Positions 1 to 64,000 of a stretch of DNA of 64,000 nt are shown here, in pieces. Below the pieces are notes generated by a model. The model saw only the letters and a program-made list of their open reading frames with translations. It searched no databases and had not been told where the DNA came from. Every line of letters begins with the position of its first letter. Within the stretch, counting starts at the first letter, position 1. Source of the DNA: Azolla caroliniana (Eukaryota > Plantae > Polypodiophyta); contig JBHGNT010000113.1 in NCBI GenBank assembly GCA_043228905.1, positions 18,064-82,063 of the forward strand, given 5' to 3'. Both the position numbers and the translations under genes were made by a program.

Positions 1-114
1 CAACAACGTCGCCAATTCAAGGCCGATGACGAGGAAAGAGCTCTAGGCGTCGCCGCCTCCCGCCTACTCCAACAGTGCGATCTTCGCCCTCGTGCTTGTA
101 TTCGTCGCTTCTAA
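1..114 (+). CDS. 3' end of a 2S-albumin-like storage protein gene (copy 0, truncated by window edge)
   Basis: Reads QQRRQFKADDEERALGVAASRLLQQCDLRPRACIRRF* from base 1; TAA at 112-114. Confidence 0.9.
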   Translation, partial: QQRRQFKADDEERALGVAASRLLQQCDLRPRACIRRF

Positions 115-207
115 ATATTACATAAACCTTGTTCAAATTATTCTCGTGGTCTCTCTCTAATTACACCCACACGAACAAGTGCGTCTCCCCAATCGCGCAT
201 TACACCC

Positions 208-270
208 ACACGAACGTAAACACGAGCACCAACGTCCCTCCAACACGAACGTAAACACGACCACCAACGT
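208..270 (+). repeat. Two 28-bp direct repeats (ACACGAACGTAAACACGA[G/C]CACCAACGT), 35-bp period, in every spacer
   Basis: Copies at 208-235 and 243-270 differ at one base; present in each unit. Confidence 0.85.
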
Positions 271-583
271 ATAGAATTTGCCTATAGGGGACCGCAAACC
301 ACCCAAACGGAAAAAAAATATCAAAGCAGAACACCCATACCGCACACGCCACGGCAACGGCTAAGGTCAACTTGTACACGCGGCGAATGTGAACTTGCTT
401 CCACACTTGCCCGATAGGACACTCCTAGTGTGGTAGTCCGGTTAGCTTTCCTTGTCGTCGTCGTTACCAACCCCTCGTCCGAACGAGCGAGTACGGACAC
501 CGGTCTATCTACGTTCATCGATGTAGCACACTCGGGAGCCACCACTCGTCCCGCAGTAGCCTCCGCGTGCTTAGTGTCTCGGC

Positions 584-905
584 ACTAGCGCGTGCTAGTT
601 TAATGTGCACGTGCCCGCACACCCCTACGCGCACGCGCGAGTGCGCACATCTACCTACGTATGTATAAATGTTATGTTGCTCGACAAGCTCTCGCGCGAG
701 GAGGAGGAGGAGTACCCGCCACAGGTTGCGCCCAGATTGTCTGGTGACAATACGACACCTAGGACTAGCCTAGACGTGTGGGAGGGTGGACTAGTTGGTA
801 TGGGTCTTGGGCAAGAGTTGTACGCAGGGACACACACGTTATGGTAATGGGAGTGGTGAGTGACATGCATGTGCTCTGATTGCATGGCCATGTGTATATA
901 TTAAA
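584..905 (+). promoter_or_regulatory. Storage-protein-type promoter (repeated in every unit): G-box, ABRE-like ACGTGT motifs, two RY elements, TATA box
   Basis: CACGTG 608-613; ACGTGT 774-779 and reverse ACACGT 834-839; CATGCATG 864-871; TGCATG 881-886; TATATATTAAA 895-905, about 70 bp upstream of the ATG at 972 (context GCAATGGC). RY plus ABRE/G-box is the established B3 (ABI3/FUS3/LEC2) and bZIP module of seed storage genes. Confidence 0.75.
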
Positions 906-971
906 GGTGGAGGGAGCAATGTCAATACAATCCATTAGGAGACAAGCACCGGGATCATAAGGACAATCGCA

Positions 972-1757
972 ATGGCAAAGCTTACTTCCGTATTCCTCAT
1001 GGCCGTGATCATGCTCGCCGCGTGTACCGCGGCCAATGCTAGGTCTGTAGGGCGGGACCGTGAAGAGGAGCGACGCGATCGACGTCGTGAGGGAGACATT
1101 GACGAAGAGAGGCGCGATCGACGCCGAGAGGGGGAGTGCGATGACGAGAGGCGCGAGCGACGTCGTGAGGGGTTCCTTGAGGAGGGGCGCCGCTACAGAG
1201 ACAACAAGAGAGACTCCGAAGAGGAAAGGGAACGTCGTAGCCGTGGTCGCGATGAGCCACGTGACGAGGAACTGAGGCGAGAGTGCGGTGATTTCATCGA
1301 CAAGCAGATCCGAGAGCTACAAGAGCGCTCCGAAAGAGAGGAAGGTGAACAAGGACGTCGCTCCCCATGGATCGAAAACACTCGATACTCAAGACCCTCG
1401 GAACGGTGCTGCAGGAACGTCGAACGAATCCCCGCCGAAGATCGATGCGATCGCCTACGTGATGCCTTGTATGCTGACGAGGAGGAACGACGCAATGATG
1501 AAGGCCGACGCCATGGCCAACAATCAAGGGAACACCGTAGCTGGGAGGAAGAGGACGAGGAGCGCGAGAGAGATAGCAGCCGTGAGCGACGAGAGGGTGA
1601 CGAACGCCGCCACCGCATGTCTCGACGACAAGAGGACGAACGTCAACAACGTCGCCAATTCAAGGCCGATGACGAGGAAAGAGCTCTAGGCGTCGCCGCC
1701 TCCCGCCTACTCCAACAGTGCGATCTTCGCCCTCGTGCTTGTATTCGTCGCTTCTAA
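972..1757 (+). CDS. 2S-albumin-like Arg/Glu-rich seed/spore storage protein precursor, 261 aa (copy 1)
   Basis: Hydrophobic signal peptide MAKLTSVFLMAVIMLAACTAANA; Cys skeleton ECGDFI...PSERCC...DRC...LLQQC...RAC resembling the prolamin-superfamily 8-Cys motif; very R/E/D-rich; RY-box promoter. Family assignment is by motif recognition, not a search. Confidence 0.85.
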   Translation: MAKLTSVFLMAVIMLAACTAANARSVGRDREEERRDRRREGDIDEERRDRRREGECDDERRERRREGFLEEGRRYRDNKRDSEEERERRSRGRDEPRDEELRRECGDFIDKQIRELQERSEREEGEQGRRSPWIENTRYSRPSERCCRNVERIPAEDRCDRLRDALYADEEERRNDEGRRHGQQSREHRSWEEEDEERERDSSRERREGDERRHRMSRRQEDERQQRRQFKADDEERALGVAASRLLQQCDLRPRACIRRF

Positions 1758-2614
1758 ATAGTACATAAACCTTGTTCAAATTATTCTCGTGGTCTCTCTC
1801 TAATTACACCCACACGAACAAGTGCGTCTCCCCAATCGCGCATTACACCCACACGAACGTAAACACGAGCACCAACGTCCCTCCAACACGAACGTAAACA
1901 CGACCACCAACGTATAGAATTTGCCTATAGGGGACCGCAAACCACCCAAACGGAAAAAAAATATCAAAGCAGAACACCCATACCGCACACGCCACGGCAA
2001 CGGCTAAGGTCAACTTGTACACGCGGCGAATGTGAACTTGCTTCCACACTTGCCCGATAGGACACTCCTAGTGTGGTAGTCCGGTTAGCTTTCCTTGTCG
2101 TCGTCGTTACCAACCCCTCGTCCGAACGAGCGAGTACGGACACCGGTCTATCTACGTTCATCGATGTAGCACACTCGGGAGCCACCACTCGTCCCGCAGT
2201 AGCCTCCGCGTGCTTAGTGTCTCGGCACTAGCGCGTGCTAGTTTAATGTGCACGTGCCCGCACACCCCTACGCGCACGCACGAGTGCGCACATCTACCTA
2301 CGTATGTATAAATGTTATGTTGCTCGACAAGCTCTCGCGCGAGGAGGAGGAGGAGTACCCGCCACAGGTTGCGCCCAGATTGTCTGGTGACAATACGACA
2401 CCTAGGACTAGCCTAGACGTGTGGGAGGGTGGACTAGTTGGTATGGGTCTTGGGCAAGAGTTGTACGCAGGGACACACACGTTATGGTAATGGGAGTGGT
2501 GAGTGACATGCATGTGCTCTGATTGCATGGCCATGTGTATATATTAAAGGTGGAGGGAGCAATGTCAATACAATCCATTAGGAGACAAGCACCGGGATCA
2601 TAAGGACAATCGCA

Positions 2615-3400
2615 ATGGCAAAGCTTACTTCCGTATTCCTCATGGCCGTGATCATGCTCGCCGCGTGTACCGCGGCCAATGCTAGGTCTGTAGGGCGGGA
2701 CCGTGAAGAGGAGCGACGCGATCGACGTCGTGAGGGAGACATTGACGAGGAGAGGCGCGATCGACGCCGAGAGGGGGAGTGCGATGACGAGAGGCGCGAG
2801 CGACGTCGTGAGGGGTTCCTTGAGGAGGGGCGCCGCTACAGAGACAACAAGAGAGACTCCGAAGAGGAAAGGGAACGTCGTAGCCGTGGTCGCGATGAGC
2901 CACGTGACGAGGAACTGAGGCGAGAGTGCGGTGATTTCATCGACAAGCAGATCCGAGAGCTACAAGAGCGCTCCGAAAGAGAGGAAGGTGAACAAGGACG
3001 TCGCTCCCCATGGATCGAAAACACTCGATACTCAAGACCCTCGGAACGGTGCTGCAGGAACGTCGAACGAATCCCCGCCGAAGATCGATGCGATCGCCTA
3101 CGTGATGCCTTGTATGCTGACGAGGAGGAACGACGCAATGATGAAGGCCGACGCCATGGCCAACAATCAAGGGAACACCGTAGCTGGGAGGAAGAGGACG
3201 AGGAGCGCGAGAGAGATAGCAGCCGTGAGCGACGAGAGGGTGACGAACGCCGCCACCGCATGTCTCGACGACAAGAGGACGAACGTCAACAACGTCGCCA
3301 ATTCAAGGCCGATGACGAGGAAAGAGCTCTAGGCGTCGCCGCCTCCCGCCTACTCCAACAGTGCGATCTTCGCCCTCGTGCTTGTATTCGTCGCTTCTAA
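2615..3400 (+). CDS. 2S-albumin-like storage protein (copy 2)
   Basis: Intact 261-aa ORF, consensus protein. Confidence 0.85.
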   Translation: MAKLTSVFLMAVIMLAACTAANARSVGRDREEERRDRRREGDIDEERRDRRREGECDDERRERRREGFLEEGRRYRDNKRDSEEERERRSRGRDEPRDEELRRECGDFIDKQIRELQERSEREEGEQGRRSPWIENTRYSRPSERCCRNVERIPAEDRCDRLRDALYADEEERRNDEGRRHGQQSREHRSWEEEDEERERDSSRERREGDERRHRMSRRQEDERQQRRQFKADDEERALGVAASRLLQQCDLRPRACIRRF

Positions 3401-4263
3401 ATAGTACATAAACCTTGTTCAAATTATTCTCGTGGTCTCTCTCTAATTTCTCGTAAGTGTTTACGAACAAGTGCGTCTCCCCAATCGCGCATTACACCCA
3501 CACGAACGTAAACACGAGCACCAACGTCCCTCCAACACGAACGTAAACACGACCACCAACGTATAGAATTTGCCTATAGGGGACCGCAAACCACCCAAAC
3601 GGAAAAAAAATATCAAAGCAGAACACCCATACCGCACACGCCACGGCAACGGCTAAGGTCAACTTGTACACGCGGCGAATGTGAACTTGCTTCCACACTT
3701 GCCCGATAGGACACTCCTAGTGTGGTAGTCCGGTTAGCTTTCCTTGTCGTCGTCGTTACCAACCCCTCGTCCGAACGAGCGAGTACGGACACCGGTCTAT
3801 CTACGTTCATCGAAGTAGCACACTCGGGAGCCACCACTCGTCCCGCAGTAGCCTCCGCGTGCTTAGTGTCTCGGCACTAGCGCGTGCTAGTTTAATGTGC
3901 ACGTGCCCGCACACCCCTACGCGCACGCGCGAGTGCGCACATCTACCTACGTATGTATAAATGTTATGTTGCTCGACAAGCTCTCGCGCGAGGAGGAGGA
4001 GGAGTACCCGCCACAGGTTGCGCCCAGATTGTCTGGTGACAATACGACACCTAGGACTAGCCTAGACGTGTGGGAGGGTGGACTAGTTGGTATGGGTCTT
4101 GGGCAAGAGTTGTACGCAGGGACACACACGTTATGGTAATGGGAGTGGTGAGTGACATGCATGTGCTCTGATTGCATGGCCATGTGTATATATTAAAGGT
4201 GGAGGGAGCAATGTCAATACAATCCATTAGGAGACAAGCACCGGGATCATAAGGACAATCGCA

Positions 4264-5049
4264 ATGGCAAAGCTTACTTCCGTATTCCTCATGGCCGTGA
4301 TCATGCTCGCCGCGTGTACCGCGGCCAATGCTAGGTCTGTAGGGCGGGACCGTGAAGAGGAGCGACGCGATCGACGTCGTGAGGGAGACATTGACGAGGA
4401 GAGGCGCGATCGACGCCGAGAGGGGGAGTGCGATGACGAGAGGCGCGAGCGACGTCGTGAGGGGTTCCTTGAGGAGGGGCGCCGCTACAGAGACAACAAG
4501 AGAGACTCCGAAGAGGAAAGGGAACGTCGTAGCCGTGGTCGCGATGAGCCACGTGACGAGGAACTGAGGCGAGAGTGCGGTGATTTCATCGACAAGCAGA
4601 TCCGAGAGCTACAAGAGCGCTCCGAAAGAGAGGAAGGTGAACAAGGACGTCGCTCCCCATGGATCGAAAACACTCGATACTCAAGACCCTCGGAACGGTG
4701 CTGCAGGAACGTCGAACGAATCCCCGCCGAAGATCGATGCGATCGCCTACGTGATGCCTTGTATGCTGACGAGGAGGAACGACGCAATGATGAAGGCCGA
4801 CGCCATGGCCAACAATCAAGGGAACACCGTAGCTGGGAGGAAGAGGACGAGGAGCGCGAGAGAGATAGCAGCCGTGAGCGACGAGAGGGTGACGAACGCC
4901 GCCACCGCATGTCTCGACGACAAGAGGACGAACGTCAACAACGTCGCCAATTCAAGGCCGATGACGAGGAAAGAGCTCTAGGCGTCGCCGCCTCCCGCCT
5001 ACTCCAACAGTGCGATCTTCGCCCTCGTGCTTGTATTCGTCGCTTCTAA
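4264..5049 (+). CDS. 2S-albumin-like storage protein (copy 3)
   Basis: Intact 261-aa ORF, consensus protein. Confidence 0.85.
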   Translation: MAKLTSVFLMAVIMLAACTAANARSVGRDREEERRDRRREGDIDEERRDRRREGECDDERRERRREGFLEEGRRYRDNKRDSEEERERRSRGRDEPRDEELRRECGDFIDKQIRELQERSEREEGEQGRRSPWIENTRYSRPSERCCRNVERIPAEDRCDRLRDALYADEEERRNDEGRRHGQQSREHRSWEEEDEERERDSSRERREGDERRHRMSRRQEDERQQRRQFKADDEERALGVAASRLLQQCDLRPRACIRRF

Positions 5050-5912
5050 ATAGTACATAAACCTTGTTCAAATTATTCTCGTGGTCTCTCTCTAATTTCT
5101 CGTAAGTGTTTACGAACAAGTGCGTCTCCCCAATCGCGCATTACACCCACACGAACGTAAACACGAGCACCAACGTCCCTCCAACACGAACGTAAACACG
5201 ACCACCAACGTATAGAATTTGCCTATAGGGGACCGCAAACCACCCAAACGGAAAAAAAATATCAAAGCAGAACACCCATACCGCACACGCCACGGCAACG
5301 GCTAAGGTCAACTTGTACACGCGGCGAATGTGAACTTGCTTCCACACTTGCCCGATAGGACACTCCTAGTGTGGTAGTCCGGTTAGCTTTCCTTGTCGTC
5401 GTCGTTACCAACCCCTCGTCCGAACGAGCGAGTACGGACACCGGTCTATCTACGTTTATCGATGTAGCACACTCGGGAGCCACCACTCGTCCCGCAGTAG
5501 CCTCCGCGTGCTTAGTGTCTCGGCACTAGCGCGTGCTAGTTTAATGTGCACGTGCCCGCACACCCCTACGCGCACGCGCGAGTGCGCACATCTACCTACG
5601 TATGTATAAATGTTATGTTGCTCGACAAGCTCTCGCGCGAGGAGGAGGAGGAGTACCCGCCACAGGTTGCGCCCAGATTGTCTGGTGACAATACGACACC
5701 TAGGACTAGCCTAGACGTGTGGGAGGGTGGACTAGTTGGTATGGGTCTTGGGCAAGAGTTGTACGCAGGGACACACACGTTATGGTAATGGGAGTGGTGA
5801 GTGACATGCATGTGCTCTGATTGCATGGCCATGTGTATATATTAAAGGTGGAGGGAGCAATGTCAATACAATCCATTAGGAGACAAGCACCGGGATCATA
5901 AGGACAATCGCA

Positions 5913-6698
5913 ATGGCAAAGCTTACTTCCGTATTCCTCATGGCCGTGATCATGCTCGCCGCGTGTACCGCGGCCAATGCTAGGTCTGTAGGGCGGGACC
6001 GTGAAGAGGAGCGACGCGATCGACGTCGTGAGGGAGACATTGACGAGGAGAGGCGCGATCGACGCCGAGAGGGGGAGTGCGATGACGAGAGGCGCGAGCG
6101 ACGTCGTGAGGGGTTCCTTGAGGAGGGGCGCCGCTACAGAGACAACAAGAGAGACTCCGAAGAGGAAAGGGAACGTCGTAGCCGTGGTCGCGATGAGCCA
6201 CGTGACGAGGAACTGAGGCGAGAGTGCGGTGATTTCATCGACAAGCAGATCCGAGAGCTACAAGAGCGCTCCGAAAGAGAGGAAGGTGAACAAGGACGTC
6301 GCTCCCCATGGATCGAAAACACTCGATACTCAAGACCCTCGGAACGGTGCTGCAGGAACGTCGAACGAATCCCCGCCGAAGATCGATGCGATCGCCTACG
6401 TGATGCCTTGTATGCTGACGAGGAGGAACGACGCAATGATGAAGGCCGACGCCATGGCCAACAATCAAGGGAACACCGTAGCTGGGAGGAAGAGGACGAG
6501 GAGCGCGAGAGAGATAGCAGCCGTGAGCGACGAGAGGGTGACGAACGCCGCCACCGCATGTCTCGACGACGAGAGGACGAACGTCAACAACGTCGCCAAT
6601 TCAAGGCCGATGACGAGGAAAGAGCTCTAGGCGTCGCCGCCTCCCGCCTACTCCAACAGTGCGATCTTCGCCCTCGTGCTTGTATTCGTCGCTTCTAA
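5913..6698 (+). CDS. 2S-albumin-like storage protein (copy 4, Q220R)
   Basis: Intact 261-aa ORF; SRRRED instead of SRRQED. Confidence 0.85.
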   Translation: MAKLTSVFLMAVIMLAACTAANARSVGRDREEERRDRRREGDIDEERRDRRREGECDDERRERRREGFLEEGRRYRDNKRDSEEERERRSRGRDEPRDEELRRECGDFIDKQIRELQERSEREEGEQGRRSPWIENTRYSRPSERCCRNVERIPAEDRCDRLRDALYADEEERRNDEGRRHGQQSREHRSWEEEDEERERDSSRERREGDERRHRMSRRREDERQQRRQFKADDEERALGVAASRLLQQCDLRPRACIRRF

Positions 6699-7561
6699 AT
6701 AGTACATAAACCTTGTTCAAATTATTCTCGTGGTCTCTCTCTAATTTCTCGTAAGTGTTTACGAACAAGTGCGTCTCCCCAATCGCGCATTACACCCACA
6801 CGAACGTAAACACGAGCACCAACGTCCCTCCAACACGAACGTAAACACGACCACCAACGTATAGAATTTGCCTATAGGGGACCGCAAACCACCCAAACGG
6901 AAAAAAAATATCAAAGCAGAACACCCATACCGCACACGCCACGGCAACGGCTAAGGTCAACTTGTACACGCGGCGAATGTGAACTTGCTTCCACACTTGC
7001 CCGATAGGACACTCCTAGTGTGGTAGTCCGGTTAGCTTTCCTTGTCGTCGTCGTTACCAACCCCTCGTCCGAACGAGCGAGTACGGACACCGGTCTATCT
7101 ACGTTCATCGATGTAGCACACTCGGGAGCCACCACTCGTCCCGCAGTAGCCTCCGCGTGCTTAGTGTCTCGGCACTAGCGCGTGCTAGTTTAATGTGCAC
7201 GTGCCCGCACACCCCTACGCGCACGCGCGAGTGCGCACATCTACCTACGTATGTATAAATGTTATGTTGCTCGACAAGCTCTCGCGCGAGGAGGAGGAGG
7301 AGTACCCGCCACAGGTTGCGCCCAGATTGTCTGGTGACAATACGACACCTAGGACTAGCCTAGACGTGTGGGAGGGTGGACTAGTTGGTATGGGTCTTGG
7401 GCAAGAGTTGTACGCAGGGACACACACGTTATGGTAATGGGAGTGGTGAGTGACATGCATGTGCTCTGATTGCATGGCCATGTGTATATATTAAAGGTGG
7501 AGGGAGCAATGTCAATACAATCCATTAGGAGACAAGCACCGGGATCATAAGGACAATCGCA

Positions 7562-8347
7562 ATGGCAAAGCTTACTTCCGTATTCCTCATGGCCGTGATC
7601 ATGCTCGCCGCGTGTACCGCGGCCAATGCTAGGTCTGTAGGGCGGGACCGTGAAGAGGAGCGACGCGATCGACGTCGTGAGGGAGACATTGACGAGGAGA
7701 GGCGCGATCGACGCCGAGAGGGGGAGTGCGATGACGAGAGGCGCGAGCGACGTCGTGAGGGGTTCCTTGAGGAGGGGCGCCGCTACAGAGACAACAAGAG
7801 AGACTCCGAAGAGGAAAGGGAACGTCGTAGCCGTGGTCGCGATGAGCCACGTGACGAGGAACTGAGGCGAGAGTGCGGTGATTTCATCGACAAGCAGATC
7901 CGAGAGCTACAAGAGCGCTCCGAAAGAGAGGAAGGTGAACAAGGACGTCGCTCCCCATGGATCGAAAACACTCGATACTCAAGACCCTCGGAACGGTGCT
8001 GCAGGAACGTCGAACGAATCCCCGCCGAAGATCGATGCGATCGCCTACGTGATGCCTTGTATGCTGACGAGGAGGAACGACGCAATGATGAAGGCCGACG
8101 CCATGGCCAACAATCAAGGGAACACCGTAGCTGGGAGGAAGAGGACGAGGAGCGCGAGAGAGATAGCAGCCGTGAGCGACGAGAGGGTGACGAACGCCGC
8201 CACCGCATGTCTCGACGACGAGAGGACGAACGTCAACAACGTCGCCAATTCAAGGCCGATGACGAGGAAAGAGCTCTAGGCGTCGCCGCCTCCCGCCTAC
8301 TCCAACAGTGCGATCTTCGCCCTCGTGCTTGTATTCGTCGCTTCTAA
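7562..8347 (+). CDS. 2S-albumin-like storage protein (copy 5, Q220R)
   Basis: Intact 261-aa ORF; shares Q220R with adjacent copy 4. Confidence 0.85.
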   Translation: MAKLTSVFLMAVIMLAACTAANARSVGRDREEERRDRRREGDIDEERRDRRREGECDDERRERRREGFLEEGRRYRDNKRDSEEERERRSRGRDEPRDEELRRECGDFIDKQIRELQERSEREEGEQGRRSPWIENTRYSRPSERCCRNVERIPAEDRCDRLRDALYADEEERRNDEGRRHGQQSREHRSWEEEDEERERDSSRERREGDERRHRMSRRREDERQQRRQFKADDEERALGVAASRLLQQCDLRPRACIRRF

Positions 8348-9210
8348 ATAGTACATAAACCTTGTTCAAATTATTCTCGTGGTCTCTCTCTAATTTCTCG
8401 TAAGTGTTTACGAACAAGTGCGTCTCCCCAATCGCGCATTACACCCACACGAACGTAAACACGAGCACCAACGTCCCTCCAACACGAACGTAAACACGAC
8501 CACCAACGTATAGAATTTGCCTATAGGGGACCGCAAACCACCCAAACGGAAAAAAAATATCAAAGCAGAACACCCATACCGCACACGCCACGGCAACGGC
8601 TAAGGTCAACTTGTACACGCGGCGAATGTGAACTTGCTTCCACACTTGCCCGATAGGACACTCCTAGTGTGGTAGTCCGGTTAGCTTTCCTTGTCGTCGT
8701 CGTTACCAACCCCTCGTCCGAACGAGCGAGTACGGACACCGGTCTATCTACGTTCATCGATGTAGCACACTCGGGAGCCACCACTCGTCCCGCAGTAGCC
8801 TCCGCGTGCTTAGTGTCTCGGCACTAGCGCGTGCTAGTTTAATGTGCACGTGCCCGCACACCCCTACGCGCACGCGCGAGTGCGCACATCTACCTACGTA
8901 TGTATAAATGTTATGTTGCTCGACAAGCTCTCGCGCGAGGAGGAGGAGGAGTACCCGCCACAGGTTGCGCCCAGATTGTCTGGTGACAATACGACACCTA
9001 GGACTAGCCTAGACGTGTGGGAGGGTGGACTAGTTGGTATGGGTCTTGGGCAAGAGTTGTACGCAGGGACACACACGTTATGGTAATGGGAGTGGTGAGT
9101 GACATGCATGTGCTCTGATTGCATGGCCATGTGTATATATTAAAGGTGGAGGGAGCAATGTCAATACAATCCATTAGGAGACAAGCACCGGGATCATAAG
9201 GACAATCGCA

Positions 9211-9996
9211 ATGGCAAAGCTTACTTCCGTATTCCTCATGGCCGTGATCATGCTCGCCGCGTGTACCGCGGCCAATGCTAGGTCTGTAGGGCGGGACCGT
9301 GAAGAGGAGCGACGCGATCGACGTCGTGAGGGAGACATTGACGAGGAGAGGCGCGATCGACGCCGAGAGGGGGAGTGCGATGACGAGAGGCGCGAGCGAC
9401 GTCGTGAGGGGTTCCTTGAGGAGGGGCGCCGCTACAGAGACAACAAGAGAGACTCCGAAGAGGAAAGGGAACGTCGTAGCCGTGGTCGCGATGAGCCACG
9501 TGACGAGGAACTGAGGCGAGAGTGCGGTGATTTCATCGACAAGCAGATCCGAGAGCTACAAGAGCGCTCCGAAAGAGAGGAAGGTGAACAAGGACGTCGC
9601 TCCCCATGGATCGAAAACACTCGATACTCAAGACCCTCGGAACGGTGCTGCAGGAACGTCGAACGAATCCCCGCCGAAGATCGATGCGATCGCCTACGTG
9701 ATGCCTTGTATGCTGACGAGGAGGAACGACGCAATGATGAAGGCCGACGCCATGGCCAACAATCAAGGGAACACCGTAGCTGGGAGGAAGAGGACGAGGA
9801 GCGCGAGAGAGATAGCAGCCGTGAGCGACGAGAGGGTGACGAACGCCGCCACCGCATGTCTCGACGACAAGAGGACGAACGTCAACAACGTCGCCAATTC
9901 AAGGCCGATGACGAGGAAAGAGCTCTAGGCGTCGCCGCCTCCCGCCTACTCCAACAGTGCGATCTTCGCCCTCGTGCTTGTATTCGTCGCTTCTAA
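9211..9996 (+). CDS. 2S-albumin-like storage protein (copy 6)
   Basis: Intact 261-aa ORF, consensus protein. Confidence 0.85.
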   Translation: MAKLTSVFLMAVIMLAACTAANARSVGRDREEERRDRRREGDIDEERRDRRREGECDDERRERRREGFLEEGRRYRDNKRDSEEERERRSRGRDEPRDEELRRECGDFIDKQIRELQERSEREEGEQGRRSPWIENTRYSRPSERCCRNVERIPAEDRCDRLRDALYADEEERRNDEGRRHGQQSREHRSWEEEDEERERDSSRERREGDERRHRMSRRQEDERQQRRQFKADDEERALGVAASRLLQQCDLRPRACIRRF

Positions 9997-10859
9997 ATAG
10001 TACATAAACCTTGTTCAAATTATTCTCGTGGTCTCTCTCTAATTTCTCGTAAGTGTTTACGAACAAGTGCGTCTCCCCAATCGCGCATTACACCCACACG
10101 AACGTAAACACGAGCACCAACGTCCCTCCAACACGAACGTAAACACGACCACCAACGTATAGAATTTGCCTATAGGGGACCGCAAACCACCCAAACGGAA
10201 AAAAAATATCAAAGCAGAACACCCATACCGCACACGCCACGGCAACGGCTAAGGTCAACTTGTACACGCGGCGAATGTGAACTTGCTTCCACACTTGCCC
10301 GATAGGACACTCCTAGTGTGGTAGTCCGGTTAGCTTTCCTTGTCGTCGTCGTTACCAACCCCTCGTCCGAACGAGCGAGTACGGACACCGGTCTATCTAC
10401 GTTCATCGATGTAGCACACTCGGGAGCCACCACTCGTCCCGCAGTAGCCTCCGCGTGCTTAGTGTCTCGGCACTAGCGCGTGCTAGTTTAATGTGCACGT
10501 GCCCGCACACCCCTACGCGCACGCGCGAGTGCGCACATCTACCTACATATGTATAAATGTTATGTTGCTCGACAAGCTCTCGCGCGAGGAGGAGGAGGAG
10601 TACCCGCCACAGGTTGCGCCCAGATTGTCTGGTGACAATACGACACCTAGGACTAGCCTAGACGTGTGGGAGGGTGGACTAGTTGGTATGGGTCTTGGGC
10701 AAGAGTTGTACGCAGGGACACACACGTTATGGTAATGGGAGTGGTGAGTGACATGCATGTGCTCTGATTGCATGGCCATGTGTATATATTAAAGGTGGAG
10801 GGAGCAATGTCAATACAATCCATTAGGAGACAAGCACCGGGATCATAAGGACAATCGCA

Positions 10860-11645
10860 ATGGCAAAGCTTACTTCCGTATTCCTCATGGCCGTGATCAT
10901 GCTCGCCGCGTGTACCGCGGCCAATGCTAGGTCTGTAGGGCGGGACCGTGAAGAGGAGCGACGCGATCGACGTCGTGAGGGAGACATTGACGAGGAGAGG
11001 CGCGATCGACGCCGAGAGGGGGAGTGCGATGACGAGAGGCGCGAGCGACGTCGTGAGGGGTTCCTTGAGGAGGGGCGCCGCTACAGAGACAACAAGAGAG
11101 ACTCCGAAGAGGAAAGGGAACGTCGTAGCCGTGGTCGCGATGAGCCACGTGACGAGGAACTGAGGCGAGAGTGCGGTGATTTCATCGACAAGCAGATCCG
11201 AGAGCTACAAGAGCGCTCCGAAAGAGAGGAAGGTGAACAAGGACGTCGCTCCCCATGGATCGAAAACACTCGATACTCAAGACCCTCGGAACGGTGCTGC
11301 AGGAACGTCGAACGAATCCCCGCCGAAGATCGATGCGATCGCCTACGTGATGCCTTGTATGCTGACGAGGAGGAACGACGCAATGATGAAGGCCGACGCC
11401 ATGGCCAACAATCAAGGGAACACCGTAGCTGGGAGGAAGAGGACGAGGAGCGCGAGAGAGATAGCAGCCGTGAGCGACGAGAGGGTGACGAACGCCGCCA
11501 CCGCATGTCTCGACGACAAGAGGACGAACGTCAACAACGTCGCCAATTCAAGGCCGATGACGAGGAAAGAGCTCTAGGCGTCGCCGCCTCCCGCCTACTC
11601 CAACAGTGCGATCTTCGCCCTCGTGCTTGTATTCGTCGCTTCTAA
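10860..11645 (+). CDS. 2S-albumin-like storage protein (copy 7)
   Basis: Intact 261-aa ORF, consensus protein. Confidence 0.85.
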   Translation: MAKLTSVFLMAVIMLAACTAANARSVGRDREEERRDRRREGDIDEERRDRRREGECDDERRERRREGFLEEGRRYRDNKRDSEEERERRSRGRDEPRDEELRRECGDFIDKQIRELQERSEREEGEQGRRSPWIENTRYSRPSERCCRNVERIPAEDRCDRLRDALYADEEERRNDEGRRHGQQSREHRSWEEEDEERERDSSRERREGDERRHRMSRRQEDERQQRRQFKADDEERALGVAASRLLQQCDLRPRACIRRF

Positions 11646-12508
11646 ATAGTACATAAACCTTGTTCAAATTATTCTCGTGGTCTCTCTCTAATTTCTCGTA
11701 AGTGTTTACGAACAAGTGCGTCTCCACAATCGCGCATTACACCCACACGAACGTAAACACGAGCACCAACGTCCCTCCAACACGAACGTAAACACGACCA
11801 CCAACGTATAGAATTTGCCAATAGGGGACCGCAAACCACCCAAACGGAAAAAAAATATCAAAGCAGAACACCCATACCGCACACGCCACGGCAACGGCTA
11901 AGGTCAACTTGTACACGCGGCGAATGTGAACTTGCTTCCACACTTGCCCGATAGGACACTCCTAGTGTGGTAGTCCGGTTAGCTTTCCTTGTCGTCGTCG
12001 TTACCAACCCCTCGTCCGAACGAGCGAGTACGGACACCGGTCTATCTACGTTCATCGATGTAGCACACTCGGGAGCCACCACTCGTCCCGCAGTAGCCTC
12101 CGCGTGCTTAGTGTCTCGGCACTAGCGCGTGCTAGTTTAATGTGCACGTGCCCGCACACCCCTACGCGCACGCGCGAGTGCGCACATCTACCTACGTATG
12201 TATAAATGTTATGTTGCTCGACAAGCTCTCGCGCGAGGAGGAGGAGGAGTACCCGCCACAGGTTGCGCCCAGATTGTCTGGTGACAATACGACACCTAGG
12301 ACTAGCCTAGACGTGTGGGAGGGTGGACTAGTTGGTATGGGTCTTGGGCAAGAGTTGTACGCAGGGACACACACGTTATGGTAATGGGAGTGGTGAGTGA
12401 CATGCATGTGCTCTGATTGCATGGCCATGTGTATATATTAAAGGTGGAGGGAGCAATGTCAATACAATCCATTAGGAGACAAGCACCGGGATCATAAGGA
12501 CAATCGCA

Positions 12509-13294
12509 ATGGCAAAGCTTACTTCCGTATTCCTCATGGCCGTGATCATGCTCGCCGCGTGTACCGCGGCCAATGCTAGGTCTGTAGGGCGGAACCGTGA
12601 AGAGGAGCGACGCGATCGACGTCGTGAGGGAGACATTGACGAGGAGAGGCGCGATCGACGCCGAGAGGGGGAGTGCGATGACGAGAGGCGCGAGCGACGT
12701 CGTGAGGGGTTCCTTGAGGAGGGGCGCCGCTACAGAGACAACAAGAGAGACTCCGAAGAGGAAAGGGAACGTCGTAGCCGTGGTCGCGATGAGCCACGTG
12801 ACGAGGAACTGAGGCGAGAGTGCGGTGATTTCATCGACAAGCAGATCCGAGAGCTACAAGAGCGCTCCGAAAGAGAGGAAGGTGAACAAGGACGTCGCTC
12901 CCCATGGATCGAAAACACTCGATACTCAAGACCCTCGGAACGGTGCTGCAGGAACGTCGAACGAATCCCCGCCGAAGATCGATGCGATCGCCTACGTGAT
13001 GCCTTGTATGCTGACGAGGAGGAACGACGCAATGATGAGGGCCGACGCCATGGCCAACAATCAAGGGAACACCGTAGCTGGGAGGAAGAGGACGAGGAGC
13101 GCGAGAGAGATAGCAGCCGTGAGCGACGAGAGGGTGACGAACGCCGCCACCGCATGTCTCGACGACAAGAGGACGAACGTCAACAACGTCGCCAATTCAA
13201 GGCCGATGACGAGGAAAGAGCTCTAGGCGTCGCCGCCTCCCGCCTACTCCAACAGTGCGATCTTCGCCCTCGTGCTTGTATTCGTCGCTTCTAA
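12509..13294 (+). CDS. 2S-albumin-like storage protein (copy 8, D29N)
   Basis: Intact 261-aa ORF; GRNRE instead of GRDRE. Confidence 0.85.
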   Translation: MAKLTSVFLMAVIMLAACTAANARSVGRNREEERRDRRREGDIDEERRDRRREGECDDERRERRREGFLEEGRRYRDNKRDSEEERERRSRGRDEPRDEELRRECGDFIDKQIRELQERSEREEGEQGRRSPWIENTRYSRPSERCCRNVERIPAEDRCDRLRDALYADEEERRNDEGRRHGQQSREHRSWEEEDEERERDSSRERREGDERRHRMSRRQEDERQQRRQFKADDEERALGVAASRLLQQCDLRPRACIRRF

Positions 13295-14157
13295 ATAGTA
13301 CATAAACCTTGTTCAAATTATTCTCGTGGTCTCTCTCTAATTTCTCGTAAGTGTTTACGAACAAGTGCGTCTCCCCAATCGCGCATTACACCCACACGAA
13401 CGTAAACACGAGCACCAACGTCCCTCCAACACGAACGTAAACACGACCACCAACGTATAGAATTTGCCTATAGGGGACCGCAAACCACCCAAACGGAAAA
13501 AAAATATCAAAGCAGAACACCCATACCGCACACGCCACGGCAACGGCTAAGGTCAACTTGTACACGCGGCGAATGTGAACTTGCTTCCACACTTGCCCGA
13601 TAGGACACTCCTAGTGTGGTAGTCCGGTTAGCTTTCCTTGTCGTCGTCGTTACCAACCCCTCGTCCGAACGAGCGAGTACGGACACCGGTCTATCTACGT
13701 TCATCGATGTAGCACACTCGGGAGCCACCACTCGTCCCGCAGTAGCCTCCGCGTGCTTAGTGTCTCGGCACTAGCGCGTGCTAGTTTAATGTGCACGTGC
13801 CCGCACACCCCTACGCGCACGCGCGAGTGCGCACATCTACCTACGTATGTATAAATGTTATGTTGCTCGACAAGCTCTCGCGCGAGGAGGAGGAGGAGTA
13901 CCCGCCACAGGTTGCGCCCAGATTGTCTGGTGACAATACGACACCTAGGACTAGCCTAGACGTGTGGGAGGGTGGACTAGTTGGTATGGGTCTTGGGCAA
14001 GAGTTGTACGCAGGGACACACACGTTATGGTAATGGGAGTGGTGAGTGACATGCATGTGCTCTGATTGCATGGCCATGTGTATATATTAAAGGTGGAGGG
14101 AGCAATGTCAATACAATCCATTAGGAGACAAGCACCGGGATCATAAGGACAATCGCA

Positions 14158-14943
14158 ATGGCAAAGCTTACTTCCGTATTCCTCATGGCCGTGATCATGC
14201 TCGCCGCGTGTACCGCGGCCAATGCTAGGTCTGTAGGGCGGGACCGTGAAGAGGAGCGACGCGATCGACGTCGTGAGGGAGACATTGACGAGGAGAGGCG
14301 CGATCGACGCCGAGAGGGGGAGTGCGATGACGAGAGGCGCGAGCGACGTCGTGAGGGGTTCCTTGAGGAGGGGCGCCGCTACAGAGACAACAAGAGAGAC
14401 TCCGAAGAGGAAAGGGAACGTCGTAGCCGTGGTCGCGATGAGCCACGTGACGAGGAACTGAGGCGAGAGTGCGGTGATTTCATCGACAAGCAGATCCGAG
14501 AGCTACAAGAGCGCTCCGAAAGAGAGGAAGGTGAACAAGGACGTCGCTCCCCATGGATCGAAAACACTCGATACTCAAGACCCTCGGAACGGTGCTGCAG
14601 GAACGTCGAACGAATCCCCGCCGAAGATCGATGCGATCGCCTACGTGATGCCTTGTATGCTGACGAGGAGGAACGACGCAATGATGAAGGCCGACGCCAT
14701 GGCCAACAATCAAGGGAACACCGTAGCTGGGAGGAAGAGGACGAGGAGCGCGAGAGAGATAGCAGCCGTGAGCGACGAGAGGGTGACGAACGCCGCCACC
14801 GCATGTCTCGACGACAAGAGGACGAACGTCAACAACGTCGCCAATTCAAGGCCGATGACGAGGAAAGAGCTCTAGGCGTCGCCGCCTCCCGCCTACTCCA
14901 ACAGTGCGATCTTCGCCCTCGTGCTTGTATTCGTCGCTTCTAA
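14158..14943 (+). CDS. 2S-albumin-like storage protein (copy 9)
   Basis: Intact 261-aa ORF, consensus protein. Confidence 0.85.
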   Translation: MAKLTSVFLMAVIMLAACTAANARSVGRDREEERRDRRREGDIDEERRDRRREGECDDERRERRREGFLEEGRRYRDNKRDSEEERERRSRGRDEPRDEELRRECGDFIDKQIRELQERSEREEGEQGRRSPWIENTRYSRPSERCCRNVERIPAEDRCDRLRDALYADEEERRNDEGRRHGQQSREHRSWEEEDEERERDSSRERREGDERRHRMSRRQEDERQQRRQFKADDEERALGVAASRLLQQCDLRPRACIRRF

Positions 14944-15806
14944 ATAGTACATAAACCTTGTTCAAATTATTCTCGTGGTCTCTCTCTAATTTCTCGTAAG
15001 TGTTTACGAACAAGTGCGTCTCCCCCATCGCGCATTACACCCACACGAACGTAAACACGAGCACCAACGTCCCTCCAACACGAACGTAAACACGACCACC
15101 AACGTATAGAATTTGCCTATAGGGGACCGCAAACCACCCAAACGGAAAAAAAATATCAAAGCAGAACACCCATACCGCACACGCCACGGCAACGGCTAAG
15201 GTCAACTTGTACACGCGGCGAATGTGAACTTGCTTCCACACTTGCCCGATAGGACACTCCTAGTGTGGTAGTCCGGTTAGCTTTCCTTGTCGTCGTCGTT
15301 ACCAACCCCTCGTCCGAACGAGCGAGTACGGACACCGGTCTATCTACGTTCATCGATGTAGCACACTCGGGAGCCACCACTCGTCCCGCAGTAGCCTCCG
15401 CGTGCTTAGTGTCTCGGCACTAGCGCGTGCTAGTTTAATGTGCACGTGCCCGCACACCCCTACGCGCACGCGCGAGTGCGCACATCTACCTACGTATGTA
15501 TAAATGTTATGTTGCTCGACAAGCTCTCGCGCGAGGAGGAGGAGGAGTACCCGCCACAGGTTGCGCCCAGATTGTCTGGTGACAATACGACACCTAGGAC
15601 TAGCCTAGACGTGTGGGAGGGTGGACTAGTTGGTATGGGTCTTGGGCAAGAGTTGTACGCAGGGACACACACGTTATGGTAATGGGAGTGGTGAGTGACA
15701 TGCATGTGCTCTGATTGCATGGCCATGTGTATATATTAAAGGTGGAGGGAGCAATGTCAATACAATCCATTAGGAGACAAGCACCGGGATCATAAGGACA
15801 ATCGCA

Positions 15807-16592
15807 ATGGCAAAGCTTACTTCCGTATTCCTCATGGCCGTGATCATGCTCGCCGCGTGTACCGCGGCCAATGCTAGGTCTGTAGGGCGGGACCGTGAAG
15901 AGGAGCGACGCGATCGACGTCGTGAGGGAGACATTGACGAGGAGAGGCGCGATCGACGCCGAGAGGGGGAGTGCGATGACGAGAGGCGCGAGCGACGTCG
16001 TGAGGGGTTCCTTGAGGAGGGGCGCCGCTACAGAGACAACAAGAGAGACTCCGAAGAGGAAAGGGAACGTCGTAGCCGTGGTCGCGATGAGCCACGTGAC
16101 GAGGAACTGAGGCGAGAGTGCGGTGATTTCATCGACAAGCAGATCCGAGAGCTACAAGAGCGCTCCGAAAGAGAGGAAGGTGAACAAGGACGTCGCTCCC
16201 CATGGATCGAAAACACTCGATACTCAAGACCCTCGGAACGGTGCTGCAGGAACGTCGAACGAATCCCCGCCGAAGATCGATGCGATCGCCTACGTGATGC
16301 CTTGTATGCTGACGAGGAGGAACGACGCAATGATGAAGGCCGACGCCATGGCCAACAATCAAGGGAACACCGTAGCTGGGAGGAAGAGGACGAGGAGCGC
16401 GAGAGAGATAGCAGCCGTGAGCGACGAGAGGGTGACGAACGCCGCCACCGCATGTCTCGACGACAAGAGGACGAACGTCAACAACGTCGCCAATTCAAGG
16501 CCGATGACGAGGAAAGAGCTCTAGGCGTCGCCGCCTCCCGCCTACTCCAACAGTGCGATCTTCGCCCTCGTGCTTGTATTCGTCGCTTCTAA
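15807..16592 (+). CDS. 2S-albumin-like storage protein (copy 10)
   Basis: Intact 261-aa ORF, consensus protein. Confidence 0.85.
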   Translation: MAKLTSVFLMAVIMLAACTAANARSVGRDREEERRDRRREGDIDEERRDRRREGECDDERRERRREGFLEEGRRYRDNKRDSEEERERRSRGRDEPRDEELRRECGDFIDKQIRELQERSEREEGEQGRRSPWIENTRYSRPSERCCRNVERIPAEDRCDRLRDALYADEEERRNDEGRRHGQQSREHRSWEEEDEERERDSSRERREGDERRHRMSRRQEDERQQRRQFKADDEERALGVAASRLLQQCDLRPRACIRRF

Positions 16593-17455
16593 ATAGTACA
16601 TAAACCTTGTTCAAATTATTCTCGTGGTCTCTCTCTAATTTCTCGTAAGTGTTTACGAACAAGTGCGTCTCCCCAATCGCGCATTACACCCACACGAACG
16701 TAAACACGAGCACCAACGTCCCTCCAACACGAACGTAAACACGACCACCAACGTATAGAATTTGCCTATAGGGGACCGCAAACCACCCAAACGGAAAAAA
16801 AATATCAAAGCAGAACACCCATACCGCACACGCCACGTCAACGGCTAAGGTCAACTTGTACACGCGGCGAATGTGAACTTGCTTCCACACTTGCCCGATA
16901 GGACACTCCTAGTGTGGTAGTCCGGTTAGCTTTCCTTGTCGTCGTCGTTACCAACCCCTCGTCCGAACGAGCGAGTACGGACACCGGTCTATCTACGTTC
17001 ATCGATGTAGCACACTCGGGAGCCACCACTCGTCCCGCAGTAGCCTCCGCGTGCTTAGTGTCTCGGCACTAGCGCGTGCTAGTTTAATGTGCACGTGCCC
17101 GCACACCCCTACGCGCACGCGCGAGTGCGCACATCTACCTACGTATGTATAAATGTTATGTTGCTCGACAAGCTCTCGCGCGAGGAGGAGGAGGAGTACC
17201 CGCCACAGGTTGCGCCCAGATTGTCTGGTGACAATACGACACCTAGGACTAGCCTAGACGTGTGGGAGGGTGGACTAGTTGGTATGGGTCTTGGGCAAGA
17301 GTTGTACGCAGGGACACACACGTTATGGTAATGGGAGTGGTGAGTGACATGCATGTGCTCTGATTGCATGGCCATGTGTATATATTAAAGGTGGAGGGAG
17401 CAATGTCAATACAATCCATTAGGAGACAAGCACCGGGATCATAAGGACAATCGCA

Positions 17456-18241
17456 ATGGCAAAGCTTACTTCCGTATTCCTCATGGCCGTGATCATGCTC
17501 GCCGCGTGTACCGCGGCCAATGCTAGGTCTGTAGGGCGGGACCGTGAAGAGGAGCGACGCGATCGACGTCGTGAGGGAGACATTGACGAGGAGAGGCGCG
17601 ATCGACGCCGAGAGGGGGAGTGCGATGACGAGAGGCGCGAGCGACGTCGTGAGGGGTTCCTTGAGGAGGGGCGCCGCTACAGAGACAACAAGAGAGACTC
17701 CGAAGAGGAAAGGGAACGTCGTAGCCGTGGTCGCGATGAGCCACGTGACGAGGAACTGAGGCGAGAGTGCGGTGATTTCATCGACAAGCAGATCCGAGAG
17801 CTACAAGAGAGCTCCGAAAGAGAGGAAGGTGAACAAGGACGTCGCTCCCCATGGATCGAAAACACTCGATACTCAAGACCCTCGGAACGGTGCTGCAGGA
17901 ACGTCGAACGAATCCCCGCCGAAGATCGATGCGATCGCCTACGTGATGCCTTGTATGCTGACGAGGAGGAACGACGCAATGATGAAGGCCGACGCCATGG
18001 CCAACAATCAAGGGAACACCGTAGCTGGGAGGAAGAGGACGAGGAGCGCGAGAGAGATAGCAGCCGTGAGCGACGAGAGGGTGACGAACGCCGCCACCGC
18101 ATGTCTCGACGACAAGAGGACGAACGTCAACAACGTCGCCAATTCAAGGCCGATGACGAGGAAAGAGCTCTAGGCGTCGCCGCCTCCCGCCTACTCCAAC
18201 AGTGCGATCTTCGCCCTCGTGCTTGTATTCGTCGCTTCTAA
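17456..18241 (+). CDS. 2S-albumin-like storage protein (copy 11, R119S)
   Basis: Intact 261-aa ORF; LQESSE instead of LQERSE. Confidence 0.85.
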   Translation: MAKLTSVFLMAVIMLAACTAANARSVGRDREEERRDRRREGDIDEERRDRRREGECDDERRERRREGFLEEGRRYRDNKRDSEEERERRSRGRDEPRDEELRRECGDFIDKQIRELQESSEREEGEQGRRSPWIENTRYSRPSERCCRNVERIPAEDRCDRLRDALYADEEERRNDEGRRHGQQSREHRSWEEEDEERERDSSRERREGDERRHRMSRRQEDERQQRRQFKADDEERALGVAASRLLQQCDLRPRACIRRF

Positions 18242-19104
18242 ATAGTACATAAACCTTGTTCAAATTATTCTCGTGGTCTCTCTCTAATTTCTCGTAAGTG
18301 TTTACGAACAAGTGCGTCTCCCCAATCGCGCATTACACCCACACGAACGTAAACACGAGCACCAACGTCCCTCCAACACGAACGTAAACACGACCACCAA
18401 CGTATAGAATTTGCCTATAGGGGACCGCAAACCACCCAAACGGAAAAAAAATATCAAAGCAGAACACCCATACCGCACACGCCACGGCAACGGCTAAGGT
18501 CAACTTGTACACGCGGCGAATGTGAACTTGCTTCCACACTTGCCCGATAGGACACTCCTAGTGTGGTAGTCCGGTTAGCTTTCCTTGTCGTCGTCGTTAC
18601 CAACCCCTCGTCCGAACGAGCGAGTACGGACACCGGTCTATCTACGTTCATCGATGTAGCACACTCGGGAGCCACCACTCGTCCCGCAGTAGCCTCCGCG
18701 TGCTTAGTGTCTCGGCACTAGCGCGTGCTAGTTTAATGTGCACGTGCCCGCACACCCCTACGCGCACGCGCGAGTGCGCACATCTACCTACGTATGTATA
18801 AATGTTATGTTGCTCGACAAGCTCTCGCGCGAGGAGGAGGAGGAGTACCCGCCACAGGTTGCGCCCAGATTGTCTGGTGACAATACGACACCTAGGACTA
18901 GCCTAGACGTGTGGGAGGGTGGACTAGTTGGTATGGGTCTTGGGCAAGAGTTGTACGCAGGGACACACACGTTATGGTAATGGGAGTGGTGAGTGACATG
19001 CATGTGCTCTGATTGCATGGCCATGTGTATATATTAAAGGTGGAGGGAGCAATGTCAATACAATCCATTAGGAGACAAGCACCGGGATCATAAGGACAAT
19101 CGCA

Positions 19105-19890
19105 ATGGCAAAGCTTACTTCCGTATTCCTCATGGCCGTGATCATGCTCGCCGCGTGTACCGCGGCCAATGCTAGGTCTGTAGGGCGGGACCGTGAAGAG
19201 GAGCGACGCGATCGACGTCGTGAGGGAGACATTGACGAGGAGAGGCGCGATCGACGCCGAGAGGGGGAGTGCGATGACGAGAGGCGCGAGCGACGTCGTG
19301 AGGGGTTCCTTGAGGAGGGGCGCCGCTACAGAGACAACAAGAGAGACTCCGAAGAGGAAAGGGAACGTCGTAGCCGTGGTCGCGATGAGCCACGTGACGA
19401 GGAACTGAGGCGAGAGTGCGGTGATTTCATCGACAAGCAGATCCGAGAGCTACAAGAGCGCTCCGAAAGAGAGGAAGGTGAACAAGGACGTCGCTCCCCA
19501 TGGATCGAAAACACTCGATACTCAAGACCCTCGGAACGGTGCTGCAGGAACGTCGAACGAATCCCCGCCGAAGATCGATGCGATCGCCTACGTGATGCCT
19601 TGTATGCTGACGAGGAGGAACGACGCAATGATGAAGGCCGACGCCATGGCCAACAATCAAGGGAACACCGTAGCTGGGAGGAAGAGGACGAGGAGCGCGA
19701 GAGAGATAGCAGCCGTGAGCGACGAGAGGGTGACGAACGCCGCCACCGCATGTCTCGACGACAAGAGGACGAACGTCAACAACGTCGCCAATTCAAGGCC
19801 GATGACGAGGAAAGAGCTCTAGGCGTCGCCGCCTCCCGCCTACTCCAACAGTGCGATCTTCGCCCTCGTGCTTGTATTCGTCGCTTCTAA
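19105..19890 (+). CDS. 2S-albumin-like storage protein (copy 12)
   Basis: Intact 261-aa ORF, consensus protein. Confidence 0.85.
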   Translation: MAKLTSVFLMAVIMLAACTAANARSVGRDREEERRDRRREGDIDEERRDRRREGECDDERRERRREGFLEEGRRYRDNKRDSEEERERRSRGRDEPRDEELRRECGDFIDKQIRELQERSEREEGEQGRRSPWIENTRYSRPSERCCRNVERIPAEDRCDRLRDALYADEEERRNDEGRRHGQQSREHRSWEEEDEERERDSSRERREGDERRHRMSRRQEDERQQRRQFKADDEERALGVAASRLLQQCDLRPRACIRRF

Positions 19891-20753
19891 ATAGTACATA
19901 AACCTTGTTCAAATTATTCTCGTGGTCTCTCTCTAATTTCTCGTAAGTGTTTACGAACAAGTGCGTCTCCCCAATCGCGCATTACACCCACACGAACGTA
20001 AACACGAGCACCAACGTCCCTCCAACACGAACGTAAACACGACCACCAACGTATAGAATTTGCCTATAGGGGACCGCAAACCACCCAAACGGAAAAAAAA
20101 TATCAAAGCAGAACACCCATACCGCACACGCCACGGCAACGGCTAAGGTCAACTTGTACACGCGGCGAATGTGAACTTGCTTCCACACTTGCCCGATAGG
20201 ACACTCCTAGTGTGGTAGTCCGGTTAGCTTTCCTTGTCGTCGTCGTTACCAACCCCTCGTCCGAACGAGCGAGTACGGACACCGGTCTATCTACGTTCAT
20301 CGATGTAGCACACTCGGGAGCCACCACTCGTCCCGCAGTAGCCTCCGCGTGCTTAGTGTCTCGGCACTAGCGCGTGCTAGTTTAATGTGCACGTGCCCGC
20401 ACACCCCTACGCGCACGCGCGAGTGCGCACATCTACCTACGTATGTATAAATGTTATGTTGCTCGACAAGCTCTCGCGCGAGGAGGAGGAGGAGTACCCG
20501 CCACAGGTTGCGCCCAGATTGTCTGGTGACAATACGACACCTAGGACTAGCCTAGACGTGTGGGAGGGTGGACTAGTTGGTATGGGTCTTGGGCAAGAGT
20601 TGTACGCAGGGACACACACGTTATGGTAATGGGAGTGGTGAGTGACATGCATGTGCTCTGATTGCATGGCCATGTGTATATATTAAAGGTGGAGGGAGCA
20701 ATGTCAATACAATCCATTAGGAGACAAGCACCGGGATCATAAGGACAATCGCA

Positions 20754-21539
20754 ATGGCAAAGCTTACTTCCGTATTCCTCATGGCCGTGATCATGCTCGC
20801 CGCGTGTACCGCGGCCAATGCTAGGTCTGTAGGGCGGGACCGTGAAGAGGAGCGACGCGATCGACGTCGTGAGGGAGACATTGACGAGGAGAGGCGCGAT
20901 CGACGCCGAGAGGGGGAGTGCGATGACGAGAGGCGCGAGCGACGTCGTGAGGGGTTCCTTGAGGAGGGGCGCCGCTACAGAGACAACAAGAGAGACTCCG
21001 AAGAGGAAAGGGAACGTCGTAGCCGTGGTCGCGATGAGCCACGTGACGAGGAACTGAGGCGAGAGTGCGGTGATTTCATCGACAAGCAGATCCGAGAGCT
21101 ACAAGAGAGCTCCGAAAGAGAGGAAGGTGAACAAGGACGTCGCTCCCCATGGATCGAAAACACTCGATACTCAAGACCCTCGGAACGGTGCTGCAGGAAC
21201 GTCGAACGAATCCCCGCCGAAGATCGATGCGATCGCCTACGTGATGCCTTGTATGCTGACGAGGAGGAACGACGCAATGATGAAGGCCGACGCCATGGCC
21301 AACAATCAAGGGAACACCGTAGCTGGGAGGAAGAGGACGAGGAGCGCGAGAGAGATAGCAGCCGTGAGCGACGAGAGGGTGACGAACGCCGCCACCGCAT
21401 GTCTCGACGACAAGAGGACGAACGTCAACAACGTCGCCAATTCAAGGCCGATGACGAGGAAAGAGCTCTAGGCGTCGCCGCCTCCCGCCTACTCCAACAG
21501 TGCGATCTTCGCCCTCGTGCTTGTATTCGTCGCTTCTAA
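20754..21539 (+). CDS. 2S-albumin-like storage protein (copy 13, R119S)
   Basis: Intact 261-aa ORF; shares R119S with copy 11. Confidence 0.85.
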   Translation: MAKLTSVFLMAVIMLAACTAANARSVGRDREEERRDRRREGDIDEERRDRRREGECDDERRERRREGFLEEGRRYRDNKRDSEEERERRSRGRDEPRDEELRRECGDFIDKQIRELQESSEREEGEQGRRSPWIENTRYSRPSERCCRNVERIPAEDRCDRLRDALYADEEERRNDEGRRHGQQSREHRSWEEEDEERERDSSRERREGDERRHRMSRRQEDERQQRRQFKADDEERALGVAASRLLQQCDLRPRACIRRF

Positions 21540-22402
21540 ATAGTACATAAACCTTGTTCAAATTATTCTCGTGGTCTCTCTCTAATTTCTCGTAAGTGTT
21601 TACGAACAAGTGCGTCTCCCCAATCGCGCATTACACCCACACGAACGTAAACACGAGCACCAACGTCCCTCCAACACGAACGTAAACACGACCACCAACG
21701 TATAGAATTTGCCTATAGGGGACCGCAAACCACCCAAACGGAAAAAAAATATCAAAGCAGAACACCCATACCGCACACGCCACGGCAACGGCTAAGGTCA
21801 ACTTGTACACGCGGCGAATGTGAACTTGCTTCCACACTTGCCCGATAGGACACTCCTAGTGTGGTAGTCCGGTTAGCTTTCCTTGTCGTCGTCGTTACCA
21901 ACCCCTCGTCCGAACGAGCGAGTACGGACACCGGTCTATCTACGTTCATCGATGTAGCACACTCGGGAGCCACCACTCGTCCCGCAGTAGCCTCCGCGTG
22001 CTTAGTGTCTCGGCACTAGCGCGTGCTAGTTTAATGTGCACGTGCCCGCACACCCCTACGCGCACGCGCGAGTGCGCACATCTACCTACGTATGTATAAA
22101 TGTTATGTTGCTCGACAAGCTCTCGCGCGAGGAGGAGGAGGAGTACCCGCCACAGGTTGCGCCCAGATTGTCTGGTGACAATACGACACCTAGGACTAGC
22201 CTAGACGTGTGGGAGGGTGGACTAGTTGGTATGGGTCTTGGGCAAGAGTTGTACGCAGGGACACACACGTTATGGTAATGGGAGTGGTGAGTGACATGCA
22301 TGTGCTCTGATTGCATGGCCATGTGTATATATTAAAGGTGGAGGGAGCAATGTCAATACAATCCATTAGGAGACAAGCACCGGGATCATAAGGACAATCG
22401 CA

Positions 22403-23188
22403 ATGGCAAAGCTTACTTCCGTATTCCTCATGGCCGTGATCATGCTCGCCGCGTGTACCGCGGCCAATGCTAGGTCTGTAGGGCGGGACCGTGAAGAGGA
22501 GCGACGCGATCGACGTCGTGAGGGAGACATTGACGAGGAGAGGCGCGATCGACGCCGAGAGGGGGAGTGCGATGACGAGAGGCGCGAGCGACGTCGTGAG
22601 GGGTTCCTTGAGGAGGGGCGCCGCTACAGAGACAACAAGAGAGACTCCGAAGAGGAAAGGGAACGTCGTAGCCGTGGTCGCGATGAGCCACGTGACGAGG
22701 AACTGAGGCGAGAGTGCGGTGATTTCATCGACAAGCAGATCCGAGAGCTACAAGAGCGCTCCGAAAGAGAGGAAGGTGAACAAGGACGTCGCTCCCCATG
22801 GATCGAAAACACTCGATACTCAAGACCCTCGGAACGGTGCTGCAGGAACGTCGAACGAATCCCCGCCGAAGATCGATGCGATCGCCTACGTGATGCCTTG
22901 TATGCTGACGAGGAGGAACGACGCAATGATGAAGGCCGACGCCATGGCCAACAATCAAGGGAACACCGTAGCTGGGAGGAAGAGGACGAGGAGCGCGAGA
23001 GAGATAGCAGCCGTGAGCGACGAGAGGGTGACGAACGCCGCCACCGCATGTCTCGACGACAAGAGGACGAACGTCAACAACGTCGCCAATTCAAGGCCGA
23101 TGACGAGGAAAGAGCTCTAGGCGTCGCCGCCTCCCGCCTACTCCAACAGTGCGATCTTCGCCCTCGTGCTTGTATTCGTCGCTTCTAA
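22403..23188 (+). CDS. 2S-albumin-like storage protein (copy 14)
   Basis: Intact 261-aa ORF, consensus protein. Confidence 0.85.
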   Translation: MAKLTSVFLMAVIMLAACTAANARSVGRDREEERRDRRREGDIDEERRDRRREGECDDERRERRREGFLEEGRRYRDNKRDSEEERERRSRGRDEPRDEELRRECGDFIDKQIRELQERSEREEGEQGRRSPWIENTRYSRPSERCCRNVERIPAEDRCDRLRDALYADEEERRNDEGRRHGQQSREHRSWEEEDEERERDSSRERREGDERRHRMSRRQEDERQQRRQFKADDEERALGVAASRLLQQCDLRPRACIRRF

Positions 23189-24051
23189 ATAGTACATAAA
23201 CCTTGTTCAAATTATTCTCGTGGTCTCTCTCTAATTTCTCGTAAGTGTTTACGAACAAGTGCGTCTCCCCAATCGCGCATTACACCCACACGAACGTAAA
23301 CACGAGCACCAACGTCCCTCCAACACGAACGTAAACACGACCACCAACGTATAGAATTTGCCTATAGGGGACCGCAAACCACCCAAACGGAAAAAAAATA
23401 TCAAAGCAGAACACCCATACCGCACACGCCACGGCAACGGCTAAGGTCAACTTGTACACGCGGCGAATGTGAACTTGCTTCCACACTTGCCCGATAGGAC
23501 ACTCCTAGTGTGGTAGTCCGGTTAGCTTTCCTTGTCGTCGTCGTTACCAACCCCTCGTCCGAACGAGCGAGTACGGACACCGGTCTATCTACGTTCATCG
23601 ATGTAGCACACTCGGGAGCCACCACTCGTCCCGCAGTAGCCTCCGCGTGCTTAGTGTCTCGGCACTAGCGCGTGCTAGTTTAATGTGCACGTGCCCGCAC
23701 ACCCCTACGCGCACGCGCGAGTGCGCACATCTACCTACGTATGTATAAATGTTATGTTGCTCGACAAGCTCTCGCGCGAGGAGGAGGAGGAGTACCCGCC
23801 ACAGGTTGCGCCCAGATTGTCTGGTGACAATACGACACCTAGGACTAGCCTAGACGTGTGGGAGGGTGGACTAGTTGGTATGGGTCTTGGGCAAGAGTTG
23901 TACGCAGGGACACACACGTTATGGTAATGGGAGTGGTGAGTGACATGCATGTGCTCTGATTGCATGGCCATGTGTATATATTAAAGGTGGAGGGAGCAAT
24001 GTCAATACAATCCATTAGGAGACAAGCACCGGGATCATAAGGACAATCGCA

Positions 24052-24837
24052 ATGGCAAAGCTTACTTCCGTATTCCTCATGGCCGTGATCATGCTCGCCG
24101 CGTGTACCGCGGCCAATGCTAGGTCTGTAGGGCGGGACCGTGAAGAGGAGCGACGCGATCGACGTCGTGAGGGAGACATTGACGAGGAGAGGCGCGATCG
24201 ACGCCGAGAGGGGGAGTGCGATGACGAGAGGCGCGAGCGACGTCGTGAGGGGTTCCTTGAGGAGGGGCGCCGCTACAGAGACAACAAGAGAGACTCCGAA
24301 GAGGAAAGGGAACGTCGTAGCCGTGGTCGCGATGAGCCACGTGACGAGGAACTGAGGCGAGAGTGCGGTGATTTCATCGACAAGCAGATCCGAGAGCTAC
24401 AAGAGCGCTCCGAAAGAGAGGAAGGTGAACAAGGACGTCGCTCCCCATGGATCGAAAACACTCGATACTCAAGACCCTCGGAACGGTGCTGCAGGAACGT
24501 CGAACGAATCCCCGCCGAAGATCGATGCGATCGCCTACGTGATGCCTTGTATGCTGACGAGGAGGAACGACGCAATGATGAAGGCCGACGCCATGGCCAA
24601 CAATCAAGGGAACACCGTAGCTGGGAGGAAGAGGACGAGGAGCGCGAGAGAGATAGCAGCCGTGAGCGACGAGAGGGTGACGAACGCCGCCACCGCATGT
24701 CTCGACGACAAGAGGACGAACGTCAACAACGTCGCCAATTCAAGGCCGATGACGAGGAAAGAGCTCTAGGCGTCGCCGCCTCCCGCCTACTCCAACAGTG
24801 CGATCTTCGCCCTCGTGCTTGTATTCGTCGCTTCTAA
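24052..24837 (+). CDS. 2S-albumin-like storage protein (copy 15)
   Basis: Intact 261-aa ORF, consensus protein. Confidence 0.85.
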   Translation: MAKLTSVFLMAVIMLAACTAANARSVGRDREEERRDRRREGDIDEERRDRRREGECDDERRERRREGFLEEGRRYRDNKRDSEEERERRSRGRDEPRDEELRRECGDFIDKQIRELQERSEREEGEQGRRSPWIENTRYSRPSERCCRNVERIPAEDRCDRLRDALYADEEERRNDEGRRHGQQSREHRSWEEEDEERERDSSRERREGDERRHRMSRRQEDERQQRRQFKADDEERALGVAASRLLQQCDLRPRACIRRF

Positions 24838-25700
24838 ATAGTACATAAACCTTGTTCAAATTATTCTCGTGGTCTCTCTCTAATTTCTCGTAAGTGTTTA
24901 CGAACAAGTGCGTCTCCCCAATCGCGCATTACACCCACACGAACGTAAACACGAGCACCAACGTCCCTCCAACACGAACGTAAACACGACCACCAACGTA
25001 TAGAATTTGCCTATAGGGGACCGCAAACCACCCAAACGGAAAAAAAATATCAAAGCAGAACACCCATACCGCACACGCCACGGCAACGGCTAAGGTCAAC
25101 TTGTACACGCGGCGAATGTGAACTTGCTTCCACACTTGCCCGATAGGACACTCCTAGTGTGGTAGTCCGGTTAGCTTTCCTTGTCGTCGTCGTTACCAAC
25201 CCCTCGTCCGAACGAGCGAGTACGGACACCGGTCTATCTACGTTCATCGATGTAGCACACTCGGGAGCCACCACTCGTCCCGCAGTAGCCTCCGCGTGCT
25301 TAGTGTCTCGGCACTAGCGCGTGCTAGTTTAATGTGCACGTGCCCGCACACCCCTACGCGCACGCGCGAGTGCGCACATCTACCTACGTATGTATAAATG
25401 TTATGTTGCTCGACAAGCTCTCGCGCGAGGAGGAGGAGGAGTACCCGCCACAGGTTGCGCCCAGATTGTCTGGTGACAATACGACACCTAGGACTAGCCT
25501 AGACGTGTGGGAGGGTGGACTAGTTGGTATGGGTCTTGGGCAAGAGTTGTACGCAGGGACACACACGTTATGGTAATGGGAGTGGTGAGTGACATGCATG
25601 TGCTCTGATTGCATGGCCATGTGTATATATTAAAGGTGGAGGGAGCAATGTCAATACAATCCATTAGGAGACAAGCACCGGGATCATAAGGACAATCGCA

Positions 25701-26486
25701 ATGGCAAAGCTTACTTCCGTATTCCTCATGGCCGTGATCATGCTCGCCGCGTGTACCGCGGCCAATGCTAGGTCTGTAGGGCGGGACCGTGAAGAGGAGC
25801 GACGCGATCGACGTCGTGAGGGAGACATTGACGAGGAGAGGCGCGATCGACGCCGAGAGGGGGAGTGCGATGACGAGAGGCGCGAGCGACGTCGTGAGGG
25901 GTTCCTTGAGGAGGGGCGCCGCTACAGAGACAACAAGAGAGACTCCGAAGAGGAAAGGGAACGTCGTAGCCGTGGTCGCGATGAGCCACGTGACGAGGAA
26001 CTGAGGCGAGAGTGCGGTGATTTCATCGACAAGCAGATCCGAGAGCTACAAGAGCGCTCCGAAAGAGAGGAAGGTGAACAAGGACGTCGCTCCCCATGGA
26101 TCGAAAACACTCGATACTCAAGACCCTCGGAACGGTGCTGCAGGAACGTCGAACGAATCCCCGCCGAAGATCGATGCGATCGCCTACGTGATGCCTTGTA
26201 TGCTGACGAGGAGGAACGACGCAATGATGAAGGCCGACGCCATGGCCAACAATCAAGGGAACACCGTAGCTGGGAGGAAGAGGACGAGGAGCGCGAGAGA
26301 GATAGCAGCCGTGAGCGACGAGAGGGTGACGAACGCCGCCACCGCATGTCTCGACGACAAGAGGACGAACGTCAACAACGTCGCCAATTCAAGGCCGATG
26401 ACGAGGAAAGAGCTCTAGGCGTCGCCGCCTCCCGCCTACTCCAACAGTGCGATCTTCGCCCTCGTGCTTGTATTCGTCGCTTCTAA
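25701..26486 (+). CDS. 2S-albumin-like storage protein (copy 16)
   Basis: Intact 261-aa ORF, consensus protein. Confidence 0.85.
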   Translation: MAKLTSVFLMAVIMLAACTAANARSVGRDREEERRDRRREGDIDEERRDRRREGECDDERRERRREGFLEEGRRYRDNKRDSEEERERRSRGRDEPRDEELRRECGDFIDKQIRELQERSEREEGEQGRRSPWIENTRYSRPSERCCRNVERIPAEDRCDRLRDALYADEEERRNDEGRRHGQQSREHRSWEEEDEERERDSSRERREGDERRHRMSRRQEDERQQRRQFKADDEERALGVAASRLLQQCDLRPRACIRRF

Positions 26487-27343
26487 ATAGTACATAAACC
26501 TTGTTCAAATTATTCTCGTGGTCTCTCTCTAATTACACCCACACGAACAAGTGCGTCTCCCCAATCGCGCATTACACCCACACGAACGTAAACACGAGCA
26601 CCAACGTCCCTCCAACACGAACGTAAACACGACCACCAACGTATAGAATTTGCCTATAGGGGACCGCAAACCACCCAAACGGAAAAAAAATATCAAAGCA
26701 GAACACCCATACCGCACACGCCACGGCAACGGCTAAGGTCAACTTGTACACGCGGCGAATGTGAACTTGCTTCCACACTTGCCCGATAGGACACTCCTAG
26801 TGTGGTAGTCCGGTTAGCTTTCCTTGTCGTCGTCGTTACCAACCCCTCGTCCGAACGAGCGAGTACGGACACCGGTCTATCTACGTTCATCGATGTAGCA
26901 CACTCGGGAGCCACCACTCGTCCCGCAGTAGCCTCCGCGTGCTTAGTGTCTCGGCACTAGCGCGTGCTAGTTTAATGTGCACGTGCCCGCACACCCCTAC
27001 GCGCACGCGCGAGTGCGCACATCTACCTACGTATGTATAAATGTTATGTTGCTCGACAAGCTCTCGCGCGAGGAGGAGGAGGAGTACCCGCCACAGGTTG
27101 CGCCCAGATTGTCTGGTGACAATACGACACCTAGGACTAGCCTAGACGTGTGGGAGGGTGGACTAGTTGGTATGGGTCTTGGGCAAGAGTTGTACGCAGG
27201 GACACACACGTTATGGTAATGGGAGTGGTGAGTGACATGCATGTGCTCTGATTGCATGGCCATGTGTATATATTAAAGGTGGAGGGAGCAATGTCAATAC
27301 AATCCATTAGGAGACAAGCACCGGGATCATAAGGACAATCGCA

Positions 27344-28129
27344 ATGGCAAAGCTTACTTCCGTATTCCTCATGGCCGTGATCATGCTCGCCGCGTGTACC
27401 GCGGCCAATGCTAGGTCTGTAGGGCGGGACCGTGAAGAGGAGCGACGCGATCGACGTCGTGAGGGAGACATTGACGAGGAGAGGCGCGATTGACGCCGAG
27501 AGGGGGAGTGCGATGACGAGAGGCGCGAGCGACGTCGTGAGGGGTTCCTTGAGGAGGGGCGCCGCTACAGAGACAACAAGAGAGACTCCGAAGAGGAAAG
27601 GGAACGTCGTAGCCGTGGTCGCGATGAGCCACGTGACGAGGAACTGAGGCGAGAGTGCGGTGATTTCATCGACAAGCAGATCCGAGAGCTACAAGAGCGC
27701 TCCGAAAGAGAGGAAGGTGAACAAGGACGTCGCTCCCCATGGATCGAAAACACTCGATACTCAAGACCCTCGGAACGGTGCTGCAGGAACGTCGAACGAA
27801 TCCCCGCCGAAGATCGATGCGATCGCCTACGTGATGCCTTGTATGCTGACGAGGAGGAACGACGCAATGATGAAGGCCGACGCCATGGCCAACAATCAAG
27901 GGAACACCGTAGCTGGGAGGAAGAGGACGAGGAGCGCGAGAGAGATAGCAGCCGTGAGCGACGAGAGGGTGACGAACGCCGCCACCGCATGTCTCGACGA
28001 CAAGAGGACGAACGTCAACAACGTCGCCAATTCAAGGCCGATGACGAGGAAAGAGCTCTAGGCGTCGCCGCCTCCCGCCTACTCCAACAGTGCGATCTTC
28101 GCCCTCGTGCTTGTATTCGTCGCTTCTAA
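27344..28129 (+). pseudogene. 2S-albumin-like gene copy 17 with nonsense mutation R50*
   Basis: ATG at 27344; CGA>TGA at 27491-27493; remainder matches consensus to TAA at 28129. Confidence 0.88.
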
Positions 28130-28986
28130 ATAGTACATAAACCTTGTTCAAATTATTCTCGTGGTCTCTCTCTAATTACACCCACACGAACAAGTGCGTC
28201 TCCCCAATCGCGCATTACACCCACACGAACGTAAACACGAGCACCAACGTCCCTCCAACACGAACGTAAACACGACCACCAACGTATAGAATTTGCCTAT
28301 AGGGGACCGCAAACCACCCAAACGGAAAAAAAATATCAAAGCAGAACACCCATACCGCACACGCCACGGCAACGGCTAAGGTCAACTTGTACACGCGGCG
28401 AATGTGAACTTGCTTCCACACTTGCCCGATAGGACACTCCTAGTGTGGTAGTCCGGTTAGCTTTCCTTGTCGTCGTCGTTACCAACCCCTCGTCCGAACG
28501 AGCGAGTACGGACACCGGTCTATCTACGTTCATCGATGTAGCACACTCGGGAGCCACCACTCGTCCCGCAGTAGCCTCCGCGTGCTTAGTGTCTCGGCAC
28601 TAGCGCGTGCTAGTTTAATGTGCACGTGCCCGCACACCCCTACGCGCACGCGCGAGTGCGCACATCTACCTACGTATGTATAAATGTTATGTTGCTCGAC
28701 AAGCTCTCGCGCGAGGAGGAGGAGGAGTACCCGCCACAGGTTGCGCCCAGATTGTCTGGTGACAATACGACACCTAGGACTAGCCTAGACGTGTGGGAGG
28801 GTGGACTAGTTGGTATGGGTCTTGGGCAAGAGTTGTACGCAGGGACACACACGTTATGGTAATGGGAGTGGTGAGTGACATGCATGTGCTCTGATTGCAT
28901 GGCCATGTGTATATATTAAAGGTGGAGGGAGCAATGTCAATACAATCCATTAGGAGACAAGCACCGGGATCATAAGGACAATCGCA

Positions 28987-29772
28987 ATGGCAAAGCTTAC
29001 TTCCGTATTCCTCATGGCCGTGATCATGCTCGCCGCGTGTACCGCGGCCAATGCTAGGTCTGTAGGGCGGGACCGTGAAGAGGAGCGACGCGATCGACGT
29101 CGTGAGGGAGACATTGACGAGGAGAGGCGCGATCGACGCCGAGAGGGGGAGTGCGATGACGAGAGGCGCGAGCGACGTCGTGAGGGGTTCCTTGAGGAGG
29201 GGCGCCGCTACAGAGACAACAAGAGAGACTCCGAAGAGGAAAGGGAACGTCGTAGCCGTGGTCGCGATGAGCCACGTGACGAGGAACTGAGGCGAGAGTG
29301 CGGTGATTTCATCGACAAGCAGATCCGAGAGCTACAAGAGCGCTCCGAAAGAGAGGAAGGTGAACAAGGACGTCGCTCCCCATGGATCGAAAACACTCGA
29401 TACTCAAGACCCTCGGAACGGTGCTGCAGGAACGTCGAACGAATCCCCGCCGAAGATCGATGCGATCGCCTACGTGATGCCTTGTATGCTGACGAGGAGG
29501 AACGACGCAATGATGAAGGCCGACGCCATGGCCAACAATCAAGGGAACACCGTAGCTGGGAGGAAGAGGACGAGGAGCGCGAGAGAGATAGCAGCCGTGA
29601 GCGACGAGAGGGTGACGAACGCCGCCACCGCATGTCTCGACGACAAGAGGACGAACGTCAACAACGTCGCCAATTCAAGGCCGATGACGAGGAAAGAGCT
29701 CTAGGCGTCGCCGCCTCCCGCCTACTCCAACAGTGCGATCTTCGCCCTCGTGCTTGTATTCGTCGCTTCTAA
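28987..29772 (+). CDS. 2S-albumin-like storage protein (copy 18)
   Basis: Intact 261-aa ORF, consensus protein. Confidence 0.85.
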   Translation: MAKLTSVFLMAVIMLAACTAANARSVGRDREEERRDRRREGDIDEERRDRRREGECDDERRERRREGFLEEGRRYRDNKRDSEEERERRSRGRDEPRDEELRRECGDFIDKQIRELQERSEREEGEQGRRSPWIENTRYSRPSERCCRNVERIPAEDRCDRLRDALYADEEERRNDEGRRHGQQSREHRSWEEEDEERERDSSRERREGDERRHRMSRRQEDERQQRRQFKADDEERALGVAASRLLQQCDLRPRACIRRF

Positions 29773-30629
29773 ATAGTACATAAACCTTGTTCAAATTATT
29801 CTCGTGGTCTCTCTCTAATTACACCCACACGAACAAGTGCGTCTCCCCAATCGCGCATTACACCCACACGAACGTAAACACGAGCACCAACGTCCCTCCA
29901 ACACGAACGTAAACACGACCACCAACGTATAGAATTTGCCTATAGGGGACCGCAAACCACCCAAACGGAAAAAAAATATCAAAGCAGAACACCCATACCG
30001 CACACGCCACGGCAACGGCTAAGGTCAACTTGTACACGCGGCGAATGTGAACTTGCTTCCACACTTGCCCGATAGGACACTCCTAGTGTGGTAGTCCGGT
30101 TAGCTTTCCTTGTCGTCGTCGTTACCAACCCCTCGTCCGAACGAGCGAGTACGGACACCGGTCTATCTACGTTCATCGATGTAGCACACTCGGGAGCCAC
30201 CACTCGTCCCGCAGTAGCCTCCGCGTGCTTAGTGTCTCGGCACTAGCGCGTGCTAGTTTAATGTGCACGTGCCCGCACACCCCTACGCGCACGCGCGAGT
30301 GCGCACATCTACCTACGTATGTATAAATGTTATGTTGCTCGACAAGCTCTCGCGCGAGGAGGAGGAGGAGTACCCGCCACAGGTTGCGCCCAGATTGTCT
30401 GGTGACAATACGACACCTAGGACTAGCCTAGACGTGTGGGAGGGTGGACTAGTTGGTATGGGTCTTGGGCAAGAGTTGTACGCAGGGACACACACGTTAT
30501 GGTAATGGGAGTGGTGAGTGACATGCATGTGCTCTGATTGCATGGCCATGTGTATATATTAAAGGTGGAGGGAGCAATGTCAATACAATCCATTAGGAGA
30601 CAAGCACCGGGATCATAAGGACAATCGCA

Positions 30630-31415
30630 ATGGCAAAGCTTACTTCCGTATTCCTCATGGCCGTGATCATGCTCGCCGCGTGTACCGCGGCCAATGCTAG
30701 GTCTGTAGGGCGGGACCGTGAAGAGGAGCGACGCGATCGACGTCGTGAGGGAGACATTGACGAGGAGAGGCGCGATCGACGCCGAGAGGGGGAGTGCGAT
30801 GACGAGAGGCGCGAGCGACGTCGTGAGGGGTTCCTTGAGGAGGGGCGCCGCTACAGAGACAACAAGAGAGACTCCGAAGAGGAAAGGGAACGTCGTAGCC
30901 GTGGTCGCGATGAGCCACGTGACGAGGAACTGAGGCGAGAGTGCGGTGATTTCATCGACAAGCAGATCCGAGAGCTACAAGAGCGCTCCGAAAGAGAGGA
31001 AGGTGAACAAGGACGTCGCTCCCCATGGATCGAAAACACTCGATACTCAAGACCCTCGGAACGGTGCTGCAGGAACGTCGAACGAATCCCCGCCGAAGAT
31101 CGATGCGATCGCCTACGTGATGCCTTGTATGCTGACGAGGAGGAACGACGCAATGATGAAGGCCGACGCCATGGCCAACAATCAAGGGAACACCGTAGCT
31201 GGGAGGAAGAGGACGAGGAGCGCGAGAGAGATAGCAGCCGTGAGCGACGAGAGGGTGACGAACGCCGCCACCGCATGTCTCGACGACAAGAGGACGAACG
31301 TCAACAACGTCGCCAATTCAAGGCCGATGACGAGGAAAGAGCTCTAGGCGTCGCCGCCTCCCGCCTACTCCAACAGTGCGATCTTCGCCCTCGTGCTTGT
31401 ATTCGTCGCTTCTAA
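30630..31415 (+). CDS. 2S-albumin-like storage protein (copy 19)
   Basis: Intact 261-aa ORF, consensus protein. Confidence 0.85.
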   Translation: MAKLTSVFLMAVIMLAACTAANARSVGRDREEERRDRRREGDIDEERRDRRREGECDDERRERRREGFLEEGRRYRDNKRDSEEERERRSRGRDEPRDEELRRECGDFIDKQIRELQERSEREEGEQGRRSPWIENTRYSRPSERCCRNVERIPAEDRCDRLRDALYADEEERRNDEGRRHGQQSREHRSWEEEDEERERDSSRERREGDERRHRMSRRQEDERQQRRQFKADDEERALGVAASRLLQQCDLRPRACIRRF

Positions 31416-32278
31416 ATAGTACATAAACCTTGTTCAAATTATTCTCGTGGTCTCTCTCTAATTTCTCGTAAGTGTTTACGAACAAGTGCGTCTCCCCAAT
31501 CGCGCATTACACCCACACGAACGTAAACACGAGCACCAACGTCCCTCCAACACGAACGTAAACACGACCACCAACGTATAGAATTTGCCTATAGGGGACC
31601 GCAAACCACCCAAACGGAAAAAAAATATCAAAGCAGAACACCCATACCGCACACGCCACGGCAACGGCTAAGGTCAACTTGTACACGCGGCGAATGTGAA
31701 CTTGCTTCCACACTTGCCCGATAGGACACTCCTAGTGTGGTAGTCCGGTTAGCTTTCCTTGTCGTCGTCGTTACCAACCCCTCGTCCGAACGAGCGAGTA
31801 CGGACACCGGTCTATCTACGTTCATCGATGTAGCACACTCGGGAGCCACCACTCGTCCCGCAGTAGCCTCCGCGTGCTTAGTGTCTCGGCACTAGCGCGT
31901 GCTAGTTTAATGTGCACGTGCCCGCACACCCCTACGCGCACGCGCGAGTGCGCACATCTACCTACGTATGTATAAATGTTATGTTGCTCGACAAGCTCTC
32001 GCGCGAGGAGGAGGAGGAGTACCCGCCACAGGTTGCGCCCAGATTGTCTGGTGACAATACGACACCTAGGACTAGCCTAGACGTGTGGGAGGGTGGACTA
32101 GTTGGTATGGGTCTTGGGCAAGAGTTGTACGCAGGGACACACACGTTATGGTAATGGGAGTGGTGAGTGACATGCATGTGCTCTGATTGCATGGCCATGT
32201 GTATATATTAAAGGTGGAGGGAGCAATGTCAATACAATCCATTAGGAGACAAGCACCGGGATCATAAGGACAATCGCA

Positions 32279-33063
32279 ATGGCAAAGCTTACTTCCGTAT
32301 TCCTCATGGCCGTGATCATGCTCGTCGCGTGTACCGCGGCCAATGCTAGGTCTGTAGGGCGGGACCGTGAAGAGGAGCGACGCGATCGACGTCGTGAGGG
32401 AGACATTGACGAGGAGAGGCGCGATCGACGCCGAGAGGGGGAGTGCGATGACGAGAGGCGCGAGCGACGTCGTGAGGGGTTCCTTGAGGAGGGGCGCCGC
32501 TACAGAGACAACAAGAGAGACTCCGAAGAGGAAAGGGAACGTCGTAGCCGTGGTCGCGATGAGCCACGTGACGAGGAACTGAGGCGAGAGTGCGGTGATT
32601 TCATCGACAAGCAGATCCGAGAGCTACAAGAGCGCTCCGAAAGAGAGGAAGGTGAACAAGGACGTCGCTCCCCATGGATCGAAAACACTCGATACTCAAG
32701 ACCCTCGGAACGGTGCTGCAGGAACGTCGAACGAATCCCCGCCGAAGATCGATGCGATCGCCTACGTGATGCCTTGTATGCTGACGAGGAGGAACGACGC
32801 AATGATGAAGGCCGACGCCATGGCCAACAATCAAGGGAACACCGTAGCTGGGAGGAAGAGGACGAGGAGCGCGAGAGAGATAGCAGCCGTGAGCGACGAG
32901 AGGGTGACGAACGCCGCCACCGCATGTCTCGACGACAAGAGGACGAACGAAACCACGTCGCCAATTCAAGGCCGATGACGAGGAAAGAGCTCTAGGCGTC
33001 GCCGCCTCCCGCCTACTCCAACAGTGCGATCTTCGCCCTCGTGCTTGTATTCGTCGCTTCTAA
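32279..33063 (+). pseudogene. 2S-albumin-like gene copy 20 with -1 frameshift near codon 224 (238-aa product ending at 32995)
   Basis: Consensus CGTCAACAACGT is CGAAACCACGT near 32948-32958; unit is 1648 bp; the last two Cys are lost; also A16V. Confidence 0.8.
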
Positions 33064-33926
33064 ATAGTACATAAACCTTGTTCAAATTATTCTCGTGGTC
33101 TCTCTCTAATTTCTCGTAAGTGTTTACGAACAAGTGCGTCTCCCCAATCGCGCATTACACCCACACGAACGTAAACACGAGCACCAACGTCCCTCCAACA
33201 CGAACGTAAACACGACCACCAACGTATAGAATTTGCCTATAGGGGACCGCAAACCACCCAAACGGAAAAAAAATATCAAAGCAGAACACCCATACCGCAC
33301 ACGCCACGGCAACGGCTAAGGTCAACTTGTACACGCGGCGAATGTGAACTTGCTTCCACACTTGCCCGATAGGACACTCCTAGTGTGGTAGTCCGGTTAG
33401 CTTTCCTTGTCGTCGTCGTTACCAACCCCTCGTCCGAACGAGCGAGTACGGACACCGGTCTATCTACGTTCATCGATGTAGCACACTCGGGAGCCACCAC
33501 TCGTCCCGCAGTAGCCTCCGCGTGCTTAGTGTCTCGGCACTAGCGCGTGCTAGTTTAATGTGCACGTGCCCGCACACCCCTACGCGCACGCGCGAGTGCG
33601 CACATCTACCTACGTATGTATAAATGTTATGTTGCTCGACAAGCTCTCGCGCGAGGAGGAGGAGGAGTACCCGCCACAGGTTGCGCCCAGATTGTCTGGT
33701 GACAATACGACACCTAGGACTAGCCTAGACGTGTGGGAGGGTGGACTAGTTGGTATGGGTCTTGGGCAAGAGTTGTACGCAGGGACACACACGTTATGGT
33801 AATGGGAGTGGTGAGTGACATGCATGTGCTCTGATTGCATGGCCATGTGTATATATTAAAGGTGGAGGGAGCAATGTCAATACAATCCATTAGGAGACAA
33901 GCACCGGGATCATAAGGACAATCGCA

Positions 33927-34712
33927 ATGGCAAAGCTTACTTCCGTATTCCTCATGGCCGTGATCATGCTCGTCGCGTGTACCACGGCCAATGCTAGGTC
34001 TGTAGGGCGGGACCGTGAAGAGGAGCGACGCGATCGACGTCGTGAGGGAGACATTGACGAGGAGAGGCGCGATCGACGCCGAGAGGGGGAGTGCGATGAC
34101 GAGAGGCGCGAGCGACGTCGTGAGGGGTTCCTTGAGGAGGGGCGCCGCTACAGAGACAACAAGAGAGACTCCGAAGAGGAAAGGGAACGTCGTAGCCGTG
34201 GTCGCGATGAGCCACGTGACGAGGAACTGAGGCGAGAGTGCGGTGATTTCATCGACAAGCAGATCCGAGAGCTACAAGAGCGCTCCGAAAGAGAGGAAGG
34301 TGAACAAGGACGTCGCTCCCCATGGATCGAAAACACTCGATACTCAAGACCCTCGGAACGGTGCTGCAGGAACGTCGAACGAATCCCCGCCGAAGATCGA
34401 TGCGATCGCCTACGTGATGCCTTGTATGCTGACGAGGAGGAACGACGCAATGATGAAGGCCGACGCCATGGCCAACAATCAAGGGAACACCGTAGCTGGG
34501 AGGAAGAGGACGAGGAGCGCGAGAGAGATAGCAGCCGTGAGCGACGAGAGGGTGACGAACGCCGCCACCGCATGTCTCGACGACAAGAGGACGAACGTCA
34601 ACAACGTCGCCAATTCAAGGCCGATGACGAGGAAAGAGCTCTAGGCGTCGCCGCCTCCCGCCTACTCCAACAGTGCGATCTTCGCCCTCGTGCTTGTATT
34701 CGTCGCTTCTAA
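33927..34712 (+). CDS. 2S-albumin-like storage protein (copy 21, A16V A20T)
   Basis: Intact 261-aa ORF; two signal-peptide substitutions. Confidence 0.85.
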   Translation: MAKLTSVFLMAVIMLVACTTANARSVGRDREEERRDRRREGDIDEERRDRRREGECDDERRERRREGFLEEGRRYRDNKRDSEEERERRSRGRDEPRDEELRRECGDFIDKQIRELQERSEREEGEQGRRSPWIENTRYSRPSERCCRNVERIPAEDRCDRLRDALYADEEERRNDEGRRHGQQSREHRSWEEEDEERERDSSRERREGDERRHRMSRRQEDERQQRRQFKADDEERALGVAASRLLQQCDLRPRACIRRF

Positions 34713-35575
34713 ATAGTACATAAACCTTGTTCAAATTATTCTCGTGGTCTCTCTCTAATTTCTCGTAAGTGTTTACGAACAAGTGCGTCTCCCCAATCGC
34801 GCATTACACCCACACGAACGTAAACACGAGCACCAACGTCCCTCCAACACGAACGTAAACACGACCACCAACGTATAGAATTTGCCTATAGGGGACCGCA
34901 AACCACCCAAACGGAAAAAAAATATCAAAGCAGAACACCCATACCGCACACGCCACGGCAACGGCTAAGGTCAACTTGTACACGCGGCGAATGTGAACTT
35001 GCTTCCACACTTGCCCGATAGGACACTCCTAGTGTGGTAGTCCGGTTAGCTTTCCTTGTCGTCGTCGTTACCAACCCCTCGTCCGAACGAGCGAGTACGG
35101 ACACCGGTCTATCTACGTTCATCGATGTAGCACACTCGGGAGCCACCACTCGTCCCGCAGTAGCCTCCGCGTGCTTAGTGTCTCGGCACTAGCGCGTGCT
35201 AGTTTAATGTGCACGTGCCCGCACACCCCTACGCGCACGCGCGAGTGCGCACATCTACCTACGTATGTATAAATGTTATGTTGCTCGACAAGCTCTCGCG
35301 CGAGGAGGAGGAGGAGTACCCGCCACAGGTTGCGCCCAGATTGTCTGGTGACAATACGACACCTAGGACTAGCCTAGACGTGTGGGAGGGTGGACTAGTT
35401 GGTATGGGTCTTGGGCAAGAGTTGTACGCAGGGACACACACGTTATGGTAATGGGAGTGGTGAGTGACATGCATGTGCTCTGATTGCATGGCCATGTGTA
35501 TATATTAAAGGTGGAGGGAGCAATGTCAATACAATCCATTAGGAGACAAGCACCGGGATCATAAGGACAATCGCA

Positions 35576-36361
35576 ATGGCAAAGCTTACTTCCGTATTCC
35601 TCATGGCCGTGATCATGCTCGCCGCGTGTACCGCGGCCAATGCTAGGTCTGTAGGGCGGGACCGTGAAGAGGAGCGACGCGATCGACGTCGTGAGGGAGA
35701 CATTGACGAGGAGAGGCGCGATCGACGCCGAGAGGGGGAGTGCGATGACGAGAGGCGCGAGCGACGTCGTGAGGGGTTCCTTGAGGAGGGGCGCCGCTAC
35801 AGAGACAACAAGAGAGACTCCGAAGAGGAAAGGGAACGTCGTAGCCGTGGTCGCGATGAGCCACGTGACGAGGAACTGAGGCGAGAGTGCGGTGATTTCA
35901 TCGACAAGCAGATCCGAGAGCTACAAGAGCGCTCCGAAAGAGAGGAAGGTGAACAAGGACGTCGCTCCCCATGGATCGAAAACACTCGATACTCAAGACC
36001 CTCGGAACGGTGCTGCAGGAACGTCGAACGAATCCCCGCCGATGATCGATGCGATCGCCTACGTGATGCCTTGTATGCTGATGAGGAGGAACGACGCAAT
36101 GATGAAGGCCGACGCCATGGCCAACAATCAAGGGAACACCGTAGCTGGGAGGAAGAGGACGAGGAGCGCGAGAGAGATAGCAGCCGTGAGCGACGAGAGG
36201 GTGACGAACGCCGCCACCGCATGTCTCGACGACAAGAGGACGAACGTCAACAACGTCGCCAATTCAAGGCCGATGACGAGGAAAGAGCTCTAGGCGTCGC
36301 CGCCTCCCGCCTACTCCAACAGTGCGATCTTCGCCCTCGTGCTTGTATTCGTCGCTTCTAA
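35576..36361 (+). CDS. 2S-albumin-like storage protein (copy 22, E156D)
   Basis: Intact 261-aa ORF; IPADDRC. Confidence 0.85.
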   Translation: MAKLTSVFLMAVIMLAACTAANARSVGRDREEERRDRRREGDIDEERRDRRREGECDDERRERRREGFLEEGRRYRDNKRDSEEERERRSRGRDEPRDEELRRECGDFIDKQIRELQERSEREEGEQGRRSPWIENTRYSRPSERCCRNVERIPADDRCDRLRDALYADEEERRNDEGRRHGQQSREHRSWEEEDEERERDSSRERREGDERRHRMSRRQEDERQQRRQFKADDEERALGVAASRLLQQCDLRPRACIRRF

Positions 36362-37218
36362 ATAGTACATAAACCTTGTTCAAATTATTCTCGTGGTCTC
36401 TCTCTAATTACACCCACACGAACAAGTGCGTCTCCCCAATCGCGCATTACACCCACACGAACGTAAACACGAGCACCAACGTCCCTCCAACACGAACGTA
36501 AACACGACCACCAACGTATAGAATTTGCCTATAGGGGACCGCAAACCACCCAAACGGAAAAAAAATATCAAAGCAGAACACCCATACCGCACACGCCACG
36601 GCAACGGCTAAGGTCAACTTGTACACGCGGCGAATGTGAACTTGCTTCCACACTTGCCCGATAGGACACTCCTAGTGTGGTAGTCCGGTTAGCTTTCCTT
36701 GTCGTCGTCGTTACCAACCCCTCGTCCGAACGAGCGAGTACGGACACCGGTCTATCTACGTTCATCGATGTAGCACACTCGGGAGCCACCACTCGTCCCG
36801 CAGTAGCCTCCGCGTGCTTAGTGTCTCGGCACTAGCACGTGCTAGTTTAATGTGCACGTGCCCGCACACCCCTACGCGCACGCGCGAGTGCGCACATCTA
36901 CCTACGTATGTATAAATGTTATGTTGCTCGACAAGCTCTCGCGCGAGGAGGAGGAGGAGTACCCGCCACAGGTTGCGCCCAGATTGTCTGGTGACAATAC
37001 GACACCTAGGACTAGCCTAGACGTGTGGGAGGGTGGACTAGTTGGTATGGGTCTTGGGCAAGAGTTGTACGCAGGGACACACACGTTATGGTAATGGGAG
37101 TGGTGAGTGACATGCATGTGCTCTGATTGCATGGCCATGTGTATATATTAAAGGTGGAGGGAGCAATGTCAATACAATCCATTAGGAGACAAGCACCGGG
37201 ATCATAAGGACAATCGCA

Positions 37219-38004
37219 ATGGCAAAGCTTACTTCCGTATTCCTCATGGCCGTGATCATGCTCGCCGCGTGTACCGCGGCCAATGCTAGGTCTGTAGGGC
37301 GGGACCGTGAAGAGGAGCGACGCGATCGACGTCGTGAGGGAGACATTGACGAGGAGAGGCGCGATCGACGCCGAGAGGGGGAGTGCGATGACGAGAGGCG
37401 CGAGCGACGTCGTGAGGGGTTCCTTGAGGAGGGGCGCCGCTACAGAGACAACAAGAGAGACTCCGAAGAGGAAAGGGAACGTCGTAGCCGTGGTCGCGAT
37501 GAGCCACGTGACGAGGAACTGAGGCGAGAGTGCGGTGATTTCATCGACAAGCAGATCCGAGAGCTACAAGAGCGCTCCGAAAGAGAGGAAGGTGAACAAG
37601 GACGTCGCTCCCCATGGATCGAAAACACTCGATACTCAAGACCCTCGGAACGGTGCTGCAGGAACGTCGAACGAATCCCCGCCGAAGATCGATGCGATCG
37701 CCTACGTGATGCCTTGTATGCTGACGAGGAGGAACGACGCAACGATGAAGGCCGACGCCATGGCCAACAATCAAGGGAACACCGTAGCTGGGAGGAAGAG
37801 GACGAGGAGCGCGAGAGAGATAGCAGCCGTGAGCGACGAGAGGGTGACGAACGCCGCCACCGCATGTCTCGACGACAAGAGGACGAACGTCAACAACGTC
37901 GCCAATTCAAGGCCGATGACGAGGAAAGAGCTCTAGGCGTCGCCGCCTCCCGCCTACTCCAACAGTGCGATCTTCGCCCTCGTGCTTGTATTCGTCGCTT
38001 CTAA
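37219..38004 (+). CDS. 2S-albumin-like storage protein (copy 23)
   Basis: Intact 261-aa ORF; synonymous AAT>AAC shared with copy 24. Confidence 0.85.
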   Translation: MAKLTSVFLMAVIMLAACTAANARSVGRDREEERRDRRREGDIDEERRDRRREGECDDERRERRREGFLEEGRRYRDNKRDSEEERERRSRGRDEPRDEELRRECGDFIDKQIRELQERSEREEGEQGRRSPWIENTRYSRPSERCCRNVERIPAEDRCDRLRDALYADEEERRNDEGRRHGQQSREHRSWEEEDEERERDSSRERREGDERRHRMSRRQEDERQQRRQFKADDEERALGVAASRLLQQCDLRPRACIRRF

Positions 38005-38861
38005 ATATTACATAAACCTTCTTCAAATTATTCTCGTGGTCTCTCTCTAATTACACCCACACGAACAAGTGCGTCTCCCCAATCGCGCATTACACCCACA
38101 CGAATGTAAACACGAGCACCAACGTCCCTCCAACACGAACGTAAACACGACCACCAACGTATAGAATTTGCCTATAGGGGACCGCAAACCACCCAAACGG
38201 AAAAAAAATATCAAAGCAGAACACCCATACCGCACACGCCACGGCAACGGCTAAGGTCAACTTGTACACGCGGCGAATGTGAACTTGCTTCCACACTTGC
38301 CCGATAGGACACTCCTAGTGTGGTAGTCCGGTTAGCTTTCCTTGTCGTCGTCGTTACCAACCCCTCGTCCGAACGAGCGAGTACGGACACCGGTCTATCT
38401 ACGTTCATCGATGTAGCACACTCGGGAGCCACCACTCGTCCCGCAGTAGCCTCCGCGTGCTTAGTGTCTCGGCACTAGCGCGTGCTAGTTTAATGTGCAC
38501 GTGCCCGCACACCCCTACGCGCACGCGCGAGTGCGCACATCTACCTACGTATGTATAAATGTTATGTTGCTCGACAAGCTCTCGCGCGAGGAGGAGGAGG
38601 AGTACCCGCCACAGGTTGCGCCCAGATTGTCTGGTGACAATACGACACCTAGGACTAGCCTAGACGTGTGGGAGGGTGGACTAGTTGGTATGGGTCTTGG
38701 GCAAGAGTTGTACGCAGGGACACACACGTTATGGTAATGGGAGTGGTGAGTGACATGCATGTGCTCTGATTGCATGGCCATGTGTATATATTAAAGGTGG
38801 AGGGAGCAATGTCAATACAATCCATTAGGAGACAAGCACCGGGATCATAAGGACAATCGCA

Positions 38862-39647
38862 ATGGCAAAGCTTACTTCCGTATTCCTCATGGCCGTGATC
38901 ATGCTCGCCGCGTGTACCGCGGCCAATGCTAGGTCTGTAGGGCGGGACCGTGAAGAGGAGCGACGCGATCGACGTCGTGAGGGAGACATTGACGAGGAGA
39001 GGCGCGATCGACGCCGAGAGGGGGAGTGCGATGACGAGAGGCGCGAGCGACGTCGTGAGGGGTTCCTTGAGGAGGGGCGCCGCTACAGAGACAACAAGAG
39101 AGACTCCGAAGAGGAAAGGGAACGTCGTAGCCGTGGTCGCGATGAGCCACGTGACGAGGAACTGAGGCGAGAGTGCGGTGATTTCATCGACAAGCAGATC
39201 CGAGAGCTACAAGAGCGCTCCGAAAGAGAGGAAGGTGAACAAGGACGTCGCTCCCCATGGATCGAAAACACTCGATACTCAAGACCCTCGGAACGGTGCT
39301 GCAGGAACGTCGAACGAATCCCCGCCGAAGATCGATGCGATCGCCTACGTGATGCCTTGTATGCTGACGAGGAGGAACGACGCAACGATGAAGGCCGACG
39401 CCATGGCCAACAATCAAGGGAACACCGTAGCTGGGAGGAAGAGGACGAGGAGCGCGAGAGAGATAGCAGCCGTGAGCGACGAGAGGGTGACGAACGCCGC
39501 CACCGCATGTCTCGACGACAAGAGGACGAACGTCAACAACGTCGCCAATTCAAGGCCGATGACGAGGAAAGAGCTCTAGGCGTCGCCGCCTCCCGCCTAC
39601 TCCAACAGTGCGATCTTCGCCCTCGTGCTTGTATTCGTCGCTTCTAA
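38862..39647 (+). CDS. 2S-albumin-like storage protein (copy 24)
   Basis: Intact 261-aa ORF, consensus protein. Confidence 0.85.
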   Translation: MAKLTSVFLMAVIMLAACTAANARSVGRDREEERRDRRREGDIDEERRDRRREGECDDERRERRREGFLEEGRRYRDNKRDSEEERERRSRGRDEPRDEELRRECGDFIDKQIRELQERSEREEGEQGRRSPWIENTRYSRPSERCCRNVERIPAEDRCDRLRDALYADEEERRNDEGRRHGQQSREHRSWEEEDEERERDSSRERREGDERRHRMSRRQEDERQQRRQFKADDEERALGVAASRLLQQCDLRPRACIRRF

Positions 39648-40504
39648 ATATTACATAAACCTTCTTCAAATTATTCTCGTGGTCTCTCTCTAATTACACC
39701 CACACGAACAAGTGCGTCTCCCCAATCGCGCATTACACCCACACGAACGTAAACACGAGCACCAACGTCCCTCCAACACGAACGTAAACACGACCACCAA
39801 CGTATAGAATTTGCCTATAGGGGACCGCAAACCACCCAAACGGAAAAAAAATATCAAAGCAGAACACCCATACCGCACACGCCACGGCAACGGCTAAGGT
39901 CAACTTGTACACGCGGCGAATGTGAACTTGCTTCCACACTTGCCCGATAGGACACTCCTAGTGTGGTAGTCCGGTTAGCTTTCCTTGTCGTCGTCGTTAC
40001 CAACCCCTCGTCCGAACGAGCGAGTACGGACACCGGTCTATCTACGTTCATCGATGTAGCACACTCGGGAGCCACCACTCGTCCCGCAGTAGCCTCCGCG
40101 TGCTTAGTGTCTCGGCACTAGCGCGTGCTAGTTTAATGTGCACGTGCCCGCACACCCCTACGCGCACGCGCGAGTGCGCACATCTACCTACGTATGTATA
40201 AATGTTATGTTGCTCGACAAGCTCTCGCGCGAGGAGGAGGAGGAGTACCCGCCACAGGTTGCGCCCAGATTGTCTGGTGACAATACGACACCTAGGACTA
40301 GCCTAGACGTGTGGGAGGGTGGACTAGTTGGTATGGGTCTTGGGCAAGAGTTGTACGCAGGGACACACACGTTATGGTAATGGGAGTGGTGAGTGACATG
40401 CATGTGCTCTGATTGCATGGCCATGTGTATATATTAAAGGTGGAGGGAGCAATGTCAATACAATCCATTAGGAGACAAGCACCGGGATCATAAGGACAAT
40501 CGCA

Positions 40505-41290
40505 ATGGCAAAGCTTACTTCCGTATTCCTCATGGCCGTGATCATGCTCGTCGCGTGTACCGCGGCCAATGCTAGGTCTGTAGGGCGGGACCGTGAAGAG
40601 GAGCGACGCGATCGACGTCGTGAGGGAGACATTGACGAGGAGAGGCGCGATCGACGCCGAGAGGGGGAGTGCGATGACGAGAGGCGCGAGCGACGTCGTG
40701 AGGGGTTCCTTGAGGAGGGGCGCCGCTACAGAGACAACAAGAGAGACTCCGAAGAGGAAAGGGAACGTCGTAGCCGTGGTCGCGATGAGCCACGTGACGA
40801 GGAACTGAGGCGAGAGTGCGGTGATTTCATCGACAAGCAGATCCGAGAGCTACAAGAGCGCTCCGAAAGAGAGGAAGGTGAACAAGGACGTCGCTCCCCA
40901 TGGATCGAAAACACTCGATACTCAAGACCCTCGGAACGGTGCTGCAGGAACGTCGAACGAATCCCCGCCGAAGATCGATGCGATCGCCTACGTGATGCCT
41001 TGTATGCTGGCGAGGAGGAACGACGCAATGATGAAGGCCGACGCCATGGCCAACAATCAAGGGAACACCGTAGCTGGGAGGAAGAGGACGAGGAGCGCGA
41101 GAGAGATAGCAGCCGTGAGCGACGAGAGGGTGACGAACGCCGCCACCGCATGTCTCGACGACAAGAGGACGAACGTCAACAACGTCGCCAATTCAAGGCC
41201 GATGACGAGGAAAGAGCTCTAGGCGTCGCCGCCTCCCGCCTACTCCAACAGTGCGATCTTCGCCCTCGTGCTTGTATTCGTCGCTTCTAA
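40505..41290 (+). CDS. 2S-albumin-like storage protein (copy 25, A16V D169G)
   Basis: Intact 261-aa ORF. Confidence 0.85.
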   Translation: MAKLTSVFLMAVIMLVACTAANARSVGRDREEERRDRRREGDIDEERRDRRREGECDDERRERRREGFLEEGRRYRDNKRDSEEERERRSRGRDEPRDEELRRECGDFIDKQIRELQERSEREEGEQGRRSPWIENTRYSRPSERCCRNVERIPAEDRCDRLRDALYAGEEERRNDEGRRHGQQSREHRSWEEEDEERERDSSRERREGDERRHRMSRRQEDERQQRRQFKADDEERALGVAASRLLQQCDLRPRACIRRF

Positions 41291-42153
41291 ATAGTACATA
41301 AACCTTGTTCAAATTATTCTCGTGGTCTCTCTCTAATTTCTCGTAAGTGTTTACGAACAAGTGCGTCTCCCCAATCGCGCATTACACCCACACGAACGTA
41401 AACACGAGCACCAACGTCCCTCCAACACGAACGTAAACACGACCACCAACGTATAGAATTTGCCTATAGGGGACCGCAAACCACCCAAACGGAAAAAAAA
41501 TATCAAAGCAGAACACCCATACCGCACACGCCACGGCAACGGCTAAGGTCAACTTGTACACGCGGCGAATGTGAACTTGCTTCCACACTTGCCCGATAGG
41601 ACACTCCTAGTGTGGTAGTCCGGTTAGCTTTCCTTGTCGTCGTCGTTACCAACCCCTCGTCCGAACGAGCGAGTACGGACACCGGTCTATCTACGTTCAT
41701 CGAAGTAGCACACTCGGGAGCCACCACTCGTCCCGCAGTAGCCTCCGCGTGCTTAGTGTCTCGGCACTAGCGCGTGCTAGTTTAATGTGCACGTGCCCGC
41801 ACACCCCTACGCGCACGCGCGAGTGCGCACATCTACCTACGTATGTATAAATGTTATGTTGCTCGACAAGCTCTCGCGCGAGGAGGAGGAGGAGTACCCG
41901 CCACAGGTTGCGCCCAGATTGTCTGGTGACAATACGACACCTAGGACTAGCCTAGACGTGTGGGAGGGTGGACTAGTTGGTATGGGTCTTGGGCAAGAGT
42001 TGTACGCAGGGACACACACGTTATGGTAATGGGAGTGGTGAGTGACATGCATGTGCTCTGATTGCATGGCCATGTGTATATATTAAAGGTGGAGGGAGCA
42101 ATGTCAATACAATCCATTAGGAGACAAGCACCGGGATCATAAGGACAATCGCA

Positions 42154-42939
42154 ATGGCAAAGCTTACTTCCGTATTCCTCATGGCCGTGATCATGCTCGC
42201 CGCGTGTACCGCGGCCAATGCTAGGTCTGTAGGGCGGGACCGTGAAGAGGAGCGACGCGATCGACGTCGTGAGGGAGACATTGACGAGGAGAGGCGCGAT
42301 CGACGCCGAGAGGGGGAGTGCGATGACGAGAGGCGCGAGCGACGTCGTGAGGGGTTCCTTGAGGAGGGGCGCCGCTACAGAGACAACAAGAGAGACTCCG
42401 AAGAGGAAAGGGAACGTCGTAGCCGTGGTCGCGATGAGCCACGTGACGAGGAACTGAGGCGAGAGTGCAGTGATTTCATCGACAAGCAGATCCGAGAGCT
42501 ACAAGAGCGCTCCGAAAGAGAGGAAGGTGAACAAGGACGTCGCTCCCCATGGATCGAAAACACTCGATACTCAAGACCCTCGGAACGGTGCTGCAGGAAC
42601 GTCGAACGAATCCCCGCCGAAGATCGATGCGATCGCCTACGTGATGCCTTGTATGCTGACGAGGAGGAACGACGCAATGATGAAGGCCGACGCCATGGCC
42701 AACAATCAAGGGAACACCGTAGCTGGGAGGAAGAGGACGAGGAGCGCGAGAGAGATAGCAGCCGTGAGCGACGAGAGGGTGACGAACGCCGCCACCGCAT
42801 GTCTCGACGACAAGAGGACGAACGTCAACAACGTCGCCAATTCAAGGCCGATGACGAGGAAAGAGCTCTAGGCGTCGCCGCCTCCCGCCTACTCCAACAG
42901 TGCGATCTTCGCCCTCGTGCTTGTATTCGTCGCTTCTAA
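42154..42939 (+). CDS. 2S-albumin-like storage protein (copy 26, G106S)
   Basis: Intact 261-aa ORF; ECSDFI. Confidence 0.85.
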   Translation: MAKLTSVFLMAVIMLAACTAANARSVGRDREEERRDRRREGDIDEERRDRRREGECDDERRERRREGFLEEGRRYRDNKRDSEEERERRSRGRDEPRDEELRRECSDFIDKQIRELQERSEREEGEQGRRSPWIENTRYSRPSERCCRNVERIPAEDRCDRLRDALYADEEERRNDEGRRHGQQSREHRSWEEEDEERERDSSRERREGDERRHRMSRRQEDERQQRRQFKADDEERALGVAASRLLQQCDLRPRACIRRF

Positions 42940-43796
42940 ATAGTACATAAACCTTGTTCAAATTATTCTCGTGGTCTCTCTCTAATTACACCCACACGAA
43001 CAAGTGCGTCTCCCCAATCGCGCATTACACCCACACGAACGTAAACACGAGCACCAACGTCCCTCCAACACGAACGTAAACACGACCACCAACGTATAGA
43101 ATTTGCCTATAGGGGACCGCAAACCACCCAAACGGAAAAAAAATATCAAAGCAGAACACCCATACCGCACACGCCACGGCAACGGCTAAGGTCAACTTGT
43201 ACACGCGGCGAATGTGAACTTGCTTCCACACTTGCCCGATAGGACACTCCTAGTGTGGTAGTCCGGTTAGCTTTGCTTGTCGTCGTCGTTACCAACCCCT
43301 CGTCCGAACGAGCGAGTACGGACACCGGTCTATCTACGTTCATCGATGTAGCACACTCGGGAGCCACCACTCGTCCCGCAGTAGCCTCCGCGTGCTTAGT
43401 GTCTCGGCACTAGCGCGTGCTAGTTTAATGTGCACGTGCCCGCACACCCCTACGCGCACGCGCGAGTGCGCACATCTACCTACGTATGTATAAATGTTAT
43501 GTTGCTCGACAAGCTCTCGCGCGAGGAGGAGGAGGAGTACCCGCCACAGGTTGCGCCCAGATTGTCTGGTGACAATACGACACCTAGGACTAGCCTAGAC
43601 GTGTGGGAGGGTGGACTAGTTGGTATGGGTCTTGGGCAAGAGTTGTACGCAGGGACACACACGTTATGGTAATGGGAGTGGTGAGTGACATGCATGTGCT
43701 CTGATTGCATGGCCATGTGTATATATTAAAGGTGGAGGGAGCAATGTCAATACAATCCATTAGGAGACAAGCACCGGGATCATAAGGACAATCGCA

Positions 43797-44582
43797 ATGG
43801 CAAAGCTTACTTCCGTATTCCTCATGGCCGTGATCATGCTCGCCGCGTGTACCGCGGCCAATGCTAGGTCTGTAGGGCGGGACCGTGAAGAGGAGCGATG
43901 CGATCGACGTCGTGAGGGAGACATTGACGAGGAGAGGCGCGATCGACGCCGAGAGGGGGAGTGCGATGACGAGAGGCGCGAGCGACGTCGTGAGGGGTTC
44001 CTTGAGGAGGGGCGCCGCTACAGAGACAACAAGAGAGACTCCGAAGAGGAAAGGGAACGTCGTAGCCGTGGTCGCGATGAGCCACGTGACGAGGAACTGA
44101 GGCGAGAGTGCAGTGATTTCATCGACAAGCAGATCCGAGAGCTACAAGAGCGCTCCGAAAGAGAGGAAGGTGAACAAGGACGTCGCTCCCCATGGATCGA
44201 AAACACTCGATACTCAAGACCCTCGGAACGGTGCTGCAGGAACGTCGAACGAATCCCCGCCGAAGATCGATGCGATCGCCTACGTGATGCCTTGTATGCT
44301 GACGAGGAGGAACGACGCAATGATGAAGGCCGACGCCATGGCCAACAATCAAGGGAACACCGTAGCTGGGAGGAAGAGGACGAGGAGCGCGAGAGAGATA
44401 GCAGCCGTGAGCGACGAGAGGGTGACGAACGCCGCCACCGCATGTCTCGACGACAAGAGGACGAACGTCAACAACGTCGCCAATTCAAGGCCGATGACGA
44501 GGAAAGAGCTCTAGGCGTCGCCGCCTCCCGCCTACTCCAATAGTGCGATCTTCGCCCTCGTGCTTGTATTCGTCGCTTCTAA
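43797..44582 (+). pseudogene. 2S-albumin-like gene copy 27 with late nonsense mutation Q249* (248-aa product)
   Basis: CAG>TAG at 44541-44543 removes C250 and C257; also R35C and G106S. Could still be translated as a truncated protein. Confidence 0.75.
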
Positions 44583-45439
44583 ATAGTACATAAACCTTGT
44601 TCAAATTATTCTCGTGGTCTCTCTCTAATTACACCCACACGAACAAGTGCGTCTCCCCAATCGCGCATTACACCCACACGAACGTAAACACGAGCACCAA
44701 CGTCCCTCCAACACGAACGTAAACACGACCACCAACGTATAGAATTTGCCTATAGGGGACCGCAAACCACCCAAACGGAAAAAAAATATCAAAGCAGAAC
44801 ACCCATACCGCACACGCCACGGCAACGGCTAAGGTCAACTTGTACACGCGGCGAATGTGAACTTGCTTCCACACTTGCCCGATAGGACACTCCTAGTGTG
44901 GTAGTCCGGTTAGCTTTCCTTGTCGTCGTCGTTACCAACCCCTCGTCCGAACGAGCGAGTACGGACACCGGTCTATCTACGTTCATCGATGTAGCACACT
45001 CGGGAGCCACCACTCGTCCCGCAGTAGCCTCCGCGTGCTTAGTGTCTCGGCACTAGCGCGTGCTAGTTTAATGTGCACGTGCCCGCACACCCCTACGCGC
45101 ACGCGCGAGTGCGCACATCTACCTACGTATGTATAAATGTTATGTTGCTCGACAAGCTCTCGCGCGAGGAGGAGGAGGAGTACCCGCCACAGGTTGCGCC
45201 CAGATTGTCTGGTGACAATACGACACCTAGGACTAGCCTAGACGTGTGGGAGGGTGGACTAGTTGGTATGGGTCTTGGGCAAGAGTTGTACGCAGGGACA
45301 CACACGTTATGGTAATGGGAGTGGTGAGTGACATGCATGTGCTCTGATTGCATGGCCATGTGTATATATTAAAGGTGGAGGGAGCAATGTCAATACAATC
45401 CATTAGGAGACAAGCACCGGGATCATAAGGACAATCGCA

Positions 45440-46225
45440 ATGGCAAAGCTTACTTCCGTATTCCTCATGGCCGTGATCATGCTCGCCGCGTGTACCGCGG
45501 CCAATGCTAGGTCTGTAGGGCGGGACCGTGAAGAGGAGCGATGCGATCGACGTCGTGAGGGAGACATTGACGAGGAGAGGCGCGATCGACGCCGAGAGGG
45601 GGAGTGCGATGACGAGAGGCGCGAGCGACGTCGTGAGGGGTTCCTTGAGGAGGGGCGCCGCTACAGAGACAACAAGAGAGACTCCGAAGAGGAAAGGGAA
45701 CGTCGTAGCCGTGGTCGCGATGAGCCACGTGACGAGGAACTGAGGCAAGAGTGCGGTGATTTCATCGACAAGCAGATCCGAGAGCTACAAGAGCGCTCCG
45801 AAAGAGAGGAAGGTGAACAAGGACGTCGCTCCCCATGGATCGAAAACACTCGATACTCAAGACCCTCGGAACGGTGCTGCAGGAACGTCGAACGAATCCC
45901 CGCCGAAGATCGATGCGATCGCCTACGTGATGCCTTGTATGCTGACGAGGAGGAACGACGCAATGATGAAGGCCGACGCCATGGCCAACAATCAAGGGAA
46001 CACCGTAGCTGGGAGGAAGAGGACGAGGAGCGCGAGAGAGATAGCAGCCGTGAGCGACGAGAGGGTGACGAACGCCGCCACCGCATGTCTCGACGAAAAG
46101 AGGACGAACGTCAACAACGTCGCCAATTCAAGGCCGATGACGAGGAAAGAGCTCTAGGCGTCGCCGCCTCCCGCCTACTCCAACAGTGCGATCTTCGCCC
46201 TCGTGCTTGTATTCGTCGCTTCTAA
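45440..46225 (+). CDS. 2S-albumin-like storage protein (copy 28, R35C R103Q Q220K)
   Basis: Intact 261-aa ORF with three substitutions. Confidence 0.85.
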   Translation: MAKLTSVFLMAVIMLAACTAANARSVGRDREEERCDRRREGDIDEERRDRRREGECDDERRERRREGFLEEGRRYRDNKRDSEEERERRSRGRDEPRDEELRQECGDFIDKQIRELQERSEREEGEQGRRSPWIENTRYSRPSERCCRNVERIPAEDRCDRLRDALYADEEERRNDEGRRHGQQSREHRSWEEEDEERERDSSRERREGDERRHRMSRRKEDERQQRRQFKADDEERALGVAASRLLQQCDLRPRACIRRF

Positions 46226-47088
46226 ATAGTACATAAACCTTGTTCAAATTATTCTCGTGGTCTCTCTCTAATTTCTCGTAAGTGTTTACGAACAAGTGCG
46301 TCTCCCCAATCGCGCATTACACCCACACGAACGTAAACACGAGCACCAACGTCCCTCCAACACGAACGTAAACAGGACCACCAACGTATAGAATTTGCCT
46401 ATAGGGGACCGCAAACCACCCAAACGGAAAAAAAATATCAAAGCAGAACACCCATACCGCACACGCCACGGCAACGGCTAAGGTCAACTTGTACACGCGG
46501 CGAATGTGAACTTGCTTCCACACTTGCCCGATAGGACACTCCTAGTGTGGTAGTCCGGTTAGCTTTCCTTGTCGTCGTCGTTACCAACCCCTCGTCCGAA
46601 CGAGCGAGTACGGACACCGGTCTATCTACGTTCATCGATGTAGCACACTCGGGAGCCACCACTCGTCCCGCAGTAGCCTCCGCGTGCTTAGTGTCTCGGC
46701 ACTAGCGCGTGCTAGTTTAATGTGCACGTGCCCGCACACCCCTACGCGCACGCGCGAGTGCGCACATCTACCTACGTATGTATAAATGTTATGTTGCTCG
46801 ACAAGCTCTCGCGCGAGGAGGAGGAGGAGTACCCGCCACAGGTTGCGCCCAGATTGTCTGGTGACAATACGACACCTAGGACTAGCCTAGACGTGTGGGA
46901 GGGTGGACTAGTTGGTATGGGTCTTGGGCAAGAGTTGTACGCAGGGACACACACGTTATGGTAATGGGAGTGGTGAGTGACATGCATGTGCTCTGATTGC
47001 ATGGCCATGTGTATATATTAAAGGTGGAGGGAGCAATGTCAATACAATCCATTAGGAGACAAGCACCGGGATCATAAGGACAATCGCA

Positions 47089-47874
47089 ATGGCAAAGCTT
47101 ACTTCCGTATTCCTCATGGCCGTGATCATGCTCGCCGCGTGTACCGCGGCCAATGCTAGGTCTGTAGGGCGGGACCGTGAAGAGGAGCGACGCGATCGAC
47201 GTCGTGAGGGAGACATTGACGAGGAGAGGCGCGATCGACGCCGAGAGGGGGAGTGCGATGACGAGAGGCGCGAGCGACGTCGTGAGGGGTTCCTTGAGGA
47301 GGGGCGCCGCTACAGAGACAACAAGAGAGACTCCGAAGAGGAAAGGGAACGTCGTAGCCGTGGTCGCGATGAGCCACGTGACGAGGAACTGAGGCGAGAG
47401 TGCGGTGATTTCATCGACAAGCAGATCCGAGAGCTACAAGAGCGCTCCGAAAGAGAGGAAGGTGAACAAGGACGTCGCTCCCCATGGATCGAAAACACTC
47501 GATACTCAAGACCCTCGGAACGGTGCTGCAGGAACGTCGAACGAATCCCCGCCGAAGATCGATGCGATCGCCTACGTGATGCCTTGTATGCTGACGAGGA
47601 GGAACGACGCAATGATGAAGGCCGACGCCATGGCCAACAATCAAGGGAACACCGTAGCTGGGAGGAAGAGGACGAGGAGCGCGAGAGAGATAGCAGCCGT
47701 GAGCGACGAGAGGGTGACGAACGCCGCCACCGCATGTCTCGACGACAAGAGGACGAACGTCAACAACGTCGCCAATTCAAGGCCGATGACGAGGAAAGAG
47801 CTCTAGGCGTCGCCGCCTCCCGCCTACTCCAACAGTGCGATCTTCGCCCTCGTGCTTGTATTCGTCGCTTCTAA
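47089..47874 (+). CDS. 2S-albumin-like storage protein (copy 29)
   Basis: Intact 261-aa ORF, consensus protein. Confidence 0.85.
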   Translation: MAKLTSVFLMAVIMLAACTAANARSVGRDREEERRDRRREGDIDEERRDRRREGECDDERRERRREGFLEEGRRYRDNKRDSEEERERRSRGRDEPRDEELRRECGDFIDKQIRELQERSEREEGEQGRRSPWIENTRYSRPSERCCRNVERIPAEDRCDRLRDALYADEEERRNDEGRRHGQQSREHRSWEEEDEERERDSSRERREGDERRHRMSRRQEDERQQRRQFKADDEERALGVAASRLLQQCDLRPRACIRRF

Positions 47875-48731
47875 ATAGTACATAAACCTTGTTCAAATTA
47901 TTCTCGTGGTCTCTCTCTAATTACACCCACACGAACAAGTGCGTCTCCCCAATCGCGCATTACACCCACACGAACGTAAACACGAGCACCAACGTCCCTC
48001 CAACACGAACGTAAACACGACCACCAACGTATAGAATTTGCCTATAGGGGACCGCAAACCACCCAAACGGAAAAAAAATATCAAAGCAGAACACCCATAC
48101 CGCACACGCCACGGCAACGGCTAAGGTCAACTTGTACACGCGGCGAATGTGAACTTGCTTCCACACTTGCCCGATAGGACACTCCTAGTGTGGTAGTCCG
48201 GTTAGCTTTCCTTGTCGTCGTCGTTACCAACCCCTCGTCCGAACGAGCGAGTACGGACACCGGTCTATCTACGTTCATCGATGTAGCACACTCGGGAGCC
48301 ACCACTCGTCCCGCAGTAGCCTCCGCGTGCTTAGTGTCTCGGCACTAGCGCGTGCTAGTTTAATGTGCACGTGCCCGCACACCCCTACGCGCACGCGCGA
48401 GTGCGCACATCTACCTACGTATGTATAAATGTTATGTTGCTCGACAAGCTCTCGCGCGAGGAGGAGGAGGAGTACCCGCCACAGGTTGCGCCCAGATTGT
48501 CTGGTGACAATACGACACCTAGGACTAGCCTAGACGTGTGGGAGGGTGGACTAGTTGGTATGGGTCTTGGGCAAGAGTTGTACGCAGGGACACACACGTT
48601 ATGGTAATGGGAGTGGTGAGTGACATGCATGTGCTCTGATTGCATGGCCATGTGTATATATTAAAGGTGGAGGGAGCAATGTCAATACAATCCATTAGGA
48701 GACAAGCACCGGGATCATAAGGACAATCGCA

Positions 48732-49517
48732 ATGGCAAAGCTTACTTCCGTATTCCTCATGGCCGTGATCATGCTCGCCGCGTGTACCGCGGCCAATGCT
48801 AGGTCTGTAGGGCGGGACCGTGAAGAGGAGCGACGCGATCGACGTCGTGAGGGAGACATTGACGAGGAGAGGCGCGATCGACGCCGAGAGGGGGAGTGCG
48901 ATGACGAGAGGCGCGAGCGACGTCGTGAGGGGTTCCTTGAGGAGGGGCGCCGCTACAGAGACAACAAGAGAGACTCCGAAGAGGAAAGGGAACGTCGTAG
49001 CCGTGGTCGCGATGAGCCACGTGACGAGGAACTGAGGCGAGAGTGCGGTGATTTCATCGACAAGCAGATCCGAGAGCTACAAGAGCGCTCCGAAAGAGAG
49101 GAAGGTGAACAAGGACGTCGCTCCCCATGGATCGAAAACACTCGATACTCAAGACCCTCGGAACGGTGCTGCAGGAACGTCGAACGAATCCCCGCCGAAG
49201 ATCGATGCGATCGCCTACGTGATGCCTTGTATGCTGACGAGGAGGAACGACGCAATGATGAAGGCCGACGCCATGGCCAACAATCAAGGGAACACCGTAG
49301 CTGGGAGGAAGAGGACGAGGAGCGCGAGAGAGATAGCAGCCGTGAGCGACGAGAGGGTGACGAACGCCGCCACCGCATGTCTCGACGACAAGAGGACGAA
49401 CGTCAACAACGTCGCCAATTCAAGGCCGATGACGAGGAAAGAGCTCTAGGCGTCGCCGCCTCCCGCCTACTCCAACAGTGCGATCTTCGCCCTCGTGCTT
49501 GTATTCGTCGCTTCTAA
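48732..49517 (+). CDS. 2S-albumin-like storage protein (copy 30)
   Basis: Intact 261-aa ORF, consensus protein. Confidence 0.85.
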   Translation: MAKLTSVFLMAVIMLAACTAANARSVGRDREEERRDRRREGDIDEERRDRRREGECDDERRERRREGFLEEGRRYRDNKRDSEEERERRSRGRDEPRDEELRRECGDFIDKQIRELQERSEREEGEQGRRSPWIENTRYSRPSERCCRNVERIPAEDRCDRLRDALYADEEERRNDEGRRHGQQSREHRSWEEEDEERERDSSRERREGDERRHRMSRRQEDERQQRRQFKADDEERALGVAASRLLQQCDLRPRACIRRF

Positions 49518-50677
49518 ATAGTACATAAACCTTGTTCAAATTATTCTCGTGGTCTCTCTCTAATTTCTCGTAAGTGTTTACGAACAAGTGCGTCTCCCCA
49601 ATCGCGCATTACACCCACACGAACGTAAACACGAGCACCAACGTCCCTCCAACACGAACGTAAACACGACCACCAACGTATAGAATTTGCCTATAGGGGA
49701 CCGCAAACCACCCAAACGGAAAAAAAATATCAAAGCAGAACACCCATACCGCACACGGCACGGCAACGGCTAAGGTCAACTTGTACACGCGGCGAATGTG
49801 AACTTGCTTCCACACTTGCCCGATAGGACACTCCTAGTGTGGTAGTCCGGTTAGCTTTCCTTGTCGTCGTCGTTACCAACCCCTCGTCCGAACGAGCGAG
49901 TACGGACACCGGTCTATCTACGTTCATCGATGTAGCACACTCGGGAGCCACCACTCGTCCCGCAGTAGCCTCCGCGTGCTTAGTGTCTCGGCACTAGCGC
50001 GTGCTAGTTTAATGTGCACGTGCCCGCACACCCCTACGCGCACGCGCGAGTGCGCACATCTACCTACGTATGTATAAATGTTATGTTGCTCGACAAGCTC
50101 TCGCGCGAGGAGGAGGAGGAGTACCCGCCACAGGTTGCGCCCAGATTGTCTGGTGACAATACGACACCTAGGACTAGCCTAGACGTGTGGGAGGGTGGAC
50201 TAGTTGGTATGGGTCTTGGGCAAGAGTTGTACGCAGGGACACACACGTTATGGTAATGGGAGTGGTGAGTGACATGCATGTGCTCTGATTGCATGGCCAT
50301 GTGTATATATTAAAGGTGGAGGGAGCAATGTCAATACAATCCATTAGGAGACAAGCACCGGGATCATAAGGACAATCGCAATGGCAAAGCTTACTTCCGT
50401 ATTCCTCATGGCCGTGATCATGCTCGCCGCGTGTACCGCGGCCAATGCTAGGTCTGTAGGGCGGGACCGTGAAGAGGAGCGACGCGATCGACGTCGTGAG
50501 GGAGACATTGACGAGGAGAGGCGCGACCGACGCCGAGAGGGGGAGTGCGATGACGAGAGGCGCGAGCGACGTCGTGAGGGGTTCCTTGAGGAGGGGCGCC
50601 GCTACAGAGACAACAAGAGAGACTCCGAAGAGGAAAGGGAACGTCGTAGCCGTGGTCGCGATGAGCCACGTGACGAG

Positions 50678-51132
50678 TATTATAGATCATAGTACTAATG
50701 TAAGCTTAAGATAAGGATAATGAAAAGATAGATAGAAAGGAGAAAGAGAAAGAAGGGTGCCGATCCACCCGACCACCCCCGAGCGAAGGGATCGAGACGG
50801 ACTCGAGCCTCGATCGGCGTCCCATACCACCGCCGTGGCGTCGAGTCGTACCTGGTGCTGGCGCGCTCGCTACAAGAGTTGACCCACCACACGAGCAGAG
50901 TCTCGATGTAGTCAAAAGATCCTCAAATGAGGGTAGCTAGGCCTCTTATTTATAGCGATACCCAAGGCCCCCAGGCAAGTTCACACTTGACCTAATGGGT
51001 TGTCTCAATCCCGAGGATTAAAAGTAATCCTCCCCTTCTTTACACTCTCATTTAACCCTCACAGTTATCCACGTGTATAGAATACTACGGTAAATTCTTA
51101 CCACGGGATATTATATGGTCATGCCCGTAACA
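50678..51132 (-). repeat. 3' LTR (455 bp)
   Basis: Direct repeat of 57240-57694; on the minus strand begins TGTTACGGG and ends CTATAATA. Confidence 0.95.
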
Positions 51133-54100
51133 TACTCCCCCTCTTTAAAACATTGCACTCTTGCAATGGAAAGTTAGGGAAGTTAGTTCTAAGTGTATTT
51201 TCGCGTTCCCATGTGGCATCTTTTATTGATTTATCCATCCATTTTATTTTGAATTCTCGTATTTCTTTAGTACGTAATTTTTTTGTTTTAACATCGAGAA
51301 TTCTTTCTGGTACATGTGGTTTAGAAGATAATTCTTCAGAAGTAACCAGAGTTTTAGTCGTAACTGTATTGTCGCCAGAACCTAGAAGTTCTTTTAGACG
51401 ACTCACGTGAAAGACTGGATGAATTCCGACACCATCGGGAAGAGCAAGACGATAGGCTGATGACCCAATGCGTTTGAGGACTGTAAAAGGTCCACAAAAC
51501 CGTGGGGCTAACTTAGCGCACTTACCCGTAGACAATGTCTTAGAATTGTGAGGTACACGTAAAAATACCTTCTGTCCAGGGTTGAATACACGAGGTTGCC
51601 TATGATGATCGGCATAAAAACGCGCTCTATCTTGAGCTGTTTTTATATTATCTCGTGCAATATGCAACATATCTTGCATATCCCGAAGAAAGTTTTGCGT
51701 ACTTCGCAACTCATCATGATGTATAGTAACATCAATCGGGGCTCGTGGCTGAAAACCATACATCAACATAAAAGGACTATATCCCGTCGACGTATGCTTG
51801 GAGCTGTTATAAGCAAACTCCAAAATTGGGAGATAACGTTCCCATTTTGTTGGTTTTGCACCAACGTATGCTCGAAGCATGTCCTCAATAATTTGATTTA
51901 CTCGTTCTGTCTGTCCATCGGATTGAGGATGATCCGTGGAGCTCATGCTCAACTTAGTTTCTAACTTCTTAAAGACTTGTGTCCAGAAGTCACTAGTAAA
52001 CTTTGGATCTCGATCACTCACGATATCCATCGGTAACCCATAAAAACGAAACAATTCGTCAACGAATTGGTAAGCCAATTCAGGAGCTGTTACCGTGGTT
52101 TTAGTAGCAATAAATCTGGCCATTTTAGTTAGTCGATCAACGACAACCCAGATGGCATCATGACCTTTTTGGGTGCGAGGAAGGCTAACAATAAAATCCA
52201 TGGATATACTTTCCCACTTATTATTGGGAATGTCCAAGGGATGTAAAAGTCCTGCGGCTTTAAGTCGCTCGGCTTTGTTAACCTGACACTGGTGACATTT
52301 AGTCACATAGCTATGTATGTCAGGACGCATCTTAGGCCAATAAAATTGAGTGGAGATAAGAACGAGTGTACGATGTATTCCAGGGTGCCCTGCGGAGGGT
52401 GCATCATGGCATTCAAAAAGAATCCTCTTTTTGACCTCGGGTAAATCTGGAACACAAACCTTCCCATTACGGTAGAGCAAACCGTTAGCAATGTGGAAGT
52501 ATTCCTTCGAGGATGTGGTGGTGTCTGTTCCAGACTCAACTCTTGCCCAGTATTTTGCGAAATAACTGTCATCAGGATACTTTCCTCGAAGGTGATCATA
52601 AAGATCTGATGATATTTCAGTGAAGCTAAGCATGTTAACTTCACGGATGCGACTTAGTGCATCAGCGACAGTGTTCATGGAACCTTTACGATATCGTATG
52701 GAAAAATCAAAGTCCTGGATGAGATCAGCCCATCGTGCCTTACGACCTTTCAGGTCTTGTTGGTCACAAAAATATTTCAAGGACTCGTGGTCCGTAGTTA
52801 CCACAAAGTGATTTCCATAAAGATAATGGCGCCATGTTTTGAGCGCATGTATAACTGCAAATAATTCCTTTTCTTGAACGGTATACCGACATTGAGCAGA
52901 ATCAAGTTTCTTACTCTCGAATGCTATTGGTTTACCATCTTGATACAAGACAGCACCTATAGCATAATCGCTTGCATCGGTTTCAACCTCAAAAGGTTTT
53001 GAAGGATCGGGTAAAAGAAGTGAAGGAGCCTTGCAAACTAGGTCCTTGAGTTCCTTAAATGCAAGGTCTAGTGTAGCATTCCACACAATAGGTTTTGTAG
53101 ACTTACGCGTTTGACCTTTTAAAAGATCAGTAAACGGTGTCGTCAATTGGGAGTAATTACGAAGAGACTTTCGCAAAAACCCCACAAAACCAAGGAATGA
53201 TCGAACTTCTCGAATATTCCGAAGAGTGGGCCAAAGCTTGATTTTCTCAATGCGAGAAGGATCAATTTCAACTCCTCGTTCGGTTATGAGATGTCCTAGA
53301 TAAGTAATTGATTTCTTGAAGAACTCACATTTTGAGATCTTCGCATAAAACTGTTTGTCACGCAATGTTTGTAAAACAAAGCGGACATGTCTAGCATGTT
53401 CTTGTAATGTACGGCTATAAACTAAAATATCATCCAAGAAAATAACGACAAATTTTCCAAGTTGTTCTCGGAAAATGTCATTCATTTCTTGTTGAAAAGT
53501 AGCCGGAGCATTGGTCAAACCAAAAGGCATAACCAAAAACTCGTAATGGCCATAGCGCGTACGAAATGCCGTTTTAGGAACATCGTCCTCACTTATTCGT
53601 ATTTGATGGTAGCCAGTACGGAGATCAAGTTTCGTAAAATACCGAGCTCCCTGGAGACGGTCAATTAGATCGTCAGCCCGGGGCAATGGATACGAATTCT
53701 TGATCGTCACTTTATTCAAGCGTCGGTAATTAATACACATACGCCATGTGCCCTCTTTCTTTTTAACCAAGAGAACTGGTGCACCCCATGGAGATTTACT
53801 ATAACGTATATAACCCATTCGTAAATAGTCCTTGAGTTGCTTAGATACCTCATCTTCTTCGGATCGACTTAAGCGATACGGAGGTATACTTATTGGTGCA
53901 ACACCAGGTACAATATCTATACGATGGTCTATATTACGTTTAGGAGGTAACCCATCAGGTAGTTCACTTGGAAAAACATCATGAAAATCATTTAAGATTT
54001 CATCAAGTTGTTGTTGTTCAAAATATGTTAATTGAATCGGGACATTATCGATATTGTAAACGTGAATGTCCGGATCAAGTACACAATAAAATAACGTAGA

Positions 54101-55552
54101 ACAAGACAACTCGGATATTGATGGACACGAGGAAACAATCGAGAGGGATTGTTTTTTTACACATTGAATAAAATGCGTACAATCGTTCAGTACAAAAGAA
54201 ATGGAATGTCGAACCCAATCAATAAATAAAGAAGAGTTTTTATTATAAAACCAGGGATAACCCAGTATTACATCGGTGGTACAAAGATTCATTACATGGA
54301 AGTCTACTTCCTCTATATAAGTATCAATAGAAATTCCTAATGAATGAATCGCCCCGTTGATGTATTGTACTCTTCCATCAGCCAAGTGCACCGTGTAGGT
54401 GTGATCACTTACGGTGGGTTGGATTCCCCATATCTGAACCAAACGATCATTCACAAAATTGTGTGAGCTTCCCGAATCAAATAAAAATTGTACGGGAGAT
54501 CCATTGATATACCCGTTTGCACGTAGTAAATCATTGGGACCCAATACATAGTGAGGGAAAGAACATTGACAATTACTTAAATGATGTGTATAGACCTGAA
54601 GGACATTAGGAATCTGACCTTTATGGTCTGCAGCTTTAGCTTTGTTGTCGTGCTCTTTCCGTTGGAGCTTTCGACATTGATCTTTTGTATGACCCTTCTT
54701 TTTGCAGAATACACAAAAAGGATGTTGTCGCTTACAATCGCGATCCAGGAATTCGTTGGGTGTCTTGCGTTTCCCAACAAATTGCGACTGCTTAGTCCCG
54801 GGCGCTTCGTTGGGTTTGTTATGGTCCTTCTTCGAAGTGCGTTGATAGCGAAGAACTATTTCAACGACCTCTTCGAAGGATTTTGGATCCTTATCGTGCA
54901 CTATCCAGTGATAGTCCGAATTGGGGATGCCATTGACAAAACAAGCTATCAACCAATTGTCCCCTTCTAGACCCGATTTTTGGATTTGGGTTCTAGCATG
55001 GTGAACATAGTCTTCTAGCGAGGAAAATTTCCTGCTAGAGAGGTTCATTAAAGCTTGTGCTGCCTCGGTTCGAGAGGGAGGTTGCAGAAATTGGCCCTTA
55101 AAAACCGTGACAAAATCTGTCCAGGTATCGGGCAATTTCCCCATAGTACGGAGGCCACGCCACCAAGCGGCGGCCTTACCCCCGAGTTCTCGGCCGACAT
55201 ATGCAATCTTCGTACTATCTGGCGTGGGATAGAGCTCAAAATGAGACTCCCATCGTCCAAGCCATGTGCAGATTGCTTCTTCGGTTCTTTCCTTTTTGTC
55301 TCCCGTAAATGGCTTAACGACAAATGATGGTTCACCTTGTCGCTCATCAGGTCTATTAGTCTCACGTTGTAGACTAATGACACGTGCCTCAAGAGCACTC
55401 TGAGATTGCCGAAGTTCGGTCATCTGTTGAGCGGTGAAACTAAGGTATTGGGTTATTTGTGCCAAATACATCTCAGTGGACATTTGTCCAGGAGGATTCC
55501 CTTGAGTTCCTTCCGCTTGAGCGGATGACATCGGGTCGTTAATTTGAGCCAT
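51119..55552 (-). CDS. Gag-Pol polyprotein, 1477 aa (Gag, CCHC knuckle, aspartic protease, RT, RNase H, integrase, chromodomain)
   Basis: [14 protein letters not shown]; [11 protein letters not shown]; [17 protein letters not shown] and FLDDILVYS; [20 protein letters not shown]; [29 protein letters not shown]; GPF; PERILD..FKIKW..DATWE. No stops or frameshifts. Confidence 0.97.
51135..51146 (-). other. Polypurine tract
   Basis: Minus strand AAAGAGGGGGAG, 2 nt before the TG of the 3' LTR. Confidence 0.9.
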
Positions 55553-56730
55553 TAAAGATTATTTCTGGAAAAGAAATAGGATAAGGTCAGAGATATAGTC
55601 ATAACATCTTGTCGTGATGTAAACATATCATGGGCGAGCATTAATCGATATCATTATCTCACGTCAATACCCCTCTAGACGTATGAGATGAGGTTCAAGA
55701 TCAGGTTACTATGGTAACACAAAGGTGTTTTAAAAACCATGGGGGTGACAAATAAATGTCTTTCCCTGATCTCTATATCGATTTTTTCATGGTGGCTCCC
55801 CGAGGCTCAACCATGTATGTTCGCGTCATGAATAGTTTATACACGAAAAAAAATGTTAACAATAAACTATGTTTCGGTGCCCACATATGTGGTTTCGGCT
55901 CTTTAAGTCCTATTACGAGGACCCCGAGGTGCACTTAGACCTTAAGTCTAAACATGTGTTATAGTCATATGTATCAAGGATGTTGTATGGTCTTGGTCAT
56001 ATTTGAACTCGAGACCTCGAGAACAAATACATTAAACACTTGAGCCAACCAAGTAAGTTGCTCTTCTCGAATGTTTAATGTTTGATGCGTATAAGAGATA
56101 TGCGAGGCAATTGATCATATACGTTTTTTTAAAAGAACATATATGTCAAGGGTCCTTATTTCGCCCTCATTTACCAAAACTATGTTGGTACGTTACCTAA
56201 CCTCAAGTCTCGTAATTACGATGGCATACGCCAAAGTGCAACCTATTGGTGAAGCCAAATGAGCCCTCGTTTCGTAGTAGGCTCACGTGGGCCATCACAT
56301 GGTCACGTCATTACGAATGCCTCTCGTAAGAACGAGCTCATGGTGGCATCGTATCCATGTAACGAGGGAAGGATGTTGGATACGTGCGTCATTGGAACGA
56401 CCTCACTTGAAGTGGGTCAAGCCCTACGTACTCAACATCATTATGGCTATTGCGTTTCTTTACGTAACGAAATCGAGGTCATCAACGGGGTTGTCAACAA
56501 TAAAAAATTGTTGAAAAAGGAATGGTGACAACGCCATTCTCACAAAAATGTGAGGACGGCCACCAACATCCTTTTCCCGACCATGACAACTTTCGACATA
56601 ATCACGTAATAACGAATATACACATATGTTTACTTTTCACATATATACGATCAAATACGTATATATGTGACCACATATGCCTATATTAAACATATCGTTA
56701 TATTAAATAGCCACCAATGATGTGATCGAG

Positions 56731-56995
56731 ATACGTAATCGAGGTATATACCTCTACGCACACGAAACATCCACAAATAAGAGATCATCGTAATACGCAA
56801 TGGAGGTATTGACCTCTTACGCATACGAGAGCAAACGCATATCGTTTACAACAAATCAAGGTATTAAACTCATACGCAAACGTAACATATGTTCGTGAAC
56901 GTAATACGTAATTGAGGTATTAACCTCGTACGCATACGACACTCATCACATATTATTAATATGTCAAACGAGGTATTGACCTCGTGCACATATGT
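56731..56995. repeat. Five degenerate palindromic motifs (GAGGT-ATTR-ACCTC type) at 55-62 bp spacing in the retroelement leader
   Basis: Cores at 56741, 56803, 56858, 56914, 56970, mostly followed by TACGCA[T/C/A]ACG. Confidence 0.75.
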
Positions 56996-57227
56996 AAACG
57001 TTTTAGATAATCAATTAAAGACCACTACAACATCATTGATTTAATGAAAAAAATTACATATAAACTAAACACATGATTAGATGGGAGAAGAGAGAATAGA
57101 AAAAAAAATATGGAAAGAGTTACCGAAGTTCTTTGTTGATCGTTGTCTGGATCAAGGCCAACCGCACAATGATCGATCAGCATCAATCAAAAGACAAATG
57201 AAAAACAAAGAAACATTAGTAAAAAAA

Positions 57228-57237
57228 TCTGATACCA
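57228..57237 (-). other. Primer-binding site, initiator tRNA-Met type
   Basis: Minus strand TGGTATCAGA, 2 nt after the 5' LTR; matches the first 10 nt of the usual plant TGGTATCAGAGC. Confidence 0.88.
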
Positions 57238-57239
57238 AA

Positions 57240-57694
57240 TATTATAGATCATAGTACTAATGTAAGCTTAAGATAAGGATAATGAAAAGATAGATAGAAA
57301 GGAGAAAGAGAAAGAAGGGTGCCGATCCACCCGACCACCCCCGAGCGAAGGGATCGAGACGGACTCGAGCCTCGATCGGCGTCCCATACCACCGCCGTGG
57401 CGTCGAGTCGTACCTGGTGCTGGCGCGCTCGCTACAAGAGTTGACCCACCACACGAGCAGAGTCTCGATGTAGTCAAAAGATCCTCAAATGAGGGTAGCT
57501 AGGCCTCTTATTTATAGCGATACCCAAGGCCCCCAGGCAAGTTCACACTTGACCTAATGGGTTGTCTCAATCCCGAGGATTAAAAGTAATCCTCCCCTTC
57601 TTTACACTCTCATTTAACCCTCACAGTTATCCACGTGTATAGAATACTACGGTAAATTCTTACCACGGGATATTATATGGTCATGCCCGTAACA
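57240..57694 (-). repeat. 5' LTR (455 bp) with candidate TATA box
   Basis: No difference from 50678-51132 found by eye; TATAAATA on minus strand at 57516-57509. Confidence 0.95.
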
Positions 57695-59051
57695 ACGAGG
57701 AACTGAGGCGAGAGTGCGGTGATTTCATCGACAAGCAGATCCGAGAGCTACAAGAGCGCTCCGAAAGAGAGGAAGGTGAACAAGGACGTCGCTCCCCATG
57801 GATCGAAAACACTCGATACTCAAGACCCTCGGAACGGTGCTGCAGGAACGTCGAACGAATCCCCGCCGAAGATCGATGCGATCGCCTACGTGATGCCTTG
57901 TATGCTGACGAGGAGGAACGACGCAATGATGAAGGCCGACGCCATGGCCAACAATCAAGGGAACACCGTAGCTGGGAGGAAGAGGACGAGGAGCGCGAGA
58001 GAGATAGCAGCCGTGAGCGACGAGAGGGTGACGAACGCCGCCACCGCATGTCTCGACGACAAGAGGACGAACGTCAACAACGTCGCCAATTCAAGGCCGA
58101 TGACGAGGAAAGAGCTCTAGGCGTCGCCGCCTCCCGCCTACTCCAACAGTGCGATCTTCGCCCTCGTGCTTGTATTCGTCGCTTCTAAATAGTACATAAA
58201 CCTTGTTCAAATTATTCTCGTGGTCTCTCTCTAATTTCTCGTAAGTGTTTACGAACAAGTGCGTCTCCCCAATCGCGCATTACACCCACACGAACGTAAA
58301 CACGAGCACCAACGTCCCTCCAACACGAACGTAAACACGACCACCAACGTATAGAATTTGCCTATAGGGGACCGCAAACCACCCAAACGGAAAAAAAATA
58401 TCAAAGCAGAACACCCATACCGCACACGCCACGGCAACGGCTAAGGTCAACTTGTACACGCGGCGAATGTGAACTTGCTTCCACACTTGCCCGATAGGAC
58501 ACTCCTAGTGTGGTAGTCCGGTTAGCTTTCCTTGTCGTCGTCGTTACCAACCCCTCGTCCGAACGAGCGAGTACGGACACCGGTCTATCTACGTTCATCG
58601 ATGTAGCACACTCGGGAGCCACCACTCGTCCCGCAGTAGCCTCCGCGTGCTTAGTGTCTCGGCACTAGCGCGTGCTAGTTTAATGTGCACGTGCCCGCAC
58701 ACCCCTACGCGCACGCGCGAGTGCGCACATCTACCTACGTATGTATAAATGTTATGTTGCTCGACAAGCTCTCGCGCGAGGAGGAGGAGGAGTACCCGCC
58801 ACAGGTTGCGCCCAGATTGTCTGGTGACAATACGACACCTAGGACTAGCCTAGACGTGTGGGAGGGTGGACTAGTTGGTATGGGTCTTGGGCAAGAGTTG
58901 TACGCAGGGACACACACGTTATGGTAATGGGAGTGGTGAGTGACATGCATGTGCTCTGATTGCATGGCCATGTGTATATATTAAAGGTGGAGGGAGCAAT
59001 GTCAATACAATCCATTAGGAGACAAGCACCGGGATCATAAGGACAATCGCA

Positions 59052-59837
59052 ATGGCAAAGCTTACTTCCGTATTCCTCATGGCCGTGATCATGCTCGCCG
59101 CGTGTACCGCGGCCAATGCTAGGTCTGTAGGGCGGGACCGTGAAGAGGAGCGACGCGATCGACGTCGTGAGGGAGACATTGACGAGGAGAGGCGCGACCG
59201 ACGCCGAGAGGGGGAGTGCGATGACGAGAGGCGCGAGCGACGTCGTGAGGGGTTCCTTGAGGAGGGGCGCCGCTACAGAGACAACAAGAGAGACTCCGAA
59301 GAGGAAAGGGAACGTCGTAGCCGTGGTCGCGATGAGCCACGTGACGAGGAACTGAGGCGAGAGTGCGGTGATTTCATCGACAAGCAGATCCGAGAGCTAC
59401 AAGAGCGCTCCGAAAGAGAGGAAGGTGAACAAGGACGTCGCTCCCCATGGATCGAAAACACTCGATACTCAAGACCCTCGGAACGGTGCTGCAGGAACGT
59501 CGAACGAATCCCCGCCGAAGATCGATGCGATCGCCTACGTGATGCCTTGTATGCTGACGAGGAGGAACGACGCAATGATGAAGGCCGACGCCATGGCCAA
59601 CAATCAAGGGAACACCGTAGCTGGGAGGAAGAGGACGAGGAGCGCGAGAGAGATAGCAGCCGTGAGCGACGAGAGGGTGACGAACGCCGCCACCGCATGT
59701 CTCGACGACAAGAGGACGAACGTCAACAACGTCGCCAATTCAAGGCCGATGACGAGGAAAGAGCTCTAGGCGTCGCCGCCTCCCGCCTACTCCAACAGTG
59801 CGATCTTCGCCCTCGTGCTTGTATTCGTCGCTTCTAA
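59052..59837 (+). CDS. 2S-albumin-like storage protein (copy 32)
   Basis: Intact 261-aa ORF; synonymous GAT>GAC at codon 49 shared by copies 31-34. Confidence 0.85.
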   Translation: MAKLTSVFLMAVIMLAACTAANARSVGRDREEERRDRRREGDIDEERRDRRREGECDDERRERRREGFLEEGRRYRDNKRDSEEERERRSRGRDEPRDEELRRECGDFIDKQIRELQERSEREEGEQGRRSPWIENTRYSRPSERCCRNVERIPAEDRCDRLRDALYADEEERRNDEGRRHGQQSREHRSWEEEDEERERDSSRERREGDERRHRMSRRQEDERQQRRQFKADDEERALGVAASRLLQQCDLRPRACIRRF

Positions 59838-60700
59838 ATAGTACATAAACCTTGTTCAAATTATTCTCGTGGTCTCTCTCTAATTTCTCGTAAGTGTTTA
59901 CGAACAAGTGCGTCTCCCCAATCGCGCATTACACCCACACGAACGTAAACACGAGCACCAACGTCCCTCCAACACGAACGTAAACACGACCACCAACGTA
60001 TAGAATTTGCCTATAGGGGACCGCAAACCACCCAAACGGAAAAAAAATATCAAAGCAGAACACCCATACCGCACACGCCACGGCAACGGCTAAGGTCAAC
60101 TTGTACACGCGGCGAATGTGAACTTGCTTCCACACTTGCCCGATAGGACACTCCTAGTGTGGTAGTCCGGTTAGCTTTCCTTGTCGTCGTCGTTACCAAC
60201 CCCTCGTCCGAACGAGCGAGTACGGACACCGGTCTATCTACGTTCATCGATGTAGCACACTCGGGAGCCACCACTCGTCCCGCAGTAGCCTCCGCGTGCT
60301 TAGTGTCTCGGCACTAGCGCGTGCTAGTTTAATGTGCACGTGCCCGCACACCCCTACGCGCACGCGCGAGTGCGCACATCTACCTACGTATGTATAAATG
60401 TTATGTTGCTCGACAAGCTCTCGCGCGAGGAGGAGGAGGAGTACCCGCCACAGGTTGCGCCCAGATTGTCTGGTGACAATACGACACCTAGGACTAGCCT
60501 AGACGTGTGGGAGGGTGGACTAGTTGGTATGGGTCTTGGGCAAGAGTTGTACGCAGGGACACACACGTTATGGTAATGGGAGTGGTGAGTGACATGCATG
60601 TGCTCTGATGGCATGGCCATGTGTATATATTAAAGGTGGAGGGAGCAATGTCAATACAATCCATTAGGAGACAAGCACCGGGATCATAAGGACAATCGCA

Positions 60701-61486
60701 ATGGCAAAGCTTACTTCCGTATTCCTCATGGCCGTGATCATGCTCGCCGCGTGTACCGCGGCCAATGCTAGGTCTGTAGGGCGGGACCGTGAAGAGGAGC
60801 GACGCGATCGACGTCGTGAGGGAGACATTGACGAGGAGAGGCGCGACCGACGCCGAGAGGGGGAGTGCGATGACGAGAGGCGCGAGCGACGTCGTGAGGG
60901 GTTCCTTGAGGAGGGGCGCCGCTACAGAGACAACAAGAGAGACTCCGAAGAGGAAAGGGAACGTCGTAGCCGTGGTCGCGATGAGCCACGTGACGAGGAA
61001 CTGAGGCGAGAGTGCGGTGATTTCATCGACAAGCAGATCCGAGAGCTACAAGAGCGCTCCGAAAGAGAGGAAGGTGAACAAGGACGTCGCTCCCCATGGA
61101 TCGAAAACACTCGATACTCAAGACCCTCGGAACGGTGCTGCAGGAACGTCGAACGAATCCCCGCCGAAGATCGATGCGATCGCCTACGTGATGCCTTGTA
61201 TGCTGACGAGGAGGAACGACGCAATGATGAAGGCCGACGCCATGGCCAACAATCAAGGGAACACCGTAGCTGGGAGGAAGAGGACGAGGAGCGCGAGAGA
61301 GATAGCAGCCGTGAGCGACGAGAGGGTGACGAACGCCGCCACCGCATGTCTCGACGACAAGAGGACGAACGTCAACAACGTCGCCAATTCAAGGCCGATG
61401 ACGAGGAAAGAGCTCTAGGCGTCGCCGCCTCCCGCCTACTCCAACAGTGCGATCTTCGCCCTCGTGCTTGTATTCGTCGCTTCTAA
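60701..61486 (+). CDS. 2S-albumin-like storage protein (copy 33)
   Basis: Intact 261-aa ORF, consensus protein. Confidence 0.85.
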   Translation: MAKLTSVFLMAVIMLAACTAANARSVGRDREEERRDRRREGDIDEERRDRRREGECDDERRERRREGFLEEGRRYRDNKRDSEEERERRSRGRDEPRDEELRRECGDFIDKQIRELQERSEREEGEQGRRSPWIENTRYSRPSERCCRNVERIPAEDRCDRLRDALYADEEERRNDEGRRHGQQSREHRSWEEEDEERERDSSRERREGDERRHRMSRRQEDERQQRRQFKADDEERALGVAASRLLQQCDLRPRACIRRF

Positions 61487-62349
61487 ATAGTACATAAACC
61501 TTGTTCAAATTATTCTCGTGGTCTCTCTCTAATTTCTCGTAAGTGTTTACGAACAAGTGCGTCTCCCCAATCGCGCATTACACCCACACGAACGTAAACA
61601 CGAGCACCAACGTCCCTCCAACACGAACGTAAACACGACCACCAACGTATAGAATTTGCCTATAGGGGACCGCAAACCACCCAAACGGAAAAAAAATATC
61701 AAAGCAGAACACCCATACCGCACACGCCACGGCAACGGCTAAGGTCAACTTGTACACGCGGCGAATGTGAACTTGCTTCCACACTTGCCCGATAGGACAC
61801 TCCTAGTGTGGTAGTCCGGTTAGCTTTCCTTGTCGTCGTCGTTACCAACCCCTCGTCCGAACGAGCGAGTACGGACACCGGTCTATCTACGTTCATCGAT
61901 GTAGCACACTCGGGAGCCACCACTCGTCCCGCAGTAGCCTCCGCGTGCTTAGTGTCTCGGCACTAGCGCGTGCTAGTTTAATGTGCACGTGCCCGCACAC
62001 CCCTACGCGCACGCGCGAGTGCGCACATCTACCTACGTATGTATAAATGTTATGTTGCTCGACAAGCTCTCGCGCGAGGAGGAGGAGGAGTACCCGCCAC
62101 AGGTTGCGCCCAGATTGTCTGGTGACAATACGACACCTAGGACTAGCCTAGACGTGTGGGAGGGTGGACTAGTTGGTATGGGTCTTGGGCAAGAGTTGTA
62201 CGCAGGGACACACACGTTATGGTAATGGGAGTGGTGAGTGACATGCATGTGCTCTGATTGCATGGCCATGTGTATATATTAAAGGTGGAGGGAGCAATGT
62301 CAATACAATCCATTAGGAGACAAGCACCGGGATCATAAGGACAATCGCA

Positions 62350-63135
62350 ATGGCAAAGCTTACTTCCGTATTCCTCATGGCCGTGATCATGCTCGCCGCG
62401 TGTACCGCGGCCAATGCTAGGTCTGTAGGGCGGGACCGTGAAGAGGAGCGACGCGATCGACGTCGTGAGGGAGACATTGACGAGGAGAGGCGCGACCGAC
62501 GCCGAGAGGGGGAGTGCGATGACGAGAGGCGCGAGCGACGTCGTGAGGGGTTCCTTGAGGAGGGGCGCCGCTACAGAGACAACAAGAGAGACTCCGAAGA
62601 GGAAAGGGAACGTCGTAGCCGTGGTCGCGATGAGCCACGTGACGAGGAACTGAGGCGAGAGTGCGGTGATTTCATCGACAAGCAGATCCGAGAGCTACAA
62701 GAGCGCTCCGAAAGAGAGGAAGGTGAACAAGGACGTCGCTCCCCATGGATCGAAAACACTCGATACTCAAGACCCTCGGAACGGTGCTGCAGGAACGTCG
62801 AACGAATCCCCGCCGAAGATCGATGCGATCGCCTACGTGATGCCTTGTATGCTGACGAGGAGGAACGACGCAATGATGAAGGCCGACGCCATGGCCAACA
62901 ATCAAGGGAACACCGTAGCTGGGAGGAAGAGGACGAGGAGCGCGAGAGAGATAGCAGCCGTGAGCGACGAGAGGGTGACGAACGCCGCCACCGCATGTCT
63001 CGACGACAAGAGGACGAACGTCAACAACGTCGCCAATTCAAGGCCGATGACGAGGAAAGAGCTCTAGGCGTCGCCGCCTCCCGCCTACTCCAACAGTGCG
63101 ATCTTCGCCCTCGTGCTTGTATTCGTCGCTTCTAA
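62350..63135 (+). CDS. 2S-albumin-like storage protein (copy 34)
   Basis: Intact 261-aa ORF, consensus protein. Confidence 0.85.
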   Translation: MAKLTSVFLMAVIMLAACTAANARSVGRDREEERRDRRREGDIDEERRDRRREGECDDERRERRREGFLEEGRRYRDNKRDSEEERERRSRGRDEPRDEELRRECGDFIDKQIRELQERSEREEGEQGRRSPWIENTRYSRPSERCCRNVERIPAEDRCDRLRDALYADEEERRNDEGRRHGQQSREHRSWEEEDEERERDSSRERREGDERRHRMSRRQEDERQQRRQFKADDEERALGVAASRLLQQCDLRPRACIRRF

Positions 63136-64000
63136 ATAGTACATAAACCTTGTTCAAATTATTCTCGTGGTCTCTCTCTAATTTCTCGTAAGTGTTTACG
63201 AACAAGTGCGTCTCCCCAATCGCGCATTACACCCACACGAACGTAAACACGAGCACCAACGTCCCTCCAACACGAACGTAAACACGACCACCAACGTATA
63301 GAATTTGCCTATAGGGGACCGCAAACCACCCAAACGGAAAAAAAATATCAAAGCAGAACACCCATACCGCACACGCCACGGCAACGGCTAAGGTCAACTT
63401 GTACACGCGGCGAATGTGAACTTGCTTCCACACTTGCCCGATAGGACACTCCTAGTGTGGTAGTCCGGTTAGCTTTCCTTGTCGTCGTCGTTACCAACCC
63501 CTCGTCCGAACGAGCGAGTACGGACACCGGTCTATCTACGTTCATCGATGTAGCACACTCGGGAGCCACCACTCGTCCCGCAGTAGCCTCCGCGTGCTTA
63601 GTGTCTCGGCACTAGCGCGTGCTAGTTTAATGTGCACGTGCCCGCACACCCCTACGCGCACGCGCGAGTGCGCACATCTACCTACGTATGTATAAATGTT
63701 ATGTTGCTCGACAAGCTCTCGCGCGAGGAGGAGGAGGAGTACCCGCCACAGGTTGCGCCCAGATTGTCTGGTGACAATACGACACCTAGGACTAGCCTAG
63801 ACGTGTGGGAGGGTGGACTAGTTGGTATGGGTCTTGGGCAAGAGTTGTACGCAGGGACACACACGTTATGGTAATGGGAGTGGTGAGTGACATGCATGTG
63901 CTCTGATTGCATGGCCATGTGTATATATTAAAGGTGGAGGGAGCAATGTCAATACAATCCATTAGGAGACAAGCACCGGGATCATAAGGACAATCGCAAT

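Follow-up and report, generated by a model that had tools for sequence, protein, structure and literature searches.

The 64-kb window (that is, the whole stretch of DNA analysed here) is probably part of a long-lived, rDNA-like array of an intronless gene, whose units are homogenised within each array and which likely raises the dosage of a 2S-albumin-like reserve protein.

Layout and homogeneity of the array

A head-to-tail array occupies the window from end to end (1-64000, forward strand) and continues past both its ends, with a unit of 1,643-1,649 bp made up of a 786-bp intronless CDS and an 857-863-bp spacer. Anchored at the ATG, 34 units lie on the forward strand and none on the reverse strand, spanning positions 972 to 63998; the period is 1,649 bp for 23 units, 1,643 bp for ten and 1,648 bp for one. 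The left edge (1-971, forward strand) holds a partial unit with the final 114 nt of a CDS (stop codon at 112-114) and an entire spacer of the 1,643-bp type. On the right, unit 34 (62350-63998, forward strand) is intact and the following ATG starts at 63999, the window ending after its first two letters. The initial annotation had counted at least 35 near-identical head-to-tail units, 30 of them intact; both counts agree with ours (34 whole CDSs plus the partial one, with the 261-aa ORF present in 30 of the 34 units), and the all-against-all unit alignment that it had proposed as a check gave a mean pairwise identity of 99.54% (minimum 98.85%, gaps counted).

There are 25 distinct sequences among the 34 units. 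Units 11-14 (17456-24051, forward strand) are a two-unit duplication, units 11 and 12 together being identical to units 13 and 14. Nucleotide diversity within the array (excluding one spacer indel block and the frameshift columns) is 0.0013 for non-coding versus 0.0020 for coding positions, with 16 and 18 SNP sites, respectively, most of them private to a single unit. The earlier statement that spacers are as conserved as coding sequence therefore holds inside the array; it fails between arrays, where spacers diverge.

The possibility that the unit hides an RNA gene or is itself a transposon was considered and rejected: no structural RNA, as rDNA and 5S units encode, was detected (no Rfam match at E<=1 over positions 900-4300, i.e. 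two units, and no tRNA gene in the 64-kb window), and the unit lacks both transposon termini and long inverted repeats.

Broken units and an inserted retrotransposon

Four of the 34 copies are broken (all coordinates on the forward strand): premature stops are found at codon 50 of unit 17 (27344-28986) and at codon 249 of unit 27 (43797-45439), a 1-bp deletion shifts the frame near codon 224 of unit 20 (32279-33926), and an LTR retrotransposon splits the CDS of unit 31 (50381-59051) near codon 99. The inserted element is a 7,017-bp Ty3/Gypsy retrotransposon with a chromodomain on the reverse strand (50678-57694), with identical LTRs of 455 bp (50678-51132 and 57240-57694), a 5-bp target duplication and an open gag-pol frame of 1,479 aa. 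Because it splits unit 31, the array is not uninterrupted; the element was absent from the initial description of this DNA. No contig from the outside runs crosses the junction between element and CDS among the matches listed.

The unit in outside runs and assemblies

Eight of the 24 outside runs listed were compared with the window. Two contigs close on themselves over one unit (X1, 1,679 bp, depth 702.6; X3, 1,681 bp, depth 36.1), and in a third (X17, depth 579.9) the 3' end of the unit is joined to the next spacer. Likewise, three of the four loci fetched from outside assemblies are single, circularly permuted units (periods of 1,640, 1,730 and 1,857 bp), with assembler coverages of 657, 596 and 441 in their names. 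The depth of unit contigs exceeds that of related low-depth contigs from the same run by a factor of roughly 120 to 1,000, and while these depths are not copy numbers, they suggest that the true number of copies is likely in the hundreds, beyond the 35 seen here. Several unit types coexist within one outside sample.

Concerted evolution of the copies

The copies evolve in concert: neighbouring units share variants and differences are fixed between arrays. Units that carry the same SNP are separated by 4.1 units on average, where 10.7 would be expected by chance (eight carrier sets, p=0.0005). All ten substitutions that separate X1 from the window are in the spacer and are present in none of the 34 window units, the coding part being identical; the same is true of all eight substitutions in one of the outside loci (L001), whose CDS also carries a 15-nt in-frame deletion. 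Compared with the 18 coding and 16 non-coding SNPs of the window, the fixed differences are biased towards the spacer (Fisher p=0.003 for X1 and 0.007 for L001), although the two are not independent tests, since seven substitutions are common to both. Within the array five of the 18 coding SNPs are synonymous, as would be expected without selection (24% of sites are synonymous, p=0.78). Synonymous differences, too, are not fixed between the window and X1 or L001, where the rate seen in the spacer would predict about two, so that conversion limited to the CDS may contribute to the spacer bias.

Unit types have diverged by 15-19% at silent sites, with dN of only 0.02-0.03 between them. Relative to the window unit, dN/dS is 0.22 for L002 (p=2e-6, at a dS of 0.15) and 0.13 for L003 (p=2e-10), which indicates purifying selection between unit types, in contrast to the neutral-looking coding variation within the array. 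Fixed-period head-to-tail units, array-specific fixed variants, variants shared by neighbours, and conserved coding sequence with diverging spacers, the marks of rDNA-type arrays, are all present.

Age of the head-to-tail layout

Spacer identity between unit types is 62-72% in a four-way alignment, and 80-85% of aligned columns, with many indels, in pairwise ones. Since the four-way alignment misaligns the middle of L003, we added pairwise tests in which pieces of the window spacer (up to 100 bp) were compared with the other spacers: all nine match the L002 spacer in colinear order, eight of them better than the best shuffle. Against L003, two of the nine pieces (301-500) are without match, so a common junction is established for L002 only. 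As the L002 spacer is colinear from the stop codon to the next start codon, the head-to-tail layout appears to be old rather than the product of a one-off recent burst. Of the two options offered by the initial annotation, very recent amplification or ongoing concerted evolution, the latter is borne out; a very recent amplification is disfavoured as the array's origin by the unit junction, which also occurs in a type that has diverged by a dS of 0.15.

Encoded protein

The CDS of unit 1 (972-1757, forward strand) encodes a protein of 261 aa with a likely signal peptide (about residues 1-24; mean hydropathy is +2.1 over residues 5-21 versus -2.3 elsewhere), Arg/Glu/Asp-rich repeats and a match to Pfam family PF00234. 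This match is at the cut-off (21.7 bits for the full protein, cut-off 21.7; 23.2 bits for residues 96-261) and falls below it in other unit types (19.3 for L003 and 19.0 for the partial L002). Two further Pfam rows, Conotoxin and PFF1_TM, were rejected, as their scores do not reach the cut-off and they cover the N-terminus. The protein is 26% Arg and 55% Arg+Glu+Asp, with 21.9% nitrogen by mass, in keeping with the nitrogen-rich (Arg) protein first proposed.

Canonical 2S albumins have an eight-cysteine motif, C..C../..CC..CxC..C..C (as given in the available text of PMC4366206), of which this protein has six conserved cysteines (105, 146, 147, 159, 250 and 257): the position of CxC reads D157-R-C159, the first Cys of this pair being absent, as is the first Cys of the motif (Cys56 is replaced by Tyr in L002 and L003). 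Searches with the unit protein retrieved two matches in 1.84 billion representatives; among proteins of 143-457 aa, one of 7,119 candidates matched, and none of 45 candidates did so for residues 98-168. All four clusters listed by Atlas belong to the plant prolamin superfamily (scores of 0.82 or lower, a lead only; the protein core alone gave no match), and so do all six PDB rows at E<10 (E-values of 0.15 or worse). Two AlphaFold runs, on shallow alignments, gave long single helices of low confidence and no compact fold (pTM 0.40 and 0.22). Judged by its sequence, the protein is 2S-albumin-like but not canonical, matching PF00234 with six of the eight cysteines. The earlier label of storage albumin is likely correct as regards family, composition and promoter; the protein, however, has six of the eight motif cysteines, and its fold predictions are of low confidence.

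Upstream motifs and transcription

Upstream of unit 1 (all on the forward strand) we found a G-box CACGTG at -364 (608-613; ATGTGCACGT is common to the window, L001, L002 and L003), an RY element CATGCATG at -108 (864-871; present in each of the four unit types), another TGCATG at -91 and a TATA box at -77 (895-905). RY, TATA and G-box-like motifs are retained in all four unit types. Transcription is predicted to start near position 929, from the spacing and from a weak hint given by a contig of run X19, which has a 28-nt match to L002 and, by eye, diverges 31 nt below the TATA box. This one contig, from one run that is guessed to be RNA and carries another organism label, may hint at transcription. 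X19 did not cover the spacer, and X23, a further run guessed to be RNA and bearing the organism label of the best-matching runs, yielded no matching contig; no RNA run was listed as carrying the unit, and we do not read these blanks as evidence on expression. The meaning given to the RY motif follows the available text of PMC3458547.

Proposed explanation and alternatives

In the explanation that we favour, unequal exchange and gene conversion are the likely means by which the units of an array are kept alike. Single copies would be nearly invisible to selection, such that mutations and transposon insertions could arise freely in them, and only variants that spare the protein would spread array-wide. 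The array would provide a higher gene dosage for a secreted, nitrogen-rich reserve protein made at spore or seed maturation, when the copies may be switched on by ABI3/LEC2-type factors acting at the RY and G-box-like sites. After its entry into the ER, the precursor would be processed to chains joined by disulfide bonds, which would accumulate in vacuoles as a nitrogen store rich in Arg. A bolder version, which we put forward tentatively, is that this is the main reserve protein of the plant lineage, encoded by several arrays that each hold hundreds of copies (0.3-1 Mb) and are homogenised separately. These would have stayed head-to-tail through 15-19% silent divergence and be co-activated at spore maturation without repeat silencing; selection would act on entire arrays, which would amount to a nucleolar organiser for a protein-coding gene.

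A gene-containing satellite, amplified and homogenised by recombination, with most copies silent, a few supplying the protein and dosage not selected, would account for the neutral-looking coding variation and for the broken copies. Methylation is suggested by the 10 of 15 C>T/G>A changes that fall at CG sites (p=0.011), and chromodomain retrotransposons, one of which is inserted here, favour heterochromatin. But fixed whole-array differences avoid the CDS, dN/dS is low between homogenised types, every unit type retains the promoter motifs and CpG is not depleted (observed/expected 1.36 in coding sequence and 1.13 in the spacer), so we consider a satellite unlikely. Quite improbable is a history of repeated recent bursts, in which single genes of a family were amplified separately (by rolling circle or extrachromosomal circles) and homogeneity reflects the young age of the arrays alone. 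The very low diversity with mostly private SNPs, the coexistence of unit types in one sample and the lack of homology over about 200 bp of the L003 spacer all fit such bursts, and the junction result would also be compatible with separate amplification of an ancestor that already had two genes in tandem; separate single-gene amplifications, however, would not make the window and L002 spacers colinear all the way from the stop codon to the following start, variants cluster among neighbouring units, and neither transposon ends nor long inverted repeats were found in the unit.

The array could also be as we describe it with a product that is not a reserve, but a highly charged structural, desiccation-protective or antimicrobial protein of the prolamin superfamily (in spore wall, mucilage or defence). 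The six rather than eight cysteines, the high content of charged residues, the amylase/trypsin inhibitors that are the best PDB rows, a 261-aa precursor compared with about 160 aa for Mo-CBP3 (available text of PMC4366206) and the fact that RY/G-box motifs also drive LEA genes (PMC3458547, likewise) point in this direction. However, 22% nitrogen by mass and an Arg-rich insert of freely varying length (256-295 aa) suit bulk storage, and the clusters closest to the protein in Atlas are those of globulin-1, 2S albumin and hordein; we regard a non-reserve product as very doubtful. Finally, near-identical units could result from an assembler that expanded one or a few genes, an outcome that the initial annotation had named as fatal to its reading. 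This is strongly disfavoured, to the point of being extremely improbable: the units are of 25 kinds, their SNPs cluster by position and have a spectrum biased to CG sites, the element inserted in the array is accompanied by a target duplication, and the locus appears as a single deep, circular unit both in independent DNA runs and in three outside assemblies, which excludes assembly expansion.

Significance and comparison with known systems

In plants, clusters of storage-protein genes are usually loose and consist of a few diverged genes, and tandem repeats of protein genes are known to be silenced. A natural array with a 1.65-kb period, in which variation is neutral inside and purifying selection acts between arrays, makes it possible to measure the filtering of mutations by concerted evolution in a protein-coding gene, whose synonymous and non-synonymous sites offer a yardstick that rDNA lacks. 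It also becomes testable whether the nitrogen reserve of spores or seeds depends on copy number, and by what means a Pol II locus with so many copies avoids silencing. Similar arrays may have been missed elsewhere, because short-read assemblies collapse the locus into one contig of 1.7-2.1 kb. Our literature search, largely of open-access papers, retrieved no report of such an array, and a genome paper or its supplement may already mention the locus.

2S albumin genes are intronless and tandem, and encode proteins with a signal peptide that are rich in Arg and Glu (PMC4366206, available text); a 2S albumin is also described from fern spores (PMC4973428, available text). The array gene resembles them in being intronless and tandem, in its likely signal peptide, its Arg/Glu-richness, its CC and C-terminal Cys pattern and its PF00234 match, but differs in having six conserved cysteines and a longer precursor with Arg/Glu inserts. 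Where that account of 2S albumin genes (PMC4366206) speaks of 'several', this array has 35 or more nearly identical copies, one every 1.65 kb. In its motifs, an RY element CATGCA close to the start with a G-box-like site further upstream, the gene resembles the ABI3/RY regulon of maturing seeds and fern spores as outlined in PMC3458547 and PMC5379062. Like the pea vicilin loci (VicA with three functional genes in 237 kb and VicB with five in 184 kb, according to the available text of PMC12621101), this is a clustered multigene locus with some non-functional copies. Unlike them, it has 34 genes in 57 kb of array, and homogenised spacers.

rDNA, 5S arrays and animal histone arrays evolve in concert. 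The array shares with them a fixed short period, within-array homogeneity, a conserved transcribed part, type-specific spacers with sub-repeats and a minority of units broken by retroelements; unlike in those arrays, the unit here is one gene in a plant, likely transcribed by Pol II and developmentally regulated, for a secreted protein.

Homogenised units and array-level divergence

A head-to-tail repeat on the + strand fills the window, with word-spacing peaks at 1,649 and 1,643 bp. Between 972 and 63998 there are 34 units (anchored at the start codon); to their left lies a partial unit, and at the right end another unit begins. The 261-aa protein is encoded by 30 of the 34 units; the four broken ones carry premature stops (two units), a frameshift (one unit) or an inserted element (unit 31). 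These counts are those of the initial annotation (34 whole copies, edge partials, 30 intact), from which the insertion was absent. Identity between units averages 99.54%, 25 distinct sequences are found among the 34, and units 11-12 recur as units 13-14. In the 1,643-bp variant (1801-1816; 10 of the 34 units), 22 nt of the spacer are swapped for a 16-nt copy of a stretch ~38 nt downstream, likely by a local template switch. Since three loci from outside metagenome assemblies (L001-L003) have the 1,649-type sequence at this site, the 1,643-bp form is likely derived and spreading patchwise (units 16-18, 22-24, 26-27 and 29).

Shared SNPs are grouped in neighbouring units (mean gap of 4.1 units vs 10.7, p=0.0005). 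Unequal exchange or local conversion, which we infer to be at work, is expected to leave just such clustering and such a repeat of units 11-12. Compared with the window, the unit of public run X1 has 10 substitutions and that of L001 (a locus near the window type) has eight, all in the spacer and carried by none of the 34 window units; the two comparisons have seven sites in common and count as one test. Together with the neighbour-shared SNPs, these array-specific substitutions bear out the concerted evolution proposed in the initial annotation. SNP sites inside the window number 18 in coding and 16 in non-coding sequence; against these, the array-wide substitutions avoid the CDS (Fisher p=0.003). 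Five of the 18 coding SNPs are synonymous (24% expected; no skew). Single copies thus mutate freely, whereas array-wide spread avoids the CDS. Two observations qualify this reading: there are no array-wide fixed synonymous changes either, and the L001 CDS has a 15-nt in-frame deletion. In run X14, 2,103 of 4,223 in depth carry another letter at window position 23410 (position 23399 is fully changed); this split represents two array haplotypes in one sample.

Unit 31 is interrupted by a chromodomain Ty3/Gypsy element of 7,017 bp (50678-57694, - strand). Its two 455-bp LTRs are identical, 5 bp of target sequence are duplicated, and the gag-pol frame is open, with the chromodomain at its end; to judge from the LTRs and the frame, the element inserted very recently. 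The element ends TG...TA (usual LTR-element ends are TG...CA), its purine tract is ordinary (51133-51146), and its primer site resembles the initiator tRNA-Met motif. The family is abundant in the examined runs.

Authenticity and age of the array

Ten of the 15 C>T/G>A changes fall on CG sites (p=0.011), the pattern that genuine mutation of methylated DNA would produce. The unit, or part of it, is present in 20 of the 24 public runs listed: a single contig closes on itself over one unit in X1 (1,679 bp) and in X3 (1,681 bp), and an X17 contig links the 3' end of the unit to the following spacer. Three of the four metagenome-assembly loci are a single circularly permuted unit (periods of 1,640, 1,730 and 1,857 bp). 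An assembly expansion, which the initial annotation had allowed for, is at odds with the closed contigs of X1 and X3; we reject an artefact given the distinct units, the CG-biased changes and the circular unit contigs in outside data. Contig depths, which are not copy numbers, are 4,337-5,595 for the unit in X14 (8.5-21 for low-depth related contigs) and 580 in X17 (2-4.7 for such contigs), and suggest a copy number in the hundreds. In L004 (1-1317; from the same assembly as L003) a unit's 3' part is followed by ~400 bp of spacer, and unrelated AT-rich sequence takes over at ~600; the array may stop here, or the contig may be chimeric.

Two diverged unit types, L002 and L003, differ from the window by a dS of 0.15 and 0.18 (dN/dS of 0.22 and 0.13). 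All nine window-spacer pieces match the L002 spacer, colinear from the stop codon to the next start (eight of the nine beat the best of 100 shuffles), so the junction of 3' flank and next promoter is an inherited one and the tandem arrangement is older than the split between window and L002. Judged from these sequences the array is old, with a tandem layout earlier than the unit-type split, and the L003 match is partial (seven of nine pieces; ~200 bp mid-spacer without a match). The initial annotation had offered very recent amplification or ongoing concerted evolution; a junction in common with a type at dS 0.15 argues against the former, and ongoing homogenisation stands.

L003-like letters occur alongside the window type in X15 and X17. 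A further family member, ~84% identical, is seen in X17 and X14 (window 24071-24348) and in X1 and X15 (50514-50605); its depth, similar to or above that of the window type, suggests another amplified array, known from a partial unit. With such types beside the window type, several homogenised types can occupy one sample; they may represent paralogous arrays, or else the component genomes of a hybrid. P0001, a 190-aa relative found in a protein search (56% identical across the first 100 residues, the later part like a shifted frame), is likely a dispersed or broken paralog.

The protein and its promoter

After a hydrophobic N-terminus, the protein has a small cysteine core set among repeats rich in Arg, Glu and Asp. 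Arg makes up 26% of the protein and nitrogen 21.9% of its mass (typical protein nitrogen is ~16%). Pfam PF00234 is reached at its cut-off, and matches in the PDB and in Atlas (a clustered protein collection) are weak, all to the prolamin superfamily. Six cysteines are conserved across unit types; the eight-cysteine motif is incomplete, lacking the first cysteine and having DxC in place of CxC. The two missing cysteines would pair in the napin connectivity, leaving three disulfides. Because this motif is described as the defining feature of 2S albumins (extracts of PMC4366206), we class the protein as 2S-albumin-like: of the storage albumin first proposed, the family matches hold and the full cysteine motif does not. 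Short repeats lie inside the CDS itself (window 24136-24252, L002 1-175, L003 820-950), of 39 nt close to its start and of 30 nt or less in the C-terminal insert. Unit types differ in the number of these repeats, and their proteins accordingly measure 256-295 aa.

An RY element (-108), a TATA box (-77) and a G-box-like site (-364) are kept in all four unit types. RY and G-box-like sites are described as marking ABI3 targets, in a regulation that reaches ferns (extracts of PMC3458547); maturing fern sporangia are reported to express LAFL genes (PMC5379062, in part), and fern spores to contain 2S albumins (PMC4973428, in part). Loose ends of contigs from run X19 (guessed to be RNA, organism C) match L002 over 28 and 30 letters (by eye), and one parts from it 31 nt downstream of the L002 TATA box, the expected place of transcript start; this is a weak hint of transcription from contigs that cannot establish a start.

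Proposed mechanism and known systems

The array is real, its concerted evolution is well supported and function is likely. Unequal exchange would hold a short self-contained unit (promoter, CDS and 3' end) at high copy and would spread or remove variants locally; redundancy would mask single broken copies (4/34), and selection would bite once a variant occupies a large share of the array, so that the CDS and promoter motifs stay and the spacer drifts. B3- and bZIP-type factors may then activate many copies together at maturation, so that a vacuolar, Arg-rich nitrogen store would be made in a burst. The exchange, redundancy and selection steps draw on the analysis results; activation, location and dosage benefit we infer. 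Taken as one explanation, array-level selection with mass activation for nitrogen storage seems to us probable; its main rival, a mostly silent gene-bearing satellite, we consider unlikely.

2S albumin genes are already known to be tandem and intronless, and short-period arrays under concerted evolution are familiar from rDNA, 5S and animal histone genes. For scale, pea vicilin loci are given as 3-5 genes in 184-237 kb (extracts of PMC12621101). Tandem 2S-albumin-type genes in a concerted short-period array at such scale were not found in the literature searched, which took in few subscription journals. Within that literature, what is new is the combination of tandem 2S-albumin-like genes with rDNA-style concerted evolution at such scale.
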